From an uncultured delta proteobacterium (lineage in GTDB: Bacteria > Desulfobacterota > Desulfomonilia > Desulfomonilales > Desulfomonilaceae): DNA of 64,000 nucleotides. The stretch covers positions 1,856,001-1,920,000 of the forward strand of contig CAWBKB010000001.1 of NCBI GenBank assembly GCA_963789265.1, in the 5' to 3' direction. A program made the position numbers and the translations under genes. Below are positions 1 to 64,000 of this stretch, piece by piece (positions within the stretch are counted from its first letter, which is position 1; every line of letters starts with the position of its first letter). The notes beneath the pieces are model-generated. The model was not told the origin of the DNA, searched no databases, and saw nothing but the letters and a program-made list of their open reading frames with translations.

Positions 1-2
1 GT

Positions 3-563
3 GGAGGAAGGGAGACACATATTCGTACGACCAGGGGGCTCTTTGGCGGTTATCCGGGGAGTACCAAACCGGGAATTGAGATCCACGACACAGATGTTTG
101 GAAAAAACTGGCCAATGGGGAAAAAGATATCCCGACGTCAACGGCAGAACTTATTACCGACAGGAAAATTGTCGGCCAGTACAAAGTCACCCATAACACT
201 CGCGAATACCACCTTGTAAAGAATGGCGATGTGATCGTCCACCTTAATTCCGGAGGGGCCGGCTATGGAGACGTGCTGTTCCGCGAGCCCGAGAAGGTGA
301 TGGAAGATCTACGAGATCAGATCATATCGCACTGGACCGCTCAGAATGTCTACAAAGTGGCATACGATCGAGAGACTCTCGTACCCGACGTCGAGGCAAC
401 CGAAAGAGAGCGCCGCAAGGAGCGCGAGACTAGGATAGAACGCGGAAAACCCTATCGAGAATTTGAGCGGGAATGGCTGGTGAAACGGGCCCCCGAACAG
501 GCGCTGAAACACTGGGGCACATGGCCGGACGGCAAGCAAACGAAACGTATAGTGAGATTTTGA
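3..563 (+). CDS. Hydantoinase B/oxoprolinase family protein (acetophenone/acetone carboxylase large-subunit-like), 5' truncated by window edge
   Basis: Frame 3 is open from base 3 (GGRETHIRTTRGLFGGYPGS...) into ORF 231..563; GLFGGY and GGAGYGD..R.PEKV..D motifs are typical of the hydantoinase B C-terminus. Confidence 0.85.
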   Translation, partial: GGRETHIRTTRGLFGGYPGSTKPGIEIHDTDVWKKLANGEKDIPTSTAELITDRKIVGQYKVTHNTREYHLVKNGDVIVHLNSGGAGYGDVLFREPEKVMEDLRDQIISHWTAQNVYKVAYDRETLVPDVEATERERRKERETRIERGKPYREFEREWLVKRAPEQALKHWGTWPDGKQTKRIVRF

Positions 564-573
564 GGGAAACACC

Positions 574-1383
574 ATGAAATTGAACGCGGCAATACGAATA
601 AACGTTTCACAAACGGACGCGACCTTTGAAACTGATGAAGGCCGAGCGATACAGGTGGAGTGCGTCAATGGCAAGGATCCTTCTTTCGACTGCTTTGTTC
701 AAGCTATAGAACAGGGGGCTAACATCCTGGAGCAGACGCCTGAAGAGATGGTCAGGCAACTTGCGGTCGTGCGTGTGTCCGTGCCCGCTGTAGCAGACAC
801 GATCGTCGCCAAGAGGCTCGGGACTCGAATTGGGCTGATAGTTACCCGGGCGGAAGAGACCACCGCTCAATGGAAAACAGCCACGGCAGATCCAGAGTTT
901 AATTTTGTCATTTCCCCGGAAATGATAGTCACTGTAAGGGAGGAAGTAAGCGATGCGGGGCAAAGGATCATCGCACCAGATCGCGATGAGATCAGGGACA
1001 AGGTGAGGTACCTGCTCGAACGCGGTGTTGGCGCCCTTGTCGTTAGTTTCCGAAATGGCCGAATCAATCCTGCGAATGAGAAAACAGTTAAAGAGTTCAT
1101 AGAATCGGATTATCCGAGACATTACCTCGGTGCGGTGCCGGTGTTCATAGCGAGTGATTTCTCGGCAGAGCAGGATGACTTCCGCAGGGCCAAGGGCTGC
1201 CTGCTCAATGTCTACTGCTGGGCGGGCGTGGACGATGCAATTGGCAGGATGCAAACCTACCTCAGAGAGCGAAAATTCGTGGGATCTTTCTTTATCTCGG
1301 ACGCCACAGGGGATTCCTTTTCAAGAGCGGGCCTGATCCCTCTCAGCACCTCCGGTGCGCTGGCCTCGCTGCATCTGTCATAG
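574..1383 (+). CDS. Stand-alone hydantoinase A N-terminal-domain protein (acetophenone carboxylase epsilon-subunit-like)
   Basis: 269 aa with GTRIGLIVT, LLERGVGALVVSF, NPANEKTVK and YPRHYLGAVPV segments; SD gaggga; directly follows the hydantoinase B gene. Confidence 0.7.
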   Translation: MKLNAAIRINVSQTDATFETDEGRAIQVECVNGKDPSFDCFVQAIEQGANILEQTPEEMVRQLAVVRVSVPAVADTIVAKRLGTRIGLIVTRAEETTAQWKTATADPEFNFVISPEMIVTVREEVSDAGQRIIAPDRDEIRDKVRYLLERGVGALVVSFRNGRINPANEKTVKEFIESDYPRHYLGAVPVFIASDFSAEQDDFRRAKGCLLNVYCWAGVDDAIGRMQTYLRERKFVGSFFISDATGDSFSRAGLIPLSTSGALASLHLS

Positions 1384-1417
1384 GCACGGCAGCCGTCGCG
1401 AAGGAGTTCAAGCCGGT

Positions 1418-2680
1418 ATGGCGAAGACAATCGTAATAATTGGTTCACTGGATACCAAGGGAGAGCAAATTCGGTTTCTGAAAGATCGAGTTCAAGCCAG
1501 AGGCCATCGGGCGCTCATCATGGACGTGAGCATGGGGTCAAGCTCTGGATTCGAAGGAGATATTACCCCTCGAGAGATCGCGAGTCTTGTGGGCAAAGAC
1601 ATTGCCGAGATCGTGGGATCCGATGACAGACTCTTCAAGACAGATGTCATGACCGCTGGCGCTCGGCAGAAAATGCTCGACCTCCTTGCAAAAGGCGAGG
1701 TAGATGGAGCTGTGGCGCTGGGAGGGGCCACGATCACGCTCCTTGGGTCCCGCGCGATGCAAGTGCTTCCCTTCGGAATCCCCAAGGTGATTGCGACGTC
1801 CGCGGCCATGCCCGTGTATGTCAGTCAGTGGTTCGAGGCTATGGATATCCTCGTCATGCAGATAATCATGGAATTCACCGGGATGAATGAATTGCTCACA
1901 CACGCACTCGGGCAAGTGGCGGGGGTTATTTCGGGCATCGTAGAAGAAAGCCGTCATCCTTCATCGCTTCGCCTGCCTTACCCCTCAATCGCCATAACCG
2001 AAATAGGGTTTTCTCCTCAATGCACACGGCAAGTCGAGAGTCTGCTCGAGGCCAACCAGTGGAACGTGTTCACCTTTCATGCCCAGGGTATCAGCGACAG
2101 GGCAATGGATCGTCTTATTTCCCAAGGTTTTTTTGACGGCGTCATTGACGTCGTGCCCGCCGGCGTCATCGAGGAAATGTTCGGCGGCAATCGTGCTGCG
2201 GGAAAAGAAAGGCTTGATGCAGTCTGCGAAAGAGGTATTCCGATGGTGCTCGCCCCCTGCTGCATTAATCTAACCGGGTGCGGAGCCACTCGAACCAATC
2301 GCGAGAAGTATGCTTCCAGACCCCATATAAAAATAGATGAATTAAGGGCCATGACACGTTTTGACGATGGAGAACTCACCGCGGCTGCGCGGGCTTACGC
2401 TGATAAGCTGAACAGAGCAAAGGGACCGGTGCGCTTCGTGGTGCCCTTGAAGGGTTGGTCTGCCATCGATAGGGAAGGTACCGTTCTATACAATCCGGAA
2501 AAGGACCGGATATTCATTGACAAGCTTAGGGAAAAGCTCAATCCGAGCATCCGGATCGTGGAAGTTCCAAACAACCTGGAAGACATGGACTTTGCCAGGG
2601 CGCTTGTTGATAACTTTACCGAGATTTTCAACGGACAAACCACCGATGACCGTGGCCGGAAGGCCGCAGGGGTAGAATAG
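1418..2680 (+). CDS. Tm-1-like ATP-binding domain protein (UPF0261)
   Basis: Starts MAKTIVIIGSLDTKGE; LPFGIPKVI, FHAQG, PLKGWSAID motifs; SD aaggag at 1401. Confidence 0.9.
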   Translation: MAKTIVIIGSLDTKGEQIRFLKDRVQARGHRALIMDVSMGSSSGFEGDITPREIASLVGKDIAEIVGSDDRLFKTDVMTAGARQKMLDLLAKGEVDGAVALGGATITLLGSRAMQVLPFGIPKVIATSAAMPVYVSQWFEAMDILVMQIIMEFTGMNELLTHALGQVAGVISGIVEESRHPSSLRLPYPSIAITEIGFSPQCTRQVESLLEANQWNVFTFHAQGISDRAMDRLISQGFFDGVIDVVPAGVIEEMFGGNRAAGKERLDAVCERGIPMVLAPCCINLTGCGATRTNREKYASRPHIKIDELRAMTRFDDGELTAAARAYADKLNRAKGPVRFVVPLKGWSAIDREGTVLYNPEKDRIFIDKLREKLNPSIRIVEVPNNLEDMDFARALVDNFTEIFNGQTTDDRGRKAAGVE

Positions 2681-2855
2681 GATCAAAGAAAAAGGTGACT
2701 GTTCACAGGGAAAGCGGCCTGTCCGCCTTTGAACTCGGCCGCCAGAGACGCCGGCCCCACCTGCAACCGTAGGAACGCCCTCCGTGCCGGTTCCCGGATG
2801 CCGGTAAACCGTCACGAAAGAAATTCAGCCGGGGTCAAGGCAAGGGAGATGATGG

Positions 2856-4295
2856 ATGGCAGGTATTCTTTCGTACGGAACATATATCCCTCTTTGGCGA
2901 CTGAGCCGGACAATGATCGAGCCTGGCGGAAAAGGTGAGAAAGTCGTTGCCGGGTATGACGAGGACAGCGTCACGATGGGCGTTGCCGCCGGTCTGGAGT
3001 GTCTCAAGGGATTGAACAGGCAGTCCGTCGACGGCTTGTATTTCGCTTCGACGACGGCTCCGTATAAAGAGAAACTCGCGGCAACCATTGTGGCGACAGC
3101 TCTGGACCTGCGCCGGGACTTGCTGGTGGCTGATTTTGCCAATTCCTTGAGAGCCGGGACGATAGCGCTCAGGGCGGCTCTTGATGCGGTCAAGGCCGGC
3201 ACGGCGGGTCAGGTGCTGGTAGTTGCGGCGGATTGTCGCCTGGGTGCTCCTGGGTCTGAATGGGAGCAGAAGTGTGCTGACGGTGCGGCGGCCGTGCTGA
3301 TAGGCGGATCGGGGCTGATTTCTGAGGCGGGGCACTGCTTCTCGGTCTGTGATGAAATACTCGACGTGTGGCGGTCGCAAGAAGATCGTTTCGTCCGGGC
3401 ATGGGAGAACCGGTTCGTGGCTGCCGAAGGGTACGTCAGAGTGACAAGAGATGCAGTGACGGGTTTGATGACAAAGTACGGTCTCAGCCCCGACGAATTC
3501 ACCAAGATTGTGATTGCAGTGCCTGATAAGCGGAGGCAGGCTCAGCTTGCCGGAATACTCGGATTTGATGCCGCGAGGCATTTGCAAGATTCTTTGCTGG
3601 ATTCGGTCGGGGACTGCGGCACTGCATATCCGCTCATGCTCCTCGCTTCCGCACTGGAACGGGCGGCCGCGGGCGACACGATCCTCCTGTCCGCATACGG
3701 AAACGGGAGCGACGCCTATACGTTCAAAGTAACAGACCGGGCAGCCGCACCAGTGGACAGGCGCACCATAGACGACTACCTGCTGTCAAAGAAGACAATT
3801 CCCAGCTATGCCGCATACCTGCACTGGAAAGGGCTATTGCCGGAGCAGAATCCGCCATATCCTCTCGGCGAGATATCTGCTCCTGCGCTATGGAGGGAGC
3901 GTGAACAGAATATGCGGCTCTATGCAGGCAGATGCACGGTATGCGGCGCCATCCAGCATCCTCCGCAGAGGGTCTGCGTCAAATGTCGGGCCAAAGACCA
4001 GTTCGAATACGTGAGACTTTCCGACAAGAGGGGCGAATTGGTCACCTACTCGGTTGATTACGTGGAAGGCAATTCAGGCGTGCCCGCAGTCCTCTGCGTC
4101 GTCAACTTCGAGGGCGGAGGCCGGATAGACTGCTCCATGACAGATTGGACTACTCTTGAGGAGATTAAGATCGGCATGACCTTGGAGATGACCTTCAGGA
4201 AACTCTATGTGAGGGACGGAATCCATCAGTATCTCTGGAAATGCGCGCCACCGAGGACATGCGGATCGACAGGGAACAGCCAATGGAAAGCATAA
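2856..4295 (+). CDS. HMG-CoA-synthase-like (thiolase-fold) protein fused to DUF35 zinc-ribbon/OB-fold
   Basis: N-terminal GILSYGTYIP and DEDSVTMG; C-terminal CTVCG..QHPPQRVCVKC and VVNFEGGGR, MTFRK. Confidence 0.85.
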   Translation: MAGILSYGTYIPLWRLSRTMIEPGGKGEKVVAGYDEDSVTMGVAAGLECLKGLNRQSVDGLYFASTTAPYKEKLAATIVATALDLRRDLLVADFANSLRAGTIALRAALDAVKAGTAGQVLVVAADCRLGAPGSEWEQKCADGAAAVLIGGSGLISEAGHCFSVCDEILDVWRSQEDRFVRAWENRFVAAEGYVRVTRDAVTGLMTKYGLSPDEFTKIVIAVPDKRRQAQLAGILGFDAARHLQDSLLDSVGDCGTAYPLMLLASALERAAAGDTILLSAYGNGSDAYTFKVTDRAAAPVDRRTIDDYLLSKKTIPSYAAYLHWKGLLPEQNPPYPLGEISAPALWREREQNMRLYAGRCTVCGAIQHPPQRVCVKCRAKDQFEYVRLSDKRGELVTYSVDYVEGNSGVPAVLCVVNFEGGGRIDCSMTDWTTLEEIKIGMTLEMTFRKLYVRDGIHQYLWKCAPPRTCGSTGNSQWKA

Positions 4296-5464
4296 AAGAC
4301 AAAGTTGCCGTCATCGGTATGGGCTGCACGCAGTTCGGTGAGTTGTGGGACAAAGGTCCGCACGACCTTATCGTCGATGCTTGTTCCGAGGCGCTCGAGG
4401 ATGCGGGGATCGAATCCACCGACATACAGCATGCGTGGTTTGCCAGTCTCGTGTCCGGCGCGTCAGGGGCTCGCCTGTCAAGCGCATTCAAGCTCCCGTA
4501 TATACCTATTACCCGGGTCGAGAACTTCTGTTCAGGCGGCAGCCATGCTTTCGGAAACGCGTGCTACGCTGTTGCCGCAGGTGTATGCGATATCGCTCTT
4601 GCCTGTGGGGTGGAGAAATTAAAGGACCGCCCCGGCGGTTTCGCTTATCCGAACCCCGAGCCGTTCGACTCAAGCAAAATCATATCCGAGTTGCTCCCGG
4701 CAAACATGTTCGCTCATATTGCCGTCAAGTACTTCGAAGAGAAGAGTTGGACCTGTGAAGAAGGCAGGCGGATTCTGGCCAAGATCGCGGTAAAGAACCA
4801 TCATAACGGGACGCTCAATCCTAAAGCCCATCTTCATCGCGAGATCACGGAAGACGACGTGCTGAGAGCTCCTATGGTGGTCTACCCCTTTGGACTTTAT
4901 GACTGCTGTGGTGTCAGTGACGGAGCGGCCGCGGCAATCATCTGTAGGGCCGACATGGCCAAAAGCTTTCGCGACGACTACGTACTGGTCAAGGCTGTAT
5001 CCTTTGCTTCCGGATCCGGTGAATCGCGCTTCTGCGACGACTATGACTATCTCGACATCCCTGAGACCACAATAGCTGCCAAAAGGGCGTATGAGCAAGC
5101 CGGAATAAAGAACCCGCGCAAGGAGATTTCCCTTGCCGAGATTCATGATTGCTTCACCATCCACGAGTTAGTCCTGTACGAGCAGCTTGGTTTCAGCCCG
5201 CGATTGAAGGCTTCGCAAGACGTTGAAGCAGAGGCCTTTACGTTGAATGGAGAACTGCCGGTCAATCCCGACGGCGGTCTGAAATGCTTCGGCCACCCGC
5301 TTTCCGCGACCGGCTTGCGTATGATTTACGAGGTGTACAAGCAGCTTCAAGGAAAGGCGGGCCAGCGACAGATCAAGAATGCATCAATAGGACTTACTCA
5401 GAATGTCGGAGGAATGGTGGGGTTCTTCAACGCGGCTGTACTGCTCTTCGGCACGAGGTCATAA
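4283..5464 (+). CDS. Thiolase / acetyl-CoA acetyltransferase (SCP2-thiolase type)
   Basis: VENFCSGG, AEIHDCFT and GHPLSATG motifs; start overlaps the upstream gene end. Confidence 0.9.
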   Translation: MESIKDKVAVIGMGCTQFGELWDKGPHDLIVDACSEALEDAGIESTDIQHAWFASLVSGASGARLSSAFKLPYIPITRVENFCSGGSHAFGNACYAVAAGVCDIALACGVEKLKDRPGGFAYPNPEPFDSSKIISELLPANMFAHIAVKYFEEKSWTCEEGRRILAKIAVKNHHNGTLNPKAHLHREITEDDVLRAPMVVYPFGLYDCCGVSDGAAAAIICRADMAKSFRDDYVLVKAVSFASGSGESRFCDDYDYLDIPETTIAAKRAYEQAGIKNPRKEISLAEIHDCFTIHELVLYEQLGFSPRLKASQDVEAEAFTLNGELPVNPDGGLKCFGHPLSATGLRMIYEVYKQLQGKAGQRQIKNASIGLTQNVGGMVGFFNAAVLLFGTRS

Positions 5465-5482
5465 ACTGTCAGGGGGTTTGTA

Positions 5483-7075
5483 ATGGAAGTTTCCGTACCA
5501 AGGGTCCTGGGAGAACTGATCGCGGACAGGGCAAAGACGAACAAGGATAGAATCTTCCTACGTTTCAAGGACCGGAATATTACTTATGGACAGATCGATC
5601 GTTTCTCGAACCGCTGTGCTAACGCATTTCAAGAGTTGGGAATAGCCAAAGGGGACAAGGTGAGCATTATGCTCCCGAACTGCCCCGAGTTTCTATATGT
5701 CTGGTTCGGCCTGGCAAAGTGCGGAGCAGTGGAAGTTCCGGCCAATACATCCTATAAGGGGGAGTTCCTGAGGCATATTGTCGATCAGTCGGATTCCAGG
5801 TTCCTTGTCATAGCTAATGAATTTCTGGACCGCCTGACGCTGATCCAGGATCGGTTGAAGAAGCTCGAAAAGGTGATAGTCCTGGGAGGACCGCCAAAAC
5901 GGGAAGGTAACGGACTAAAGTTCCCTATCATGGGCTTTGATGACTTCTTCGACACCAGCGACTCTCCGGTCGATATAGTGGTCCATCCCTCCGACTCGCT
6001 CAGCATAATCTACACTTCGGGGACAACCGGCGTCTCAAAGGGTGCCTTGGGATCCCATAATTTCTGGATAATCTGCGCTGAAAAAATGCTTGCGTACAGG
6101 GAAGGCGGAAAGGAAGACATTTTCCTGACCTTCTTGCCGCTATATCATTTCAATGCACAAGTCCTCACCACTGTTACAGTTCTTGTGGCGGAAGCGGAGA
6201 TGGTCCTCCTGGACCGCTTCAGTGCGTCTCGTTTCTGGGATGAGGTACGTCATTACGGAGCAACTCAGTTCAACTATCTGGGAGCGGTGATGCCGATTCT
6301 GGCCAAGCAGCCCGAGCGGAATGACGACGCGGACAACCCGGCCCGCATTGCCCTGGGCGCAGGGTGTCCTCCGTCAGTTATGGAAGAAGTGGAAAAAAGA
6401 TTCGGCATAAAGTGCTTGGAAGGATTCGGCATGACGGAGATAGGTATTCCGATCCATGTGGACGCCGGCGACAGGAGGCACGGTTCCTGTGGAAAACCGA
6501 TGGATATCTACGAGGTAAAATTATTTGACGATCATGACAAAGAGGTACCGGCAGGAGAAATTGGCGAGATCGTATTTCGGCCTCGGGTACCGTTCGTGAT
6601 GATGTCCGAATATTACAACATGCCTGAAAAGACCGTGGAAGCCTGCCGGAATCTGTGGTTTCACACCGGCGATTTGGCCAAGAAGGATGAAGACGGTTAC
6701 TTCTATTTTGTTGACAGAAAGAAAGATGCACTCAGAAGACGGGGGGAAAACATTTCTTCTTTCGAGGTGGAGAGGGCGATCAATACGCATCCCGGAATTC
6801 TCGAATCAGCAGCCGTTGCTGTCCAATCCGAGTTAGCCGAAGATGAGGTGAAAATATGCGTTGTGCTGAAGCCGGGCGAGACCCTCGCCCCCGAAGAGTT
6901 GGTGGCGTATGCCAATGACAGGATGCCTTACTTCGCTGTGCCGCGATATGTGGAATTTATGGAGAGTCTGCCGAAGACCCCGACGGAGCGGGTGCAAAAA
7001 TATTTACTCAAACAGGCAGGCGTTACGGCGAACACATGGGATAGGGAAAAGGCCGGGGTGAAAGTTTCAAGATGA
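5483..7075 (+). CDS. ATP-dependent acyl-CoA ligase (CaiC-like)
   Basis: IYTSGTTGVSKG, EGFGMTE, WFHTGD, RRRGENISSFEVE, LPKTPTERVQK. Confidence 0.92.
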   Translation: MEVSVPRVLGELIADRAKTNKDRIFLRFKDRNITYGQIDRFSNRCANAFQELGIAKGDKVSIMLPNCPEFLYVWFGLAKCGAVEVPANTSYKGEFLRHIVDQSDSRFLVIANEFLDRLTLIQDRLKKLEKVIVLGGPPKREGNGLKFPIMGFDDFFDTSDSPVDIVVHPSDSLSIIYTSGTTGVSKGALGSHNFWIICAEKMLAYREGGKEDIFLTFLPLYHFNAQVLTTVTVLVAEAEMVLLDRFSASRFWDEVRHYGATQFNYLGAVMPILAKQPERNDDADNPARIALGAGCPPSVMEEVEKRFGIKCLEGFGMTEIGIPIHVDAGDRRHGSCGKPMDIYEVKLFDDHDKEVPAGEIGEIVFRPRVPFVMMSEYYNMPEKTVEACRNLWFHTGDLAKKDEDGYFYFVDRKKDALRRRGENISSFEVERAINTHPGILESAAVAVQSELAEDEVKICVVLKPGETLAPEELVAYANDRMPYFAVPRYVEFMESLPKTPTERVQKYLLKQAGVTANTWDREKAGVKVSR

Positions 7076-7155
7076 CGGTGTGCGAATACCGGCCGGGGTT
7101 TTCGATTCCAAGAGGTGCCGGGAAGAGGGCAACAGGCAATTTGAACTAAACTTGG

Positions 7156-7173
7156 CTTATGACTTCATAAGCA
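7156..7173. promoter_or_regulatory. Palindromic candidate operator CTTATGACTTCATAAGCA
   Basis: Near-perfect inverted repeat (GCTTATGA-CT-TCATAAGC); 16/18 match at 20608-20625. Confidence 0.5.
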
Positions 7174-7281
7174 AATGGCTCTTGCCTAAGTCTTTGCATG
7201 TGCTAAAAAAGTCAAATCAAGAGATGAACGCCTGCCGGCGGACAGCTTTCCGATTCCCCTGCCGTGCGCTGTTCCGTACCG

Positions 7282-7380
7282 GAGATAGCAGTATCAGGGT
7301 CATAGACAAGTAACTCTTTTTCCATCATTTCTCCACCTGTTGTTGTTCTGGGTCCGAGATAGCAGTGTCAATGTCATAGA
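7282..7380 (+). repeat. Two 25-bp direct repeats (22/25 identical), 74 bp apart
   Basis: GAGATAGCAGTATCAGGGTCATAGA at 7282-7306 and GAGATAGCAGTGTCAATGTCATAGA at 7356-7380. Confidence 0.75.
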
Positions 7381-7784
7381 TATGGTCTGTGCCACGGCTT
7401 GTGTCTGATATGTCATGAGCCCTCGGCGGCGATTTTCCGCTCCCAATAGTGTCGGACCGTTGGAGACAATGCCTGGGATCTCGGCGATGAGAATAGATCC
7501 GACGAATCAGCTCTTCGACCCGATGGTAAACCGGTATGACGAGATAAGGGCTGAAAGGAGGTGGATAACTGCGGGTACTGAATGCGATTTCCCGGATGAT
7601 CCAGCCTTTTCGGCGGCGGATGACCGCCAAAGGGCACTCTTTAGGGACTGAGTGAGAGGGGGAGTCTCCGCGTGAAATGAAAATCGGGAACATAGGGACG
7701 CCCGGCTTTGGTGGCGTGGAGAGACTCTGCGAGTCGCGGAAGAGGCTCCTTGAACCACTCCCAAACGGACAAGGAGGAGCACTT

Positions 7785-9095
7785 ATGAAATATTATCAAA
7801 AACTCACAATCCTGCTCGGCTTAATCTGGGGCTTCATCGCGATCCAACGAGTCGTTATCGCCATCATCATGCCTGCAATTCAAGCAGACATGAAGTTCAC
7901 TTACACGGACGTCGGCATGATCATATCAATCACCGGCCTCGTCTGGGCTTTCGGAACTATTATCTGGGCAAGCATCGGCGATAAATACGGGCGCCGGCCT
8001 GTGATCGTCTTTTGTGCCATTCTTGCTTCCGTGTTTTCCTTTGCCACCGGATTGGTAAACACCTTGGCCCAAATGCTGGCTATTCGGGGTACCCTGGGTT
8101 TTTTTGAAGGTGGCCCCTGGGGCCCGGCTGTCGCCTCCGTAGGAGAAGAAGCGCCTGAAGACCGGAGAGGAATGCTGGTAGGTTTCATCCCGGGCAGTTT
8201 CATGCTCATCGGTGTGTGCTTGGGTCCCATGCTCGCCGTCTGGCTTTTGGGCCACTTCGGCTCTTGGCGGCCGGTCTTCTACATCATATCCGCACCTGGC
8301 GTCATCCTGGCCATCATCTGCGCTTTCTTTATGCATGAACCGCCTTCAGTGGCAGAGGGCATCAAAGCGCGGAAGGAAGGTCGGGAGAGGATCGTGACCC
8401 AACAGGGCCAGAAGGTGAAACTGACCGACGTGCTCAAGTACAAGAACGTGATCGTATCGACTATCAACAGCATCCCCGTCATGGCTTGGCTCTGGATTTA
8501 CAGCGGCTTTTCCGCTTTATTTCTTGCCAAGGTTCATCACCTCAGCATGCAGTCGATCGGTCTCGCGATGGCCGCCTCCGGTCTGGGTGGATTCATCGGC
8601 ATGGTAATGATGGGCCGCCTTTCGGACGGCATAGGGCGCAAATCTGCAATGATTCTTGCCGGGCTCCTTTGTTGCGTGTCCGGTCTGGCCATAATCGCAA
8701 TGCCGATTGGTGGGTCTTTAGCGGTATTCTGCGTGCTGTACTTCTTCTGGGGGATGTTCGGCGGTTCCTCCTTTCCGCTCTATCTTGGCACCCTGCCGAC
8801 AGAGGCCGTACCTCCCGAATTTGCAGGAACAGCCGTTGGTGTCCCTACCGCAGTGGGTGAGATTCTGGGAGCAGCCGTTATGCCTACCATCGCCGGCGCT
8901 CTGGCGGATAAGTTCAGCCTCTATGCCCCCATGTGGATGGCAGCTATAGCAGGGTTAGTGATTATGATCGTCTCTCTCGCTTATGTGGAAACCGCTCCAA
9001 AGAAGCTTGCAAAAATGGCGGTAAAGCCGACCCGCGAAGATCATTTGCTGAAACCGTTCAGGGGGAAAGAGTTTGCGGACCTCCCCGAGGTTTAG
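7785..9095 (+). CDS. MFS transporter
   Basis: About 12 hydrophobic segments; GDKYGRR and SDGIGRK motif A; SD aaggagga at 7771. Confidence 0.92.
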   Translation: MKYYQKLTILLGLIWGFIAIQRVVIAIIMPAIQADMKFTYTDVGMIISITGLVWAFGTIIWASIGDKYGRRPVIVFCAILASVFSFATGLVNTLAQMLAIRGTLGFFEGGPWGPAVASVGEEAPEDRRGMLVGFIPGSFMLIGVCLGPMLAVWLLGHFGSWRPVFYIISAPGVILAIICAFFMHEPPSVAEGIKARKEGRERIVTQQGQKVKLTDVLKYKNVIVSTINSIPVMAWLWIYSGFSALFLAKVHHLSMQSIGLAMAASGLGGFIGMVMMGRLSDGIGRKSAMILAGLLCCVSGLAIIAMPIGGSLAVFCVLYFFWGMFGGSSFPLYLGTLPTEAVPPEFAGTAVGVPTAVGEILGAAVMPTIAGALADKFSLYAPMWMAAIAGLVIMIVSLAYVETAPKKLAKMAVKPTREDHLLKPFRGKEFADLPEV

Positions 9096-9330
9096 TTTCA
9101 TCCGGACGGACCTTCACTTCTAAGGCCGTTCAGGGCGAGACAGCAAGTGGCTGATGTGTCCCTAACGATGTCCCTTGCTCGTTGCTTGGTTCACCACGAG
9201 GAGGGGATGCAGTTTCGATGGAGGCCGGATGCCCAGCCGCAATTGTGTCTTGTACAAACGTGAGCGAGATAAGATGGTACGGGACCTCCAACAACCAAAG
9301 GGACATGCATAATGAAATAGAGGGAGACGA

Positions 9331-10614
9331 ATGACAAATACTAAGCTTGATGCTGCAGAAGCGAGAGGAGTCGACGATTTTGTCAAGCCGGATCATCTGA
9401 TATCACCGGAAACCAAGATGTTCGTACAGACCTTGAGGAGGTTCGTGGACACAGAGATTCTGCCGCACGAAGCCGAGCTTGACGAGTACTGGGATTGGTC
9501 GGAGCGGCAACATAACTTCGTTCATGACATCTGGAAGAAACTGTTCATTGACTTAGGCTTGCAGAAATCTTTCGTTCCGCCTGAGTTCGGAGGATCCGGG
9601 GGAGCCTCAACTGTTGACATGCTTACAATGGTCGAAGAACTGTCAAGAGGAGATTATGGCGCTGCCACCACGGGCTTCATAACTCCCTGGTCGATCGCGG
9701 CGCTCACCATCCCCAAGCCGAATGAAGTCCTTTTGAAGAAATTCGCCCCAATGTTGTGCGGAGACAAAGAATACGTGATTTGCAGCGCCATTACGGAGCC
9801 TCATGCAGGGGGATCGGTAGAAGACATGAGATTGAAGGGATCTCAGATCAGAACCAGAGCGCGCTTAGAAGGAGATGAGTGGGTGATCAACGGTCACAAA
9901 TTGTGGCCGTCCGCCTACAGGGAAGCGAAGTTGTTCCGGGTCTTGTGTGTTGTGGAGGGACAAGAGTTCCCCAACCTTGCCCAGATATTTGTACCGGTTG
10001 ATACGCCCGGCGTGGCAACGAGCAAGCCCTATCGAAAAATGGGCACCAGTATCGATACGAATGGTGACATTTGGTTTGACAACGTAAAGGTCCCGAAAGA
10101 GAACCGTGCCCATGAAGATCCTGAAGACGAGCTAAAATCAGTTATCGCTAATGTAACCATAGGCCGCCTCACTTCAGCCGCTTTCCCGATGGGAATAATG
10201 AAGCGGGCTTATGAGATCTTGAAAGCATACGTGAACAACAGGGAAATAGCCGGCCGGCCGATGAAGGAGCACGGATCAATCGTTCACGAATTAGGACAGA
10301 TCGCCAAAGACATCATGGCCGCCGAAGCTTTCCTTTACTATGTCGGTGACAGGATGGATCGCCCAGAGATCTATGGTTTCCCGTGGGAGCCGAAGATCCT
10401 GGCGGCAGCCAGTGCAGTTCAAAATACGGTAGCCGATCTCGGCTGGGCCGTGGTCAACCGCTGCCTGGAGTTGATGGGATCTTACGGCTACTCAAGAGAA
10501 GGGAAAATGGAAAAGCTGGTCAGAGACCTCAAAATCACACAGATTGTGGTGGGAGGCCCCATCCTTCGCCTTGTCGAGCTGTCACGATACTATTTCGGGA
10601 CGGAGACAATCTAG
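9331..10614 (+). CDS. Acyl-CoA dehydrogenase family protein (catalytic Glu apparently missing)
   Basis: EELSRGD, AITEP, WVINGHKLW, ELMGSYGY; reads KITQIVVGG where IYEG is usual. Confidence 0.88.
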   Translation: MTNTKLDAAEARGVDDFVKPDHLISPETKMFVQTLRRFVDTEILPHEAELDEYWDWSERQHNFVHDIWKKLFIDLGLQKSFVPPEFGGSGGASTVDMLTMVEELSRGDYGAATTGFITPWSIAALTIPKPNEVLLKKFAPMLCGDKEYVICSAITEPHAGGSVEDMRLKGSQIRTRARLEGDEWVINGHKLWPSAYREAKLFRVLCVVEGQEFPNLAQIFVPVDTPGVATSKPYRKMGTSIDTNGDIWFDNVKVPKENRAHEDPEDELKSVIANVTIGRLTSAAFPMGIMKRAYEILKAYVNNREIAGRPMKEHGSIVHELGQIAKDIMAAEAFLYYVGDRMDRPEIYGFPWEPKILAAASAVQNTVADLGWAVVNRCLELMGSYGYSREGKMEKLVRDLKITQIVVGGPILRLVELSRYYFGTETI

Positions 10615-10672
10615 TAGACGTGATTCGCTTTCACGGCGGTCGGTCGGAGTAATTGTGTTCGGAGGTAGCGAT

Positions 10673-11497
10673 ATGAGACTGAAAGAAAAGGTGGCACTCG
10701 TCACCGGCGGAGGCACCGGCATAGGAGCAGCAATCTCAAGGCGGTTTGTTGCCGAGGGCGCGAAGGTTTGTATCGCCGGCCGCCGCCAAGAAATGCTCGA
10801 CAAAGTGGCTGAATCACTCCCCGCAGGAGCTGTGACGACCTGTTCGGGAGATGCATCAAAGGATGAAGATGTGGCCCGAATGGTGTCCACGACGGTTTCA
10901 TTTGGTGGCAAACTCGATGTGCTGGTCAATAATGCAGCGATAAGTGCACAAGGACCGGTTGGCGACATGGACCGTGCCGTTTGGCGACAAGTGATTGATG
11001 TGAACCTTACCGGGCCCTTTATGCTCATGCAGGAGGCAATACCGCACATGATAAAGTCCGGCGGAGGCTCCATCATAAATATCGCTTCCGTCGGCGGACT
11101 TCGTTGCCTGCCCGGTATGCCGGCATACTGCGCATCAAAAGCGGGCCTTATCATGCTAACTCAGCAGGCGGCACTGGATTACGGCCCGCACAAAATCAGG
11201 TGCAATGCGGTGTGTCCCGGCGGCGTCAAAACGGAGATGACCGAGAAAGAGTTCGGACAGTTTGGGAAAATGCTCGGCATGGATACGGACGGTTTCTTTG
11301 CCATGATATCAGCGGAGATTCCTTTGCATCGCTTCGGAATCCCCACTGAACTCGGCGGTATTTGCACGTTCCTCGCGAGTGACGACTCATCATTCATGAC
11401 AGGAGCCGCTCTGGTTATCGACGCCGGAACTTCCATCGTCGATGTTGTAGGGGCTTCTATCATGGGAGCACTCAGGCGAGGCGGTGTCTTGAAATAA
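10673..11497 (+). CDS. SDR family oxidoreductase
   Basis: TGGGTGIG, NNAA, YCASK; SD ggaggt. Confidence 0.92.
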   Translation: MRLKEKVALVTGGGTGIGAAISRRFVAEGAKVCIAGRRQEMLDKVAESLPAGAVTTCSGDASKDEDVARMVSTTVSFGGKLDVLVNNAAISAQGPVGDMDRAVWRQVIDVNLTGPFMLMQEAIPHMIKSGGGSIINIASVGGLRCLPGMPAYCASKAGLIMLTQQAALDYGPHKIRCNAVCPGGVKTEMTEKEFGQFGKMLGMDTDGFFAMISAEIPLHRFGIPTELGGICTFLASDDSSFMTGAALVIDAGTSIVDVVGASIMGALRRGGVLK

Positions 11498-11618
11498 GGA
11501 TGAAGAAGACCAAAAGTCGGGATTCTACACAGAGATGAGCGCCTAACGGCGAAAGTCTTCGAGGTTAGGACTACATGCTTCGGGATCTGAGCAGGAACAT
11601 CCATAAGAGAAGTGGGAG

Positions 11619-13307
11619 GTGGCCATGTTACACGATGCGTATGATTTGAGCTTTTACGAATTTGACGATGAAAGAGACCCGAAAGAGTACGGAGTGCTAC
11701 TCTGCGACGTTGTCCACGGCAGACCGCCTATGAAGCCCACGTACATGGGAATCGGCTGGTACTGGTACTACCACGGTGTCCGTTACGGCGCCGCGCATCT
11801 GAGCCTACCGACCACACATGGGTGGGATTCGAGGTTCGTCAAGGGTTACCCATATATTACGGCTATAAAGACGACGCCTGAAGAGGCAAAAGAGCGTGAG
11901 CCCATCTTCAGAGAGAAGATAAAGCCCCTTCTCGAGAATTTCGACGCAGTTTGGGACGCGTATAAGACTGACCTTCTCCGGATGTACAAGACCGCGAAGG
12001 AATCTCGGGGCCTCAAAGAGTGGAACGACATAAGGAAACTGGACAACAACGAACTCCTTTCCTTCTTCCTGGACTTCGCCTTTGTCCTCAATAGGAAGGA
12101 AGGAGAGGTCCACTTCATCATGTTGATGGCCTCATACTATATTAGCGGCGTCTTTCAGGATTGGTGGCGCACGTTGTTCGGTACTGAGGCATCTATTGAC
12201 CAAAATTTTCACCATGTGATGACAGGCTTCGAGGCGAAAGACACCGAAGTGGTTCGGGAGCTGTGGCGGCTTGGCAGGAAAGCCAATGAGATGGGTCTTG
12301 AGGCGGTTTTCCAGACGAGCGATAATGACGATGTGATTGACAAGCTGAAATCCAGTGACAAGGGGATGCAGTGGGTGGAAGCGTACCACGAATTTCTCCT
12401 GGAAAACGGGTGGAGATGTGACCGGATGCACGCTTACGACACCCCTGCGTGGATTGAAAAACCGGGTCTTGGTATCAGCCGAATAAAAATGCTCATGGGG
12501 CAAGAAATCTTCCCCTTCGACTCAGAACGTGAGCGTGTCAATCGAGAAAGGGAGCAAGCAGAGAAAGGGGTTCTCGCCAAAGTTCCCGAAGAGCAGCGAG
12601 AATCGTTTTCTCTTCTCATGCGAGCGGCTCAGAAGTCAGGCTACTGGAGCGAAGATCACACCTTCTACTGTGACTTTTACATAGGAGCCCTGGGAAGGTG
12701 GATTATCACCGAATTCGGCAGACGATTCGTTGAAGCAGGGTGCATCGATCAACTCGAAGACGTGCACTATCTGCATCCAAACGAGATCCGAAAGGCTGCA
12801 ATACCTATGGGCAGGATAAATCTTCGCCCTTACGTGGAGCGTCGGAAGAAACTCCATGAAGAGTACCTTGAGATCGAGCCTGCGCCGTTCTTGGGTGACA
12901 TCAGCAAAGCGCAGGAGGTACTGCGAAGCGATCCCACTCTTGTGGTTTCCACGCAAGTTCCGTTGGTGAGAGAGGAGCTCAAAGCAGACCTATACGGCGC
13001 GGCGGGATCTCCGGGAGTGGTCGAGGGTATTGCCCGTGTGATCATGAGTCATGACCGTCTGTCGGAAATAAAGCCGGGAGAAATACTGGTGGCCCCCGGT
13101 ACTTCTCCTTCCTGGTCGGCGGTTTTCAGCGTTGTCGCGGGACTTGTAACCGACGGCGGTGGAGTCCTTTCTCATCCCGTTATTATGGCTCGCGAGTTCG
13201 GGCTTCCCTGTGTGACCGGTTGCGTGGAGGGCACGCAAAAAATCAAGACTGGTGACCGCATTCGAGTCGACGGCGATCAGGGAGTAGTGTATATTCTGGC
13301 CAAATAA
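11619..13307 (+). CDS. PEP-utilizing enzyme, substrate-binding plus phospho-His swivel domain (phenylphosphate synthase alpha/CreH-like)
   Basis: C-terminal GSPGVVEG.ARV, TDGGGVLSHPVIMAREFGLP, IRVDGDQG; no ATP-grasp N-terminus. Confidence 0.85.
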   Translation: MAMLHDAYDLSFYEFDDERDPKEYGVLLCDVVHGRPPMKPTYMGIGWYWYYHGVRYGAAHLSLPTTHGWDSRFVKGYPYITAIKTTPEEAKEREPIFREKIKPLLENFDAVWDAYKTDLLRMYKTAKESRGLKEWNDIRKLDNNELLSFFLDFAFVLNRKEGEVHFIMLMASYYISGVFQDWWRTLFGTEASIDQNFHHVMTGFEAKDTEVVRELWRLGRKANEMGLEAVFQTSDNDDVIDKLKSSDKGMQWVEAYHEFLLENGWRCDRMHAYDTPAWIEKPGLGISRIKMLMGQEIFPFDSERERVNREREQAEKGVLAKVPEEQRESFSLLMRAAQKSGYWSEDHTFYCDFYIGALGRWIITEFGRRFVEAGCIDQLEDVHYLHPNEIRKAAIPMGRINLRPYVERRKKLHEEYLEIEPAPFLGDISKAQEVLRSDPTLVVSTQVPLVREELKADLYGAAGSPGVVEGIARVIMSHDRLSEIKPGEILVAPGTSPSWSAVFSVVAGLVTDGGGVLSHPVIMAREFGLPCVTGCVEGTQKIKTGDRIRVDGDQGVVYILAK

Positions 13308-13358
13308 CTGCTGGGAAGATGTGAGAATACCGCAAAAAGGGGTAGTGAACATAGGAAC

Positions 13359-13970
13359 ATGGAAGCGTTGAGGGCCAAAATCCTCCCGGCGCAGACGGCT
13401 CTTATAATCATCGACATGCAGAAGGATTACTGCTGTAAGGGGGGGATCTTCGACAGACGGGGGTTCGATGTCACTCCTTGCCGGCAACTGGCAGTGCGGC
13501 TCAGTCGATTTCTGAACGACGCCCGCAAGGCACTTAAACACATTGTTCATGTGAAGATGTCCAAGATCCCCGGTCTCCTTTCACCGCCGAGGGAAGAGCA
13601 CTACAGACGTTTGGGCATCGACAGAAAGTACGATCCGACCTACGGAGAATTTTACAAGATTCTCCCGCTGGCCGGGGAGACAGTCATCGGCAAGTATAAC
13701 TATTCGGCGTTTGTCTCAACCTACCTCGATCAGTTTTTGCGGTCCAATGGCATCAAGACTATGCTCATCGCCGGCGTTGCCACAAATGTCTGCGTAGAGT
13801 CAACCGTACGAGACGGCTTCATGCGGGATTACTACATTGTGGTCCCTTCAGACCTGACGGAGGGGACGAGTCCGGAGGCCAAGAAGTGGTCCCTGGCCAA
13901 CATTGACATGTTTTTCGGGGAAGTTGTTAATTCCGACGACGTGCTGCGATGCTGGAGGATCAGAGAGTGA
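13359..13970 (+). CDS. Isochorismatase-family cysteine hydrolase (amidohydrolase)
   Basis: ALIIIDMQKDY, KYNYSAF, GVATNVCVESTVRD (Asp-Lys-Cys triad). Confidence 0.9.
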   Translation: MEALRAKILPAQTALIIIDMQKDYCCKGGIFDRRGFDVTPCRQLAVRLSRFLNDARKALKHIVHVKMSKIPGLLSPPREEHYRRLGIDRKYDPTYGEFYKILPLAGETVIGKYNYSAFVSTYLDQFLRSNGIKTMLIAGVATNVCVESTVRDGFMRDYYIVVPSDLTEGTSPEAKKWSLANIDMFFGEVVNSDDVLRCWRIRE

Positions 13971-14393
13971 AGCTGTGCGAAGTCTGAGAGCCTTGGGTAC
14001 TAAGGAGTCCCGCTCTGAACGCTACAGGTATTTCTGCATTCGTTAATCTCCTCTCCCATGCCTTGATCGACAAGTTATCCGATTCAGGGACTAGCTTCAC
14101 CATGATTCGCGTGCTACGCACCAGTTTGAGACCATTGCATAGGAATCCGGAGTGAGGTGGTTTAAATATTCTTAACACGTTCAGGCTTCAAGAATTCTAC
14201 TTTGGTATAATTTACACGGGTGATCAGGTCTATCATAATTATCTGGCATGATATTTTCCACACGAACCTTGAGTTATGGAATTCTCCACATCGAGACGTA
14301 ACACGCGCAATATACAAGCGGAACAGCACGACATTTCAAGAAGCACGGGCCTGTTTCGAATCTACTGCAAAATTTAGGAATAGGAGGGAATCC

Positions 14394-15629
14394 ATGACCA
14401 ACTACTCGTACTTGGATGTTTTCCTCAAGAAAGAGGACTACATGCTACAGGAAATGCTCGGCAGTTTCGTCGACAAAGAGATTATGCCTGTCAGGCAGCA
14501 GATCGACGAGGACAAAGACCACGTGATCGTGAAGAGAATCCTGCAGGGTCTGACCGACCTAGGGATGCAGAAATCGCCGTTTCCCCCTGAATACGGTGGA
14601 ATGGGCGCCAGTTCGGCCGTTACGGCAGCCATAGTGCACGAAGAACTGAGCCGCGGCGACAGTGGTATATGTACGGCCGCCAACGTCACCACGTGGGCAT
14701 GGATTCCTGCCATTGCGGCGAACAACAAAGCAGTGCTTGACCGTTTCGCGAGTGATTTCACAGCAAAGGAACTCAGGATGGGATGCTTTAACATGACCGA
14801 GCCCGGCGGGCCTCATGGAGGTGGGGGCTGTGACATTGAGAACCCGAGCTTGCAAGGACGGAAGTTAAGAACCATCGCTAAGCTCGAAGGCGACGAATGG
14901 GTGATCAACGGTCAGAAGATGTGGGCATCCAACAGTGGCGTCGCCGACCTCTACTGCATGGTCTGTACTACAGATCCCAAGTTGGGAGACGACGGCGTTG
15001 CTCTCGTCGATGTACCGAAAGACGCGAGGGGAATTAGTTTCGGCAAAGATGAACATAAAGCAGGTATGGCAGGCGACAAGAACCATCCCATGTTTTTGGA
15101 GAACGTAAGGGTCCCAAAGGGATGGCGGGCGGCAGGGGCAGGAGCAGATGCCGACTTGTTGCATAACAACCTTGTCATCGGGCGTCTCGTTACCGCCGCC
15201 ATGGCTGTGGGGCAGGCCCAGGGAGCGTTTGAAACCGTGCTAAAATACACGGGTGAGAGGATTGTTGCCGACAAGCCGATCAGACAGCACTCCATCGCGG
15301 CCGGAATCCTGGCGGATATGGCCATCGGCATAGAGACGGCCAGATGGTCCTGCCTTTCGGCGTGCTGGATGTACGACCATCCTGAGAAGTATGGCCCACC
15401 CACGTCGAATTTCATGCTATCCAGGGCGAGTATTGCCAAGGTGTACGCAGCTGATGTGGCCGTATCGGTCACGAACAGGGCCATGGAGCTGATGGGTTCC
15501 TTCGGCTATGTGAGAGATTACGATGTAGAGAAATACTGGAGGGATTGCAAGATCATCCAGTTATGGGAAGGTGGCGCACAGTTGGGGCGCCTCGATGTAT
15601 GCCGCGGTTACTACGACTGTAATTTGTGA
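14394..15629 (+). CDS. Acyl-CoA dehydrogenase
   Basis: EELSRGD, MTEP, WVINGQKMW, MELMGSFGY, KIIQLWEGG; SD aggagg. Confidence 0.92.
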   Translation: MTNYSYLDVFLKKEDYMLQEMLGSFVDKEIMPVRQQIDEDKDHVIVKRILQGLTDLGMQKSPFPPEYGGMGASSAVTAAIVHEELSRGDSGICTAANVTTWAWIPAIAANNKAVLDRFASDFTAKELRMGCFNMTEPGGPHGGGGCDIENPSLQGRKLRTIAKLEGDEWVINGQKMWASNSGVADLYCMVCTTDPKLGDDGVALVDVPKDARGISFGKDEHKAGMAGDKNHPMFLENVRVPKGWRAAGAGADADLLHNNLVIGRLVTAAMAVGQAQGAFETVLKYTGERIVADKPIRQHSIAAGILADMAIGIETARWSCLSACWMYDHPEKYGPPTSNFMLSRASIAKVYAADVAVSVTNRAMELMGSFGYVRDYDVEKYWRDCKIIQLWEGGAQLGRLDVCRGYYDCNL

Positions 15630-15683
15630 AAGAAGCGTATTTTACAATTCGAACGGTCAATCACGCGATCATAGGAGTCGGAA

Positions 15684-18398
15684 ATGATTAAGACGAACAT
15701 CAATCTCAACGGCGTAAACAAAATAGTGGTCTCGGACCCGGAGGCTTCGCTGGCGGATGTCGTGCGAGGTCAATTGGGTCTGACCGGCACGAAGGTCGGA
15801 TGTGGAAGTGGCCAGTGTGGGTCTTGTTCGGTCATTATGAATGGTAAGCTTATCAAGTCCTGCATCACCAAAATGAAGAGGGTGCAGGACGGTGCCAAGG
15901 TTGTCACTATAGAAGGAATCGGGACACCCGATAATTTGCACGCTTTGCAGTTGTCTTGGACCGTTCACGGCGGGGCTCAATGTGGATTTTGCTCTCCGGG
16001 ATTTATAGTGTCCGCAAAAGCACTTCTGGACGAGAACAAGAGCCCCACGAGAGAGCAAGTAAAGGATTGGTTTCAAAAGAATCGAAACGCGTGCCGGTGC
16101 ACCGGGTACAAGCCTCTCGTGGACGCGGTCATGGACGCGGCGAAAGTTGTTCGAGGGGAAATGCCCCCAGCCGAATTAGCGTACAAACTCCCGGCTGACG
16201 GCAGAATCTGGGGGACCAACTACCCGAGACCGTCTGCAGTTGCCAAGGTCACAGGGACCATTGAATACGGCGCAGACCTCATCTGCAAGATGCCTCCCGG
16301 TACGTTGCACCTGGCATTGGTCCAGTCCAAGACTTCCCACGCGAAGATTCTCTCCATTGACACGTCTGAAGCCGAAAAGATGCCCGGTGTGGAAAAAGTG
16401 GTTACGCACAGGGACGTTAAGGGAAAGAACAGATTCGCCGGCCTTGTTACTCTGCCGACTAACAAAGGAGATGGCTGGGACCGACCGATTCTCTGCGATG
16501 AGAAAGTGTTCCAGTTTGGAGACGCAATAGCTATCGTATGTGCCGACACTGAGGCCAATGCCAGAGCGGCTGCGGACAAGGTTGAGGTAACGGTTGAGGA
16601 CCTTCCCGCTTACATGAGCGCACCGGCAGCGATGGCCGAGGATGCAATCGAGATCCATCCCGGAACGCCCAATGTCTATTACGAGCAGAAGCGGGCCAAG
16701 GGTCAAGACACCAAGCCTCTGATGGATTCAGCGGCTTACGTAGTGGAAGGGGATTACTACTTGCAGAGGCAGCCTCACTTGACCATGGAACCGGACGTCG
16801 GGTTGGCCTATTTTGACGAAGAAGGGCGCCTGACAATTCATTCCAAGAGCATCGCCATTCATCTCCACCATGCCATGATTTGCCCCGGGCTGGGGATTGA
16901 ACCGGAGAAACTTCGGCTCGTTCAGAATCCCGCGGGTGGTACATTCGGGTATAAGCTGAGCCCAACTTTAGAGGCACTTGTCGGAGCCGCGGCAATGGCG
17001 ACCGGCAAGCCCGTGGCTCTGAAATATGATTACCATCAGCACATAACCTACACCGGCAAGCGCTCTCCTTTCTTTATCAAGCTCAAATACGGGGCGGACA
17101 AGGACGGTAAGATCATTGCCATGGAAGGCGACTGGGTAGTGGATCACGGTCCCTATTCGGAGTTCGGCGACTCGCTGGCCGTGCGTGGGGCTCAGTTCAT
17201 TGGTGCGGGTTACGGAATACCCAACATCAGGGGTCTCGGCCGAACCGTATGCACCAACCACGCATGGGGCGCTGCGTTTCGGGCCTATGGTTCTCCTCAA
17301 AGCTTTTTTGCCTCTGAAAGTCTGATGGATGAGCTTGCAGTAAAAATGGGCAAAGATCCGTTGGAGCTGAGATACCTCAATGTGTATCGTCCCGGCGATA
17401 CCACGCCGACCGGGCAGGTACCAGAGGTTCTCAGCTTTCCGGAGATGATAGACAAGCTGCGTCCTCTTTATCAGGAGGCCCTCAAAAGGGCGCAAAAAGA
17501 ATCCACGTCCGAGAGTAAAAAGGGCGTGGGAGTTTCCATCGGAATATACGGGTGCGGTATCGACGGGCCGGATACCTCCGAAGCCACGGTGGAGCTTGTT
17601 CCGGACGGAGTGGTATTGTACGTATCATGGGAGGACCACGGTCAGGGAGCCGATATGGGGGCTCTGGGAACCTGCCATGAGGCTCTGCGTCCGCTGGGCA
17701 TCACTCCCGACAAGATCAAGCTGATTATGAACGACACGGCCATCACCCCGAACAGTGGGCCTTCAGGTGCAAGTCGTCAGCAGGTGATGACCGGAAACGC
17801 AATCAAGAACGGCTGCGAGATGCTCTTGAATGCAATGCAGAAACCCGACGGCACGTACCGCACCTACGAACAAATGACCGCGGAAAACATTCCGTTGAAA
17901 TATTCGGGGAAATGGACTGCGTCCATGTGCACTCCGTGCGATGAGAACGGCCAGGGAAGTCCTTTCTCGGTCTACATGTACGGTGTGTTTATGGCTGAAG
18001 TGGCCGTAGACACCAAGACCGGAAAGACACAGGTGGAGAAGTTTACGGTTGTTGCAGACATCGGCAAAATCAACAACAAGCTTGTCGTGGACGGCCAAAT
18101 CTACGGGGGAGTCGCTCAGGGCATCGGTCTGGCTCTTTCCGAAGACTTCGAGGACTTGAATAAGCACACAAGTCTGATAGCGTGTGGCCTTCCGTTTGCA
18201 AATGATATACCTGACGATTTCAAGATTATCTATGTTGAAAACCCCAGAGAAAACGGGCCGTTTGGGGCTGCGGGCGTCGGTGAGTTGCCGTTGACGTCGC
18301 CGCATGCCGCAGTGGTCAACGCCATTTACAATGCTACGGGCGTGCGGATCAGGAGTCTGCCCGCACTGCCGGAAAAGGTTCTGGCCGGTCTCAAATAG
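15684..18398 (+). CDS. mop: Molybdopterin aldehyde oxidoreductase (Desulfovibrio Mop type; two [2Fe-2S] plus Mo domain, no FAD domain)
   Basis: GCGSGQCGSC, QCGFCSPG, NACRCTGY, GGTFGYK, AFRAYGSPQ, GVGELP; 904 aa. Confidence 0.93.
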   Translation: MIKTNINLNGVNKIVVSDPEASLADVVRGQLGLTGTKVGCGSGQCGSCSVIMNGKLIKSCITKMKRVQDGAKVVTIEGIGTPDNLHALQLSWTVHGGAQCGFCSPGFIVSAKALLDENKSPTREQVKDWFQKNRNACRCTGYKPLVDAVMDAAKVVRGEMPPAELAYKLPADGRIWGTNYPRPSAVAKVTGTIEYGADLICKMPPGTLHLALVQSKTSHAKILSIDTSEAEKMPGVEKVVTHRDVKGKNRFAGLVTLPTNKGDGWDRPILCDEKVFQFGDAIAIVCADTEANARAAADKVEVTVEDLPAYMSAPAAMAEDAIEIHPGTPNVYYEQKRAKGQDTKPLMDSAAYVVEGDYYLQRQPHLTMEPDVGLAYFDEEGRLTIHSKSIAIHLHHAMICPGLGIEPEKLRLVQNPAGGTFGYKLSPTLEALVGAAAMATGKPVALKYDYHQHITYTGKRSPFFIKLKYGADKDGKIIAMEGDWVVDHGPYSEFGDSLAVRGAQFIGAGYGIPNIRGLGRTVCTNHAWGAAFRAYGSPQSFFASESLMDELAVKMGKDPLELRYLNVYRPGDTTPTGQVPEVLSFPEMIDKLRPLYQEALKRAQKESTSESKKGVGVSIGIYGCGIDGPDTSEATVELVPDGVVLYVSWEDHGQGADMGALGTCHEALRPLGITPDKIKLIMNDTAITPNSGPSGASRQQVMTGNAIKNGCEMLLNAMQKPDGTYRTYEQMTAENIPLKYSGKWTASMCTPCDENGQGSPFSVYMYGVFMAEVAVDTKTGKTQVEKFTVVADIGKINNKLVVDGQIYGGVAQGIGLALSEDFEDLNKHTSLIACGLPFANDIPDDFKIIYVENPRENGPFGAAGVGELPLTSPHAAVVNAIYNATGVRIRSLPALPEKVLAGLK

Positions 18399-18703
18399 GC
18401 TTGAACTGAGGCGACTTTTCTGCGGAAGACCCATTTTGATACGAATTTGTTTTCAAAATCTCCCCGGTCCCCTTTACAAAAGGGGGGAACTCCTTCAGAC
18501 GCGAGGTTAAGTCAACGTCTATGCGGCAAAACAGGGCTTATCATTTTGCGGTTAGGTCTGGAACTGCTCTGGGGCTGTGCTCACGACGTGAGCGTTCAGC
18601 GGGAAAAAGGTTTACCCGGTTCCAGGTTTAGCAGGCAGAGAGAAAGTGTCTCGAAACTATTTTGATGCTCGGAATTGTGGCACGATGGCAGCCCGGCACT
18701 AAA

Positions 18704-20379
18704 GAGAGTGTCTCAAAACGGTTGTAGTGGCACGATGACGACTCTCGGGGTGGTAGGGTGCGGTTAATCTCGCACCTTGGCCTCCCTTGTCTCCGACGAG
18801 CCGGGGCCGGCTATGAGTATGCCTCAGGCAGCCATGAGTCACTCTCCGTCCTGATGTCTTAGGCCGCGGTTAGCACCAGACGCCCCGTCAGCCAATGGCT
18901 GTAGAGCTTCTTGAGATTCAAGGTGGCGCACATCAAAGACCATTGAGCCCTCGCATTGGATAATCCGGACACGGTCCACCGTCTAAAGTCCAAGTGGCTC
19001 TTTATCCATGCAAAGACCGGCTCAATGATCACCTTGCGGGCTCGGAGTAGCGTCTTGCTTTCCGGGACCTCCCGTTTCTTGCGGTGGCGCTCAACTGCGT
19101 CACGATAGATGTTAATGTCTATGAGACGGCCATTCTTGCTCTTGCTGCACTTCCACCGTTCAGGACACGTCAAGTAGTCCCGGCATCGATACCGCCGGAT
19201 CTCGTTTCCGTTTTTTCCTGTGACTTTCTTCTGAAGAAAGTTCAGCGATGCGCCTTGCGGACAAATACAGACGTCTCGCTCTTGGTCGTAGACGAACTGG
19301 GAAGCGTGATAAGGGTCCCATTGAGCGCCTTTTTCCGCAGCGGACTCTCCCGACGACTTGGCGACCAAGACCTCGTACTCCTTCTCTTCGGCCAACGCGA
19401 TTTGAGCCGATGCGAAGTATCCTGCGTCCGCCACGGTTTCCTCTGCGGTTGCGCCCAAATTTTCCTGAACTCGATCCAGCATGGGAACAAGCTGCCCATT
19501 GTCATTGCCTTCGTCGACCACTTCCTCAGCCACAATCATGCCGCTTTGTTGGTCTGCCACCGCTTGAGCATTGTAAGAGGGCTCAGTAGACCGCCGGTTC
19601 TTCATGTACCGGGCATCCGGCTCGCAGGGATGGACGACCTTCTTGTCAGTCTTATCCAATTCCTGCAAGGCCTTCTGTATCCGCTCCTTGCGTTTCAACT
19701 CGTCCTGCAGGGCTTCGGGAAGACGCCATTCGCCACCCTCCTCTTGCTCGCACCTCTCTGTCTCCGTCATGACGTCGGCAACGCACTTGTCCAAATTCTC
19801 AAGCATCCGCTCCAACTGATCTTGGTTCTTGAACTTCTCCCGAGATGATCCGACAGGGATCTTGGTTCCATCCAATGCATGAACCGCCATACCTATCAAC
19901 TCGGCTTTGACTGCCACTTGAACCGATTGTTTGAATATTCCCTTGAAAACCTTCTTGTTGTCCCTCCAGAATCGCCACAGGGTATTATGATCCGCTGCAT
20001 TCATACCCGTCAGCCAAATCAATCCCATGTTCTCCATGCATGCCTTCTCAAGCTTGCGCGATGACCTGATTCTGCTGAAATAGCCGTAGAGCCATGCCTT
20101 CAACAAAAGATCGGTACTATAGGGAGGACGGCCCGTTTCGCCATTCGGAACTCGAAAACCCAGCACCTCCAAATCCAAGGAATCCACAAAGTCTCCTATG
20201 AAGCGCGCTGGATGATCAGGCCCTATCCAGTCATCTATAGCGGGCGGAAGCAGAAACACCTGCTTGTAGTCGGCTCTGATTTGCGGCATAATCCTTTCCC
20301 TCTCCGATTCTCTTTTCACATCTCATTAGTAGAATCGGTTGAGAATCGCGAGCCCAAAATCGACTTTTGAGACAGTTTC
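18704..20379 (-). mobile_element. IS1182 family insertion sequence
   Basis: IRs GAGAGTGTCTCAAAA and TTTTGAGACAGTTTC (13/15); TAAA target duplication at 18700-18703 and 20380-20383. Confidence 0.88.
18859..20289 (-). CDS. IS1182 family transposase
   Basis: GRPPY...LLKAWLYGY...SSRKLE, ALDGTK, YNAQ, VADAGY, CICPQG, IEPVF. Confidence 0.93.
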   Translation of the reverse strand: MPQIRADYKQVFLLPPAIDDWIGPDHPARFIGDFVDSLDLEVLGFRVPNGETGRPPYSTDLLLKAWLYGYFSRIRSSRKLEKACMENMGLIWLTGMNAADHNTLWRFWRDNKKVFKGIFKQSVQVAVKAELIGMAVHALDGTKIPVGSSREKFKNQDQLERMLENLDKCVADVMTETERCEQEEGGEWRLPEALQDELKRKERIQKALQELDKTDKKVVHPCEPDARYMKNRRSTEPSYNAQAVADQQSGMIVAEEVVDEGNDNGQLVPMLDRVQENLGATAEETVADAGYFASAQIALAEEKEYEVLVAKSSGESAAEKGAQWDPYHASQFVYDQERDVCICPQGASLNFLQKKVTGKNGNEIRRYRCRDYLTCPERWKCSKSKNGRLIDINIYRDAVERHRKKREVPESKTLLRARKVIIEPVFAWIKSHLDFRRWTVSGLSNARAQWSLMCATLNLKKLYSHWLTGRLVLTAA

Positions 20380-20607
20380 TAAAGTACCGGTCTACTCTCA
20401 ATCGCCCCAATGGGGCTCAAATACTGGCGTCCCGTAGGGACCTGAGACAGTAGCCCGGTAATTCATTACCGGGGAAAAGGGTCATTCGTGGTACGATTTC
20501 GTCCAGTTCACGGGTTTTGAGACCGTTTCGAGACACCGGCCCTACTACGATCTCGGTAGGACCGGACTCTCGGGATGCCGGTCACAAAGTCCCCATTGAA
20601 CGCTTAC

Positions 20608-20625
20608 CTTATGACTTTATTAGCA
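20608..20625. promoter_or_regulatory. Second copy of candidate operator (CTTATGACTTTATTAGCA)
   Basis: 16/18 identical to 7156-7173; about 120 bp upstream of the 20745 gene. Confidence 0.45.
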
Positions 20626-20744
20626 CATTACTATTGCGCAAAATTAACCTTTGGCCGAGACTTCTTATGAAAAACACGGATGTTTGTCTTTAAAGTCTCT
20701 TAAACCATTTTTCTGGGTTTTGATAGGACGATTGGAGACTCCCT

Positions 20745-21338
20745 GTGAAAAACGACCCTCCTGTTCAGGTGGTCTTTGTGTGCGTCAGCAACCGCGGTCG
20801 GAGCGTTTTCGCTGAGTTCGCTTTTAGAAAGATGATCGGCGAACGAGATGGAAGGCTTCTTGAGCTGGTCTATGTGTCGTCCGCCGGCTTTATCCCTCGG
20901 GCCCTAAGAGGGCATGTGGCAAAACTGGGTATAAGCTTTCCCGAGCCCTTTTACAGCCGTCCCATGCCTGAAACGACACGTACTTTTTTGTCCGAGAGAG
21001 GCATAGTAGTCTCACCGGATTGGAGGTCGAAAGCGCTCACTTCAGTAATGGTGCAAGAGGCCAATCTCATTGTCACTGCCCTACCCCAGCAAAAAGAAGA
21101 CCTCCTTAATCTTTATCCGAATGCGAAGGGCGAGATTCTCACAATTAGAGAAATATCTCAATGGACCGGGTATCTTAGATTCGAGGATTTATCGGGACTC
21201 CCGACAGATGGTACGTACTGGAACTATGTCGAGGAAGATGCTGATTATGTTTCGGAAATACTCGTCGAGATGGAACAGAGCTTGACGCGGGCATTCCCGC
21301 ATATCCTCGGACGGCTCGGGCTTGGTGGCGATTCGTGA
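20745..21338 (+). CDS. Low-molecular-weight phosphatase / ArsC-like protein
   Basis: VFVCVSNRGRS P-loop (CX5R), VSSAG; GTG start with SD ggag. Confidence 0.8.
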   Translation: MKNDPPVQVVFVCVSNRGRSVFAEFAFRKMIGERDGRLLELVYVSSAGFIPRALRGHVAKLGISFPEPFYSRPMPETTRTFLSERGIVVSPDWRSKALTSVMVQEANLIVTALPQQKEDLLNLYPNAKGEILTIREISQWTGYLRFEDLSGLPTDGTYWNYVEEDADYVSEILVEMEQSLTRAFPHILGRLGLGGDS

Positions 21339-21440
21339 CCTCGTCTGATACGCAACAGGCAATAGTTCACCGCGGAGACCGCGGGGACCGCTGCACTGTT
21401 TGCCCGTCGAATTGTTACCAACGCAACTAGGAGGGTCTAC

Positions 21441-23072
21441 ATGGCGGACAAAAGTTATGATGCAGTGGTCGTAGGCGGAGGTCATCATGGCTTGATAACG
21501 GCTTGTTACCTGCAAATGGCGGGGATAAAAACTGCAATATTCGAATTGAAGCCGCATTTGGGAGGATCGGTGACCAGCGCGGAAGGGCCGGCACCGGGAT
21601 TCACTTTTAACGTCAGTTCCAGTTGGACACGCTTTTACGGCCACCCGGCCTACAGTGATTTCAATCTTCGAGAGAAAGGCCTGGAATACATTTTCCCCGA
21701 GGGGAATGAGGCCATGATTTTCGACAACGATACCTGCCTGATCGGTTACTCCGCCTTGAAAGTCGTTGACCCTCTGACCGGAAAGACCGAGATATCTCAC
21801 GAGAATTTGCAGAAGACTCTCAATGAAATCAGCCGGTTTTCCCAGAAAGATGCTGAGACCGCGGTAGAGCTTTTTCGAAGGTACATGAAGAAATGGAAAT
21901 CCGCGATGGGAGATTATCGGCTCCGGCCCCCGGTTCCATGGGGAAAAAAGAATGAATTGGAAAAGCTGTGTGACGACCCCGAGGACGGCATTGACCCCAT
22001 ATATCAGTTCATGACTACTCAGCAACTGGCCTATGATGTTTTCGAAAGCGAAGAACTGAGGACACTGTTTATCAGAGCAGCCATGACCTCTTTTGGCGGC
22101 GCCCCTCATGATGTTATCGGCCTACATGGCTTCATCCACGCCATCGGGTTGGTCCTTTCGTGGGAGCCTGCGGCCATTGCCAAAGGAGGCAGCCAGAGCA
22201 TATCGAATGCCCTGCAAGAGGCATTCACGCAAATGGGCGGCGAGTTCTTTTGCCGCAGCGACGTGGTCAAACTCGTAATCGAGAATAACAAGGCAAAAGG
22301 GATTCGACTGAAAGATGGAACGGAGATAAAAGCCGAGAAGCTCGTGGTCAGCGACCTGAGCGCTCTTCAATCCGTTCACCTTATTGGTGAAGAGCATCTT
22401 GATTCCAAGATTGTCAACCGTGTGAAAAACATCAGATATGATCGGCACACTATTGTTTGGGCTATGGTCGCCATGCACGAGTTGCCGCAGTACAAGGCGG
22501 CTTCATTTAACTCGGACTGCGGATCGCAACCCAGGATGTACATAGGACCGCGAAACGCAGATTACATGGCGAACCAATACCTTTCCGAGATATTCGTTAA
22601 AGGTATCGCAGACCGGCTCTTCATGTTTGTTGGTCCTGACAGCATCTGGGATAGCTCCAGGGCCCCTGAAGGCAAGCATATCATTGGGATTGAGGAATTC
22701 TCCGCGCCTGCAAGATTCTTTTCCCCAACCAAGTGGCAAGATCTGAGAAATCAGTTTGAAGCCGCCATCATCAGAGAGTGGCAGAAATACGCTCCGAACA
22801 TGACCAGGGAGAATGTTATCGCCAGTCAGATTGTTACCCCCTACGATATTCAATTGACCCACCCGAACATGCATGAAGGGTCCATAGCCTGCGGAGACAT
22901 GATCGTCTCTCAGATGGATCGATTTCGTCCAACTCCGGAACTATCAGGTTACAGGACGCCCATAAAGAACTTCTATCTGTGTTCCTCCGCCTGCCACAAT
23001 GGAATCGGTACGGGGCGAGGTTCTTCTTACAACTGTTATCAGGTGATCCGAGAGGACTTTTCTTTGAAGTGA
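21441..23072 (+). CDS. FAD-dependent oxidoreductase, phytoene dehydrogenase-like (COG1233)
   Basis: YDAVVVGGGHHGL..A.YL, AKGGSQSI, YRTPIKNFYLC...H.G.G. Confidence 0.9.
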   Translation: MADKSYDAVVVGGGHHGLITACYLQMAGIKTAIFELKPHLGGSVTSAEGPAPGFTFNVSSSWTRFYGHPAYSDFNLREKGLEYIFPEGNEAMIFDNDTCLIGYSALKVVDPLTGKTEISHENLQKTLNEISRFSQKDAETAVELFRRYMKKWKSAMGDYRLRPPVPWGKKNELEKLCDDPEDGIDPIYQFMTTQQLAYDVFESEELRTLFIRAAMTSFGGAPHDVIGLHGFIHAIGLVLSWEPAAIAKGGSQSISNALQEAFTQMGGEFFCRSDVVKLVIENNKAKGIRLKDGTEIKAEKLVVSDLSALQSVHLIGEEHLDSKIVNRVKNIRYDRHTIVWAMVAMHELPQYKAASFNSDCGSQPRMYIGPRNADYMANQYLSEIFVKGIADRLFMFVGPDSIWDSSRAPEGKHIIGIEEFSAPARFFSPTKWQDLRNQFEAAIIREWQKYAPNMTRENVIASQIVTPYDIQLTHPNMHEGSIACGDMIVSQMDRFRPTPELSGYRTPIKNFYLCSSACHNGIGTGRGSSYNCYQVIREDFSLK

Positions 23073-23305
23073 GACTCGATAGCGATATGTCCACCGCCGC
23101 GAGGTCGTATAAATCAGGTACAGATTGTTATGGTTTACACCGAGAAAATCAACCGCAATCCATTCTTGCCGATTAAATAGGCGTGCCTCGCTCGCTCCCT
23201 CTGGAAGTTGCATAAGCTGTACGGGACGCTGCCGGGTTCGCGAACAAGCTGGTATGACAATACATTTCATGGCCTTGCTCCCGGCTAATGCGAGGAAACA
23301 AGTGG

Positions 23306-24049
23306 ATGAGACTCAAAGATAAGGTGGCCATTGTCACGGGGGCTGCCAAGGGACTTGGAAGAACCTTCGCTATTGCTCTCGCGAGAGAGGGCGCAAAGAT
23401 CATGGCTGTTGATATCGCAGACCCTGCGGAAGTGACAACAGATATCGAATCAGGCGGAGGTGTGGCCAAAGGTTTGCGGGCCGACGTTTCCATCGAAAAG
23501 GAGACCCTCAAGATCGCACGGGAAACAGTAAATGCCTTTGGAAGGATTGACATACTAATCAACAATGCCGCTATCGTTCAAGGGTTGGTTCGAAAACCTT
23601 TCTATGAAATCGAACCGAACGAGTGGGACCGGCTGATGCTGGTGAATCTCAAAGGCCCCTGGCTATGTACAAGGGCCGTATTCCCCTACATGAAGCAGCA
23701 GGGAAAAGGAAAGATAATCAACCTTTCCTCGGAGACTTTCTTCACCGGGTCTCACGGTTTGGTCCACTATGTGGCCTCAAAGGGCGGAATAGTCGGGTTA
23801 ACGAGAGCCCTTGCCATTGAATTGGGTCCCCACAATATCAACATCAACGCTGTTGCACCCGGATTTACAGATACTGAATCTAGCCGATCCATCGCAGATA
23901 TCTCCAAATACGATGTCACTCGGACACCTTTGGGTCGATTGCAGCAGCCCGACGATCTCGTTGGGGCAGTTATCTTTCTTGCCTCTGATGAAAGCGATTT
24001 CATCACCGGCCAAACTCTGTTGGTGGACGGAGGGAGGGTCATGCATTAG
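23306..24049 (+). CDS. SDR family oxidoreductase (secondary-alcohol dehydrogenase-like)
   Basis: TGAAKGLG, NNAA, HYVASKG, FITGQTLLVDGG. Confidence 0.92.
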   Translation: MRLKDKVAIVTGAAKGLGRTFAIALAREGAKIMAVDIADPAEVTTDIESGGGVAKGLRADVSIEKETLKIARETVNAFGRIDILINNAAIVQGLVRKPFYEIEPNEWDRLMLVNLKGPWLCTRAVFPYMKQQGKGKIINLSSETFFTGSHGLVHYVASKGGIVGLTRALAIELGPHNININAVAPGFTDTESSRSIADISKYDVTRTPLGRLQQPDDLVGAVIFLASDESDFITGQTLLVDGGRVMH

Positions 24050-24107
24050 TCCTCGCTGTGTTTGCAGGGATTGCGAAAAGTAATGTCCGTTTGAGGCGGA
24101 GGGGCAG

Positions 24108-25139
24108 ATGAGTTCAGAAAAACTATTCTTTTGGTTTGAGGAGCTGCGAGACACACACAACGACCTCGTGGGGAAGAAGTGCGCAAATCTCGGTCAAATG
24201 ATTCACTTGGGATTGGAAGTCCCGCCGGGCTTCGCGATATCCATCGACGCTTATCTGAAATTCATTCGTGAAACGGGCGCTGCGGCGGAAATGTCTCGAT
24301 ATGTGGAGGCCCTGGGCGAATTGAAAGGGCAAGGTATCGGCGTTTTCGAGGAAATCAGTCAAACGATCCAAGGCATCATTGAGAAAACAGAGATGCCCGA
24401 GGGGGTGCAAGGGCCGATAATAGATTATTACGACAGGCTTTGCGACAAAGTGGGGATTCCCGATATGCCCGTGTCGGTCAGATCGGCAGGCACGGAAAGC
24501 AGACCGGGCCTCTTCGAAACCTATCTCAATGTCAAGGGCATTGACGACGTGTTGGATAAGGTGAAGAAAGTTTGGGCCAGTGCGTACACGACCAGAGCGG
24601 TGGCATTCAGGATAAACAAAGGCTTGCCGGTTGTGGGAGACGAACTGGGGGTTGCGGTTCCAAAGATGGTCAATTCGCGCTCGTCCGGAATTTGTTTTAC
24701 GGCCAACCCTGTCACAGGCGATCACTCGAAGATCATTCTCGAAGCCAACTGGGGACTGGGAGAAGGCGTGGTCAGTGGAGCCGAAAGCGTTGATGGGTTC
24801 GTCGTTGACAAGGAATCGCTGCAAATTACGAACGTTCAGATAGGCAGAAAAGCTACGTGCGTAGTGAATCGGGAGAAAGGCGCTGCATGGGCTGATGTTC
24901 CTAAAAAAATGCAGAGTATCTCCTGCATAAGCGATGAAGAAGTCATCGAAATAGCCAGGGTGGCGAGGTCCGTCGAGACAAAATTAGGGCGTCCGCAGGA
25001 CATGGAATGGGCCATCGACAACGATCTCCCCTTCCCCAAGAGCATCTTTTGGCTTCAGACGCGGCCTGCAAAAGTTAAGGCCGCAGCTCCCGTATCAACC
25101 ACAGACCAGATCATCAACATGATGATCAGAAGACTGTGA
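24108..25139 (+). CDS. PEP/pyruvate-binding (ATP-grasp) domain protein (phenylphosphate synthase beta/CreI-like)
   Basis: VGKKCANLG, VPPGFAI, SVRSAG, WGLGEGVVSG, PQDMEWAI, WLQTRP; ends before the His domain. Confidence 0.88.
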   Translation: MSSEKLFFWFEELRDTHNDLVGKKCANLGQMIHLGLEVPPGFAISIDAYLKFIRETGAAAEMSRYVEALGELKGQGIGVFEEISQTIQGIIEKTEMPEGVQGPIIDYYDRLCDKVGIPDMPVSVRSAGTESRPGLFETYLNVKGIDDVLDKVKKVWASAYTTRAVAFRINKGLPVVGDELGVAVPKMVNSRSSGICFTANPVTGDHSKIILEANWGLGEGVVSGAESVDGFVVDKESLQITNVQIGRKATCVVNREKGAAWADVPKKMQSISCISDEEVIEIARVARSVETKLGRPQDMEWAIDNDLPFPKSIFWLQTRPAKVKAAAPVSTTDQIINMMIRRL

Positions 25140-25474
25140 GTCATCCCGGCCGCCGGTCCGTCGGTGTGAAAGCAAGTATCTTTTGGAATTCATCTGTGCG
25201 AAAGAATGAGGGCTGACCTCATGGCAAGCCGTTGGGTGGTATTTTCAATAAGAAACGTCGTCTATAGAAATGTCGAGCCCATGCCTTGACGCGGAGAATG
25301 CCTAAGGTCTTCTTTTTTTTGCAAGAAGAGGTGCGGGAAGATGTACAGAGCGGAGTAGACTACCCTTGATCAAAGCCGATCCTGATCGGGATCGGACATC
25401 TTCTAAACTTGACCGAATAGTCATGAGTGAGGTTAAATATAATTCGGGAATAGTGTTGCGGAGGTGACACAAAC

Positions 25475-25972
25475 ATGGGCGAGGAAAGTCCTTTGAAAGG
25501 TAAGGTGGTACTCGTAGTTGACGACGAACCCGATGTTCTCGACACAGTGGAAGAAACGCTCACCATGTGCGTGGTTCACAAGGCAGGCGATTTCGACACT
25601 GCCCTCAGTCTGCTGCAAAAGAATACCTACGATCTGGTTATCTTGGATATTATGGGGGTACGAGGCTTCGAACTTCTCGAGCATTCCGCGGCCAGAGGTT
25701 TTGTGACTGTCATGTTGACGGCGCACGCCGCAACCACCGAGGCATTACGAAAATCGATTAAACTTGGGGCTGCATCTTTTGTTCCCAAAGAATACATGGG
25801 AGAGCTGAGAGAGGTGCTGGAAGACATTCTTCGCGGCGAGGGACAGCGTTTCTGGTGGGCAAAGTCTTTTGATAGGACAAATGCCTACTTTTCCAGAGCG
25901 CTGGGCTCCGACTGGAAGGAAAAAGACGCATTCTTCAAGGAGTTTGCAGAAAAGCTGAAGCACAAGGAATAA
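25475..25972 (+). CDS. Response regulator receiver protein
   Basis: VLVVDDE, ILDIMG, MLTA, VPK; SD ggaggt. Confidence 0.9.
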   Translation: MGEESPLKGKVVLVVDDEPDVLDTVEETLTMCVVHKAGDFDTALSLLQKNTYDLVILDIMGVRGFELLEHSAARGFVTVMLTAHAATTEALRKSIKLGAASFVPKEYMGELREVLEDILRGEGQRFWWAKSFDRTNAYFSRALGSDWKEKDAFFKEFAEKLKHKE

Positions 25973-26045
25973 AAAACTCTTCGGAATTATTCACTTGCCA
26001 AAGGTTCACCAATTCTTAGGATAGGGCAGAAAAGGAAGTGCGTGA

Positions 26046-26648
26046 ATGCTTAAAACATCCTGGATACTGGCGCTGACTGAGGTTTTGCTCTTACTCCTCC
26101 TCGGTCATGGCTTTGGTGCTGAATTGCCGCCAGTGCCTACTCCGGAATGGTCTAAGGTTCACTACGATCCGAAACTTACAGAGGATACATCAATTTTTTT
26201 CCGTTTATTACAATCGATTGTACCACCCTCGTGGAAAGAGTTTTGGCAAACGGACAAGTGCTATTTCACCTCTTCCGGGATTCCGGCCACGTGTGGATTC
26301 AGGATATGGCTAATCAATAAAACTACACGAGCGCATGATATCGGCTTCGACATCGTGAAACAGGAGCCAGACCCGACGATGCCTAGTTGTCTGGAGGACT
26401 GTATTGAAAGGCTATCAGTTAAAATTATGGACGGAAGATTCACGTGTTCTTATTTTAATAGCTGCTGCTGGCGCTACCTGAGTTCACATGTGAAACGGCA
26501 AGAGTTGACTATGGACAAGCAGACGTACCGAATGCGGGACGTCATCACGGGGAGGATTGACTTTGAGTGCTTGGCGGAGTGTCCTCAATGTCAAGATAAA
26601 CCGGAGCCCGTCATCGTCAAAGGAGTCTTCAAAACGATTCTGAAATGA
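26046..26648 (+). CDS. Hypothetical exported Cys-rich protein
   Basis: N-terminal hydrophobic signal-like stretch; ORF fills the gap between co-oriented genes; no recognised family. Confidence 0.55.
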   Translation: MLKTSWILALTEVLLLLLLGHGFGAELPPVPTPEWSKVHYDPKLTEDTSIFFRLLQSIVPPSWKEFWQTDKCYFTSSGIPATCGFRIWLINKTTRAHDIGFDIVKQEPDPTMPSCLEDCIERLSVKIMDGRFTCSYFNSCCWRYLSSHVKRQELTMDKQTYRMRDVITGRIDFECLAECPQCQDKPEPVIVKGVFKTILK

Positions 26649-26753
26649 CCGTAAACAGCGAGGTTGCGGGGCAATATGTTTTGGAAGATTCAGTCGGTCT
26701 GACGAACCGCCTTTGCCAAGTGCATAGTTCCGAAACTCTTTAGGGCCGGTACC

Positions 26754-27659
26754 ATGAAGCTGACCGCGGATTGTATTGTATGTAACCTGAAGGCCGCCGT
26801 TATGGCGATTCGTGAACTGACGACCGAAGAAGGCGCGGAGAGGCAACTCGTAGCCGAAATTATGCAGATCCCTGCTATGAGAGGCCTTGACTGGAGCATA
26901 ACAGGGTCGCAATTGGTCGAAGAGATGGTCAATAGAATCACTGCCGTCTTTGGAAGCCGCGATCCTTTCCGGCGCCGGAAAGAGAACCAGAACCGGAGGT
27001 GTCTCGAGTTGTACCCGCGGCTGAAAAGCCTCGTGGACGATTCCGAGGATCCACTCTTTGTGGCGGTGAATCTCGCTATTTCGGGAAATTCGATCGATCC
27101 GATGGGATATCTGAGTTGGCAGGACTTGGAAAAGGAGATACAAGGAATTCTTGGAAATCCTGTCCCACGAAGTAATTTTATGGACCTGAAAGACCGATTG
27201 GAACAGAGTAGGCTGGCCATTTACCTTGGGGACAACTGTGGTGAGATTGTCTTTGACAAACTGCTCATAGAAACCATCAAGGCGCAGCATGAGATTGATG
27301 TGGCATTTGTAGTCCGGAGCCTCCCCACTCTCAATGACGCCACTCTCGCAGATGCCAAGTTCGTCGGGATGAGTGACACCGCCACTGTAATGGAAAACGG
27401 TATCGACGGACCTTTACCCGGAACAATCCTGTCGAGATGTTCGGAGCAATTGCAGAGACTGTGGACCGACGCCGATCTGGTCATCTCCAAAGGTGGGGGC
27501 AACTTCGACAGCCTCGATGAGCAAAAGAACATTACAACCCCAATCTATTACATGCTCATGTGCAAATGTGCTCCCTACTCAAACTATTTCAATATTCCCC
27601 TAAATAGTCCTATACTGTTCAGAGCGCTATCGACGGCTGAAGGCGCAGGTAAGGCGTAA
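26754..27659 (+). CDS. ARMT1-like / DUF89 damage-control phosphatase
   Basis: N-terminal CIVC, GNSID, YLGDNCGEIVFD, NDAT, ISKGGGNFDSL, CKC. Confidence 0.9.
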   Translation: MKLTADCIVCNLKAAVMAIRELTTEEGAERQLVAEIMQIPAMRGLDWSITGSQLVEEMVNRITAVFGSRDPFRRRKENQNRRCLELYPRLKSLVDDSEDPLFVAVNLAISGNSIDPMGYLSWQDLEKEIQGILGNPVPRSNFMDLKDRLEQSRLAIYLGDNCGEIVFDKLLIETIKAQHEIDVAFVVRSLPTLNDATLADAKFVGMSDTATVMENGIDGPLPGTILSRCSEQLQRLWTDADLVISKGGGNFDSLDEQKNITTPIYYMLMCKCAPYSNYFNIPLNSPILFRALSTAEGAGKA

Positions 27660-27708
27660 TTATCTCCGCTTTGAAAGTCCCGTTGCCAATAAAATCGGAT
27701 TAGCTTGC

Positions 27709-28287
27709 ATGCATGAAACCTTTCTGAAAATATTTGATTTGGCCCGCCCGTTCCTCGACACTCGAGAAAACGAAGAACACGCTAAGATTGCATACAATTT
27801 CGCGGCGCGATTGCTGGACGAGGAGACGGGCGACGCTGACGTGATCTTCCCTGCGGTAATCCTTCACGATGTGGGCTGGAAGAGCATTCCCGAGCAGCTT
27901 CAAATTACGGCCTACGGTCCCGGCAATAAAGACAGGGACCTCAACAGGGTTCACGAGCGGGAAGGCGCAAGAATAGCCGGAGAGATACTCGAGAAGGTCA
28001 ACTACCCGAGGCACCTGATGGTAGAGATCACAGAGATCGTTTTGGGACATGACTCAAGGCAGGAATCGATCTCCGTCAACGACGCGATCGTCAAAGATTC
28101 CGATAAATTGTGGCGATACTCGCAGCATGGGATCAGTGTCCTTATGGAGCGATTCGAAATGTCCTTTCCTCAGTACCTGGATCGCCTGAGGAACAACCTT
28201 GAGAACTGGATGTTAACACGGACCGGCGCAAGAATTGCCGGAGAAGAGCTGCGGTTGCGCGAACAGAGCCTGGAACGGGCGGGATGA
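27709..28287 (+). CDS. HD-domain phosphohydrolase
   Basis: H...ILHDVGW, HEREGA, HD, DSDKLWRY. Confidence 0.88.
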   Translation: MHETFLKIFDLARPFLDTRENEEHAKIAYNFAARLLDEETGDADVIFPAVILHDVGWKSIPEQLQITAYGPGNKDRDLNRVHEREGARIAGEILEKVNYPRHLMVEITEIVLGHDSRQESISVNDAIVKDSDKLWRYSQHGISVLMERFEMSFPQYLDRLRNNLENWMLTRTGARIAGEELRLREQSLERAG

Positions 28288-28299
28288 CGAGGGGGCGTC

Positions 28300-29307
28300 A
28301 TGAAATCTTACGCTATCGAATCCGAATTCGGCATTGACAAGTTGAAAATGCTGGAGCGCGACGTACCGAAGCCCGGCTTCGGACGCGTTCTGGTCCAAAT
28401 GAAAGCGGCATCACTCAATTACCGCGATCTTATGGTGATCACCGGTAAGTATTCACGCGGGCTGCCGCTTCCGCTTATTCCGTTCTCCGATGGAGCGGGC
28501 GAAGTAGTGGAAGTCGGCGAGGGCGTGGAACACTGGAAACCTGGCGACAGGGTTGCGGGGATTTTCTTCCAAACCTGGCTTTCCGGCAAGATTGACGAAA
28601 GCGTGGCGAAGTCCGCCCTTGGAGGAGCTATCGACGGTGTCCTGGCTGAATTTGTGGAGTTTCGCGAAGACGGCCTGGTGGAGATACCACCCCACCTGTC
28701 CTATGAAGAAGGAGCCACTCTCCCCTGCGCCGCTGTCACTGCCTGGCACGCGCTCACCAGTGGAGGGCTTACGTGCGGCCAAAGCGTTCTGACTCTGGGC
28801 AGCGGCGGTGTATCGACTTTTGCCCTACTGTTTGCCAAAGCAGCCGGCGCTCAGATCATTGTCACCTCCAGCAGCGAGCAAAAGATGCATCGAATGATAG
28901 ATATGGGGGCGAGTCACGGGGTTAACTACAAGACCCTTCCGGACTGGGAGAAAAGTGTGATCGAACTCACTCAGGGGATCGGCGTTGACATTGTCGTCGA
29001 AGTTGGAGGCGCGGGAACATTCGGAAAATCCCTGCAAGCCGTTCGTTGCGGAGGACATATCAGCTTGATCGGGGTACTGTCAGGTCGATCCGGCGCGGCC
29101 GATCCAATGCCTGCGATCAGGAAGAGTGCGCGGATTCAGGGTATCTTCGTCGGTTCCAGGGAGATGTTCCTGGCAATGAACCGGGCTGTGACGCTACATC
29201 GGATTCGGCCGGTAATTGACCGAGTTTTCCCATTCGAAGCGGTCAGGGAAGCCCTTCGTTATATGGAAAGCGGGGCTCATTTCGGAAAGCTCGTCGTGCG
29301 CTTCTGA
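28300..29307 (+). CDS. NAD(P)-dependent alcohol dehydrogenase (MDR family)
   Basis: SLNYRDL, SDGAGEV, LPCAAVTAW, GSGGVS, HFGKLV. Confidence 0.92.
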   Translation: MKSYAIESEFGIDKLKMLERDVPKPGFGRVLVQMKAASLNYRDLMVITGKYSRGLPLPLIPFSDGAGEVVEVGEGVEHWKPGDRVAGIFFQTWLSGKIDESVAKSALGGAIDGVLAEFVEFREDGLVEIPPHLSYEEGATLPCAAVTAWHALTSGGLTCGQSVLTLGSGGVSTFALLFAKAAGAQIIVTSSSEQKMHRMIDMGASHGVNYKTLPDWEKSVIELTQGIGVDIVVEVGGAGTFGKSLQAVRCGGHISLIGVLSGRSGAADPMPAIRKSARIQGIFVGSREMFLAMNRAVTLHRIRPVIDRVFPFEAVREALRYMESGAHFGKLVVRF

Positions 29308-29319
29308 CCCGAATCTTAG

Positions 29320-30405
29320 CTAGTGTCCTGTCCCATTAATAAGTTTGCATATTTTCTCGACCTTTCTAAGGATTGAATCCGCTGTGGCCGTCCACACGAA
29401 AGGTCGTGCGTCTTGGTTATAGTTCTTCACGAAGTCTTCAATGCGTTCAACGAGTTGTTTGGTACCTGTAAAGGACCCTCGAACTATGGCCCGCTGGGAG
29501 ATTACCCCAAACCATCGTTCGACCTGATTAAGCCAGGATGCATACGTAGGTGTGTAATGAACGGAAAATCTAGGGTGGCTGGCGAGCCAGTTTTTGACCT
29601 TGTGGTGCTTGTGAGTGCAGTAGTTGTCTACAATAAGGTGCACGTTGAGGTCAGCCGGTACGTTTTTGTCCACCCGTTTGAGGAAACTAAGGAACTCCTG
29701 ATGCCTGTGTCGCTGTTTACACTCTGTGATCACTTGCCCGGTTGCCACGTCCAAAGCTGTAAAGAGCGTGGTGGTGCCATGGCGAAGGTAGTCATGGGTG
29801 ACTCCGTCCACATACCCGAGCCCCAAAGGCAACACAGGTTGACTACGCTCCAGAGCCTGGATCTGGGTCTTCTCGTCCACAGACAGTACCAGGGCCTTGT
29901 CCGGTGGATTCAGGTACAGTCCCACAATATCCCGAACTTTTTCTACAAACTGAGGGTCCGTAGAAAGCTTAAACGATTTAGTGAGATGCGGCTTAATACC
30001 AAAAAGATCCATACACCTTTGCACCGCACTCTTGGAGATTCCGGTCGAGCGCTCCAGACTTCTCATAGTCCATCGATTCCCTTGCGTCGGAGCGGTCTCC
30101 AGGACTGTTTGCAGCAATTGCGCTACCTTCTCGTCGTCATGATCCCTGGGCCGTCCCGGACGTTGCTCCCCATACAGCCCCGCAAGTCCCTGCTCGAGAA
30201 AACGCCTTCGCCAATGGGTTACCGTGCCACCGGATATCCCCAAACGCTGGGCAATAGACGTGTTCGATTCTCCTTCGGACGAGGCCAGAATGATTTGCGC
30301 CCTACGGACAACCCCGTGCCGCGACGTTCGAGATCTGGTCAAATTCTGCAACTCTTTACGCTCCAAATCCGAAAGGACGATTTCCTGTTTCTTGGGACGC
30401 CCCAT
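29320..30405 (-). CDS. IS630 family transposase
   Basis: HTH N-terminus; SVDEKTQIQAL, YLRHGT, IVDNYCTHK, SWLNQVERWF DDE motifs; stop codon lies in the IR/target site. Confidence 0.95.
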   Translation of the reverse strand: MGRPKKQEIVLSDLERKELQNLTRSRTSRHGVVRRAQIILASSEGESNTSIAQRLGISGGTVTHWRRRFLEQGLAGLYGEQRPGRPRDHDDEKVAQLLQTVLETAPTQGNRWTMRSLERSTGISKSAVQRCMDLFGIKPHLTKSFKLSTDPQFVEKVRDIVGLYLNPPDKALVLSVDEKTQIQALERSQPVLPLGLGYVDGVTHDYLRHGTTTLFTALDVATGQVITECKQRHRHQEFLSFLKRVDKNVPADLNVHLIVDNYCTHKHHKVKNWLASHPRFSVHYTPTYASWLNQVERWFGVISQRAIVRGSFTGTKQLVERIEDFVKNYNQDARPFVWTATADSILRKVEKICKLINGTGH

Positions 30406-30494
30406 AAGCTTTCGTGCCTCCCTCAGTGATGAGTGGGCACGAATGTAGCAGAAGTCCCTCGCTTTCGCGAGTTATTTGTGGGACAGGACACTAG
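29320..30494 (-). mobile_element. IS630 family insertion sequence
   Basis: Perfect 16-bp IR CTAGTGTCCTGTCCCA (29320-29335) and TGGGACAGGACACTAG (30479-30494), including the TA target duplication. Confidence 0.92.
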
Positions 30495-30693
30495 TTCGCT
30501 CCCAAATGAATGGGAATCGGCATTTAGCAAACGGCACTGACCTTGCACTATGAGGGTGCTCAGGTCAGTGGCACCCAACATCCATCCTTGAGATTCCGGG
30601 TGCCATTCCGCCTCCCGTGGTGGCTTTGTCAGATCTGCGCTGCATCTATCGTTTGATCGCGAACCGTATCACTTGCTTGAGAGCGAATTCGTA

Positions 30694-32388
30694 TTATTTA
30701 TTGAGTTCTTCGTCGAGCAGGACCCTTCGGAGCACCTTTCCCACGCCGCTCATGGGAAGGGTCTCTCTAAAATCTATATATTGGGGAACCTTGTAAGAAG
30801 AGATTTTATCCTTGGCCCAGCCTGTGATATCCTCGGCTTCGATCTTTCCTTGGAATTCCGGTCTCAAAACCACAAATGCCTTGATTGCTTCGCCCTTCTT
30901 CTCATCCGGGATTCCAATCACAGCGGCATTTTCCACTGCTTCGTGGCGGACAAGGAACGTTTCAACCTCTTCCGGGAACACGCTGAAGCCGGAGGTTTTG
31001 ATCATTTCCTTGCGTCTTCCAAGATAATATAGGTATCCGTCTTCATCGAACTTCCCCATGTCTCCCGTATATACCCACCCATCGACAATGGAGTTTTTCG
31101 TTTCATCGGGCTTATTCCAATAACCTTTCAGAACCGACGGGTTATTTAATACAATTTCACCCATCTCTCCGATGGGGACCTCACGGGTCTTGTCTTCAAA
31201 GGCGACAATCTTGATATCCTGTCCGGGGATAGGAATGCCCTGGCAGCCGGGCACATATTTCGGCTTGTTGAGAGGCATGAAGGTATCGAACGTGTGCGTT
31301 TCTGTGAGGCCGTACGCGGCTTCCACCAAGACACAGCCGCCGGTGTCCGCTTGCCAGCGGTTCGCGATTTCCTCGGTGAGCTGGACCCCGAAGCTTACTG
31401 TCAGGCATAATTTGAGAGAAGAAAGATCGTAATTCTTCCTTTCAGGGTGATTCATAATCCCAATGTTCATGGGCACGGTGGCCTGGAAAAACTCAAGCTT
31501 GTATCTATCGATGGCCTGCATGGCCGCCACCGGATCAAACATTACCATAAGGACTTGTGTGGCCCCTTGGGCAATCATCGTATCCACGCTGCCCAGCATT
31601 CCCGCGATATGGAAGGTGGGAAGCGTCGCAAGGCTGGAGAAGCTGTCACCTTTGTGACCGAGAAAAGCCATGTTTGCGCTGATAATGTTCGACAGGACCG
31701 AAACCTTGAACAGTTTTGATTCGTGGGTCAGGATTGCACCTTTGGGAAGCCCTGTAGTACCACCTGTGTACTGGAGTTGGACAATGTCATCGAGACCGAC
31801 ATCGACCTCGACGGGCTCCGAGGAGTAGCGGCACAGAATGTCCATAAACTCGGTCGTATTTGGATGGGTCACTTTCGGCAAGTTCATCATGGGCGCCAGG
31901 TTCATCGTCGGCACTTCGGGGAGAAAATCATGCAGACTGGTGACGACGATTCTTTCCATTGAGCATTCATCACACGCACCGACCGCCACGGGATACAGGA
32001 GATCGAGGGAGACAATAGCCTGGGCGCCGGCGTCGCTCAGTTCATGGACAAGCTCCCACTCTTTGAACAAGGGGCTGCACGGAACGACCACTCCGCCCAT
32101 TTTATTAATGCCGTAATGAGCAATATGATACTGAGGGCAGCTAGGAAGAAAAAGCGCAATGCGGTCCCCCTTCTTGAGGCCCGTATCGATCAAGAACCGG
32201 GCAAACTGTTCCGACATTTGGTCCAGTTCCCGATAGGTCAGGTGTTTGCCGTAAAAGACAATGGCTGTCCTATCGGGGAAAACTTTGGCATTGTCCCGAA
32301 GATATTCGAAAACAGGCTTTTTGCCTTGAGGATAATCCACCTCAATTCCAACATAATCGGGCCAGTCTTTCATCCATACGTGCTGCAT
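30694..32388 (-). CDS. Long-chain-fatty-acid--CoA ligase family protein
   Basis: QYTGGTTGLPKG, YGLTE, YTGD, GKVLRR. Confidence 0.92.
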   Translation of the reverse strand: MQHVWMKDWPDYVGIEVDYPQGKKPVFEYLRDNAKVFPDRTAIVFYGKHLTYRELDQMSEQFARFLIDTGLKKGDRIALFLPSCPQYHIAHYGINKMGGVVVPCSPLFKEWELVHELSDAGAQAIVSLDLLYPVAVGACDECSMERIVVTSLHDFLPEVPTMNLAPMMNLPKVTHPNTTEFMDILCRYSSEPVEVDVGLDDIVQLQYTGGTTGLPKGAILTHESKLFKVSVLSNIISANMAFLGHKGDSFSSLATLPTFHIAGMLGSVDTMIAQGATQVLMVMFDPVAAMQAIDRYKLEFFQATVPMNIGIMNHPERKNYDLSSLKLCLTVSFGVQLTEEIANRWQADTGGCVLVEAAYGLTETHTFDTFMPLNKPKYVPGCQGIPIPGQDIKIVAFEDKTREVPIGEMGEIVLNNPSVLKGYWNKPDETKNSIVDGWVYTGDMGKFDEDGYLYYLGRRKEMIKTSGFSVFPEEVETFLVRHEAVENAAVIGIPDEKKGEAIKAFVVLRPEFQGKIEAEDITGWAKDKISSYKVPQYIDFRETLPMSGVGKVLRRVLLDEELNK

Positions 32389-32434
32389 CTCGGAACCTCC
32401 TTGCCTCGCCGGGGAGCCTCGGGACTCTTGATCT

Positions 32435-32511
32435 AATCCACAGATTGAGCAGATTCACGCAGACAAAAAAGACAATACTTCAATCTGCGGCATCTGTGTC
32501 ATCTGCGGATT
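32435..32511. repeat. Intergenic palindromic repeat (CAGAT/ATCTG-type hairpin)
   Basis: AATCCACAGATTGAGCAGAT... paired with ...ATCTGTGTCATCTGCGGATT. Confidence 0.55.
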
Positions 32512-32550
32512 CGTTTACAAAGTCCCGATCTCCCGGCAGCGAGCCAACAC

Positions 32551-33754
32551 TCAGACCGCCCGCTCGATGATTGTCGCTACACCTTGGCCGCCGCCTACAC
32601 ACGCGTTGGCGCAGCCGTACCGTCCATTGTTCTGCTCCAGTATGCGGGCCAGAGTTCCTACCAGCCGAATCCCCGTCGCACCCAGAGCATGCCCGATGGC
32701 GACTCCTCCCCCCTTGACGTTAACCTTTTCCGGATCTATCCCCAACTCTTTGATGCAGTTCAGAGCCACAACGGAAAATGCCTCGTTTATCTCCCAGTAA
32801 TCAATGTCCTTGGCCTGGAGCCCTGCCTTTTGAAGTGCTTTTTGGCTGGCAGGCACCGGCCCCGCGCCCATAATCGTGGGATCTACCCCCGCGAATCCGA
32901 TGGACTTTATAGTAGCCAAGGGCTTGATCCCCTTTGCCTGAGCCGCTTCCTTTGACATCAAGATCATGGATGAAGCGGCCGCATTGAGCGGAGATGAATT
33001 CCCCGCGGTTATCTGATGGTCCTTCTTGTACGCAGGTGAGAGCTTTGCCAAGCCCTCGAGGGTCGTATCCGCTCGGTACAGCCTGATCCGTCTTCACGGT
33101 AAGAGTCGTACCGTCCGCCTGGGGCGCGTCTATGGGTAGTATCTCTCCATCAAAGAAACCATCTGCCTGTGCCTTAGCGGCGCGGTGGTGAGATCGCAGG
33201 GACCATTTGTCCATATCTTCCCTGGTCAGGCCGGACTGAAGGAGCAGCTTCTGGGCTGTAAGCCCCATATTCAGAGTGGTCATCATGTCCCAGTGCAGGT
33301 ACTCCGGAGCAGAGAATAACGCCAAATTGGGGGCGATCAACCCACCTTCCGTGGTCGATTGCCCCATTGGAATCCTCGTCATGTGCTCCATCCCGCCCAC
33401 CATGACGATATCGGCATTACCCGTGCCAACCTCAAGAAAACCCACGTGTATCGCGGCCATTGAGGAACCGCACTGCTGGTCCACAAACTTTGCCGCAACC
33501 GTCTTGGGGAAATTGGCCAAAAAGATCGGGAAACGACCGCCATAAGCCCATTGCTCACCGACCGCGGTGGCGCACCCTACTATGAAATCGTCGATTTCCT
33601 CGGGGTTAATCCCTGTTCTCTTGGCAACTTCAGGGAGCAACTTGGCCAACATTTCATCGGCCCGCATCTTGCCGAATACGTCCCTGGCCGGATCTTTAGG
33701 CCGCGAGCGGGATTGAGCTGTCCTCAAGTATCCTGCTATTACTACTTCTCTCAT
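32551..33754 (-). CDS. Acetyl-CoA C-acyltransferase (FadA-type thiolase); +1 frameshift near 33075, probably a sequencing error
   Basis: QQCGSS in the N-part; NEAF, GHALGATG, ACVGGGQG in the C-part; removing one base from GTACCGAGCG restores DQAVRADTTLEGLAKL. Confidence 0.88.
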
Positions 33755-33837
33755 CTGAGTCTCTCCTTCATCAGTTATGAATTTGCTGTCTCAACTAAGA
33801 GCTGTGTTTCATAAGTTCGGTCGCGAAGCTGACGAAT

Positions 33838-33912
33838 GAGATTGCTTCGCTACGCTCGCAATGACAGGTGGTGGCAATGTCATTGCGAGGAGTGAAACGA
33901 CGAAGCAATCTC
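33838..33912. repeat. Intergenic palindromic element (GTCATTGCGAG/GAAGCAATC type)
   Basis: GAGATTGCTTCG...CTCGCAATGACA...TGTCATTGCGAG...CGAAGCAATCTC inverted repeat. Confidence 0.7.
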
Positions 33913-34028
33913 CGCTTCGGAAATACGCAACCAAATTTAGGAAATCCTGTGCTAAATGACGCTATTTGGCCGTCGGTGCCGGTTAGACATAAACGAGCGC
34001 CAATCACGGCCTTTATCCAGAGCCCCCG

Positions 34029-35834
34029 TCAGTCGTCGAAGACCGCGCTGCTCATATCCACTGTCAGGCCGTCGGACTCCATCAGCCTCCCGACTAAACC
34101 GTAGGTCTTGGGCACTTCATAATGAAAGTAGTACCGCATGGTATGAAGCTTGCCCTCGTAAAATTGTCTGTCCAGAGCAGAGCAACCGGCTTCCAACGCC
34201 CTCTTGGCCGATACACCTTGAGCCAGCCACTGCCACGCAACCGCGATGATTCCGAAGAATTCAAGGTAGAGCGTGGCATCCGCGAGAAACTTCTCCACAT
34301 CTCCCTGCAGAGCAAATTGTGCTCGGTGCAACGTGACTTTCTGAAGCTCGCCCAGGGCTTCTGTTAATCGTTCGGCATAGGTGCTGAGTTCCTGGTGCTC
34401 CATAGCAGCTTGGATAGTGGCCTGCACCGCCTCGAGATAGAGCCGCAGGGCCTTCCCATCCTTCATGACTACTTTGCGCCCGAGCAAATCCAGGGCCTGG
34501 ATGCCGGTAGTTCCTTCGTGAATAGGGTGTATCCTGATGTCGCGGTAGTATTGCTCGATCGGGAATTCCTGGCAGTATCCGTAGCCACCGAGTATCTGGA
34601 GTCCCTGGCTTACCGATATTATTCCATTTTCAGAAGGGTAGCTCTTTGCCACGGGCGTCAGCAGGTCGAGCAACAGCTCGTACCGTGCTTTTTGCGCTGC
34701 ATCTTCGGTCATACACAGGTCCGTGTATAAGGCGCATTGAAGAATCAGAGATAGAGAACCTTCCGTCACAGCCCTCTGGAAGAGGAGCATTCTTCTCACA
34801 TCCGCATGCTCTATGATAGGGATCTGAGGAAGTGTCGGGTCCTTGCTCGACAACCTGCGGCCTTGCGGCCTCTCTTTGGCATAATCCAGCGCGGTGTAGT
34901 AGGCCGCGGAGGCAATGGCCGTGGCCTGCATGCCCACCCCTATGCGCGCTTCGTTCATCATTTGGAACATATATGAGAGGCCTTTGTGGGCTTCACCGAC
35001 CAGATAACCTCTGCAATCGTCGTTTTCCCCCATACTGAGCTGGGTAATGGGGCACCCTCGATAACCCAATTTATGATAGACCGTGGCAACGGTGACGTCG
35101 TTGGGTTCCAGAGTGCTGTCGCTCTTGAGCCTTTTCTTGGGAACCAGAAAGAGGGAAATGCCCCTGACGCCGAGCGGAGCGTCTTTGATCTTTGCCAGCA
35201 TCATGTGGATCACATTGTCCACACCGTCATGGTCACCAGCAGAGATGAATATCTTCTGGCCTCGAATCTTGTAGTACCCCTGATCTGTAGGGTCTGCTCG
35301 AGTAATGATATCTGAAAGAGAGCTTCCCGCCTGCGGCTCGGTGAGAGCCATGGTCCCCTGCCACTCCCCCGCAAGCATCCTCGGGACGTAGGTTTCTTTC
35401 ATCTCGTCAGAGCCGTGAGAGAGGATCAGGTGGGCAGCGCCCGTGGTCAACCCTGAAAAGCCGGTGGCCGCAAAATTAGCGGCTGCAAAGACATAATTGC
35501 AGGCCATGTGTACGCTGACAGGCAGTTGCTGTCCGCCTACGTCGTACGGCATGGCCGAAGAGATCCATCCGCCCTCCCCCCATTCCTTCATCATGGTCTT
35601 GACTATAGGATGAACCTTCACCTGGCCATTTTCTAATACCGGCGCCTTTTCATCCATTTCCCGCAAATAAGGATACATCAAGTTGCGAGCCAACTTCAGA
35701 GCGGTATCCATTACAAGATCGAAGGTCTCGCGGCTGTGGTCCTCAAAATATGGTAGCTTCGAGAGCTGTTCGACTTTATGAACTTCGTAAAGCAGAAAAT
35801 CCAGATTTCTCTTGCTGACAAACTTTTCCGCCAT
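34029..35834 (-). CDS. Acyl-CoA dehydrogenase (long, ~600 aa type)
   Basis: GTMALTEPQAGS, GQKIFIS, MMNEARI, GGYGY, IHEGTTGIQALDL; SD aaggagg. Confidence 0.93.
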   Translation of the reverse strand: MAEKFVSKRNLDFLLYEVHKVEQLSKLPYFEDHSRETFDLVMDTALKLARNLMYPYLREMDEKAPVLENGQVKVHPIVKTMMKEWGEGGWISSAMPYDVGGQQLPVSVHMACNYVFAAANFAATGFSGLTTGAAHLILSHGSDEMKETYVPRMLAGEWQGTMALTEPQAGSSLSDIITRADPTDQGYYKIRGQKIFISAGDHDGVDNVIHMMLAKIKDAPLGVRGISLFLVPKKRLKSDSTLEPNDVTVATVYHKLGYRGCPITQLSMGENDDCRGYLVGEAHKGLSYMFQMMNEARIGVGMQATAIASAAYYTALDYAKERPQGRRLSSKDPTLPQIPIIEHADVRRMLLFQRAVTEGSLSLILQCALYTDLCMTEDAAQKARYELLLDLLTPVAKSYPSENGIISVSQGLQILGGYGYCQEFPIEQYYRDIRIHPIHEGTTGIQALDLLGRKVVMKDGKALRLYLEAVQATIQAAMEHQELSTYAERLTEALGELQKVTLHRAQFALQGDVEKFLADATLYLEFFGIIAVAWQWLAQGVSAKRALEAGCSALDRQFYEGKLHTMRYYFHYEVPKTYGLVGRLMESDGLTVDMSSAVFDD

Positions 35835-35844
35835 GTGGCCTCCT

Positions 35845-37974
35845 TCATGCCGGGTAAAAGGTCCTTTTCGATTCGGCCATCTCTTTGAGGAGCGCTGCCG
35901 GCTGAAACCGCTGCCCGTACTGATTGGTAAGGTCAACAAGTTTGTTGTACACGTTGGCGATTCCCCACTTGTCCGCGTAACGGAATATGCCGCCCCGGTA
36001 AGGAGGGAACCCGGTGCCGTAGATCATTGCCAGATCCATGTCCTGGGGCCGGTCGCATACTCCCTGCTCCATCATCAGCGCAGCCTCGTTTATCCCCAGC
36101 GCAAGCATGGTATCTACGATCTCCTGATCCGAGACCTTCTTAGGAGTGGTCCCTTTATCCTTCAAATAGCCTTGGATAATGTCCACAACCTTTTGATTCG
36201 GTACCGGCTTCGGCCCGGTGTAGTCCATGTAACCCGCGCCGGTCTTTCTTCCGTAGCAGCCGGTCTGATAGATCAACTCAGTGAGAGGGTGAATCTTGTA
36301 CCTCTCCCCCAGCCTCTTCTCGAAAGTCTTGTTCACGTGGTGGTTGATGTCGATGCCGGTGAGATCGGAAAGCTCCGCGGGGCCCATGGGCATGCCGAAA
36401 TCCTTCATCACCCTTTCTATCTGATTCCCGTCCACACCGTCCGCAATCAGGTGTATGCTCCCGCCGAACAGCCCCCCAAGTTGCCTGGATACGTAAAAAC
36501 CGGGTGCGTCATTGACAACAATGGGTATTTTCTTGATCGCGCGGGCAAAGGCCACGGATGAAGCAAGAGTCTGATCCGAGGTCTTTTCGGCGCAGATAAT
36601 CTCTAAAAGCTGCATGCGGTGGGCCGGATTGAAGAAATGCAGCCCGATCATTCGCCCCGGATCATCCAATACAGATGCCATTTCGGTAATGGGGAGCGCT
36701 GAGGTGTTGGTGGCAAATATGGTTTCGGGTCGGCAGATACCCTCGAGCTTCTTCCATACATCCTGCTTGACCTTAATGTCCTCCAGTACCGCCTCGACGA
36801 TCAGGTCCGAGTCTTTAGCACCCTCGAGGGAAATGGTGGTCTTCAACTTCTTTTCGATCAGAGCATCCAAGTCGGCCTGGCTCATTTTCTTGTTTTTGAC
36901 GGCAAACTCAAAGGTCTTCCGGACGGATGCCACGCCTTTGTTCAGAGCCTCCTGGTTGATGTCCCACAGTGTTGTATCAAAGCCGGCTGAGAGCATCAGG
37001 TTGACGATACCCGAACCCATGACTCCGCCGCCCAACATGGTCACCTTTTGGATCTTGGCGGGCTCAATACCCTCGATTCGCGAGAGTCTGCCCGCGCTTC
37101 GGGTGTTTAAGAATATGCCAATTAGGTTCTTGGCCACGTCTGAAACCGCACAATCGCAGAACAGATCGGCCTCCCGATCAATGTCAGCCTCGATGTTGAA
37201 GGAAAGGCCCTTTTCTATTGCATCGATTGCTTTGAACGGTGCAATGTAACCTTTGGCCTTGCTCATGGCCATGAATCTGGCACCGTTGGCCATGGCCGTG
37301 AGTTCGGCCGCGCTGGGGAGACGGTTGTACCTGAAACGGGTCCGCTTATTATCGAGCAATTTAGGGGTCGAGGTAAACTTCGCGGCCGCGCTTAGCGCCG
37401 CTTGTACCAAATTCTCCGGATCCGCCACCTCGTCAATGAGCCGTCTGGACAAGGCCCTATGCGCATCAATGGGCTTCCCTACGGTAATCATCTCGAGCGC
37501 ATTTGGGAGCCCAATGAGCCGCGGTAGACGTTGAGTCCCTCCCGCACCGGGGATAAGCCCCACCTGAACCTCCGGCTGCCCGAGTTGAACACCCTTGGAC
37601 GCTATCCTGTAATGACAAGCCATCGCGATCTCAAGCCCGCCCCCCAAGGCATTGCCGTTGATTGCCGCAATCACGGGTTTGGGCCCCATCTCGATCTGGT
37701 TCAGAAAGGCGGACATTGCTCTAACTTTCGGAAGCATGGCGGCCTTTTCCTTCACCTTGTAGACTTCCGTGAGGTCGGCACCGGCTATGAAGTTCCTCCC
37801 CGTACCGGTAAGCACTACGGCTTTGATCTCAGGGTCCTCGAAACCGCCGGTTATGCCCTCCACCAACTCCATCACGAAATGCTCTGAAAGCTGGTTCACA
37901 GGAGGATTGCTCATGAAGAGAACTGCCACACCGTCCCGAATCTCAACTCTTAAATTGCTGAAATCAGTCTTCAC
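35845..37974 (-). CDS. Multifunctional enoyl-CoA hydratase / 3-hydroxyacyl-CoA dehydrogenase (FadB/FadJ-like)
   Basis: FIAGAD, ALGGGLE, PEVQVGLIPGAGGTQ, GGGVMGSG, ATNTS, HFFNP. Confidence 0.93.
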   Translation of the reverse strand: MKTDFSNLRVEIRDGVAVLFMSNPPVNQLSEHFVMELVEGITGGFEDPEIKAVVLTGTGRNFIAGADLTEVYKVKEKAAMLPKVRAMSAFLNQIEMGPKPVIAAINGNALGGGLEIAMACHYRIASKGVQLGQPEVQVGLIPGAGGTQRLPRLIGLPNALEMITVGKPIDAHRALSRRLIDEVADPENLVQAALSAAAKFTSTPKLLDNKRTRFRYNRLPSAAELTAMANGARFMAMSKAKGYIAPFKAIDAIEKGLSFNIEADIDREADLFCDCAVSDVAKNLIGIFLNTRSAGRLSRIEGIEPAKIQKVTMLGGGVMGSGIVNLMLSAGFDTTLWDINQEALNKGVASVRKTFEFAVKNKKMSQADLDALIEKKLKTTISLEGAKDSDLIVEAVLEDIKVKQDVWKKLEGICRPETIFATNTSALPITEMASVLDDPGRMIGLHFFNPAHRMQLLEIICAEKTSDQTLASSVAFARAIKKIPIVVNDAPGFYVSRQLGGLFGGSIHLIADGVDGNQIERVMKDFGMPMGPAELSDLTGIDINHHVNKTFEKRLGERYKIHPLTELIYQTGCYGRKTGAGYMDYTGPKPVPNQKVVDIIQGYLKDKGTTPKKVSDQEIVDTMLALGINEAALMMEQGVCDRPQDMDLAMIYGTGFPPYRGGIFRYADKWGIANVYNKLVDLTNQYGQRFQPAALLKEMAESKRTFYPA

Positions 37975-38946
37975 TTCTATTTGCTCCTTTCGCCAGGCCC
38001 GTCCACCGTCGTGCTTGCGGACCTGTTATCGTGGGAAAAGCTGTTTTTGGATGAACGTGCGACTCGAATGAAACTCAGACTTGCCCTGGCATCGCATTAA
38101 GTATATCCAAGAGCGGTATTGATGATTATGAATCCGTTAATCCACGGATTGTCTTGATTCACAAAGGCGAGTCAGCTTGTGCCGCCCTTTTCGTTGCCGC
38201 TACTTTCTCCCTCTACGCTTCCGTGGAGGGGAGAAGCCCCATGTTGTCCAAAGGATGGGAGCACAGAAGAAAGTTCGGAGAAAGACGCGACTCTTACGCC
38301 GACCCCTGTGCTGCTCCGCAGGATCACACTTTACGAAAATAATCTTGATGGGCGAATCTTGTTCAATGGAGATAAACTCCTGCGGCAAACATTCCCCCAC
38401 GCTTGACAAAAAGATGTTAGCACGATAATGGAATGAAAGTAAAGGAAAATAGTTTTCCGAATGCTATTCTGCCAATCGCCTGAACGAACTCGGATTTATA
38501 TAATAAAGACCGATACATGGCAGATTAGGTCTTTTGGAGCTAGGCCGGCCTTTTGTACCGAAGCCCGGACCCGGCATACCTGCCGATCGCAGCTCTAAAA
38601 GAGATTTCCACTGAGTGGCCGCACTTCTGCGGACGTTGCGGAAAGTGAAAGGACGCGGGAATTCCCGGCCACGCTCCTCGTGGCAACTACTCGGCCTCTC
38701 TGATGACCGGGCAGCGACGAGCCGAAGGTAGAGGCACTGTCAGATAGAGGGTATTTGTGAATGGCATTTTCGTGCCATGGTCACGAACGCTACTCGGGAT
38801 CTACAGGGACGTGGAACCCAGGGAGACAAAGGGTGACGGGACGCGGCATAAAACCAATGCGCCATCAAACAAGCGACCATCCCAGCGAGGATATGGTGGG
38901 GCATCCCGTGCGGGACGCGGGACCGCGTGCGCGGGCATGACAACAT

Positions 38947-38975
38947 GTAGGGGCGGGTTTGAAACCCGCCCCTAC
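38947..38975. repeat. GTAG-type REP hairpin, copy 1
   Basis: GTAGGGGCGGGTTTGAAACCCGCCCCTAC. Confidence 0.8.
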
Positions 38976-39061
38976 CATACTGTCCCACTAAAAACACGGA
39001 ATCACTTGTTTGAAAGTGAATCGGTATAAGATATTTATCATTCTAATGGAAGGAGACGATC

Positions 39062-40216
39062 ATGGCCAAGCGAACACTGAAAACGAACCTCTGTGACATG
39101 CTGGGAATCGAGTATCCGATCCTGAGCGCGGGAATGGGGCCTACACTAATAGGGGAAAATACCGGAGCGCCCGTGGAACTGGTTATAGCCGTGTCGGAGG
39201 CTGGGGGGCTCGGGGTACTTGGTGGAAGCGGATTTACGGTTGAGGAACTTCGTACGGCTATCCGGGAGATCAAGGCCAGGACTGATAAGCCATTCGGTGT
39301 CGATCTGCTTCTGCCCAAAAGTGTGGCTTCTACACCGGCTGAAGAATCAGAAGGCCCTGATGAGTTGCCGCTCAGTCAAATTCTCAAGACCCTGCCCAAG
39401 CCTCACCAGCAGTGGATCGAAAAGGTGAAGGCCGACATGGGGCTCCCCGATGTGGAGGTCATGATAAAGCGGAATACCACCACCAGGCGGCCAAAGGAGT
39501 CCATCCAGGTCTGTATCGAGGAACGGATACCTCTTTTTTGCGCAGGTCTCGGAAATCCAGGATTTATGGTAGAGCAGGCGCACGCGGTCGGGATGAAGGT
39601 GCTCGGCATTACGGGCAACTCGAAGAACGCCCGGCGCATGGCCGAATCCGGCGTGGATCTGATTGTGGCCCAGGGATATGAAGGCGGAGGTCATACAGGA
39701 AGGATTGGGACTATGGCTTTGCTGCCTCAAGCAATCGACGCTGCCGCGCCCGTGCCGGTTTTGGGTGCCGGTGGTATAGGCGATGGCAGGGGCCTGGCCG
39801 CTGCACTGGCCATCGGCTGCATTGGCGTTTGGATTGGAACCCGTTTTCTCGCGACCAAGGAAGGTGGGGCGCTCGATACTAATAAACAGCGAATTATCAA
39901 CTCTACCGATGAGGATACCCGCGTCAGCACGGCCTATACCGGCAAGACCTTGCGAGCAAGCCTGAACGAGTTTCACAAGCTGTGGGACGCCTCGGGTCTC
40001 GAACCGCTCCCCTTCCCCACTCAAGTCTTGATTTCTTCTGCACTTCTCTGGAGCTTTGTTGAGGCCAACAAGATTGACTTTGTAGGAGGTCTTGCCGGAC
40101 AGGTCTCGGGGCTCATACACGAAATTAAGCCCGCAGGGCAGGTTCTCGAAGAAATGGTGGAAGAAGCGGTGGACATACTGACCAGAAAGTTGCCGGAAAC
40201 AGTGATTGCTCGATAA
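39062..40216 (+). CDS. Nitronate monooxygenase / FabK-like FMN oxidoreductase
   Basis: IEYPILSAGM, AGGLGVLG, QGYEGGGHTG, AGGIGDGRG, GTRF. Confidence 0.9.
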   Translation: MAKRTLKTNLCDMLGIEYPILSAGMGPTLIGENTGAPVELVIAVSEAGGLGVLGGSGFTVEELRTAIREIKARTDKPFGVDLLLPKSVASTPAEESEGPDELPLSQILKTLPKPHQQWIEKVKADMGLPDVEVMIKRNTTTRRPKESIQVCIEERIPLFCAGLGNPGFMVEQAHAVGMKVLGITGNSKNARRMAESGVDLIVAQGYEGGGHTGRIGTMALLPQAIDAAAPVPVLGAGGIGDGRGLAAALAIGCIGVWIGTRFLATKEGGALDTNKQRIINSTDEDTRVSTAYTGKTLRASLNEFHKLWDASGLEPLPFPTQVLISSALLWSFVEANKIDFVGGLAGQVSGLIHEIKPAGQVLEEMVEEAVDILTRKLPETVIAR

Positions 40217-40293
40217 GTCTTGGCGAAATGCTTTATCTTGAGCTTTCCTATTGGCCAAGAGATTTGAATAAACTGCGATAGTGAGGGTGCGGC

Positions 40294-41130
40294 ATGATAG
40301 ATTCGGACCTGGTCGGGAAAAAGTACGGCCCGATCCCCTTTGAATACACGTGGAAAGATGTGATCCTGTACGCCCTGAGTATCGGGGCCCAGACCGATGA
40401 ACTCTCGTACGTATACGAGAACGCTCGGGCAGGGTTGCAGGTCTTTCCCAGCTTTGCGACCGTGATGGGCAGTCGCCTGTTTGCCGAACTCTTCAGTGAC
40501 GTGGAAGTTGACATGTCCAGGTTCATTCACGGAGAAGAGGCCATAAAGCTCTATCGGCCGATTCCGCCTGAAGGGAAGGCTCTCGTTAAAGGGGGAATAA
40601 CAAATGTGTACGACAAAGGTAAAGGCGCACTGATTATATGGCGCATGGACGTCACCACCGAAGTGGGTGAACCTCTTGCCAGGGCCGAGCACGGCATTTT
40701 CTATGTGGGCGCAGGAGGCTTTGGCGGAGACGCCGGCCCGAAGGCAGAAGCGCTTGAACCTCCCGAAGGAACGGACCCGAATTTCACTGAATCCTATTAC
40801 ATTCCCTGCAATCAGGCAGCCCTGTACCGCCTGAACGGCGATCTCAATCCTCTGCACGTGGATCCTGATTTCGCTAAGATGGGAGGTTTTCCTCGCCCTA
40901 TTCTGCACGGTCTTTGCACTTACGGTTATGCAGCGAGGGCCGTTCTGCGGAGAGTATGTGACGGAGATGTGTCACGCTTCAAAGAGTTTAGGGCTCGTTT
41001 TGCCGGCGTGGTCTATCCCGGGGATACGCTCGTGACTCAGGGATGGATGGACAAGGATGGCGGTTACTTTATTCGTTCCCACACGGAGCACGGGGTGGTG
41101 CTGAGCCACGCTTATGCGAGAGTTGAGTAG
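40294..41130 (+). CDS. MaoC-type double hot-dog (R)-enoyl-CoA hydratase (hydratase 2-like)
   Basis: LYRLNGDLNPLHVDP...PILHGLCT hydratase-2 motif. Confidence 0.9.
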   Translation: MIDSDLVGKKYGPIPFEYTWKDVILYALSIGAQTDELSYVYENARAGLQVFPSFATVMGSRLFAELFSDVEVDMSRFIHGEEAIKLYRPIPPEGKALVKGGITNVYDKGKGALIIWRMDVTTEVGEPLARAEHGIFYVGAGGFGGDAGPKAEALEPPEGTDPNFTESYYIPCNQAALYRLNGDLNPLHVDPDFAKMGGFPRPILHGLCTYGYAARAVLRRVCDGDVSRFKEFRARFAGVVYPGDTLVTQGWMDKDGGYFIRSHTEHGVVLSHAYARVE

Positions 41131-41187
41131 AAAAAGATGAATGGGATAGCAATACGATTGGTTTCTAACACTGATTCACTTTGAAGT

Positions 41188-41216
41188 GTAGGGGCGGGTT
41201 TCAAACCCGCCCCTAC
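41188..41216. repeat. GTAG-type REP hairpin, copy 2
   Basis: GTAGGGGCGGGTTTCAAACCCGCCCCTAC between convergent genes. Confidence 0.8.
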
Positions 41217-41347
41217 ACTTCGTCATGCCTACTAGCGCTAGAATCTAGCGGGGCTACCCCGCCATACCCCGGCAAACACTGTCACTCGTTTTAAGCCACA
41301 GCTATGAAATCGCCAGTACTGCCGCTACTCTCCTGAGTGTTTGATAC

Positions 41348-42164
41348 TTACAGTGGCTTTGTAGCCCTGAACAAAACTCCCTTGGTCTCGGCAGAACTGT
41401 CAATCCCTGTATGAGAGACCATCTCGGCTTCGACAAAGCCGACCTGCTTCAACATCGCCAGGAAATCCTTTCCTGGTATGGCTCCGCCAATTCACCCCGC
41501 CCAGTTGTCAATCCGCGTCTTGATATCCTCCGGCAGATAACCGGTAAGTACCTCGTCAGCCATCATGAGGCGTCCGCCGGGCTTCAGTACCTCTGAAGAC
41601 CTCTCTCAGGGCCTTTGGTTTGTCAGGCACGAGATTGAAAACCCCGCTGGAAATGACAACATCGAAATCTTGATCCGGGAATGGCAAATCTTCAGCAGAT
41701 GACTTCTGGAACGAGACATTTTTGAGATCGGTCAGGCCAAGATTTTGCCTTGCCCGTTCCACCATCTCGGGAGTCATGTCAATACCCACGGCCCTACCCG
41801 CGGGCCCTGCCATTATAGCGGCAATCATCGTGTCCACACCGCCGCCGCAGCCAATATCAAGGACGCTCTCGCCCTTCCGTATTTCTCCAAGAGAGAAGGG
41901 ATTGCCTACTCCGCAGAATGAGTCCAACACAGTCTCAGGCAAGGTGCGGAGAATATCCGGATCATATTTCAGGGTCTCCAGCCCGGCACGTCCTGTCGAG
42001 TAATTGAAGAGACCATGAGGATTGACCGCAACCTTGGCATATTTTCCCAGGATGCCACCCTCAATCTTCTTTCTGTGCTCGCCCGTAAGACTGGTTTTCA
42101 TGATCGAAAATCCTCCAAATCCCCCAACCTGGTCGAGTAGATCGTGTGCTCGGACCATCTTCAT
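41348..42164 (-). CDS. Arsenite-methyltransferase-like SAM methyltransferase, predicted selenoprotein (UGA at 41494-41492); +1 frameshift near 41590; start could instead be 42101
   Basis: SFCGVGNP, VLDIGCGGG, GIDMTPEM; after removing one G the frame reads RVLKPGGRL...NWAG-U-IGGA...GF...RATKPL*; hairpin downstream of the UGA. Confidence 0.82.
41458..41476 (-). promoter_or_regulatory. Candidate bacterial SECIS element of the methyltransferase
   Basis: CCAGGAAA-GGA-TTTCCTGG perfect 8-bp stem; loop starts with G, 23 nt after the UGA. Confidence 0.7.
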
Positions 42165-42263
42165 AGCTTCTCTACATTTTACAGTGTTGCGACAACGAAT
42201 ATGGTTCCGGATTCAGACGGGTGCGGTGCATCGCAAAGCGGCCCGAACCGCTCACATCTTGGC

Positions 42264-42277
42264 ACGACAATTGTCGT
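42264..42277. promoter_or_regulatory. Perfect 14-bp palindrome ACGACAATTGTCGT between the divergent selenoprotein genes
   Basis: Seen directly; just upstream of a possible TTGAAT-17-TACAGT promoter (42290-42318). Confidence 0.4.
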
Positions 42278-42439
42278 CGATTATTGTGATTGAATTAGGG
42301 CGTTGAAGGGGATACAGTAAAGCTATGCTGTTCAGTCTGGGGGGCAAATTTTCCTTGTGATTTGTAATGAGATGTAGGTCCATTTTGGAAAATTGCTAAA
42401 AACACCAAATTAACTCACACAAAGGGGAGGTCTAATCCA

Positions 42440-43234
42440 ATGAAACGATGCTTAATCAGTCTACTAGCAGTTGTCATCGGCCTGTTAGTCCTCGGTACTT
42501 CCGGCAATTGTCTTGCCGGGAGCAAGGAAGACGTATCGAGTTCATGCGTGGCGCCCGCACGAGGCCCCATTCTGGCTATGGCTCAGGAATCGACTGCCTC
42601 TCGGGCTCAGTCTCCAGCGGCCCCGGTCCAGCCTCTGGCGAAAGTCGGTAAACCCGCCCCTGATTTCGAGGCCAATGCTTTTGTTAACGGGATGTTCAAG
42701 AATGTCAAACTGTCGGACTACAAAGGCCAATGGGTAGCGCTCTGCTTCTATCCTGGCGACTTCACTTTTGTTTGACCGACCGTACTCACGGCAGTTGCCG
42801 CGAAGTATAATGAGCTGAAGTCATTGGGTGTGGAAGTACTGGCTTTAAGCACTGATAGTCGCTTTTCTCACAAGATATGGCAGGAAGCCGAACTAACCAA
42901 GATGATCCCCGGAGGCGTGCCGTATCCGATGCTTTCGGACGCCGGAGGCATGATTGGGAAAGTTTACGGGGTCTATGACGAGACTTCAGGGGTCAATATT
43001 CGCGGAAGATTCATAATCGACCCAGACGGAACAATCCAGGCTATGGAAATCTTGACCCCATCGGTCGGGCGCAATGTCGCCGAACTGATCCGGCAGGTGA
43101 AGGCATTTCAACATGTGCGACAAACCGGGGAGGCCACTCCATCCGGTTGGCAACCAGGGAGGCCGACATTGAAACCCGGCCCTGAGTTGGTAGGACAGGT
43201 GTGGAAGATTTGGAAGCCTGACAAGGCATTCTAG
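42440..43234 (+). CDS. prxU: Selenocysteine-containing peroxiredoxin (AhpC/Prx1-like) with N-terminal signal peptide; UGA at 42773-42775
   Basis: ORFs 42440..42775 and 42824..43234 are in frame; [12 protein letters not shown] has UGA at the peroxidatic Cys position; [17 protein letters not shown] ggagg. Confidence 0.9.
42783..42807 (+). promoter_or_regulatory. Candidate bacterial SECIS element of the peroxiredoxin
   Basis: TACTCACGGC-AGTT-GCCGCGAAGTA stem-loop with G in the apical loop, 17 nt after the UGA. Confidence 0.7.
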
Positions 43235-43275
43235 TAACTGTCAGTTCCGCAACGAGGCCTAATGAGCATTAATCC

Positions 43276-43326
43276 GGACTTCATCTGATTTTTCTACAAA
43301 TTGACGAGAATTATCAGATGAAGTCC
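43276..43326. terminator. Hairpin between convergent genes (possible terminator)
   Basis: GGACTTCATCTGAT...ATCAGATGAAGTCC 14-bp inverted repeat. Confidence 0.5.
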
Positions 43327-43346
43327 TATCCATTACGGCTCATACC

Positions 43347-43511
43347 TCAATTGGAAACCCCCTCTCGGATCTCCGATACTGCCTGCTCGAAACCCACTGG
43401 CTCTGAAGGCCCGCTTTTGGCTTCATCGTAGGCACGGATATCATCGAGTTCTTCAAGCATCTCGCAAGCTGCTGTTATATGGCCGCCTGAGACATGATCT
43501 TTTTCCATCAG
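43347..43511 (-). pseudogene. Antitoxin-like small ORF or remnant
   Basis: EMLEELDDIRAYDEAK..E.V.FEQAV C-terminus resembles small type II antitoxins; no toxin gene follows. Confidence 0.4.
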
Positions 43512-43855
43512 GTCGCCGTTTCCTGTTCCAAGATCTTCAGTACGTCTTCGCGAAGCGAGGGTATCCTTTTTTCCACAACGTCCCAAACGATGTCATAGTC
43601 AACTCCAAAATAGTCGTGGATTAGACGATCTCTCATTCCCGCTATGGATTTCCACTTCACGGCAGGATATCGATTCTTAAGTTCAGATGGGATCTTCTTC
43701 GATGCTTCCCCTATGATTTCGATGCTTCACACGAACGCTCGTTTGAGCGTCGCATCTTCCAGAAACTGCTCTTTGCTCAGCCCCTGTTTTTGAAGAATGA
43801 GATATTCCGTTTCATCAAGTATGTGGCGAAGATACTCAAGCGGCGAGACCTGCAT
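43508..43855 (-). pseudogene. HepT-like (DUF86) ribonuclease toxin with in-frame nonsense codon at 43729-43727
   Basis: MQVSPLEYLRHILDE...[16 protein letters not shown]...[14 protein letters not shown] (RX4H motif); TGA sits where Arg (CGA) is expected. Confidence 0.85.
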
Positions 43856-44144
43856 ACTCAACCTCTCTGAGAATGTGAGGACCAATGTAGGGGCTGAGAG
43901 ATTCTACAGTGACGACTTCAGTCCTGTGCTGAAGAATGTCGTCCACAAAGAAGCACAATTCCATAAAAGCATCGAATGTCTTTTGTCCTGGCTCAAATTC
44001 GACCAGTAGATCGATGTCACTGTCAGGCCGCTGCTCTCCGCGAACAAAAGAGCCAAACAATCCGATCTTCTTCACGCCCAGCGCCCGCAAGCGAGATCGG
44101 TTCTGTTCGAGTGTAGCCAGAATATCCTGCTTTGTCTTGATCAT
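43836..44144 (-). CDS. Minimal nucleotidyltransferase antitoxin (MntA-like)
   Basis: GLFGSFVRGEQRPDSDIDLLVEF; overlaps the HEPN gene. Confidence 0.9.
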   Translation of the reverse strand: MIKTKQDILATLEQNRSRLRALGVKKIGLFGSFVRGEQRPDSDIDLLVEFEPGQKTFDAFMELCFFVDDILQHRTEVVTVESLSPYIGPHILREVEYAGLAA

Positions 44145-44270
44145 AGCCTAACCGGGCTCCGACGATTATCAAATGTGTGATGCCGGGGAAACTCGCCGGA
44201 CACGTCTTGACTTCAAGTTCCACGCCGCATATTTTTATCACATCAAAATGCTCCAAATCCAGGAGACACT

Positions 44271-44501
44271 ATGCCCCTCTCACTTGCCGAAATCGAACAG
44301 GAAGTTAGTCAGCTCACTCCGGAGGAGAGGGCGCGATTAAATTCTTTCCTGATCGCCTCTCTTGAGCCCACCGACGAGGGAGATATCGAGGCCGCGTGGG
44401 AGCAAGAGGTCCTGGCTCGGTCAGCGGAGGTTCAAGAAGGCCGCGTCGTTCCTGTCCCGGCTGACGAGGCTCTTGCTCGTTTGCGCCGCAGATTGTTGTG
44501 A
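44271..44501 (+). CDS. Putative addiction-module antitoxin (TIGR02574-like)
   Basis: LTPEERARL...IEAAWEQEV..R..E...G.V..VP; SD aggag; GTGA overlap with the toxin. Confidence 0.8.
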   Translation: MPLSLAEIEQEVSQLTPEERARLNSFLIASLEPTDEGDIEAAWEQEVLARSAEVQEGRVVPVPADEALARLRRRLL

Positions 44502-44600
44502 GAGAGTTCCGGATACATCCTTCTGCCGAGGCCGAGCTGGCCGGGGCAGCTCGATTCTATGAAGCGCGACTGGCCGGTCTTGGACAGGACTTCCTTGGGG
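44498..44600 (+). pseudogene. ParE/RelE-family toxin, N-terminal fragment only
   Basis: MREFRIHPSAEAELAGAARFYEARLAGLGQDFL, after which similarity stops. Confidence 0.7.
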
Positions 44601-44813
44601 TTCTTTTCGGAAGCCGGGATTTCCGTCGAAACTCACCTTCTCATTCGAGGAGTGAGCCCCGGGGGAGATCTCGCGAGATTTGCTCAGGAACAGAGCATTT
44701 ACGAGATCCTCGTGGGTGTAAGAAAGACTTCCGCGGTGGGCAAGACACTCTTCGGATCCAATGCCGGGCACGTGATTTTACATGCGCCCTGCCCTGTTGT
44801 CAGTGCGACATAA
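44601..44813 (+). pseudogene. Universal stress protein, C-terminal fragment
   Basis: GISVETHLLIRG...ILVGVRKTSAVGKTLFGSNAGHVILHAPCPVV; N-terminal half absent. Confidence 0.7.
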
Positions 44814-44838
44814 TCATTCAAAGGAGAAAGTCAGGCAA

Positions 44839-45945
44839 ATGAACAAATTATTTGAACGTAGTTCAATCAACGGAATGGAGTTGTCGAATCGTTTTGTCCG
44901 GTCCGCCACATGGGAGGGAATGGCCGCGGAGGACGGATCGGTCACTCCGAAATTGACTGAAACCTTGGTGGCACTTGCAAAGGGAGGCGTGGGACTGATC
45001 ATGACCAGTCACGCCTATATTCTGCCGGAAGGCCAGGCCGCGCCGTGGCAACTCGGCATATACAAAGATGAGCACATTGAAGGTCTCCGGGAATTGACCG
45101 CGGCTGTTCACGGTTCGGGAGCCAAAATTGTAATGCAGATCTCACACGGTGGCAACTTTGCTCTGAAGCAGTTAATCGGAAGGCCCCCGCTGGTTGTCTC
45201 GAACTTTGAGGGACTTTCAAAGTCACCCCGCGAAGAGATGAGCACCGAATACATTGGCAATGTTGTGACCGCGTTTGCCGATGCCGCGCGAAGGGCCAAA
45301 GCCGCAGGATTTGACGGAGTTCAAATCCATTCGGCGCACGGGTACCTTCTGAGTCAATTCCTATCCCCTGCGTTTAATCGTCGGAAGGATGATTACGGGG
45401 GAGGCATCGAAAATAGGGCTAGGATTCATCTGAACATTTATCAGGCCATCCGAGAAGTCGTCGGCGAAGGATTTCCCATATTGATCAAGTTGAACTGCCA
45501 GGATTTCTCTGACAACGGGTTAACCTTGGAGGACTCTCTCCAGGTTGGACGCATGTTGGCCGACGCGGGTTTGGCCGCTATCGAGCTGAGCGGCGGATTA
45601 CTGACCGGCGGAAAGTTATCTCCCAGCCGGTTCGGAATAAAATCGGAGGAACAAGAAGCCTATTTCAGGGAAGAGGCACAGGCTTTCAAAAATGAGATCA
45701 ATATACCCTTGATCCTGGTTGGTGGCATACGATCCTTGGAAGTGGCAGAGCGCTTGATTGAAGACGGAGTAGCAGATTACGTATCCATGAGCCGCCCCTT
45801 GATCAGAGAACCTGCACTGGTCAATCGGTGGAAAGCCGGCGATCGCGGCAGAGCGCTGTGCAAATCGGACAATTTGTGTTTCGGCTCGGGCGGGCAAGGA
45901 GACGGTATCTACTGCGCTACCGAAAAACAAGAAAAGGGGAAATAG
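44839..45945 (+). CDS. NADH:flavin oxidoreductase (Old Yellow Enzyme family)
   Basis: NRFVRSATWEG, AGFDGVQIHSAHGYLLSQF, SRPLIREP, CKSDNLC. Confidence 0.93.
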   Translation: MNKLFERSSINGMELSNRFVRSATWEGMAAEDGSVTPKLTETLVALAKGGVGLIMTSHAYILPEGQAAPWQLGIYKDEHIEGLRELTAAVHGSGAKIVMQISHGGNFALKQLIGRPPLVVSNFEGLSKSPREEMSTEYIGNVVTAFADAARRAKAAGFDGVQIHSAHGYLLSQFLSPAFNRRKDDYGGGIENRARIHLNIYQAIREVVGEGFPILIKLNCQDFSDNGLTLEDSLQVGRMLADAGLAAIELSGGLLTGGKLSPSRFGIKSEEQEAYFREEAQAFKNEINIPLILVGGIRSLEVAERLIEDGVADYVSMSRPLIREPALVNRWKAGDRGRALCKSDNLCFGSGGQGDGIYCATEKQEKGK

Positions 45946-45988
45946 TCTGACACCGACCGGCTTTCAAACAAGTGACATCGTGTTTCTG

Positions 45989-46017
45989 GTAGGGACGGGT
46001 TTGAAACCCGCCCCTAC
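45989..46017. repeat. GTAG-type REP hairpin, copy 3
   Basis: GTAGGGACGGGTTTGAAACCCGCCCCTAC; flanks match the inverted flanks of copy 1. Confidence 0.8.
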
Positions 46018-46056
46018 ATATTGTCATGCCCGCTTAGCCGGTGGAGGTAGGGGCGA

Positions 46057-49000
46057 ATGGCATTCGCCCTGGACGACCGCAATCGTCAGGCAATTGCCAT
46101 AATGAATCGCCTTGCAAGAGAATTGTCCCGACTCTGTCAAGAGCATATTCTAGAGGAAAAATGGCTCATCGCGCCGTCTCTTCGGGTGGGTCATCAGTGG
46201 CTGGATATTGTGACGCTCGCGGCCGGGCCGGTCTTGAATGTGCGCATTAAGACTCTGAAAGGTCTCGCTCTGGACCTGGCAGGGCCGAAAATGGCCGAGT
46301 CGGGATTTTCACTGATCACTGCCACCGGCTCGCTGATTCTGATTGATCGAATATTGAATCAGCTCCGAAGCTCCTATTCAGGCTATCTTTCATCCTTACC
46401 TCCAAGCCCCACTCTATCTCGGACAGTTTGCTCCGCCATCGATGCCATCAGGCTCGCCAACCTCAATGCAAATGATTTGCACCCGCAATGTTTTGAAGCT
46501 CCTGAAAAGAGCAAGGACCTGGCCTTCATTCTAACTGAATACCTCCAAATACTGGGTGAAAAGCGCCTCATTGATTATGCAACCGCCCTGAGCATGGCAA
46601 AAGATCGATTGCTGGCAGAACCCGACAAGTCTCGGTGCTGACGTGATTGTGCTGGTACCGGGAGATCTGGATGTTGGATTCATGGAACTGGCGCTTGTAC
46701 AGGCCCTGCCTGCCGCAGGGCGAATTGACTTGGCCGTAGATCCAATCGAGCTAGCACCGAATGAGATCTCCGGGGACATCAGCGACGCAAATCTGTTGAG
46801 GTGGATCCTTTCTCCCAATTCAGCTCCTCTTTCGAGTAACGACGGTACCGCCACCATTTTCAGCGCAGTGGGCGAAGTCAATGAAGTGCGAGGAGTTCTG
46901 CGCAGATGCCTCTCGGAAGGCCACAGATTCGACGAAGTCGAGATCCTTCACACTGACCCGGCAACCTATGTTCCACTGATTTATGAAATTATCGTACCCC
47001 CGGATACGGAACCTTCATTTGACCATGAGAGCTTGCCCGTGACATTTGCAGAAGGCATTCCCACCCGGTACTCCAAACCGGGGCGTGCACTGACTGGCTG
47101 GCTGGACTGGTTACGGGGCGGTTACGTGCAGGCGGTCCTCGCCCGAATGATTCAGGACGGACTTCTCAATCTACCTGGCACGGATGCCCATGAACTGAGT
47201 TTTTACCAATTAGCGGCCCTATTCCGAGAGGTCGGTATCGGCCTCGGAAGAGACCGCTACATTCCCACCCTGGTCGAAAAGATCAAACAACTAGAGCGCG
47301 TGCCCGATAACGGGTCCCTTCGGGGCAGTGACTCGAACCGTGTCGGCGACCGACACACGACCGAGGCTTCCCTCGAAAGGCTCAAGATATTGCTCGAAGT
47401 GATCGAAAGGCTCCTGGGAGTTTCCCCCGCAGCAAACTGTACGCATGATGAGCTACTGACCGCCGCGAACAGATTCTTGGAAGAATTTGCCCGCAGCGAG
47501 ACCGAACTGGACAACTACTCCTTGATTGCTCTCCTGGATCCAATAAACGAGATGGCGTTTTGGACAGATGAGGCCGCGGAGCCCATCAGCCTCGATCTGT
47601 GGGAATGGCTCGCGTCACTGCCGGAAACTGTTCGAGTGGGCGGGAGCGGCCCCAGGCCGGGACGATTGCACGTGGCCCATGTTCTGTCAGGCGGACATTC
47701 GGGCCGGAAGCATACATTCATTATCGGCTTGGATGATGGCCGCTTTCCTGGTGCAGGCTTGAACGACCCGCTTCTTCTGGACGAGGAACGAGGAAAGCTC
47801 TCCCCCAAGCTACCAAAGGCTTCGGCACAGCTCGGCCTGAAGCTGGAGAAGCTCGCCGGGTTGCACGCGAGACTGCGGGGCACGGTCACACTTGGTTTTT
47901 CATGTTTGAATCTTCAAGAAGACCGTGAAATGTTCCCGAGCCCGGTGGTTTTGTCCGCGTATCGCATTCTTTCAAACAATCGCGATGGCGATCAGGGTGA
48001 CATGATGACCTGGCTCTCTGTCCCGGACTCATTCGCTCCCCGCGCCGCCGACCTGTGCCTTAACGAACAGGAATGGTGGCTTTGGCGTTTGTGCGGCCCT
48101 GAGGCCATTTCCGATGCCTGCGAGGTTGTGGGCCGACGTTTTCCTCATTTGGCCCAAGGGTTCATAGCGGCCGCAGCGCGGAACAGCGACGAGTTCACAA
48201 TTTATGATGGATTACTGTCCACCCCTTCTCCGGACCTGGACCCGTTTTCGCCTAGCGGCCCGGTCATGTCGGCTCGTCGGCTTGAGACTATAGGTTCCTG
48301 TCCGCTTCGATATTTCTTCAAATACGTCCTGGACATTTCCCCTCCTGAAGAGTTGGTGGTCGATCCGTCGAGATGGTTGGACCCGGTTGATTTCGGCAAT
48401 CTGCTGCACGAAGTGTTCTACCGTTTCATGAGCGAACTTTTGGCGGAACGGCGGCTACCGTTATATGAACGTGATAGGCCGAGGCTGTTCAAAATACTGG
48501 ACCAACAAATCAATGAATATCAAAATCGGTTCCCGCCGCCCAATCCGAGCGCTTTTCGCCAACAGTGGCTGCAACTGATCCAAAGTGCTCAAATCTTCCT
48601 CATCGAAGAGGAAGAACTGTGTCGTTACAGTAAGCCGCTGTATCTCGAAGCCTCCATTGGAATGCCGCCTTACGAACGGTCCAGCCCTCTCGACGTCCTG
48701 GAGCCTGCAATCATCAGGCTCCCCAGCGGTAAAACCATAAGAGGCCGCGGCCGAATCGACCGCGTGGACGGCATTGATGATGACTCCAAATCCGAGTTCT
48801 CGATCTGGGACTACAAGACCGGCAGACCGACAAGATACGAGAAGCCCGACACGCTCTCGCAGGGTCGAGTAATTCAGCACGCTCTCTACACTGAGATGGC
48901 GAGAGCTATCTTGAGAAAGAAGATATCGCCGGGAGCCGCAGTGTCTCACTTTGGGTATTTTTTCCCCGGAAGCGGTTATCGCGGTGTCCGCATACGGCGG

Positions 49001-49231
49001 TGGCCTCATCAGATGACGGAAGCCACTGGCATTATCGAAAGGCTCTGCAGAATCGTGGCCTCGGGTTCTTTTCTCCCGACAAACGATTCCAAGGAGGATT
49101 GCCCTTTTTGCGATTATCTCTTTATATGTGGAAACACCACCGCTCTTGCCGCTGCAAGCACGCGCAAGCTCAAGAATCTTCGCAACGCGAGTTTACAACC
49201 TTTCCGAGAGTTGAGGAACCTTGTTGCATGA
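46057..49231 (+). CDS. addB: AddB-like helicase-nuclease subunit (PD-(D/E)XK with Fe-S Cys); +1 frameshift near 46628
   Basis: SARRLETIGSCPLRYFF, GNLLHEV, GRIDRVD, WDYKTG, CPFCDYLFIC; ORFs 46057..46641 and 46643..49231 join on removal of one A. Confidence 0.8.
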
Positions 49232-52200
49232 TCCTCTGAAAAGGCCGCCGGACCAGGACCAACGGGACACAGTTCTTAACGAACTCGACAAGACTCTGCT
49301 GGTCGAGGCGGCGGCCGGCACCGGCAAGACCACCGGCATGATCGGCCGAATGGTCAAACTGTTGGCATCAGGTAAATGCTCGATAGATGCTCTAGCTGCG
49401 GTGACTTTCACTCGTAAGGCTTCCGCGGAGTTGCGGGCCCGGTTTCAAGTTGAGTTGGAAAGAGCACACAGAAGCGCGGAAACTTTGTCAAGGAAACTTC
49501 TGTCCGAAGCCCTATCAGGGATCGAACGATGCTTCATAGGGACGATCCATTCTTTTTGCGCCAGAATGTTGCGCGAGCGTCCTGTGGAAGCCGGGGAGGA
49601 CTTGGCTTTCGAGGAGATTGATGAGGCAACAGATCAGGAGCTACGGCAGCTAGCCTGGGACCAATATGTGTCAAATCTCTATGCTTCCGATTCTCCCATA
49701 CTGGCGGAGTTAGAGGCCGTTGGAGTTGAGGTGGGCCAGCTCCAAGAGGCTTTCATGAAATTTGCCGATTATCCCGATGTGGACGAATGGCCGGCCAGAG
49801 TGCTTCCTGCGCCTGACCTCGGGCCCGCGCTGGAGCAACTGGCCGAGTACGTCCGTCATATTGGACGGCTTGCCGTGTCCCTCCCAGAAGACTCCGGAAA
49901 CGATACGCTCATTCCCAAGTATCGAATCATCCCCCTCATGTTTCGACAGCTCAAGCATCGTAGGCCCCACGAGATAGTCGAGATCCTCTCTCAGGTCACC
50001 AAAGTGAAAATTGTGAAGAAGAAACTGGCCGGAGGGGAGTCGGCAAGCGTTAGATGAGCTGCAAAGGTGGGACAATTTCCGAGAGGAAATAGCTGAACCC
50101 ATAATGAAGTCGTGGCTCGAGTTCAAGTATGAACCGCTGATGAGAGCCATTCGGCCCGCGACAGAAATTTATGACGAGCTGAGAATGAAGTCCGGAAGAC
50201 TCAATTATCAGGACCTTCTCATGCACGCGGCTCGACTTCTTAGAGACAAGCCATCGGTCAGGGAATATTTTCGCCGACGGTTCACTCGTATCCTGGTTGA
50301 TGAATTCCAGGACACCGATCCAATCCAGGCTGAGGTCTTGATGTTCCTCACATCCGACGATCCACTGGAGCAGGATTGGCGCAGGTGTCGGCCGATTCCC
50401 GGCTCTCTGTTTGTCGTAGGAGACCCGAAGCAGTCTATCTACCGGTTTCGCCGGGCCGACATCGTAACGTACAATCAGGTCAAAGAGATCATCCGGCGCA
50501 ACGGAGGCCAAGTGGTGCATCTTTCGGCCAATTTCCGGACGCTCCCGCCCCTTGTTGATTGGGTCAATGAAACGTTTGAGGAGAAGTTCCGAGAATATCC
50601 GACCGAGTGTTCCCCCGAATATGTGCCCCTTTTACCGGTACGAGGTGCCGAGACCAAGGCAGGTATTGTCAGTGTTCGGACGCTGTGGATACCCAAGGCA
50701 TACCGGAACAACGACCAAATAGGGGAATACGAGGGCGGTATGATCGCCGGCACGATCCGACATGCGCTGGACAAGGGGCTCACTCTACCCCGGACTGAGA
50801 AAGAAGCCGCGGCAGGAGTGCCCAAACGAGTCCACCCGGGAGATTTTCTTATCGTGACCCCGACGACAGGTAAACTGGGCGTTTACAGCAGGAAACTTCA
50901 GGAGTTGGGGATTCCTCATCTCGTTACCGGCGGAAGTGCGATGAATCAAGTTCAGGAACTGATGTTGTTGCACACCTGCCTTGTTGCTGCTACCCAACCC
51001 GAAAATCCCGTGGCTCTGGTCGCTGCCCTAAGAAGTGAACTCTTCGGCATGAGCGATCAGGCTCTGTATGATTTCAAACAGTGCGGAGGTCAATTTTCCT
51101 TTCACAGCTCGATTCCGAATGCCCTCGACTTGCAGGCAAGCCGCGCCTTTGCGGACGCATTCGACCGCCTGCGAAAATATGCGCTCTGGCTGTTACGGTT
51201 TCCGGCTGTCTCTGCCATCGAAAGGATATCGGACGACCTTGGGCTTGCGGCTCGAGCGTGTGCCGGTCCCGGAGGCGATGTTCAAGCTGGGAGTCTGGCC
51301 AAGGCCATAGAATTGTTGCGTGACGCTCAGACCGAACACTGGACGGTGGCCGGACTGGTAGAGAGTTTGGGCAAGTTCATTCAAGAGGACGAGACTCATG
51401 ACGCGATACCTGCGAGACCTCCCGAAATACCAGTTGTCAGAGTCATGAATCTGCACAAAGTAAAGGGCCTTGAGGCTCCTGTGGTCTTTCTGGCGGATCC
51501 GACAGGAAACAAAACCCACCCGGTGGATTTGCACATAGACCGTTCAGGAGACAGGGTTTGCGGATACATGGCCATCGAAGGCAATGTCTTGGGGAGGGGT
51601 AGAAAGGCGGTCCTGGCTCTGCCGGAGCAATGGGAGTCTTTTGCCGACAAAGAAGAGCAATTTCAGCAAGCTGAAGTTCTCCGCCTCCGTTACGTTGCGG
51701 CCACCAGGGCTGGATGTCGGCTCATAGTTTCACAGCGGGAGAATTTTCAGAATCTGAACCCTTGGGCATTCTTTGAACCTCACCTGACCGACCAGCCTTC
51801 GCTCTCTGAGCCGGGTCCGCAAAAGGCCGACATCGACACTCCAATTACTGTTAGCGAACAAGAAGTGTCCAAGGGGGTAGCTGCGATTGGTCAAAAGTGG
51901 ATCAATGCGGTCCCAAACACCTATTCAGTCGCCTCAGTGAAAAAGGAGGCCCTGGAAAAAGAGAGAATCCTCTACCATCACGGCGAGCACGGCGTCGAAT
52001 GGGGTTCCGTGATACACCTGCTCCTGCAAACCGCGATGACCGTACCCGACTCCAAGTTGGACGCATTAGCCCGGGCCGCACTGTCGGAGCAGGGTCTCGA
52101 CCCGGCGCTGGCTGAACATGCTCTCGAAACGGTCGCGTCGGTTACGAGATCGGAAGTGTGGAAACGTGCCCTGGACAGCCAACGTCGGCTGGTGGAAACG

Positions 52201-52476
52201 CCCTTCCAGAGGCTGATGCCGGACAAAGAAACGAATCGTGGGACGATTCTGAGAGGTGTCATAGACCTTGCCTTCCTGGAAGAAGCAGGCGGTTGGGTGA
52301 TCGTTGATTACAAGACTGATCGTGTCGCCAAGGAACGAATGCCCGAGCTTGTCGATTTGTATCGTCCCCAGGTGATCGGTTACTCGGAAGCATGGGAGCA
52401 GATTACCGGTCAATCGGTGAGTGAGGTTGGCCTATATTTTATCCATGTTCAAAGTTATGTGAAAATAGGAATGTAG
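49221..52476 (+). CDS. addA: AddA-like UvrD helicase-nuclease; +1 frameshift near 50023
   Basis: AAAGTGKT, TFTRKA, VDEFQDT, VGDPKQSIYRFR, HKVKGLE, YVAATRA, GVIDL...VDYKTD. Confidence 0.85.
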
Positions 52477-52495
52477 CGATAATACGGGACAGCAA

Positions 52496-53047
52496 TCAAA
52501 GGCCCTTGATCCTGTATACGATATTCTGATCCAAGTCCTTCTGATCCAAGTCGATTTCGGCAATCCCTCTGCGAACCAGCTCTTGTATTATTTTGTCGGC
52601 CTTATCGAATGAAACGTCCAATTCCAGAGCCAATCTTGCAGCAGTGAGCGAATTCCCATATTTCATGGCCACAAGAAGAGCTTCATTGGTGTCTTTCAGC
52701 CGGGGGCGCCACGCCATGAGCGCGCTGCCCAACCCGATCATTGCCAGCCCGGTCAGTACTGTCTGCGGCCCGATCAGCGAAAATGCGTACAAAGGACAGG
52801 AGCCCAGAATGGTGACCGCGCCGAGAATCACCAGCCCTCTGCCCCCCCACTTTCGCCGCGAGGCTTTTTGAGCACGTTCTTTCAGGTGTTCTTGGATTAT
52901 CTCTCTGGTGTTGAAAGGCCTTTCTCGGCCGGTCGTAACCGTCCGCGGAGTTTCCTCCTCAAGAGGTCTCTCCCGCGTGGTGGGCCGTTCGTATTGATTA
53001 TGATCTGATGGCTTGTATTCTTCCACGTGGCTTTCCACCGGCAGCAT
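52496..53047 (-). CDS. Hypothetical membrane protein (two TM helices, C-terminal winged-helix-like region)
   Basis: Two hydrophobic segments followed by LTAARLALELDVSFDKADKIIQELVRRG. Confidence 0.6.
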   Translation of the reverse strand: MLPVESHVEEYKPSDHNQYERPTTRERPLEEETPRTVTTGRERPFNTREIIQEHLKERAQKASRRKWGGRGLVILGAVTILGSCPLYAFSLIGPQTVLTGLAMIGLGSALMAWRPRLKDTNEALLVAMKYGNSLTAARLALELDVSFDKADKIIQELVRRGIAEIDLDQKDLDQNIVYRIKGL

Positions 53048-53101
53048 CTGGAATTTGTAGACGTTTCCATCTTATCAGCAGGTTGAAACTATGTCCACGG
53101 A

Positions 53102-54656
53102 TCATGGGGAATCGGTTCCCGGTGTCGGAGATGGATCGGGGTATTCTCGCTGCCGGGTCATTGAGATGCTCTGCCATTCCTTCCGGGTGCCTTGAAAAAC
53201 CATTCGCCCGTAATTCAGAGCAGCCACATGGGTAAGCCAGGAAAACAATTCGTCTTTACGATGGCTCACGTAAATCACACATGTGTCTGCACAACCGAAT
53301 TCCTCCACGATTGACAGTATCTTGTCCCTGGCGTCGGAGTCCAGCCCGGACAGCGGTTCATCCAGCAGGAGGATTCTCGGTTTGTTGACTACCGCTCTCA
53401 TGACCAAAAGCATCCTGATCTGTCCATACGACAAGGTGCGGACTTCGCGATTCTCCAACCTCTCAACGCCTAACAGTTGGAACCATGATCGAGCACTCTC
53501 AACTTGAGATTGCGCCGGCTCGTCAAATAGGCCGATGCTTCCGTATAACCCAGAAAGAACCATGTCCAAGCCGGTCTGACCGGATGCGTGCATTGCCTGG
53601 AAATCCGGTGTGACGAGGCTTATCCCATTCCGAATTTCCCAGAGACTCTGACAGTCATTGCGTCCGAATCGGCGTATGTTTCCGCCCCATACCGGTCGTA
53701 ATTCTCCCGCGATGAGCTTAAGCAGAGTAGTTTTACCTGAACCGTTCTTCCCTAATAGCGCCCAGTTTTGACCGCTGTCTATTGTCCAATTTATCCGTTC
53801 AAGAATCTTCGTGCCGTCTTGAAAGACATCCACATCTTCCATTTGAATGAGAGATTCACTCGAAATATTCTGCGGTTTCGTTTCTAAAGTTCTCCCAACT
53901 GCGACTTTGTGCTTGCTCTTCGATTTGGTAATTGAGCCGGTAGACACGTCTGAAATTCTGCCCTGGTCCAGTATTTTCCCCGATTGAAGAACCAGAGCGT
54001 GCGTAATGCTCGCGGGGATCTCGTTGACATCGTATGCAGCGCATAGAATCTGCGTTCCTTGATCTGTCACACGTTGGAGCAACCCCATCATCATATCTTT
54101 GGAGCGAGCATCCAAGCCCGTGAATATTTCGTCCAGAAAAAGAAAAATCGGCGATTGAACCATTGCTCGGGCGATCAGGATCTTCTTGGTTTCCCCCTGC
54201 GACATGGTCAGGAGGCGCCGATTCGCCAATTCTTCTATCCCCAAGGTTGCCATGACATTGCTCGCGGCCTCAAGTCCGGCCTCATCCTGATTCCCTGAAA
54301 GAATAGGAGTATCCTGAAAACCCGAACTTACTACTTCCAGGCCCAACAGATTCCACCCCATAGTCCTGTACACGTCGAGAAGCTCGGATGAAACCGAGAC
54401 CGGTTTTCTCGCGGAACCCAATGGGAGTCACCGCGGCCTGACCGTTTGTATGATAGCTGCGTCGCCCCGCTCCCGGCACGGGCCAGATATCGCCGCGAAC
54501 GAGGCTAAGAAAAGTCGATTTACCGGAAGCGTTTCCGCCTAACACCGCCCAGTTTTCACCAGCACGCCAGAGCCACGTCAAGTGAGACAAAATAGTGGAC
54601 TTGCCGATTCTGACCGACACGTCATCGAGTTCAACCAAGACTTTTGATGCTTCCAT
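53102..54656 (-). CDS. Dual-domain ABC ATPase (ModF-like); +1 frameshift near 54394
   Basis: Two Walker A motifs (GGNASGKST, GKNGSGKTT), MSQGE and LSYGQ signatures, LDE motifs. Confidence 0.85.
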
Positions 54657-54903
54657 ACTTTGCTCGCCGCAAAAAGATTTCTCTCTGGATCATGGCGTTT
54701 GAAATGAAAACTAGCGCCCACGCAGCATGATGTCAATCGTAGGTGGTGCCGGAGACGTCGGAGCTGAATATCACAAAACTCTCTGGCGGGGTTATTCCGC
54801 TTCTTCTTCTGTCAGTTCAATCGAACTTCAGGGAGATTCATTCTTGACCAGTGGAAAGGGATTTATGTAAAGTAACATTATACTGTGTGAAAAGGAAAAA
54901 CCA

Positions 54904-55854
54904 GTGGTCCGAAAGCGTGTCAGTGAAGAGGAGTCTATGTTCCGCGACTTGGCAGAACAATGCCCGGTTGGGGTTTTCCTGTTCCAAGACGGCAAGCTCA
55001 AGTACGTGAACCCGAAGCTCGCCGCCATGCACGGCTACACGGCCGACCAGTTGGTCACAATCAAACAGAAGGACCTGGTCCACCCTGACGATCTGCCGCA
55101 GCTTGATGAGCACGTACGCAAGAGACTCTCCGGCGAGCGTTCGCCGAAGGCATTCATCTTTCGGGGCCTCACAAAAGACGGTGGAACCGTCTACATTGAA
55201 AATTACGATTGCCGCCTCACGATCTCTCAAGGACATGCCGCCATCGTAGGTACCGCCATCGACGTTACGGAGCGCAGAAAGACCGAAGAGGAGCTGAGAA
55301 CGTACCGGGAGCAACTCGAAGAACTGGTTGATGAGCGGACCGAGCAGCTTCTTGGACTCAACGAGCAACTTCGGCGAGACATCCAGAAACGTGTGGAGGC
55401 AGAGAAGGCCCTAGAGATCAAGTCGCTCAATCTCGAAGAAGCGAACACCGCTCTCAAGGTCCTGCTCAAGCAGCGGGAGAATGACAAGCGGGAACTGGAG
55501 GAAAACGTCGCCTCACAAGTGAAGGAGAGAGTGCTCCGGTTCATAAGGTTGTTAAAAGAGACAAAGTTAGATGCGAACCAGACCCTTCTTGTCGATGTCG
55601 TCGAGCAAAACCTCCGCGACATTATTACCACCTTTCCCACGAGGATGAATACAGTCGGGTTTACACCGAAAGAAATGGAAGTGATCCTCCTGATCAGAGA
55701 GGGCACGACAACGAAGCAAATTGCCCAGCTTCTCCACGTCGGCATGGACGCGGTCAGCCGACACAGGTACCATATTAGGAAAAAACTGGGCCTGGACGGC
55801 AAAGGAAGCAACCTCCGGTCTTACCTTATGTCCCTCGATAGCGCCTCGCCTTAA
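54904..55854 (+). CDS. PAS-domain LuxR-family transcriptional regulator
   Basis: PAS (YVNP...VHPDD...DVTERR), coiled coil, FTPKEMEV...TTKQIA...HRYHIRKKLG. Confidence 0.9.
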   Translation: MVRKRVSEEESMFRDLAEQCPVGVFLFQDGKLKYVNPKLAAMHGYTADQLVTIKQKDLVHPDDLPQLDEHVRKRLSGERSPKAFIFRGLTKDGGTVYIENYDCRLTISQGHAAIVGTAIDVTERRKTEEELRTYREQLEELVDERTEQLLGLNEQLRRDIQKRVEAEKALEIKSLNLEEANTALKVLLKQRENDKRELEENVASQVKERVLRFIRLLKETKLDANQTLLVDVVEQNLRDIITTFPTRMNTVGFTPKEMEVILLIREGTTTKQIAQLLHVGMDAVSRHRYHIRKKLGLDGKGSNLRSYLMSLDSASP

Positions 55855-55918
55855 CGCAAGGCATCCGCTCTCGAAATCCGCCTTAGCCACACGCCACCTA
55901 CACTCTGTAATCCTTATA

Positions 55919-55948
55919 TTGGACCACATTGATACCGATGTGGTCCAA
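55919..55948. promoter_or_regulatory. Perfect 11-bp inverted repeat, candidate operator
   Basis: TTGGACCACAT-N8-ATGTGGTCCAA, 75 bp upstream of the CocE-like gene; no U-tract. Confidence 0.5.
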
Positions 55949-56022
55949 ACTTTATCGTATTCCAACCCGCTTTGCGTAGCTGTATGTACTTAGAACAAAT
56001 TCACTAGAGCGGAGGTTCTGGT

Positions 56023-57777
56023 ATGTCGGGTTACATAAGCAAGCGGTACGCGAAAAATGTCGAGAAGTGGTCACAGCCAATCTACAAGGTGAAAGTGACA
56101 AAAAATGTGAAGGTGGAAATGCGCGATGGGGTGCATATCCTCGTCGATGTATACCAGCCCGACCTGGGCGAAGCCCAAAAATTCCCTGCACTTCTAGCCA
56201 TGTCGCCGTTCGGTAAGGACGTGCAAGAGATGCAGCGCTGGCTGCCGCCACAGAAATGGTACGAGTCCCCCATGTGGGACGGCAACATGGAGGTCGGCGA
56301 CATAGACTACTTGGTGTCTCGCGGCTACGCGCTAGTGGTGGCCGACCCGAGGGGTATTGGTCACTCCGAAGGCGAGTATCTGGGGCTTCTTGGGTCGATG
56401 GGGCAAGACGGCTATGACACCGTGGAGTGGATCGCCGCTCAATCGTGGTGCAACTGTGATGTGGGCATGACGGGAATATGCATCTTCTCGGCGGCCCAAG
56501 AACTCGTAGCTGCTCTTCGACCACCGCATCTGAAAGTGATAGCCCCCTTTGAGGTCTGGGGAGATGTCTACCGGGGTCTTGCCTACCACGGGGGCATACT
56601 CTTTGCCATGCAGCACTCCGTCTACAAAGGAAAACACGAGAACGACGATGGGTGGACGCTGGGAAAAGTCACATCAATCATGAGGAGCACGAGATCAAAA
56701 GAAGAGATAGATGCCCTCGTCGAAGAGGCGGTCAAAAACCCGGACATAAAATACAACACCAAGTTCTATGCGATGCTTAAGTATCCGGAAAATGATCCGA
56801 TATTCTTCGATTTCCTGCTCAATCCGTTCGACGGGCCTTTCTGGTGGGACATGTCCCCCCACACGAAGTTTGATAAGATCGACGTCCCAGTCTATGCCGC
56901 CTCGCCCTGGTGTATCGAAATATTCCTCCTCAATATCTTTGACATGTACGAGAAGATAAAGTCTCCCATTAGGCTCTTCCTTTGGCCTCCGGGTCATGTG
57001 GAGAGACCCCACCACGAATTCCATGACGAACTGGTGAGGTGGTTCGACTACCATCTCAAAGGCATAGATACGGGAATCATGGACGAGCCGCCGATAAAAA
57101 TGTTCGTGGTTGGCGCAAATAGGTGGCGATACGAAAACGAATGGCCCTTAGCGAGGACAGAGTGGACGAAGATGTACCTCCACCCGTATGGCCGTCTGGT
57201 GCCGCAGACACTTGCAAGCGATTTCGAGCCTGACGGATTCTCTCAGGCGCCGCCCTCGGTGACGGCAAAGCTCAACGCCGTAGAGTACAGCACCTCCCCG
57301 TTCCCTCAAGACACAGAAATCACCGGTCCCGTGGCCCTTTACCTTCACGCCGAAATCGACAATACCGATACCAATTTCATGGTCGACCTTTTCGATGTGA
57401 CTCCATCAGGCGAACAGATGCCCCTGAGCAGGGGTTATCTCAAGGCGTCCCATAGGGCCCTCGATGAAGCGAGGTCGAAACCATATAAACCTTATCACCC
57501 CCACACGGGCTCAGAGCCGGTCGATCCGGGAAAAATATATGAATATGCCATCGAGCTCATGCCGCTCTCCGTCGTAATGAAAGCGGGCCACTCGTTGAAG
57601 CTGGTTATCAGAAATCAGGACGATCTGATGGACCGCTTGGGCCTCTGGGGTCTCTACCATCTGCCCCAGAGCAACACGGTAACCCACAAGATTTTTAGGG
57701 ACAAGGACCATCAATCCCATCTGCTGCTCCCATTCATTCCGGTAACGGATGGCTCTTCCTGGGTTGACGCGGAGTAA
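56023..57777 (+). CDS. CocE/NonD family hydrolase (nucleophile elbow reads GICIF)
   Basis: VEMRDGV, DPRGIGHSEG, DGYDTVEWIAAQSWC, EITGP, LSRGYLKASHR C-terminal domain. Confidence 0.9.
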   Translation: MSGYISKRYAKNVEKWSQPIYKVKVTKNVKVEMRDGVHILVDVYQPDLGEAQKFPALLAMSPFGKDVQEMQRWLPPQKWYESPMWDGNMEVGDIDYLVSRGYALVVADPRGIGHSEGEYLGLLGSMGQDGYDTVEWIAAQSWCNCDVGMTGICIFSAAQELVAALRPPHLKVIAPFEVWGDVYRGLAYHGGILFAMQHSVYKGKHENDDGWTLGKVTSIMRSTRSKEEIDALVEEAVKNPDIKYNTKFYAMLKYPENDPIFFDFLLNPFDGPFWWDMSPHTKFDKIDVPVYAASPWCIEIFLLNIFDMYEKIKSPIRLFLWPPGHVERPHHEFHDELVRWFDYHLKGIDTGIMDEPPIKMFVVGANRWRYENEWPLARTEWTKMYLHPYGRLVPQTLASDFEPDGFSQAPPSVTAKLNAVEYSTSPFPQDTEITGPVALYLHAEIDNTDTNFMVDLFDVTPSGEQMPLSRGYLKASHRALDEARSKPYKPYHPHTGSEPVDPGKIYEYAIELMPLSVVMKAGHSLKLVIRNQDDLMDRLGLWGLYHLPQSNTVTHKIFRDKDHQSHLLLPFIPVTDGSSWVDAE

Positions 57778-57845
57778 CAGGCTGCCAATAGAGGCGCCCG
57801 TGGCCCATCAACCGGCTACGAGCGCCCCAGGGGAGGAGGGTGATT

Positions 57846-59117
57846 ATGAAGTATTCGACTCGCTTGCTTCTGCTACTCATGTTTAGTTGGGGAATGATCG
57901 GACTGGAACGCATGGTCATGGCCTTCGTCATGCCCGCCATCCAGCAGGACTTCAAGCTAAGTTACACTGAAGTGGGAGCACTGATCTCAGCATTCGGATT
58001 CGCTTGGGCCCTGGGCACCTGGTCGATGGGCAGCCTGTCCGATTACATCGGAAGGCGGCTAGTCATCGTCGTTCTCATGATCTTCGGAGGGGTCTGCAGT
58101 TGGCTCACAGGGATCGCCGGCACCTTCGTGATGCTGCTAACAATTCGCGCCATCATGGGGTTTGCGGAAGGGGGAATAGCGGGCCCCGCTTCTGCTGCCT
58201 TGGCGGAAGAGTCGCCGCCCCAGCACCGTGGAAGGAACCTGGGGTTAATGACAGGGTCCTTCGTGTTTCTGGGCGGTGCTGTTGGACCGGTGCTCAGCAC
58301 CAAGCTCATGGCCTCTTTCGGCTGGAGGCCCGTGTTCTTCATCTATGCTATACCCGCTATACTTTTGGGAATTCTCCTCTTCTTGGTCATGCGTGAACCC
58401 GCTTCGGTACAGGCTACGATAAAGGCCCGCAAAGAGGGGAAGGCCCACCGGAAAAGACTGGAGGTCGGGGCGCCAGAGATCACGTACATGGACGTCTTCA
58501 AGAATCGAAATGTGATCTTGATGATTTTCATCTGGACGGCACAGATGGTGTGGATGTGGCTCTTCACTACCTTCGGCGTGATGTTTCTGACCAAGGTTCA
58601 CCACTTGCCAGTTATGACAGTGGGTCTGGCCATGACCGGGTTCGGCGTCGGGGCCTGCCTGGGAACGTTTATCTTCGGCGCAGTGTCCGACCGGCTGGGG
58701 AGAAGAAAAGCCATCGTGCTTAGCCAGTTCGCTGGAGGGTTTCTCGGGATTATATTTGCATCTATCCAACCCGGTACTCCCTTGGTACTTATCTTCGCGT
58801 TTATACTCGCCTATTCCTTTGCATCGTCCGGGGCAGGTGGGGCGAGTTGGATCATGACCGCGGAGTCTGTGGGTTTTTCTTTGGCCGCTACTGCCATAGG
58901 GCTCGTCACTGGTGCAGGCGAACTTCTAGGTGGTGGCATCTTCCCTATCATAGGTGGGAGCCTCGCCGACTGGATGGGTCTGTCTTCGACATTGTATTTG
59001 ACAGGATTCGTTCTGATCGTTTCTGGTATTCTCGGCCTGTTCTTGAAGGAAGTGTCCTTGCAAGCCGGCACTGAGGACATTCCCGATACGGCGAGGCCGG
59101 TCGTGACCTCGACGTGA
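57846..59117 (+). CDS. MFS transporter (paralogue of 7785..9095)
   Basis: SDYIGRR, SDRLGRR; about 12 TM; SD ggagg. Confidence 0.92.
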   Translation: MKYSTRLLLLLMFSWGMIGLERMVMAFVMPAIQQDFKLSYTEVGALISAFGFAWALGTWSMGSLSDYIGRRLVIVVLMIFGGVCSWLTGIAGTFVMLLTIRAIMGFAEGGIAGPASAALAEESPPQHRGRNLGLMTGSFVFLGGAVGPVLSTKLMASFGWRPVFFIYAIPAILLGILLFLVMREPASVQATIKARKEGKAHRKRLEVGAPEITYMDVFKNRNVILMIFIWTAQMVWMWLFTTFGVMFLTKVHHLPVMTVGLAMTGFGVGACLGTFIFGAVSDRLGRRKAIVLSQFAGGFLGIIFASIQPGTPLVLIFAFILAYSFASSGAGGASWIMTAESVGFSLAATAIGLVTGAGELLGGGIFPIIGGSLADWMGLSSTLYLTGFVLIVSGILGLFLKEVSLQAGTEDIPDTARPVVTST

Positions 59118-59317
59118 CAGTGCCAGGTGGAACGCATCGAGCCTTGACGCGGTGCAGTTTGAAAGAGGCAGGAAAACACCAGAGGCGAAGGTTTGGGAAC
59201 ATCTGCCGCAAAACACCAAATCTTTGTCTTGAGAAATTCTTGGGCTGTGGACGTCTACCGTCCTGATGGAGCGCTTTGATGAAATGCTCGGGCTGATCAG
59301 AAAAGGAGATAAGTCTA

Positions 59318-59764
59318 ATGATTCCGAAGAAAATCCTTGTCTGCACTGACTTCTCGGAAAACTCACGGCAGGCGCGTGAGACCGCGGCTGACTACGCTCA
59401 AGCCTTTGGAGCGCGGATTGCCATCTTGCACGTGATTAACTCTTCAAGGCTGGGGTTCCCTGCGTTCGAGACGGCGGTTAACGTTGAGGAAGTGCTTAAG
59501 GTTGTAACTGATTCAGTTGAAAAGGGGTTTAGGACACTTGTGGATGAGTACAAAAAAATCGATGTCGGGGTGACCACCCATTCACGCGTCGGTGTGCCGG
59601 CTAACGAGATAGTTCGCTTCGCCGAGGAAGAGTCGGTGGACCTCATAGTCATGGGTACACACGGTTGGACCGGGTTCAAGCACCTGGTCCTCGGCAGCAC
59701 GGCAGAGAACGTGGTACGTACGGCCAAATGTCCTGTGCTGACGGTGAAGTCGTCATCAGACTAA
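59318..59764 (+). CDS. Universal stress protein
   Basis: KILVCTDFSE, DLIVMGTHG...LGSTAENVVRTAKCPVL. Confidence 0.93.
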   Translation: MIPKKILVCTDFSENSRQARETAADYAQAFGARIAILHVINSSRLGFPAFETAVNVEEVLKVVTDSVEKGFRTLVDEYKKIDVGVTTHSRVGVPANEIVRFAEEESVDLIVMGTHGWTGFKHLVLGSTAENVVRTAKCPVLTVKSSSD

Positions 59765-60049
59765 CCTCAATGGCAGAGCTTCGCGTATGAGGTTCAGGAC
59801 GGCGCGGTAGTCTACGTATAAGCAAGCCCGTAGACTTCAGTCCCGTGCGGAAAGCGAACATGGTCGTGCGGACTGCGATCTCAAGTGTGTGTTCGTGGGC
59901 GTAAGTCAACGCAGGGTAGTTCCGCCAGCGGCGGGACTACCCTGGATCGGAGTCCGGAAAGCAGGGCAAATCGGACAAGAATTTTGCCACTTCTCATAAT
60001 CGGAAGCAAAATGGATTTCCATCAAGCGAAATGGAAACCCCATGGGCTG

Positions 60050-60367
60050 TTAGCCGTACTGCACAACATCCCAGATGCGATCTGGCGTCGGCGGCTCTTC
60101 CTCTTTTTTTTCCTCGTCATCACCCGCGGCTATGAATGTGCGAGACTCGCGGAGAACTTGAGAAACATAGCCGGCAACCCCGGTTAGCCATTCTTCGGCT
60201 TGCAAATGCTTCGACAAAACCGCGGGATGTTGGCCGGGGATTACTGCGCTCGCCGCGTCCGCGCAATACCAAGCACTAACGCCTTCAGGAGAAGAGAAGA
60301 TGGCTGTTCCGTACGCTATGATTGCGACAAAAGCTGTTATAAGTAATGCCAAGAAAATCCTTTTCAT
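60050..60367 (-). CDS. Small hypothetical exported protein
   Basis: MKRIFLALLITAFVAIIA signal-like N-terminus; SD gaggag; acidic/Pro-rich C-terminus. Confidence 0.55.
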   Translation of the reverse strand: MKRIFLALLITAFVAIIAYGTAIFSSPEGVSAWYCADAASAVIPGQHPAVLSKHLQAEEWLTGVAGYVSQVLRESRTFIAAGDDEEKKEEEPPTPDRIWDVVQYG

Positions 60368-60409
60368 TTGCAAGAACTCCTCTCAGAGATCGCGAAATTC
60401 TTCAATTCT

Positions 60410-62096
60410 TCAGAAGCTGAAACTCATTGTGCACTGGCCTGCGAAAATAGGATCAATGCTCCGGCCCGGATTGGTGCCCCAGTAGTTGCCGGCACCAGGG
60501 AAGTTCCAGCCGGGTACGGCTCTATCTATACAGGCATAGCTGAACCATTTCCCGGGTTGCCAGCAACCCGCGAGAAATTCAAGAGTCCATCCTTCCAACC
60601 ACTCCCAGTCCACTCCGGCATTTACCTCCCATCCCAGAGCGGTATCCGGAATATTAGGCGAACCCGCGGCCCCGTTTACTGCAAACTGGATGTTTCCGTC
60701 GTTTGCTGTGGGTACAAACTGGGCAGGCATCAAAGCGTCATTGGGGGCTATGCAGGCCCAGCCGTACCCGTTGGCGGTCCGCTCCGCCCAGAGGAAGGTC
60801 CCGAACACATTCAGGTTTGCAGCCACAGCATAATCCAGTCTCGCCCCGAGCACCCAGGCATCCCGCAAATAGCCGTCCAGAGAGAGGTTATAAGCATTGA
60901 AACCTCCTCCATAGTTGTAGCTCAGGATGAAACTGTACGGTCTGAACACATCAAAATTCCCAAGGAGAGTGTCATAGGTGGGGTGCCATACGAATGCCGC
61001 GGATTGCTTGCCGATCAAGGCCGAGTTCCTCCGGTCGGGCCCGGGGGTCCAAGCATATAGGAAAGAAAGCTTTGCCGGTCCGCAGAACACGCCCGTCTCA
61101 GCCATATAACGCCATTGCTCCGTGTCCCTCGGGTTGGGAAGGTGATTAAAAGCGCCGACCCCGGACAGCCGATCTTCCCAATACAGCCAGGCAGCCTCTG
61201 AATTGAAAAAGAACCGACCGTTGTTGTACTTTTCGTAAACCGTTCCGTGAAAATACCCCGAATCCTGACCGAAATCAGGAGCTGGCACCAGGGGCGGCAC
61301 TGGCGCGCCACGTAATTGGGCCTCCGGGCCAATGTGGTACCCCCCGTATGCTGCGAGAATACCCGCCTGAAACGGCCCGTTGTTATATACCGCGTAAGAC
61401 AGTACGTCATTGGTGATCACACCGCTCTTGTCCGCGTGATTGAAGTACGGTGCTGCAATGAGATCGTACGGATCGATGATGATGGTCTGCCCCACGCGTG
61501 CAGGTCTGTGTGAATAAAACGCGACACCGATGTCGAGCGGTCCGTAGGGAGCATTCAAAACTATGGACTCCGTCGTAAGGCCGTCGGAACCGTCATACTG
61601 TAGGCCCGTTCCGAATTTCCACCGCCTCTTACCTATTCCGAACGTGCCCCAGGGCAGGGAAGCAGTAGCCCAGAACATGGTAAATTGGGCTTCGCTGAAA
61701 GCGTTGTCGGTGCCGAGTGCGTCTTGGGTGAAATAATAGCCGGCCTGGGGAACGTTCCATTGCCCCAGGCGGAATCTACCTTGAAGCTTTATAGCCGGAT
61801 TGATATTTATCACCGGGTCGAAAACGCCATAAATGTACAGATCTACTTGCGTCCTGACCGGTGACGAGGTTTTGCGCTAATCTTGCTCCATTCCACCAGT
61901 AATTGAGATTTGCTGTTGTCGTACCGGCTCCCCTGTCGACGTTGTACGGTCCGAAAAAGCCGTTGGGACCCGACTGGTTATAGAACTCATGGGTCCACGT
62001 CAACGAGCCGGTCATCTGGAATTCCCACCCCAGAGCGGGAACAGCACCAAAAAGCACAACCGCGAACACTGCCAACACGTGCCTGACTCTAATCAT
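60410..62096 (-). CDS. Outer-membrane beta-barrel protein (porin-like); +1 frameshift near 61838
   Basis: Signal peptide ending PALG/WEF; aromatic- and Gly-rich amphipathic strands; C-terminal MSFSF; ORFs 61776..62138 and 60410..61813 join with one base removed. Confidence 0.75.
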
Positions 62097-62596
62097 AACC
62101 CCATCCCTCCAAGTCGACCTCACTCGGTCTAATTTCATTTCATAAACAAATCACCAGAGATCTCGCGAGAGATCCCCAAACCGGAACCCTGACATGGCGA
62201 GGGCTCACAGAGTTTAAAATGCCTTTTATTAGTTGAACGTTAAACAGTATACAATAAGTGTGCCGCTGCACAAACCACAAACACAACCACGTGGAATAAT
62301 TGTCACCAATAGGCTGGTGGCCGCTATAATAGAGTCCGAGGCCGGACAACAAACCTACCTGCATGTACTATTACGTGCTGTCCCTACCTGTAGGTATGAT
62401 TTCATCTCTTGCTGAAGAGCCTGGTTTTCGACTTCCGAGCCGTTTACTCCAATCTACAGTCCGGCCGGCTAACAATTGTCAGACAGAGCCGTGGAACCAC
62501 GGCCCTCATACGTCCGGGCGTGGCACGGGATGACTGAATGGGCACCGATCATTCCCAAGCGTTTAGTTACGAGCGGTAAATGACTGTCATTGCGCC

Positions 62597-62663
62597 GTGG
62601 GGCGGACTTCCCAGTCCGCCAAATCTGAGATGAGAAACCGCAGACTGGAAAGTCTGCGCCACG
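62597..62663. repeat. REP-like inverted pair
   Basis: GTGGGGCGGACTTCCCAGTCCGCC ... GCAGACTGGAAAGTCTGCGCCAC. Confidence 0.55.
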
Positions 62664-63034
62664 AGCCAAATAGTAAGGAGTGCAATTTGATCCGTTGGAC
62701 GGGCCTCTTTCCCAGTTGGGATGCCCCGCGCGGAACGCGGAATTGCCGGGAAAAGGGAGCATCGTGCTACGAATTTGGTCCAAGCTTCGATTTTGAGACG
62801 GCCTCTTCCAGCTTGCCGTCAGCCAGTTATGAAAGAGGCAAACTGAAAAGTCTGCTCCACTTAAGCCAATGCTCACCGACCATTCGCCGAATCACCTTGA
62901 CCGACTGTCAATTTCCGTATATAAGAGACCTATCCTAAGTTTATTGCAATGTTGCCTTTCTAGCCTAGGGACCCTACTTGCCCATCTAGGGGTACTGTTG
63001 CTAATCCAGGCACCTTAGATTTTAAAGGGAGAAA

Positions 63035-64000
63035 ATGGATCATCGAGTTCGACCGCGGTTGACATCTTGGGTGCTTTTAGTAGCTGTTGTTCTTCTCCTC
63101 CCTGACCTGACCAATGCGCAGGATCTGTTCGTAAGCCGTTTGGCGGCCTTCCCCTTCTTGGGTGGCGCACCGGCCGAGCGGTTCGGCGGAGAGCCGGGAA
63201 CAACGATTAGCGCACCGCTCACTTTTTATGCCGGATGGGGAGCAGACTCAAAAGCCACCACGCTTTCCTTTAACCTTCGGCACCCAAGCTCCGGCCCATT
63301 TGCGGACGACCTGTTGTCAATAAAGAACTCTTACCCGGTTAGAGGGCTTTGGCTGGGCCACGCGGCTCAAATGAACCTTTGGGGGGGAATAGGGCTCTTT
63401 GGCGATTATTGGGTCCTTGTCCCCACTAACAAGCCGGCTGACGAGACTTTCTCCTTCACCGATGCACCGTCAGGGGGCAAAACGTGGGGCACGGACACCG
63501 CCTGGTGGTTTACAGATGCAGCCTTGACTTGCCAAACCTGTGGGCTCGGCGAGTTGCTCGCTGGTTTTCGCTATGATCGCTTCGAGACAAGCTTTAAGGA
63601 CCCGGGCAATTTTTTTGGCCCGATTGGATCGTCATCCAATACGGGTGACGTCACCATCAATTGTTACATCCCCTTTGTCGGTGTTCAAACGGACCAGGGA
63701 ACACCGGGTGGGAGCCGCCTCATGTTCAGGGTCATCGGATTCCCCTGGTTGGGGGGTGACGTGATATACCATGACTCAATCGGCAACTTCACTGTATTAA
63801 CGCAGGATAGGATTGAACTGGAAAAGGGAGTTGGGAAGGGCTATTTTCTGGAAGCCTTTGCAGAATACGGCCAAGCTGTCTTTAGCGGCGCAACCGTGAG
63901 CGTGTTTGGCAGATGGAACTTGCTGCACGGAAGTGCAAATCGAATTGACATTACCGATGTGTTTGGCGGGACGCCCCTGACCGGCGAGTACCAGTTTGCG
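63035..64000 (+). CDS. Putative outer-membrane beta-barrel / exported protein, 3' truncated by window edge (not in ORF track)
   Basis: Open frame from ATG 63035 (SD aagggag) to the end: MDHRVRPRLTSWVLLVAVVLLLPDLTNAQ... RGLWLG... LAGFRYD... YIPFVGVQ... GYFLEAFAEY. Confidence 0.75.
   Translation, partial: MDHRVRPRLTSWVLLVAVVLLLPDLTNAQDLFVSRLAAFPFLGGAPAERFGGEPGTTISAPLTFYAGWGADSKATTLSFNLRHPSSGPFADDLLSIKNSYPVRGLWLGHAAQMNLWGGIGLFGDYWVLVPTNKPADETFSFTDAPSGGKTWGTDTAWWFTDAALTCQTCGLGELLAGFRYDRFETSFKDPGNFFGPIGSSSNTGDVTINCYIPFVGVQTDQGTPGGSRLMFRVIGFPWLGGDVIYHDSIGNFTVLTQDRIELEKGVGKGYFLEAFAEYGQAVFSGATVSVFGRWNLLHGSANRIDITDVFGGTPLTGEYQFA

Follow-up and report, generated by a model that had tools for sequence, protein, structure and literature searches.

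The degradation of 4-hydroxyacetophenone and acetovanillone by the Hpe/Acv route (Xcc in Aromatoleum) has been characterised since 2022. In this route the phenol is phosphorylated by HpeHI/AcvAB or by MarK, followed by carboxylation of the acetyl group, dephosphorylation, formation of the CoA ester and cleavage. The Hpe (PMC9618137) and Acv (bioRxiv 10.1101/2022.04.28.489975) pathways both bring together a phenylphosphate-synthase-like dikinase, acetyl carboxylation, dephosphorylation by a phosphatase, CoA ligation and cleavage. In the Hpe pathway the ketone must be phosphorylated before HpeCBA will carboxylate it, after which HpeD takes the phosphate off (PMC9618137). Homologues of hpeHI are clustered with the xcc genes in Aromatoleum growing anaerobically (Dexter et al., PMC9618137). 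HpeHI is an RPH-type dikinase (PMC12167813), and MarK, a member of UPF0261, is an acetovanillone kinase for which phosphorylation was shown (PMC12624787). In the acetophenone route of Aromatoleum a CoA ligase acts after an Apc-type enzyme; the Apc operons have the gene order apcABCD(E), and in the subunit tables of that work the gamma subunit marks carboxylases, not hydantoinases (PMC5214803). An Apc homologue of Rhodococcus is an acetone carboxylase (PMC13677872).

We analysed a 64-kb stretch of DNA (the window), focusing on the span 3-25139. All 17 genes that the preliminary description had listed here were found, each on the + strand (ORFs, Pfam, NCBIfam). Their combination had been considered to be without a characterised precedent, but it follows the Hpe/Acv route described above. 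The reported absence of a UbiD carboxylase was borne out, with no UbiD match in a Pfam scan of 43 ORFs of the window. An IS1182-family transposase gene inside the span (18859-20319, - strand; Pfam, NCBIfam) had been missed. The features are as follows:

3-563, +: hydantoinase-B/ApcD-like (beta) subunit of an ATP-dependent ketone carboxylase, C-terminal 186 aa (NCBIfam ApcD)
574-1383, +: 269-aa Hydant_A_N-only protein, Apc alpha/alpha'-type N-terminal domain (Pfam Hydant_A_N, 1.8e-11)
1355-2680, +: UPF0261 protein (Tm-1/MarK family), putative ATP-dependent aromatic kinase (Pfam UPF0261 N 6e-38, C 2.9e-61)
2856-4295, +: PhlA/HMG-CoA-synthase-like domain fused to DUF35, zinc ribbon and OB fold (Pfam zf-ChsH2, OB_ChsH2_C); HMGS-DUF35 below
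4241-5464, +: SCP-x-type thiolase, proposed beta-ketoacyl-CoA thiolase (Pfam Thiolase_C_1, Thiolase_N)
5483-7075, +: AMP-forming acyl-CoA ligase, proposed aryl-beta-ketopropionate-CoA ligase (Pfam AMP-binding)
7677-9095, +: MFS transporter (Pfam MFS_1, 4e-62)
9331-10614 and 10544-11497, +: ACAD and SDR pair (Pfam)
11619-13307, +: H subunit (substrate-binding and swivel-His) of a two-component small-molecule dikinase, 560-aa clade (Pfam PEP-utilizers, residues 484-555)
13359-13970, +: isochorismatase-like cysteine hydrolase (Pfam, 3.4e-34)
14220-15629, +: second ACAD (Pfam)
15684-18398, +: Mop-type molybdenum aldehyde oxidoreductase with fused 2Fe-2S domains (NCBIfam NF045668)
18690-20393, -: IS1182-family insertion sequence, located between the Mop and phosphatase-like genes (NCBIfam IS1182, 1.7e-108)
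20745-21338, +: LMW-PTP/ArsC-like protein, candidate aryl-phosphate phosphatase (weak match, Pfam LMWPc, 6.7e-6)
21441-23072, +: CrtI/COG1233-like flavoprotein (Pfam, NCBIfam)
23288-24049, +: second SDR (Pfam, NCBIfam)
24108-25139, +: ATP-grasp (I-type) subunit of a two-component dikinase (Pfam PPDK_N, 2.5e-79)

At its start the span holds the tail of an Apc-type carboxylase operon, which adjoins the UPF0261 gene. The remaining 5' part of the first gene lies upstream of base 1. Its product gave no match in Pfam, but aligned with positions 504-684 of the 685 of NCBIfam ApcD (8.1e-43, 146.7 bits), compared with 1.9e-9 (36.4 bits) for the caprolactamase family CapB. Against structures, it matched PDB 5l9w_A at 5.8e-38 and acetone carboxylase alpha at 4e-6. 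The following 269-aa protein matched the N-terminus of NCBIfam ApcC (3e-25) and PDB 5l9w_B (7.7e-22), and its gene occupies the place of the ~30-kDa epsilon gene in apcABCD(E) operons. The ApcD-like, short Hydant_A_N and UPF0261 genes are 10 nt apart or overlapping, with the annotated start of the last lying within its predecessor.

The UPF0261 protein matched plant Tm-1 (7.8e-41) with a higher score than MarK (9mpy, 2.1e-35). It retains the DTK ATP motif and has counterparts of MarK G195 and H219; MarK H304 and H348, however, are replaced by Ile in a pairwise alignment. The HMGS-DUF35 protein matched PDB 9skh (4.1e-37), PhlA (5m3k, 1e-31), archaeal HMGCS (6esq_I, 2.4e-30) and DUF35 (6esq_E, 4e-14). 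The Cys of the archaeal HMGCS motif FACKAGT is Leu in this protein, which is probably a non-catalytic scaffold for the thiolase. The thiolase exceeded the cut-off of NCBIfam PRK06157 (505.6 bits; cut-off 403), and the ligase remained below that of PRK06155 (571.7 bits; cut-off 722). Because it shares only 22.5% identity with the AcsA-like ligase encoded in an acv-type cluster, the ligase was rejected as an HpeE/AcsA orthologue.

The H subunit belongs to NCBIfam PRK08296 over residues 12-560 and matched the substrate and swivel region of RPH (5fbs, positions 544-866; 5e-26). S518-H519 is invariant in 17 sequences. Among 982 relatives found, the best 120 are 68-92% identical. Full-length identity is 27-28% to PpsA (pps-ppc cluster), the CreH-like protein (27.4%) and the AcvA-like protein (28.0%); being equidistant from the three, the H subunit cannot be assigned a substrate by sequence. 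The window has no cognate ATP-grasp gene beside it, the only one lying 10.8 kb away on the other side of the IS1182 element. This ATP-grasp protein is 41-50% identical to the partner gene products of related loci and 74% identical to a second copy in locus L020. In a phylogenetic tree it forms one clade with that copy (L020_1051; support 100/100), beside a clade made up of 38 ATP-grasp proteins from the loci; the genes of 28 of these adjoin an H gene. By this placement the window protein is a paralogue (sister clade), not the type normally adjoining the 560-aa H subunit. Both dikinase genes are full length with intact motifs. The cysteine hydrolase shares the motif ATNVCVEST with RutB.

We compared 51 related loci holding the 560-aa H subunit, with a Desulfomonilaceae MAG among the nearest. 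After the ATP-grasp partner (45 of 51), the commonest companion is the cysteine hydrolase (32), followed by CT or BC of an AcvE-type biotin enzyme (27; CT in 24), a UPF0261 homologue (26) and DUF2284 (18). The ligase at ≥60% identity is present in 13 loci, HMGS-DUF35 in 11, the thiolase at ≥50% identity in 10 and an MFS homologue (61-81% identity) in 10; ligase, HMGS-DUF35 and thiolase adjoin one another in 8. Restricting the count to loci with 8 kb or more of flanking DNA on each side (24) gives ATP-grasp in 23, CT in 16 and UPF0261 in 16. The three nearest loci (L001, L002 and L020; 82-83% identical) have no carboxylase, ligase or thiolase in their flanking DNA examined. The CT of L023 and L027 is 49-50% identical over its full length to that of an acvABCDEF-ordered cluster on a Rhizobium plasmid, and L004 has a CT (40%, full length) and a BC (45%) related to those of the same cluster. 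For scale, the part of Higuchi et al. (bioRxiv 10.1101/2022.04.28.489975) available gives 55% identity for XccA versus AcvE and 42% for the GD02 CT. Thus, the 17 genes do not co-occur as a unit, the outcome named beforehand as speaking against a single pathway, but the dikinase/UPF0261/ligase/thiolase module recurs, and it does so with an AcvE-like biotin carboxylase. The suggestion that the substrate bears a carbonyl and a phosphorylatable OH, as in a hydroxyaryl ketone, is therefore the best reading.

The window differs from the known route in having an Apc-type carboxylase end instead of a biotin carboxylase, and in lacking a cognate ATP-grasp partner; no CT, BC or DUF2284 homologue was found in the whole 64 kb. 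Moreover, the known pathway has no step for the cysteine hydrolase and DUF2284, which are conserved with the dikinase. Of the 51 loci, only L037 has Apc-like genes together with the dikinase; there the H subunit gene is directly followed by Apc-type short-alpha', gamma, alpha and beta genes. Its 687-aa ApcD-like protein is 63% identical at the C-terminus to the window fragment, a 307-aa homologue is 36% identical to the short Hydant_A_N protein, and the set includes an Acetone_carb_G gamma subunit (5e-30).

The remaining genes are less regularly associated with the dikinase. L018 and L021 have homologues of the ACAD/SDR pair (72-76% identity), transcribed divergently from the dikinase genes, and single members occur in L010, L012 and L022. 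The second ACAD has homologues in L045 (75% identity), L002 and L035 (both 43%); ACADs are present in 6 of 51 loci. Mop is well above its family cut-off (1678 bits; cut-off 1100), but is not kept beside the dikinase: only one locus has a match that spans half or more of the protein. The CrtI-like gene is likewise present in one locus; in L020 a 43% identical CrtI-like gene is close to the window-type ATP-grasp paralogue. The LMW-PTP-like protein contains the CX5R(S) loop (CVSNRGRS), and in L004 and L032 a homologue (50-52% identical) is encoded immediately 3' of the thiolase. The two SDRs, the ACADs, Mop and the CrtI-like protein probably play a peripheral part (e.g. in alcohol-to-ketone or aldehyde-to-acid steps) or are unrelated passengers.

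Judged by sequence, there is about an even chance that the core is a variant of the Hpe/Acv/Xcc route for 4-hydroxyacetophenone-type phenolic ketones. The compound would be taken up by the MFS transporter, and its phenolic OH phosphorylated by the dikinase (11619-13307 with an ATP-grasp protein, here only the paralogue at 24108-25139), by the UPF0261 kinase, or by both. The acetyl methyl group would then be carboxylated; the likely enzyme here is the Apc-type ATP-dependent carboxylase represented by its last two genes (3-1383), the AcvE-type biotin enzyme serving in relatives. Removal of the aryl phosphate may be carried out by the LMW-PTP-like protein or the cysteine hydrolase; no HAD phosphatase was detected by Pfam among the window ORFs scanned. 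The ligase would convert the resulting beta-keto acid into the CoA ester, to be cleaved by the thiolase, on the PhlA/DUF35-like scaffold, to a hydroxybenzoyl-CoA and acetyl-CoA. Elsewhere, the genes for uptake, phosphorylation, CoA ligation and thiolysis co-occur with the biotin carboxylase.

A possible but considerably less probable explanation is chance juxtaposition, in which rearrangement driven by insertion sequences joined at least two unrelated units. In the first, an Apc-type carboxylase with ligase and thiolase would convert a ketone that is not phenolic, such as acetophenone, acetone or a longer aliphatic one; the second would be a phenol-dikinase remnant without partner subunit and biotin carboxylase, which may no longer work as a pathway. 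The span is indeed split by the IS1182 element, bounded by imperfect inverted repeats (18690-18718 and 20365-20393; 29 nt, 79% complementary), and an IS630 transposase gene (29320-30405, - strand) lies just past its end. Two further genes of the window, encoding a thiolase and an AddA-type helicase, are each in two pieces, which suggests a decaying or rearranging genome. The absence of cognate ATP-grasp, CT and BC genes and the rarity of Apc-like genes beside the dikinase fit juxtaposition as well. In Aromatoleum, an Apc-type enzyme and a subsequent CoA ligase by themselves make up the acetophenone route (PMC5214803), and the activity of the Rhodococcus homologue on acetone (PMC13677872) means that the enzyme of the window may act on another ketone. 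On the other hand, the ligase/HMGS-DUF35/thiolase trio 3' of the Apc-like genes goes with the dikinase and biotin-carboxylase module, not with Apc, in 8 other loci, the last Apc-like gene is overlapped by the UPF0261 gene, L037 independently combines Apc-type genes with the H subunit, and both dikinase genes are intact.

It is improbable that the dikinase/UPF0261 module instead serves another phenolic, such as 4-cresol (Cre-like) or phenolic aldehydes or alcohols, with the phosphate as a handle or protecting group during side-chain oxidation by Mop, Zn-ADH and SDRs and subsequent removal by HD, ARMT1 or LMW-PTP-like proteins. The H subunit is nearly as similar to the CreH-like as to the AcvA-like protein, and Rhodococcus plasmids carry Cre-type clusters in which the kinase gene adjoins genes for HD-domain, SDR and aldehyde dehydrogenase proteins. 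HD, ARMT1-phosphatase and Zn-ADH genes are located 3' of the ATP-grasp gene in the window (Pfam, NCBIfam) in addition to Mop, ALDH genes occur in 6 loci, and HpeHI accepts 4-hydroxybenzaldehyde, vanillin, cresol and phenol for phosphorylation as well (PMC12167813). However, HD homologues are confined to L027 and L041 and Mop to a single locus, and, with the cysteine hydrolase and UPF0261 set aside, the AcvE-type CT is the most frequently conserved partner of the dikinase (CT in 24 of 51 loci, CT or BC in 27), which points to carboxylation adjacent to a carbonyl. Least probable is the N-heterocycle or lactam substrate also proposed in the preliminary description, whose ring a hydantoinase-like enzyme would open with ATP, the isochorismatase-like protein being an amidase. 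The latter has an intact motif and its best matches are amidohydrolases (RutB 8bkd, 1.4e-28; biuret hydrolase, 1e-20), and the hydantoinase family includes ATP-dependent lactamases, with the weak CapB match noted above. Nevertheless, the fragment is far closer to ApcD than to caprolactamase or acetone carboxylase, its L037 homologues are accompanied by the gamma subunit, a carboxylase marker (PMC5214803), and the usual companion of the module is the AcvE-type biotin carboxylase.

In conclusion, the explanation we favor, at about even probability as a whole, is a mosaic island, interrupted by an insertion sequence, in a strictly anaerobic bacterium of the Thermodesulfobacteriota type. Most likely, the island breaks down plant-derived phenolic ketones by a route known from aerobes, with a different type of carboxylase substituted.

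All 17 genes that the preliminary description had named on the + strand between 3 and 25139 (the island) were present in the ORF list and in Pfam and NCBIfam searches. Its gene list stood in this respect; an IS1182-family transposase on the - strand within the same span had been overlooked. The absence of UbiD was borne out among the 43 window ORFs scanned with Pfam. Elsewhere, the window encodes beta-oxidation and various other functions. Features not among the 17 genes are as follows.

Additional features of the window (coordinates, strand, description)
18859-20319, - strand, IS1182-family transposase (NCBIfam)
25475-29307, + strand, genes 3' of the ATP-grasp gene: stand-alone receiver-domain protein, 200-aa protein, ARMT1-type 'damage-control' phosphatase, HD-domain protein and Zn-ADH
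29320-30405, - strand, IS630-family transposase, directly after the Zn-ADH gene (Pfam, NCBIfam)
32551-33754, - strand, split beta-oxidation thiolase gene, two overlapping ORFs (Pfam)
49221-50057 and 50104-52476, + strand, UvrD/AddA-type helicase-nuclease, two consecutive ORFs

Imperfect inverted repeats of the IS1182 element were located at 18690-18718 and 20365-20393, indicating that it sits in the spacer between the Mop gene and the phosphatase-like gene. The IS1182 (18690-20393) and IS630 (29320-30405) elements flank the second half of the island. The Mop gene product qualifies as a genuine Mop-type aldehyde oxidoreductase (1678 bits, NCBIfam cut-off 1100). A promoter and terminator scan of 1-19000 gave 12 promoter-like sites (11.7 expected) and 20 terminator-like sites (18.0 expected), and did not resolve operon borders. 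The 200-aa protein 3' of the ATP-grasp gene had no family match in Pfam or NCBIfam. Two genes further along are each divided into two ORFs. In the split thiolase gene, ORF 32801-33754 carries Thiolase_N positions 15-221 and ORF 32551-33051 the end of Thiolase_N plus Thiolase_C, probably reflecting a frameshift or pseudogene. The helicase-nuclease gene (49221-52476) is probably broken as well, since its UvrD N-terminal domain is shared out over the two ORFs.

The H subunit gene (11619-13307) encodes the swivel-His half of a two-component dikinase; the ATP-grasp half is encoded at 24108-25139. The H subunit has 562 aa with a C-terminal PEP-utilizers swivel domain (Pfam), and matched the PRK08296 family over its whole length (residues 12-560; NCBIfam) and rifampin phosphotransferase (RPH) over residues 228-560 (PDB search). 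It thus has the RPH-like substrate-binding domain and C-terminal swivel domain with catalytic His that mark the Hpe/Acv type of kinase. According to PMC12167813, HpeH unites the substrate-binding and swivel domains of RPH, HpeI provides the ATP-grasp domain, and in PpsA as well as CreH the catalytic His is preceded by Ser. The corresponding pair, S518-H519, was invariant in an alignment of 17 members of the H subunit family. The PDB search returned RPH and PEP synthases and no HpeH, the structure of which is an AlphaFold model in PMC12167813. The characterised types were therefore compared via annotated plasmid-borne clusters, namely pps-ppc of Azoarcus sp. KH32C, cre-type clusters of Rhodococcus and an acvABCDEF-ordered cluster of Rhizobium leguminosarum. 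The H subunit was 27.2% identical to PpsA, 27.4% to the CreH-like and 28.0% to the AcvA-like protein. These values indicate a separate clade, whose substrate is not readable from sequence. At about 560 aa, this type also differs from the roughly 600-640 aa of the Hpe/Acv systems. Its family is large and tight: the best 120 of 982 relatives scored have 559-583 aa and are 68-92% identical.

Searching genome contigs with the H subunit alignment yielded 51 loci, all from MAGs and mostly of Thermodesulfobacteriota (Syntrophorhabdales, Desulfatiglandales, Desulfobacteraceae, Desulfomonilaceae), with a few from Chloroflexota and Bacillota. Companion genes were counted by tblastn with the window proteins and additional proteins from two of these loci (L004 and L037), requiring a match to at least half of the query. 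Note that many loci end at contig ends; a subset of 24 has at least 8 kb on both sides.

Companions of the H subunit gene in the 51 loci (in brackets, the 24 loci with at least 8 kb on both sides)
ATP-grasp subunit: 45/51 (23/24)
Isochorismatase-like protein: 32/51 (18/24)
CT or BC: 27/51
UPF0261 protein: 26/51 (16/24)
PycB/AcvE-type carboxyltransferase (CT): 24/51 (16/24)
Biotin carboxylase (BC): 19/51
DUF2284 protein: 18/51
CoA ligase, at least 60% identity: 13/51
SDR: 12/51
HMGS-DUF35 protein: 11/51
Thiolase, at least 50% identity: 10/51
MFS: 10/51
Ligase, HMGS-DUF35 and thiolase jointly: 8/51
ACAD: 6/51
LMW-PTP-like protein: 2/51
Apc-like: 1/51
Mop-like: 1/51
CrtI-like: 1/51

The neighbourhood search did not uphold the 17 genes as a conserved unit; Apc-like, Mop-like and CrtI-like genes, for example, each occurred in a single locus. 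What recurs is a smaller module, with a typical order (L004, L008, L017, L032) of CT-BCCP, BC, UPF0261, ATP-grasp, H, ligase, HMGS-DUF35, thiolase, (LMW-PTP-like), (DUF2284), MFS and hydrolase. When 798 ORFs were clustered independently, the same companions emerged, along with Liv-type ABC transporters (12-13 loci), PaaK-like ligases (7) and aldehyde dehydrogenases (6). In the three loci closest to the window in sequence (L001, L002, L020), carboxylase, ligase and thiolase were not found nearby. L020, from Desulfomonilaceae, has homologues of the receiver (76%) and Zn-ADH (76%) near its dikinase genes. In L033 (5814-16944), UPF0261, MFS, H, ligase, HMGS-DUF35, thiolase and hydrolase each matched only as several frame-shifted pieces, reflecting either assembly errors or a decayed copy. 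In NCBIfam, the DUF2284 protein (L004 16731-17396 and 17 further loci) matched only selenoproteins (MbdU, ArsM-DUF2284), in their DUF2284 portion.

The window lacks an ATP-grasp I gene beside the H subunit gene; the one PPDK_N gene present lies at a distance of 10.8 kb, and its product falls into a sister clade. Among ATP-grasp genes of at least 300 aa, 30 of 40 (a set including the window's own) are no more than 400 nt from an H gene. The window protein was 41-50% identical to the usual partners and 74% to a second copy in L020. In a tree of 43 sequences these two formed a clade (100/100), beside the clade of the 38 locus proteins (90/94), 28 of which are encoded adjacent to an H gene. The locus proteins and the window's own were all apart from PpsB, CreI-like and AcvB-like references, which are on long branches. 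PpsABC-Ppc and the 4-cresol kinase CreHI belong to the same two-component dikinase family. However, the window has neither the CBS-domain PpsC nor a UbiD-type carboxylase among the 43 ORFs scanned, so that a phenol pathway of the Pps-Ppc type was rejected, and it lacks the P450 or ferredoxin genes of Cre-type clusters. In a separate observation, L024 contained two 560-aa H subunit genes in opposite orientation (5500-7176 and 9547-11226) beside a molybdenum enzyme.

The make-up of the recurrent module resembles the known routes for 4-hydroxyacetophenone and acetovanillone: HpeHI-CBA-D-E-F of Rhodococcus rhodochrous GD02, AcvABCDEF with VceAB of Sphingobium sp. SYK-6, and xcc of Aromatoleum aromaticum EbN1. 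These share the logic of a PpsAB/RPH-type dikinase and carboxylation of the acetyl group, then a CoA ligase and C-C cleavage to a hydroxybenzoyl unit. HpeCBA carboxylates only the phosphorylated ketone, HpeD then dephosphorylates, and ligase and hydrolase release the hydroxybenzoate unit; the Aromatoleum xcc genes cluster with hpeHI homologues (Dexter et al., PMC9618137). The same biotin-type carboxylase is present in the 27 loci with CT or BC. Compared over the full length with its counterpart in the acv-type cluster, the CT showed 49-50% identity in L023 and L027 and 40% in L004; the L004 BC was 45% identical to the BC of that cluster. For comparison, XccA and AcvE share 55% identity, with 42% for the GD02 CT and only 26% for methanogen PycB (Higuchi et al. 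preprint). Together with the published Hpe/Acv/Xcc findings, these similarities indicate that the conserved module is a relative of these pathways in strict anaerobes. The preliminary description had presented the gene combination as undescribed, but it follows the logic of a described pathway. Our literature searches turned up no description of an anaerobe form of the module, nor phenylphosphate synthase, biotin and Syntrophorhabdus mentioned together. The novelty that is left lies in a module of strict anaerobes that has a dikinase clade of its own and additional proteins, and in an Apc-type carboxylase in the window where relatives carry the biotin enzyme.

The putative downstream steps differ from Hpe/Acv in several parts. 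The ligase, which shares 22.5% identity with its AcsA-like counterpart in the acv-type cluster, falls into a different AMP-binding subfamily and is kept together with the thiolase in 8 loci. HpeF or VceAB is replaced by a thiolase and a PhlA/DUF35-like partner. This partner (2856-4295) best matched PhlA-type structures (9skh, 4e-37; 5m3k, 1e-31) and archaeal HMG-CoA synthase (6esq_I, 2e-30), and its C-terminus matched DUF35. HMGS-like, DUF35 and SCP-x-type thiolase parts are thus encoded together, the two genes overlapping by 55 nt. PhlACB of Pseudomonas and the archaeal thiolase/HMGCS/DUF35 complex consist of the same three modules; in the window, the HMGS-like part and DUF35 are joined in a single polypeptide. 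The Leu in NSLRAGT aligned with the Cys in FACKAGT of 6esq_I, presumably the catalytic Cys of the condensing HMG-CoA synthase; PhlA has Gly at this position. HMG-CoA synthase activity is therefore not expected and was rejected for 2856-4295, which we read as a putative scaffold for the thiolase. PhlACB is an acyltransferase that performs CoA-independent acetyl transfer. The conserved adjacent CoA ligase favours thiolysis of a beta-ketoacyl-CoA and makes a PhlACB-like deacetylation less likely.

An HAD-family phosphatase of the HpeD/AcvF type was found neither among 24 island-region proteins (Pfam) nor among the annotated gene clusters common to at least 6 related loci. Its place may be taken here by an LMW-PTP-like protein or a Cys-hydrolase. 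The former had a weak Pfam match with the CX5R(S) loop present; HD and ARMT1 proteins are also encoded in the window. The isochorismatase-like protein contains the Cys-hydrolase motif common to RutB, and is the commonest companion of the dikinase after the ATP-grasp subunit, with no role in the known pathway. It could be a replacement for the missing HAD phosphatase, or an amide/ester hydrolase. A 4-hydroxybenzoyl-CoA reductase as downstream step was disfavoured: the L024 molybdenum subunit had the reductase alpha model as its best NCBIfam match but reached 714 bits (cut-off 994), and the window's own molybdenum enzyme is the Mop aldehyde oxidoreductase.

The UPF0261 protein (1355-2680) matched Tm-1 (7.8e-41) and MarK (9mpy, 2.1e-35) in the PDB search, and contains both UPF0261 domains (Pfam, 6e-38 and 2.9e-61). 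MarK (Saro_1862) of Novosphingobium aromaticivorans, which catalyses ATP-dependent phosphorylation of acetovanillone, is described as the first UPF0261 protein with demonstrated activity; its substrate contacts G195, H219 and H304 are >90% conserved, and H348 also contacts the substrate (PMC12624787). The window protein shares the two-domain architecture and the ATP motif, D33-T34-K35 aligning with D14-T15-K16 of MarK, and G218 and H242 correspond to MarK G195 and H219. In the single pairwise phmmer alignment, I327 and I371 face H304 and H348; a His lies three residues before I327, and the alignment may be off there. Ketone-carboxylase genes are neighbours in both cases. In contrast to MarK, the window protein is encoded together with a dikinase and not instead of one, and its E-value to MarK is no better than to plant Tm-1. 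UPF0261 and dikinase genes in one gene cluster also set the window apart from Hpe/Acv. In Dataset S3 of PMC12624787, colocalised clusters are confined to Alpha- and Betaproteobacteria, Actinomycetota and one Thermomicrobiota. The names Syntrophorhabdus, Desulfomonile, Desulfatiglans, Dethiobacter and those beginning with Desulfobacter were not found in the three supplementary files searched, which may not have included Dataset S2. Three loci (L030, L034, L035), from some Bacillota and delta-proteobacterial MAGs, have two UPF0261 genes, two CT genes or both per dikinase, with UPF0261 copies about 60% and about 33% identical to that of the window.

In place of the biotin enzyme, the window holds the end of an Apc-type operon, Apc being the biotin-independent acetophenone carboxylase; tblastn with CT-BCCP, BC and DUF2284 queries (the first two from L004) detected no homologue in the 64 kb. 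The first ORF (3-563) is open at the window edge and comprises only the last 186 codons of a putative beta gene; genes for the alpha, alpha' and gamma subunits (apcC, apcA, apcB) would be expected upstream of base 1. This fragment had no Pfam match and was placed by NCBIfam, where it aligned with the final 181 positions of ApcD (8e-43; 146.7 bits, the cut-off for the complete protein being 1500), and by the PDB search (Apc structure 5l9w chain A, 5.8e-38); caprolactamase and acetone carboxylase matches were far weaker. The second gene encodes 269 aa with a Hydant_A_N domain alone, its best match being the N-terminus of ApcC/5l9w_B. In apcABCD(E) operons, a ~30-kDa epsilon gene follows apcD (PMC5214803), and epsilon subunits are reported to be highly divergent (PMC5214803, PMC13677872). 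The 269-aa gene occupies this position, yet its product resembles the alpha/alpha' N-terminal domain. As in the apcABCDE system of Aromatoleum aromaticum with its benzoylacetate-CoA ligase, an ApcD-like C-terminus and a ~30-kDa gene in the epsilon position are followed further downstream by a CoA ligase, and the chemistry from ketone to beta-keto acid to CoA ester would be alike. However, Aromatoleum Apc acts on unphosphorylated acetophenone, and the window operon continues with the UPF0261 gene, the successive genes being separated by 10 nt and then overlapping. A Rhodococcus Apc homologue carboxylates acetone and not acetophenone (PMC13677872); homology therefore cannot give the substrate of the window's Apc-like enzyme. 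Our literature search found no Apc-type enzyme partnered with HpeHI, AcvAB or MarK in one pathway.

L037 is the only one of the 51 loci resembling the Apc arrangement of the window. There, the H subunit gene is directly followed by a short alpha'-like, a gamma (Acetone_carb_G, 5e-30), an alpha (ApcC, 714 bits) and a beta gene (ApcD, 583 bits; cut-off 1500 each), and no CT or BC was found in the 13 kb covered. The best-supported reading of the island is that its substrate is a hydroxyaryl ketone, which the preliminary description had given as an example, and we give it an even chance of being correct. The main rival explanation, which we consider rather unlikely, is that IS-driven rearrangement simply brought together an Apc-type operon for a ketone and a dikinase module that has decayed. 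A bolder reading is doubtful as a whole and is put forward tentatively, all its parts together. Strict anaerobes (Syntrophorhabdales, Desulfatiglandales, Desulfobacteraceae, and some Chloroflexota and Bacillota MAGs) would carry an uncharacterised form of phospho-activated ketone carboxylation, based on the separate 560-aa H clade, with a UPF0261 kinase encoded in the same gene cluster, the isochorismatase-like Cys-hydrolase and DUF2284 as extras absent from the known pathway. The Cys-hydrolase would fill the HAD phosphatase role, and in the window genome and L037 a biotin-independent Apc-type carboxylase would have replaced the biotin enzyme.

Several loci (L010-L012, L024 and L026) come from peat-bog MAGs, to which substrate could be supplied naturally by piceol and pungenol, the hydroxyacetophenone defence compounds of spruce (reviewed in PMC6935585). 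Should the island be no more than a mosaic, it is a catabolic region of an ordinary kind. If the bolder reading is true, it would contain the first Apc-type enzyme acting on a phosphorylated hydroxyaryl ketone. True replacement of the biotin enzyme would make two unrelated carboxylase families interchangeable within one pathway, which would be relevant to oxygen-free biocatalytic carboxylation. Hydroxyacetophenones and acetovanillone derive from plants and lignin; to our knowledge, their consumption in oxygen-free settings such as peat, sediments and digesters is understood from a single denitrifier only. A widespread strict-anaerobe module would add a route from phenolic ketones to hydroxybenzoyl-CoA, and would give context to the unstudied 560-aa dikinase clade, the UPF0261 paralogues, the Cys-hydrolase and DUF2284.

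Follow-up and report, generated by a model that had tools for sequence, protein, structure and literature searches.

Does an in-frame TGA near the 3' end of a frameshifted methyltransferase gene specify selenocysteine (Sec), and, if so, what kind of enzyme does the gene encode? The locus that raises this question lies on the minus strand of a 64-kb stretch of DNA, all of which was analyzed and which we refer to as the window. We consider it highly probable that the locus is a stand-alone, single-Sec, ArsM-like methyltransferase gene with both its Sec codon and its SECIS. This joint assessment applies to gene identity, Sec codon, and SECIS; why the frame is shifted and which substrate the enzyme uses lie outside it and are weighed in their own right below.

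Layout and domain identity of the gene

We assigned the following features to the gene.

ATG 42101 to TAA 41350-41348, minus strand: methyltransferase gene of 250 codons, ArsM-like SAM methyltransferase
41592..42101, minus strand: frame A, the N-terminal 170 codons (MKTSLT...KALREVFR), matching Methyltransf_31 and positions 1-170 of NF041537
41591, minus strand: one extra base, the G in AGA-G-GTACTG, shifting the frame by +1; it abuts GTAC, and the NF041537 match is continuous across it from position 170 to position 171
41495..41590, minus strand: frame B, 32 codons VLKPGGRLMMADEVLTGYLPEDIKTRIDNWAG, holding motif III/beta-5 plus the linker that leads to the Sec site, placed by the NF041537 match from position 171 and by alignment to solved ArsM/AS3MT
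41492..41494, minus strand: in-frame TGA, predicted to be read as Sec, residue 203 of the 250-residue read-through product, in a UxxG motif, aligned with an As-binding Cys
41458..41476, minus strand: putative SECIS hairpin CCAGGAAA-GGA-UUUCCUGG, overlapping the PGKDFL codons, from the fold, RNAalifold, and pair covariation
41351..41491, minus strand: post-Sec segment, 47 codons IGGAIPGKDFLAMLKQVGFVEAEMVSHTGIDSSAETKGVLFRATKPL (IGGAIPGKDF...ATKPL), conserved in relatives
41348..41350, minus strand: stop codon TAA, with the protein ending ...FRATKPL after the methyltransferase domain

A first-pass annotation of this DNA had begun the gene at position 42164. Relatives begin at a Met equivalent to ATG 42101 (MKTSLT...), and we therefore moved the likely start to that codon. 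Frame A holds FCGVGNPF with Cys63, SAM motif I (LDIGCGGG), and ISSGVFNL. The search against Pfam identified a Methyltransf_31 domain (E = 6.2e-29), and the top NCBIfam matches were the selenoprotein models NF041537, NF041536, and NF047649, which were spanned from position 1 to position 249/250. The best scoring of these was NF041537, both for frame A (3.7e-84, 282.5 bits) and for frame B (2.3e-35, 122.0 bits). Solved ArsM/AS3MT chains were matched as well (5evj, E = 2.2e-14). Stand-alone relatives stop at the same point as the window gene (L002 at 252 aa and L008 at 257 aa), and a tblastn search with the tails of seven relatives detected no AhpD, DUF2284, or UxPK remnant 3' of the TAA (best E value = 0.2, elsewhere in the window).

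The frameshift, which the first-pass annotation had located near 41590, amounts to exactly one base: NF041537 position 170 falls in frame A and position 171 in frame B. The last frame A codon is AGA at 41594-41592, the extra G comes next, and frame B starts at 41590. Frame A ends 11 codons past the shift; in its assembled form the gene cannot yield a full-length protein, and an uninterrupted reading frame is absent from this assembly.

The in-frame TGA aligns with an arsenic-binding cysteine

In an alignment to solved arsenite methyltransferases (8xt7, 5evj, and 4kw7), the TGA column was the Cys of WGECLGGA (W-x-x-C-x-G-G). The related loci that could be read at this site carried TGA in 77 of 78 cases and TGC in the remaining one (L039), and they showed a conserved in-frame translation past the TGA. 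The first-pass annotation had proposed that an ArsM-like methyltransferase carries Sec in place of its conserved C-terminal Cys, with the TGA at 41494-41492 and 47 sensible codons from there to TAA. All of these elements lie where it had placed them, and the assignment of the residue is supported both by the WGECLGGA alignment and by the distribution of TGA and TGC. An alignment of Cys and TGA forms among homologues, which it had suggested, thus yielded one Cys-form locus (L039) among the 78 that were readable.

Could the TGA be an ordinary stop codon, with the family ending at ...NWAG? The earlier annotation had raised the possibility that homologues end at this codon, and as database entries most of them do: gene callers stop about 110 of the 119 listed homologues at the TGA, at a length of 200-204 aa. 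Their DNA, however, runs on in frame, and for this reason we regard these ends as a gene-caller artifact. An ordinary stop would leave the conservation of the translation beyond the TGA in the related loci unaccounted for, as well as the Cys that occupies the TGA column in ArsM/AS3MT and in L039. It is also at odds with the covariation of the hairpin described below and with the curated NCBI selenoprotein models, which cover exactly this site. We consider an ordinary stop extremely unlikely.

A covarying hairpin follows the TGA

The hairpin CCAGGAAA-GGA-TTTCCTGG has its arms at 41476-41469 and 41465-41458 and its GGA loop at 41468-41466, so that the stem begins 15 nt and the loop 23 nt after the TGA. 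Across 62 sequences, RNAalifold returned the same 8-bp hairpin as the sole consensus structure. In these 62 sequences, 97.1% of the cells were paired, compared with 93.7% in shuffles, and none of the 500 shuffles reached as high a value. Doubly changed cells numbered 20, against 2.9 expected, and compensatory changes were found at 3 of the 8 pairs. Another 10 loci form a second subgroup, whose separate hairpin sits 4 nt further upstream; there, 4 of 7 pairs show compensatory changes. In L039, the sole Cys-form relative, the hairpin contains two mismatches.

When the window sequence was folded alone, it was not distinct from shuffled sequences (z = -0.71), and nothing in the window matched Rfam at gathering thresholds. 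The evidence for a SECIS is comparative and not a matter of folding energy. Given the 97.1% pairing and the compensatory substitutions at 3 of the 8 pairs, the hairpin is, by comparative prediction, a bacterial SECIS. The covariation and the RNAalifold consensus thus support the earlier proposal that a SECIS lies directly 3' of the UGA, with its loop 23 nt downstream.

The hairpin can be likened to the E. coli fdhF type of SECIS, namely, a coding-region hairpin soon after the UGA with a G in the apical loop, and some subgroup-B relatives carry a GGUC-type loop. Unlike the fdhF type, the window hairpin has a perfect 8-bp stem and a 3-nt GGA loop and is without a bulged U. If the standard bacterial mechanism applies, the hairpin 15 nt downstream of the UGA at 41494-41492 would recruit SelB with Sec-tRNA(Sec), Sec would be inserted at the UGA, and the 47 further codons would then be translated.

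Relationship to catalogued selenoproteins and family models

The ArsM-like Sec methyltransferase family is already catalogued, and the window copy is a stand-alone, single-Sec member of it. Table 1 of a 2026 review has the entry "Arsenite methyltransferase, UxxG, 1 Sec," for which Fomenko et al. 2007 is cited (PMC13188914), and a Sec arsenite methyltransferase is also tabulated, again with Fomenko et al. 2007 as the reference, in PMC9312934. At the level of such a table listing, the UxxG Sec arsenite methyltransferase shares three traits with the window gene, namely, the ArsM-type domain, one Sec where AS3MT has Cys206/207, and a stand-alone layout, the window copy being the frameshifted one.

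NCBIfam contains three curated selenoprotein models built on the methyltransferase domain. In the first, NF041537 (ArsM_AhpD_UU), the Sec site and the SECIS are the same as in the window gene, and the closest DNA relatives of the window gene, L001 (81% identity) and L003 (79% identity), are full members; L001 scored 605 bits against a cut-off of 510. Unlike the members of this family, the window gene is without the AhpD domain and its CxxU second Sec, with TAA following position 249/250, and its two pieces scored below the cut-off (282.5 and 122.0 versus 510 bits). NF047649 (MTase_UXPK_star) and NF041536 (ArsM_DUF2284_UU) also have the methyltransferase domain, the UxxG Sec, and the hairpin position in common with the window gene, but they additionally have either a C-terminal U-x-P-K-stop tail with a further Sec or a DUF2284 domain, and the window gene has neither. 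The window pieces scored 230.9 and 93.2 bits on NF047649, below its cut-off of 460.

Canonical ArsM/AS3MT enzymes (5evj, 4fr0/4kw7, and 8xt7; model NF008823) share their fold and SAM motifs with the window gene. On NF008823, with a cut-off of 263 bits, the window pieces scored 134.2 and 58.6 bits and the eight relatives that were scanned scored 175-202 bits, all of them below the cut-off. Across the curated NCBIfam models, the window pieces and the intact stand-alone relatives stayed below every cut-off.

Genomic neighborhood and probable use of Sec by the organism

We also looked into the genes around the locus, where the divergently transcribed neighbor is itself a selenoprotein gene.

42440..43234, plus strand: PrxU selenoprotein peroxiredoxin, divergently transcribed neighbor, with TGA 42773-42775 at the peroxidatic Cys

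This neighbor matched NF040737 (peroxi_PrxU) with 375.1 bits (cut-off, 270). Since it is an independent selenoprotein gene adjacent to the methyltransferase gene, the organism very probably decodes UGA as Sec. The PrxU region folded alone was uninformative (z = -0.43). A scan for in-frame TGA codons revealed no other credible selenoprotein gene besides PrxU, a tRNA scan found 0 tRNAs in the 64-kb window, tRNA-Sec included, and selA, selB, and selD were not seen among the 54 window ORFs searched against Pfam. A HepT gene in the window carries a nonsense TGA.

Five neighbors in the window (PrxU, MaoC, NMO, MNT, and OYE) had no match better than an E value of 0.2 in the 80 related loci, indicating that the neighborhood is not conserved and offers no functional clue. 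Among the relatives, an ArsR-family regulator is found near L001, and in 6 of the 8 UXPK-star clade loci Flavin_Reduct is located upstream; the neighbors of other relatives include prismane, DUF2284, AhpC/TSA, thioredoxin-reductase-like, P-type ATPase, and YHS genes. These mixed neighbors suggest redox or metal chemistry, although they are not decisive.

Origin of the frameshift

Is the extra base at 41591 present in the genome of the organism, or did it arise in sequencing? The shift was absent from all 79 related loci that cover the site, in which the region is read in one frame. It was, however, shared by P0003, a sequence on another contig with 89% identity across 181 aa, whose out-of-frame tail matches that of the window gene (STEARWTPHDG versus GTEARRTPHDG). 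Recurrence of the extra base in a different sequence would not be expected of a random error and calls for an error that is systematic or for a change that is real and inherited. The length of the contig, 2.59 Mb, suggests a long-read assembly.

On balance we favor a systematic assembly or base-calling error as the most likely reading, because the downstream frame shows no decay, two other genes carry extra bases, and the extra bases are associated with GTAC. Past the frameshift, the gene retains every one of the 21 columns conserved at 90% or more, contains no further stop, and has a perfect SECIS. The two other single-extra-base frameshifts in the 64-kb window affect a thiolase gene and an AddA-like helicase gene, which are otherwise intact conserved genes. 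GTAC lies immediately beside two of the three extra bases, and the window has 173 GTAC sites in all (chance of about 1e-4, a post hoc estimate).

The extra base may instead be real and the gene a young pseudogene, inactivated in a common ancestor with the P0003 organism or independently in each, which we regard as the next most likely reading, possible but doubtful. The out-of-frame tail shared with P0003 speaks for it, as does the restriction of the shift to this lineage (0 of 79 related loci covering the site). Furthermore, the density of lineage-specific substitutions roughly doubles past the shift (14/80 versus 16/170 before it), which could reflect some relaxation of selection, the window gene has lost the AhpD domain of its closest relatives, L001 and L003, and the HepT nonsense codon together with the two other frameshifted genes makes gene decay in the window conceivable. 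A pseudogene inherited from a common ancestor would nevertheless have to be older than the split from P0003, at 11% protein divergence, and drift would then be expected over the 80 downstream codons, whereas all 21 conserved columns are intact, the Sec codon and perfect SECIS remain, and no further stop has appeared. None of the 14 substitutions after the shift falls at a conserved column ((59/80)^14, about 0.014), and 2 of the 14 also occur in the intact relative P0004. Moreover, the sole other difference of P0003 within the 11 out-of-frame codons (R to W) fits, on back-translation, a change from GGC to GGT that is silent in the true frame. The GTAC association of the extra bases likewise points to a technical cause.

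We further evaluated a programmed +1 shift at UUC-AGA-G-GUA (AAR-A-GUA in the relative), which with the Sec insertion would amount to two recoding events in one gene. Such a shift would fit a site that two diverged sequences have in common although the extra base itself differs between them, and a downstream frame that appears to be under selection. AGA codons tend to be rare and slowly decoded, which also counts in its favor. The site, however, offers the P-site tRNA no slippery sequence for re-pairing, a conserved stimulator was not identified there, and all 79 other loci covering it are single-frame. A gene-specific program would also leave unexplained why single extra bases of this kind are found in two unrelated window genes. 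We therefore judge a programmed shift to be very unlikely. If true, a programmed shift common to P0003 would make this a doubly recoded gene in the window lineage, a prospect less likely than the nonarsenite substrate considered below.

Active site and candidate substrates

In CmArsM, Cys72 is the counterpart of the N-terminal Cys61 of human AS3MT. For the human enzyme, this Cys61 is described as needed for the first methylation and the As(III)-binding pair as Cys156 and Cys206 (PMC3877260). Where canonical ArsM/AS3MT has its C-terminal As-binding Cys (Cys206 in human AS3MT), the window gene has Sec. The second As-binding Cys (Cys156, within ISNCVINL) is replaced by Gly in the window gene and in all 80 related loci: ISSGVFNL aligns with ISNCVINL, and the middle-Cys column reads [SN]G in 80 of 80 loci, in agreement with the earlier observation that the middle catalytic Cys is missing. 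The same annotation had described SFCGVGNP as retained. Its Cys is indeed conserved in 57 of 57 sequences, but in a phmmer alignment it lies two columns upstream of the FWGCGNP Cys of ArsM, so that the N-terminal Cys appears displaced relative to the canonical enzymes. Cys63 and U/C203 are both invariant across the 57 family sequences.

We propose that the product is a 250-residue class I SAM-dependent methyltransferase in which Cys63 (FCGVGNPF) and Sec203 (W-x-x-U-x-G-G) would serve as soft ligands, together holding a thiophilic substrate beside the SAM methyl group. Because the family is without the second As-binding Cys of ArsM, this site would offer two ligands, not three. As(III), methyl-As(III), or another trivalent metalloid may be the substrate, as may a chalcogen or thiol species. 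With the second As-binding Cys absent and the N-terminal Cys two columns off, arsenite is only one candidate, and, judged from the sequences, it is not assured as the substrate of the clade.

More tentatively, the clade may not be an arsenite methyltransferase at all and may instead comprise Sec/Cys two-ligand enzymes that act on another thiophilic substrate, for example, methyl-As(III), Se, Te, Sb, or a thiol or selenol of a protein or small molecule. We hold this to be possible because Cys63 and Sec203 are invariant, the equivalent of Cys156 is absent from 80 of 80 loci, and the scores are below the ArsM cut-off. We know of no member of the Sec-methyltransferase clade that has been assayed.

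Implications for the family

The window copy itself adds little that is new to the catalogued family, and its most unusual feature, the frameshift in common with P0003, is more likely technical than biological. The gene does exemplify a selenoprotein that gene callers miss, with about 110 of the 119 listed homologues cut at the TGA. Since the intact stand-alone, single-Sec forms score below every NCBIfam cut-off, they likely remain annotated as a truncated "methyltransferase domain-containing protein." The clade is common among sulfate-reducer-like lineages and Nitrospirota. Its members swap the three-Cys site of ArsM for one Cys and one Sec, and what they methylate bears on anaerobic metalloid methylation.

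A predicted selenocysteine codon in the methyltransferase gene

The minus-strand ORF listed as 41556-42164 encodes a class I SAM methyltransferase (Pfam Methyltransf_31, 6.2e-29; Ubie_methyltran, 3.6e-15). Its likely start is the ATG at 42101 (MKTSLT...), the second in-frame Met, because relatives begin there. The best NCBIfam model matches one frame to position 170 and another from position 171, showing that the frame shifts by exactly one base. When this break and a downstream TGA were both read through, the product was 250 residues long (170 + 32 + 1 + 47), with the following layout.

41594-41592, minus strand: AGA codon ending the first frame (...KALREVFR), which reads correctly to here
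41591, minus strand: extra base G, after which the protein resumes in the +1 frame
After 41591 and up to the TGA, minus strand: 32 codons continuing in the +1 frame, VLKPGGRLMMADEVLTGYLPEDIKTRIDNWAG
41494-41492, minus strand: in-frame TGA
After the TGA, minus strand: 47 codons, then TAA at 41350-41348
41476-41458, minus strand: hairpin CCAGGAAA-GGA-TTTCCTGG, stem from 15 nt and loop from 23 nt past the TGA

The TGA residue (position 203) fell in the same alignment column as the WGECLGGA Cys of structurally solved arsenite methyltransferases (8xt7, 5evj, and 4kw7), the position described for human AS3MT as the As-binding Cys206 (PMC3877260). We scanned one genome per GTDB species, confirmed 311 related loci, and kept the best 80 of them (handles beginning with L). 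Within these 80, 74 loci encoded [U/C]-x-G-G at the site (U, Sec), 73 with TGA and one with TGC (L039); four more (L029, L053, L056, and L062) had TGA followed by other residues or a contig end, and two were not readable there (L005, frameshifted upstream of the site, and L017, whose contig ends before it). The site was thus TGA in 77 of 78 readable loci, and the translation past it was conserved (…GGA[IV]PG.DFL…GF…TG..SS..T.G.LF…). Judged from this comparison, the TGA at 41494-41492 is predicted to be a selenocysteine codon at the conserved C-terminal Cys, as the first-pass annotation had proposed.

That annotation had also suggested that homologues ending at this codon would count against Sec. 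Database proteins do end there, yet coding is conserved past the TGA in the DNA. Since about 110 of 119 homologues among the matches listed (the window's own protein aside) are 200 to 204 aa long and end in ...NWAG exactly at the TGA, that check would have misled; database gene calls mask the predicted Sec site.

A conserved hairpin downstream of the TGA

We aligned the window with 61 loci, without gaps, over a segment that opens 12 nt ahead of the TGA and closes 72 nt from the first base of this codon; L004 (indel), L064 (deletion), L039 (Cys form), and a divergent subgroup of ten loci were left out. The CCAGGAAA-GGA-TTTCCTGG hairpin was the sole consensus structure returned by RNAalifold. 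Its positions were paired in 97.1% of 488 cells, versus 93.7% in shuffles (0/500 as high), and compensatory double changes occurred at three of eight pairs (20 cells versus 2.9 expected; 0/500 shuffles as high). Sliding the 3' arm by one to three columns lowered pairing to at most 72%. Moreover, the double changes recode the protein (KDF to RDF, EAL, TEF, or TVF) while the stem is retained, and therefore the constraint acts on the RNA. In the ten loci set aside (Nitrospirota and others), a separate hairpin lies 4 nt upstream of this position, and four of its seven pairs show compensatory change; the stem of L039, the one relative with Cys, contains two mismatches. Folded alone, the window sequence was not exceptional (z = -0.71); the case for the hairpin is carried by the comparative data. 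These results argue that the hairpin is a SECIS element, and the expectation of one just 3' of the UGA was borne out.

Origin of the frameshift

The shift is absent from all 79 related loci that span the 41591 site (among the best 80 of 311), and a programmed +1 frameshift, ranked third, seems highly improbable. The closest database protein among the matches listed (P0003; 89% identical over 181 aa, no gaps, from another contig) equals the window's protein in length and in its out-of-frame tail (KSTEARWTPHDG versus RGTEARRTPHDG in the window). Back-translation of this P0003 tail points to A as the added base, in contrast to G in the window. Real, recent inactivation of the methyltransferase gene is ranked second and considered rather unlikely. 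The density of lineage-specific substitutions is higher past the shift (14/80 versus 16/170), pointing to some relaxation, but several observations argue against old decay: of the columns conserved at 90% or more, 21 of 21 are retained in the 80 codons that follow the shift and 49 of 50 in the part preceding it, none of the 14 post-shift lineage-specific substitutions falls at a conserved column (P ~0.014 by our own arithmetic), the putative SECIS is perfect, and the other difference in the P0003 tail (R to W) is compatible with a silent change in the true frame.

Evidence for a technical cause came from two further frameshifts of a single extra base in otherwise intact conserved genes of the window.

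32551-33754, minus strand: thiolase of a beta-oxidation cluster; break at ~33073, one extra base at GCTGTA[C]CGAGCG, abutting GTAC
49221-52476, plus strand: AddA-like UvrD/PD-(D/E)XK helicase-nuclease; break within 50017-50057, frame shifted by +1 close to a run of GGGG

Thiolase_N matches at 15-221 in one frame, and 226-260 and Thiolase_C (7.7e-47) match in the other. Each of the three frameshifts identified in the window consists of a single extra base. GTAC directly abuts two of these three bases and the one inferred for P0003; with 173 GTAC sites in the window, such abutment has a chance probability of ~1e-4 as a post hoc estimate. The contig spans 2.59 Mb, which also favors a technical cause. 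Other homologues (P0083, P0026, P0028/L005, and L004) have frameshift-like tails elsewhere in the gene. We rank first, with modest confidence, a systematic assembly error as the source of the extra base at 41591.

Selenocysteine use and neighboring features

The methyltransferase gene is divergent from a second selenoprotein gene, the two lying around one 338-bp intergenic region.

42440-43234, plus strand: PrxU selenoprotein peroxiredoxin; TGA at 42773-42775 at the peroxidatic Cys (NF040737, 375 bits versus a cutoff of 270)

ORF lists break the PrxU gene into two ORFs. No other credible in-frame TGA candidate was found in the window, which has no tRNA genes; no sel genes were found among the window ORFs scanned. 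With the PrxU gene adjacent, the organism very probably uses Sec.

Nearby is a HepT/MNT toxin-antitoxin pair (43508-43885 and 43836-44144, both minus strand). The HepT frame is broken by an in-frame TGA (43727-43729) just before SIEIIGEA, presumably close to where the HEPN Rx4-6H motif has its conserved Arg; this TGA resembles a nonsense mutation more than a Sec codon. Two DDE transposase genes, each from a separate family, are also present in the window (18859-20319, minus strand, DDE_Tnp_1/DUF772; 29320-30405, minus strand, DDE_3 with HTH domains).

A stand-alone member of a known family

The best NCBIfam matches were three curated selenoprotein models, NF041537 (ArsM/AhpD), NF041536 (ArsM/DUF2284), and NF047649 (methyltransferase/UXPK-star), each matching only across the methyltransferase domain (model positions 1-249/250). 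The window gene closes at its TAA after this domain, and no second-domain remnant was found downstream. Nine stand-alone single-Sec relatives have the same length (L002, L008, L036, L045, L046, L060, L072, L073, and L077).

The family is already known, and the window gene is an additional member, broken in the assembly. A 2026 review lists as experimentally verified "Arsenite methyltransferase, NF008823, UxxG, 1 Sec," citing Fomenko et al. 2007, and includes the three fused forms, credited to Haft & Tolstoy 2025 (PMC13188914); the arsenite methyltransferase entry is identical in a 2022 review (PMC9312934). Full-text literature searches found no enzymatic work on any member that contains Sec. 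We take reference 16 of PMC3877260 to be Fomenko et al. The relevant passage there credits it only with work on mouse AS3MT Cys157/Cys207 (PMC3877260).

Fused forms pass the curated cutoffs, while intact stand-alone forms fall below every one. L002, L008, L036, L045, and L060, all intact, score below the cutoffs of all NCBIfam models matched (for L002, 434 versus 510 and 197 versus 263). Because of these scores, intact stand-alone forms would stay truncated at the TGA under rule-based annotation, as in the 202-aa database entries.

In five AhpD-fused relatives (L001, L003, L006, L007, and L009), two further in-frame TGAs lie in a C-terminal ...C-x-x-U...S-G-U tail past the AhpD CxxU, ~130 to 160 codons after the methyltransferase domain and outside the 345 positions that NF041537 covers. 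Were every TGA to encode Sec, these proteins would have four Sec residues, versus three listed in the review.

A proposed two-ligand active site

Among 57 aligned members, the only invariant Cys/Sec columns were Cys63 (FCGVGNPF) and U/C203; the SAM motif I Cys (DIGCGGG) came next, in 51. Cys63 lies two columns before the Cys of FWGCGNP in ArsM. The second As-binding Cys of ArsM (Cys156, ISNCVINL) is Gly in the window protein, and the column reads [SN]G in all of the best 80 of 311 loci, so the absence of the middle Cys noticed earlier extends to them all. In AS3MT, both methylations require Cys156 and Cys206, and arsenite is bound by three Cys but methylarsenite by two (PMC3877260). Fused relatives have CxxU or UxPK tails, which may act as a redox partner and which the window protein lacks.

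The relatives' neighborhoods vary, and the window has none of their features. A Flavin_Reduct-domain gene lies immediately upstream on the same strand in six of eight scanned UXPK-star-clade loci (L024, L027, L028, L031, L033, and L034); this conserved pairing could point to the redox partner. In L001, a regulator of the ArsR family is encoded two genes upstream; L002 and L003 have ORFs of equal size and place. Such neighborhoods hint at redox or metal chemistry.

We infer that the clade presents a two-ligand Cys/Sec site beside SAM; its substrate may therefore be two-coordinate or another thiophilic one.
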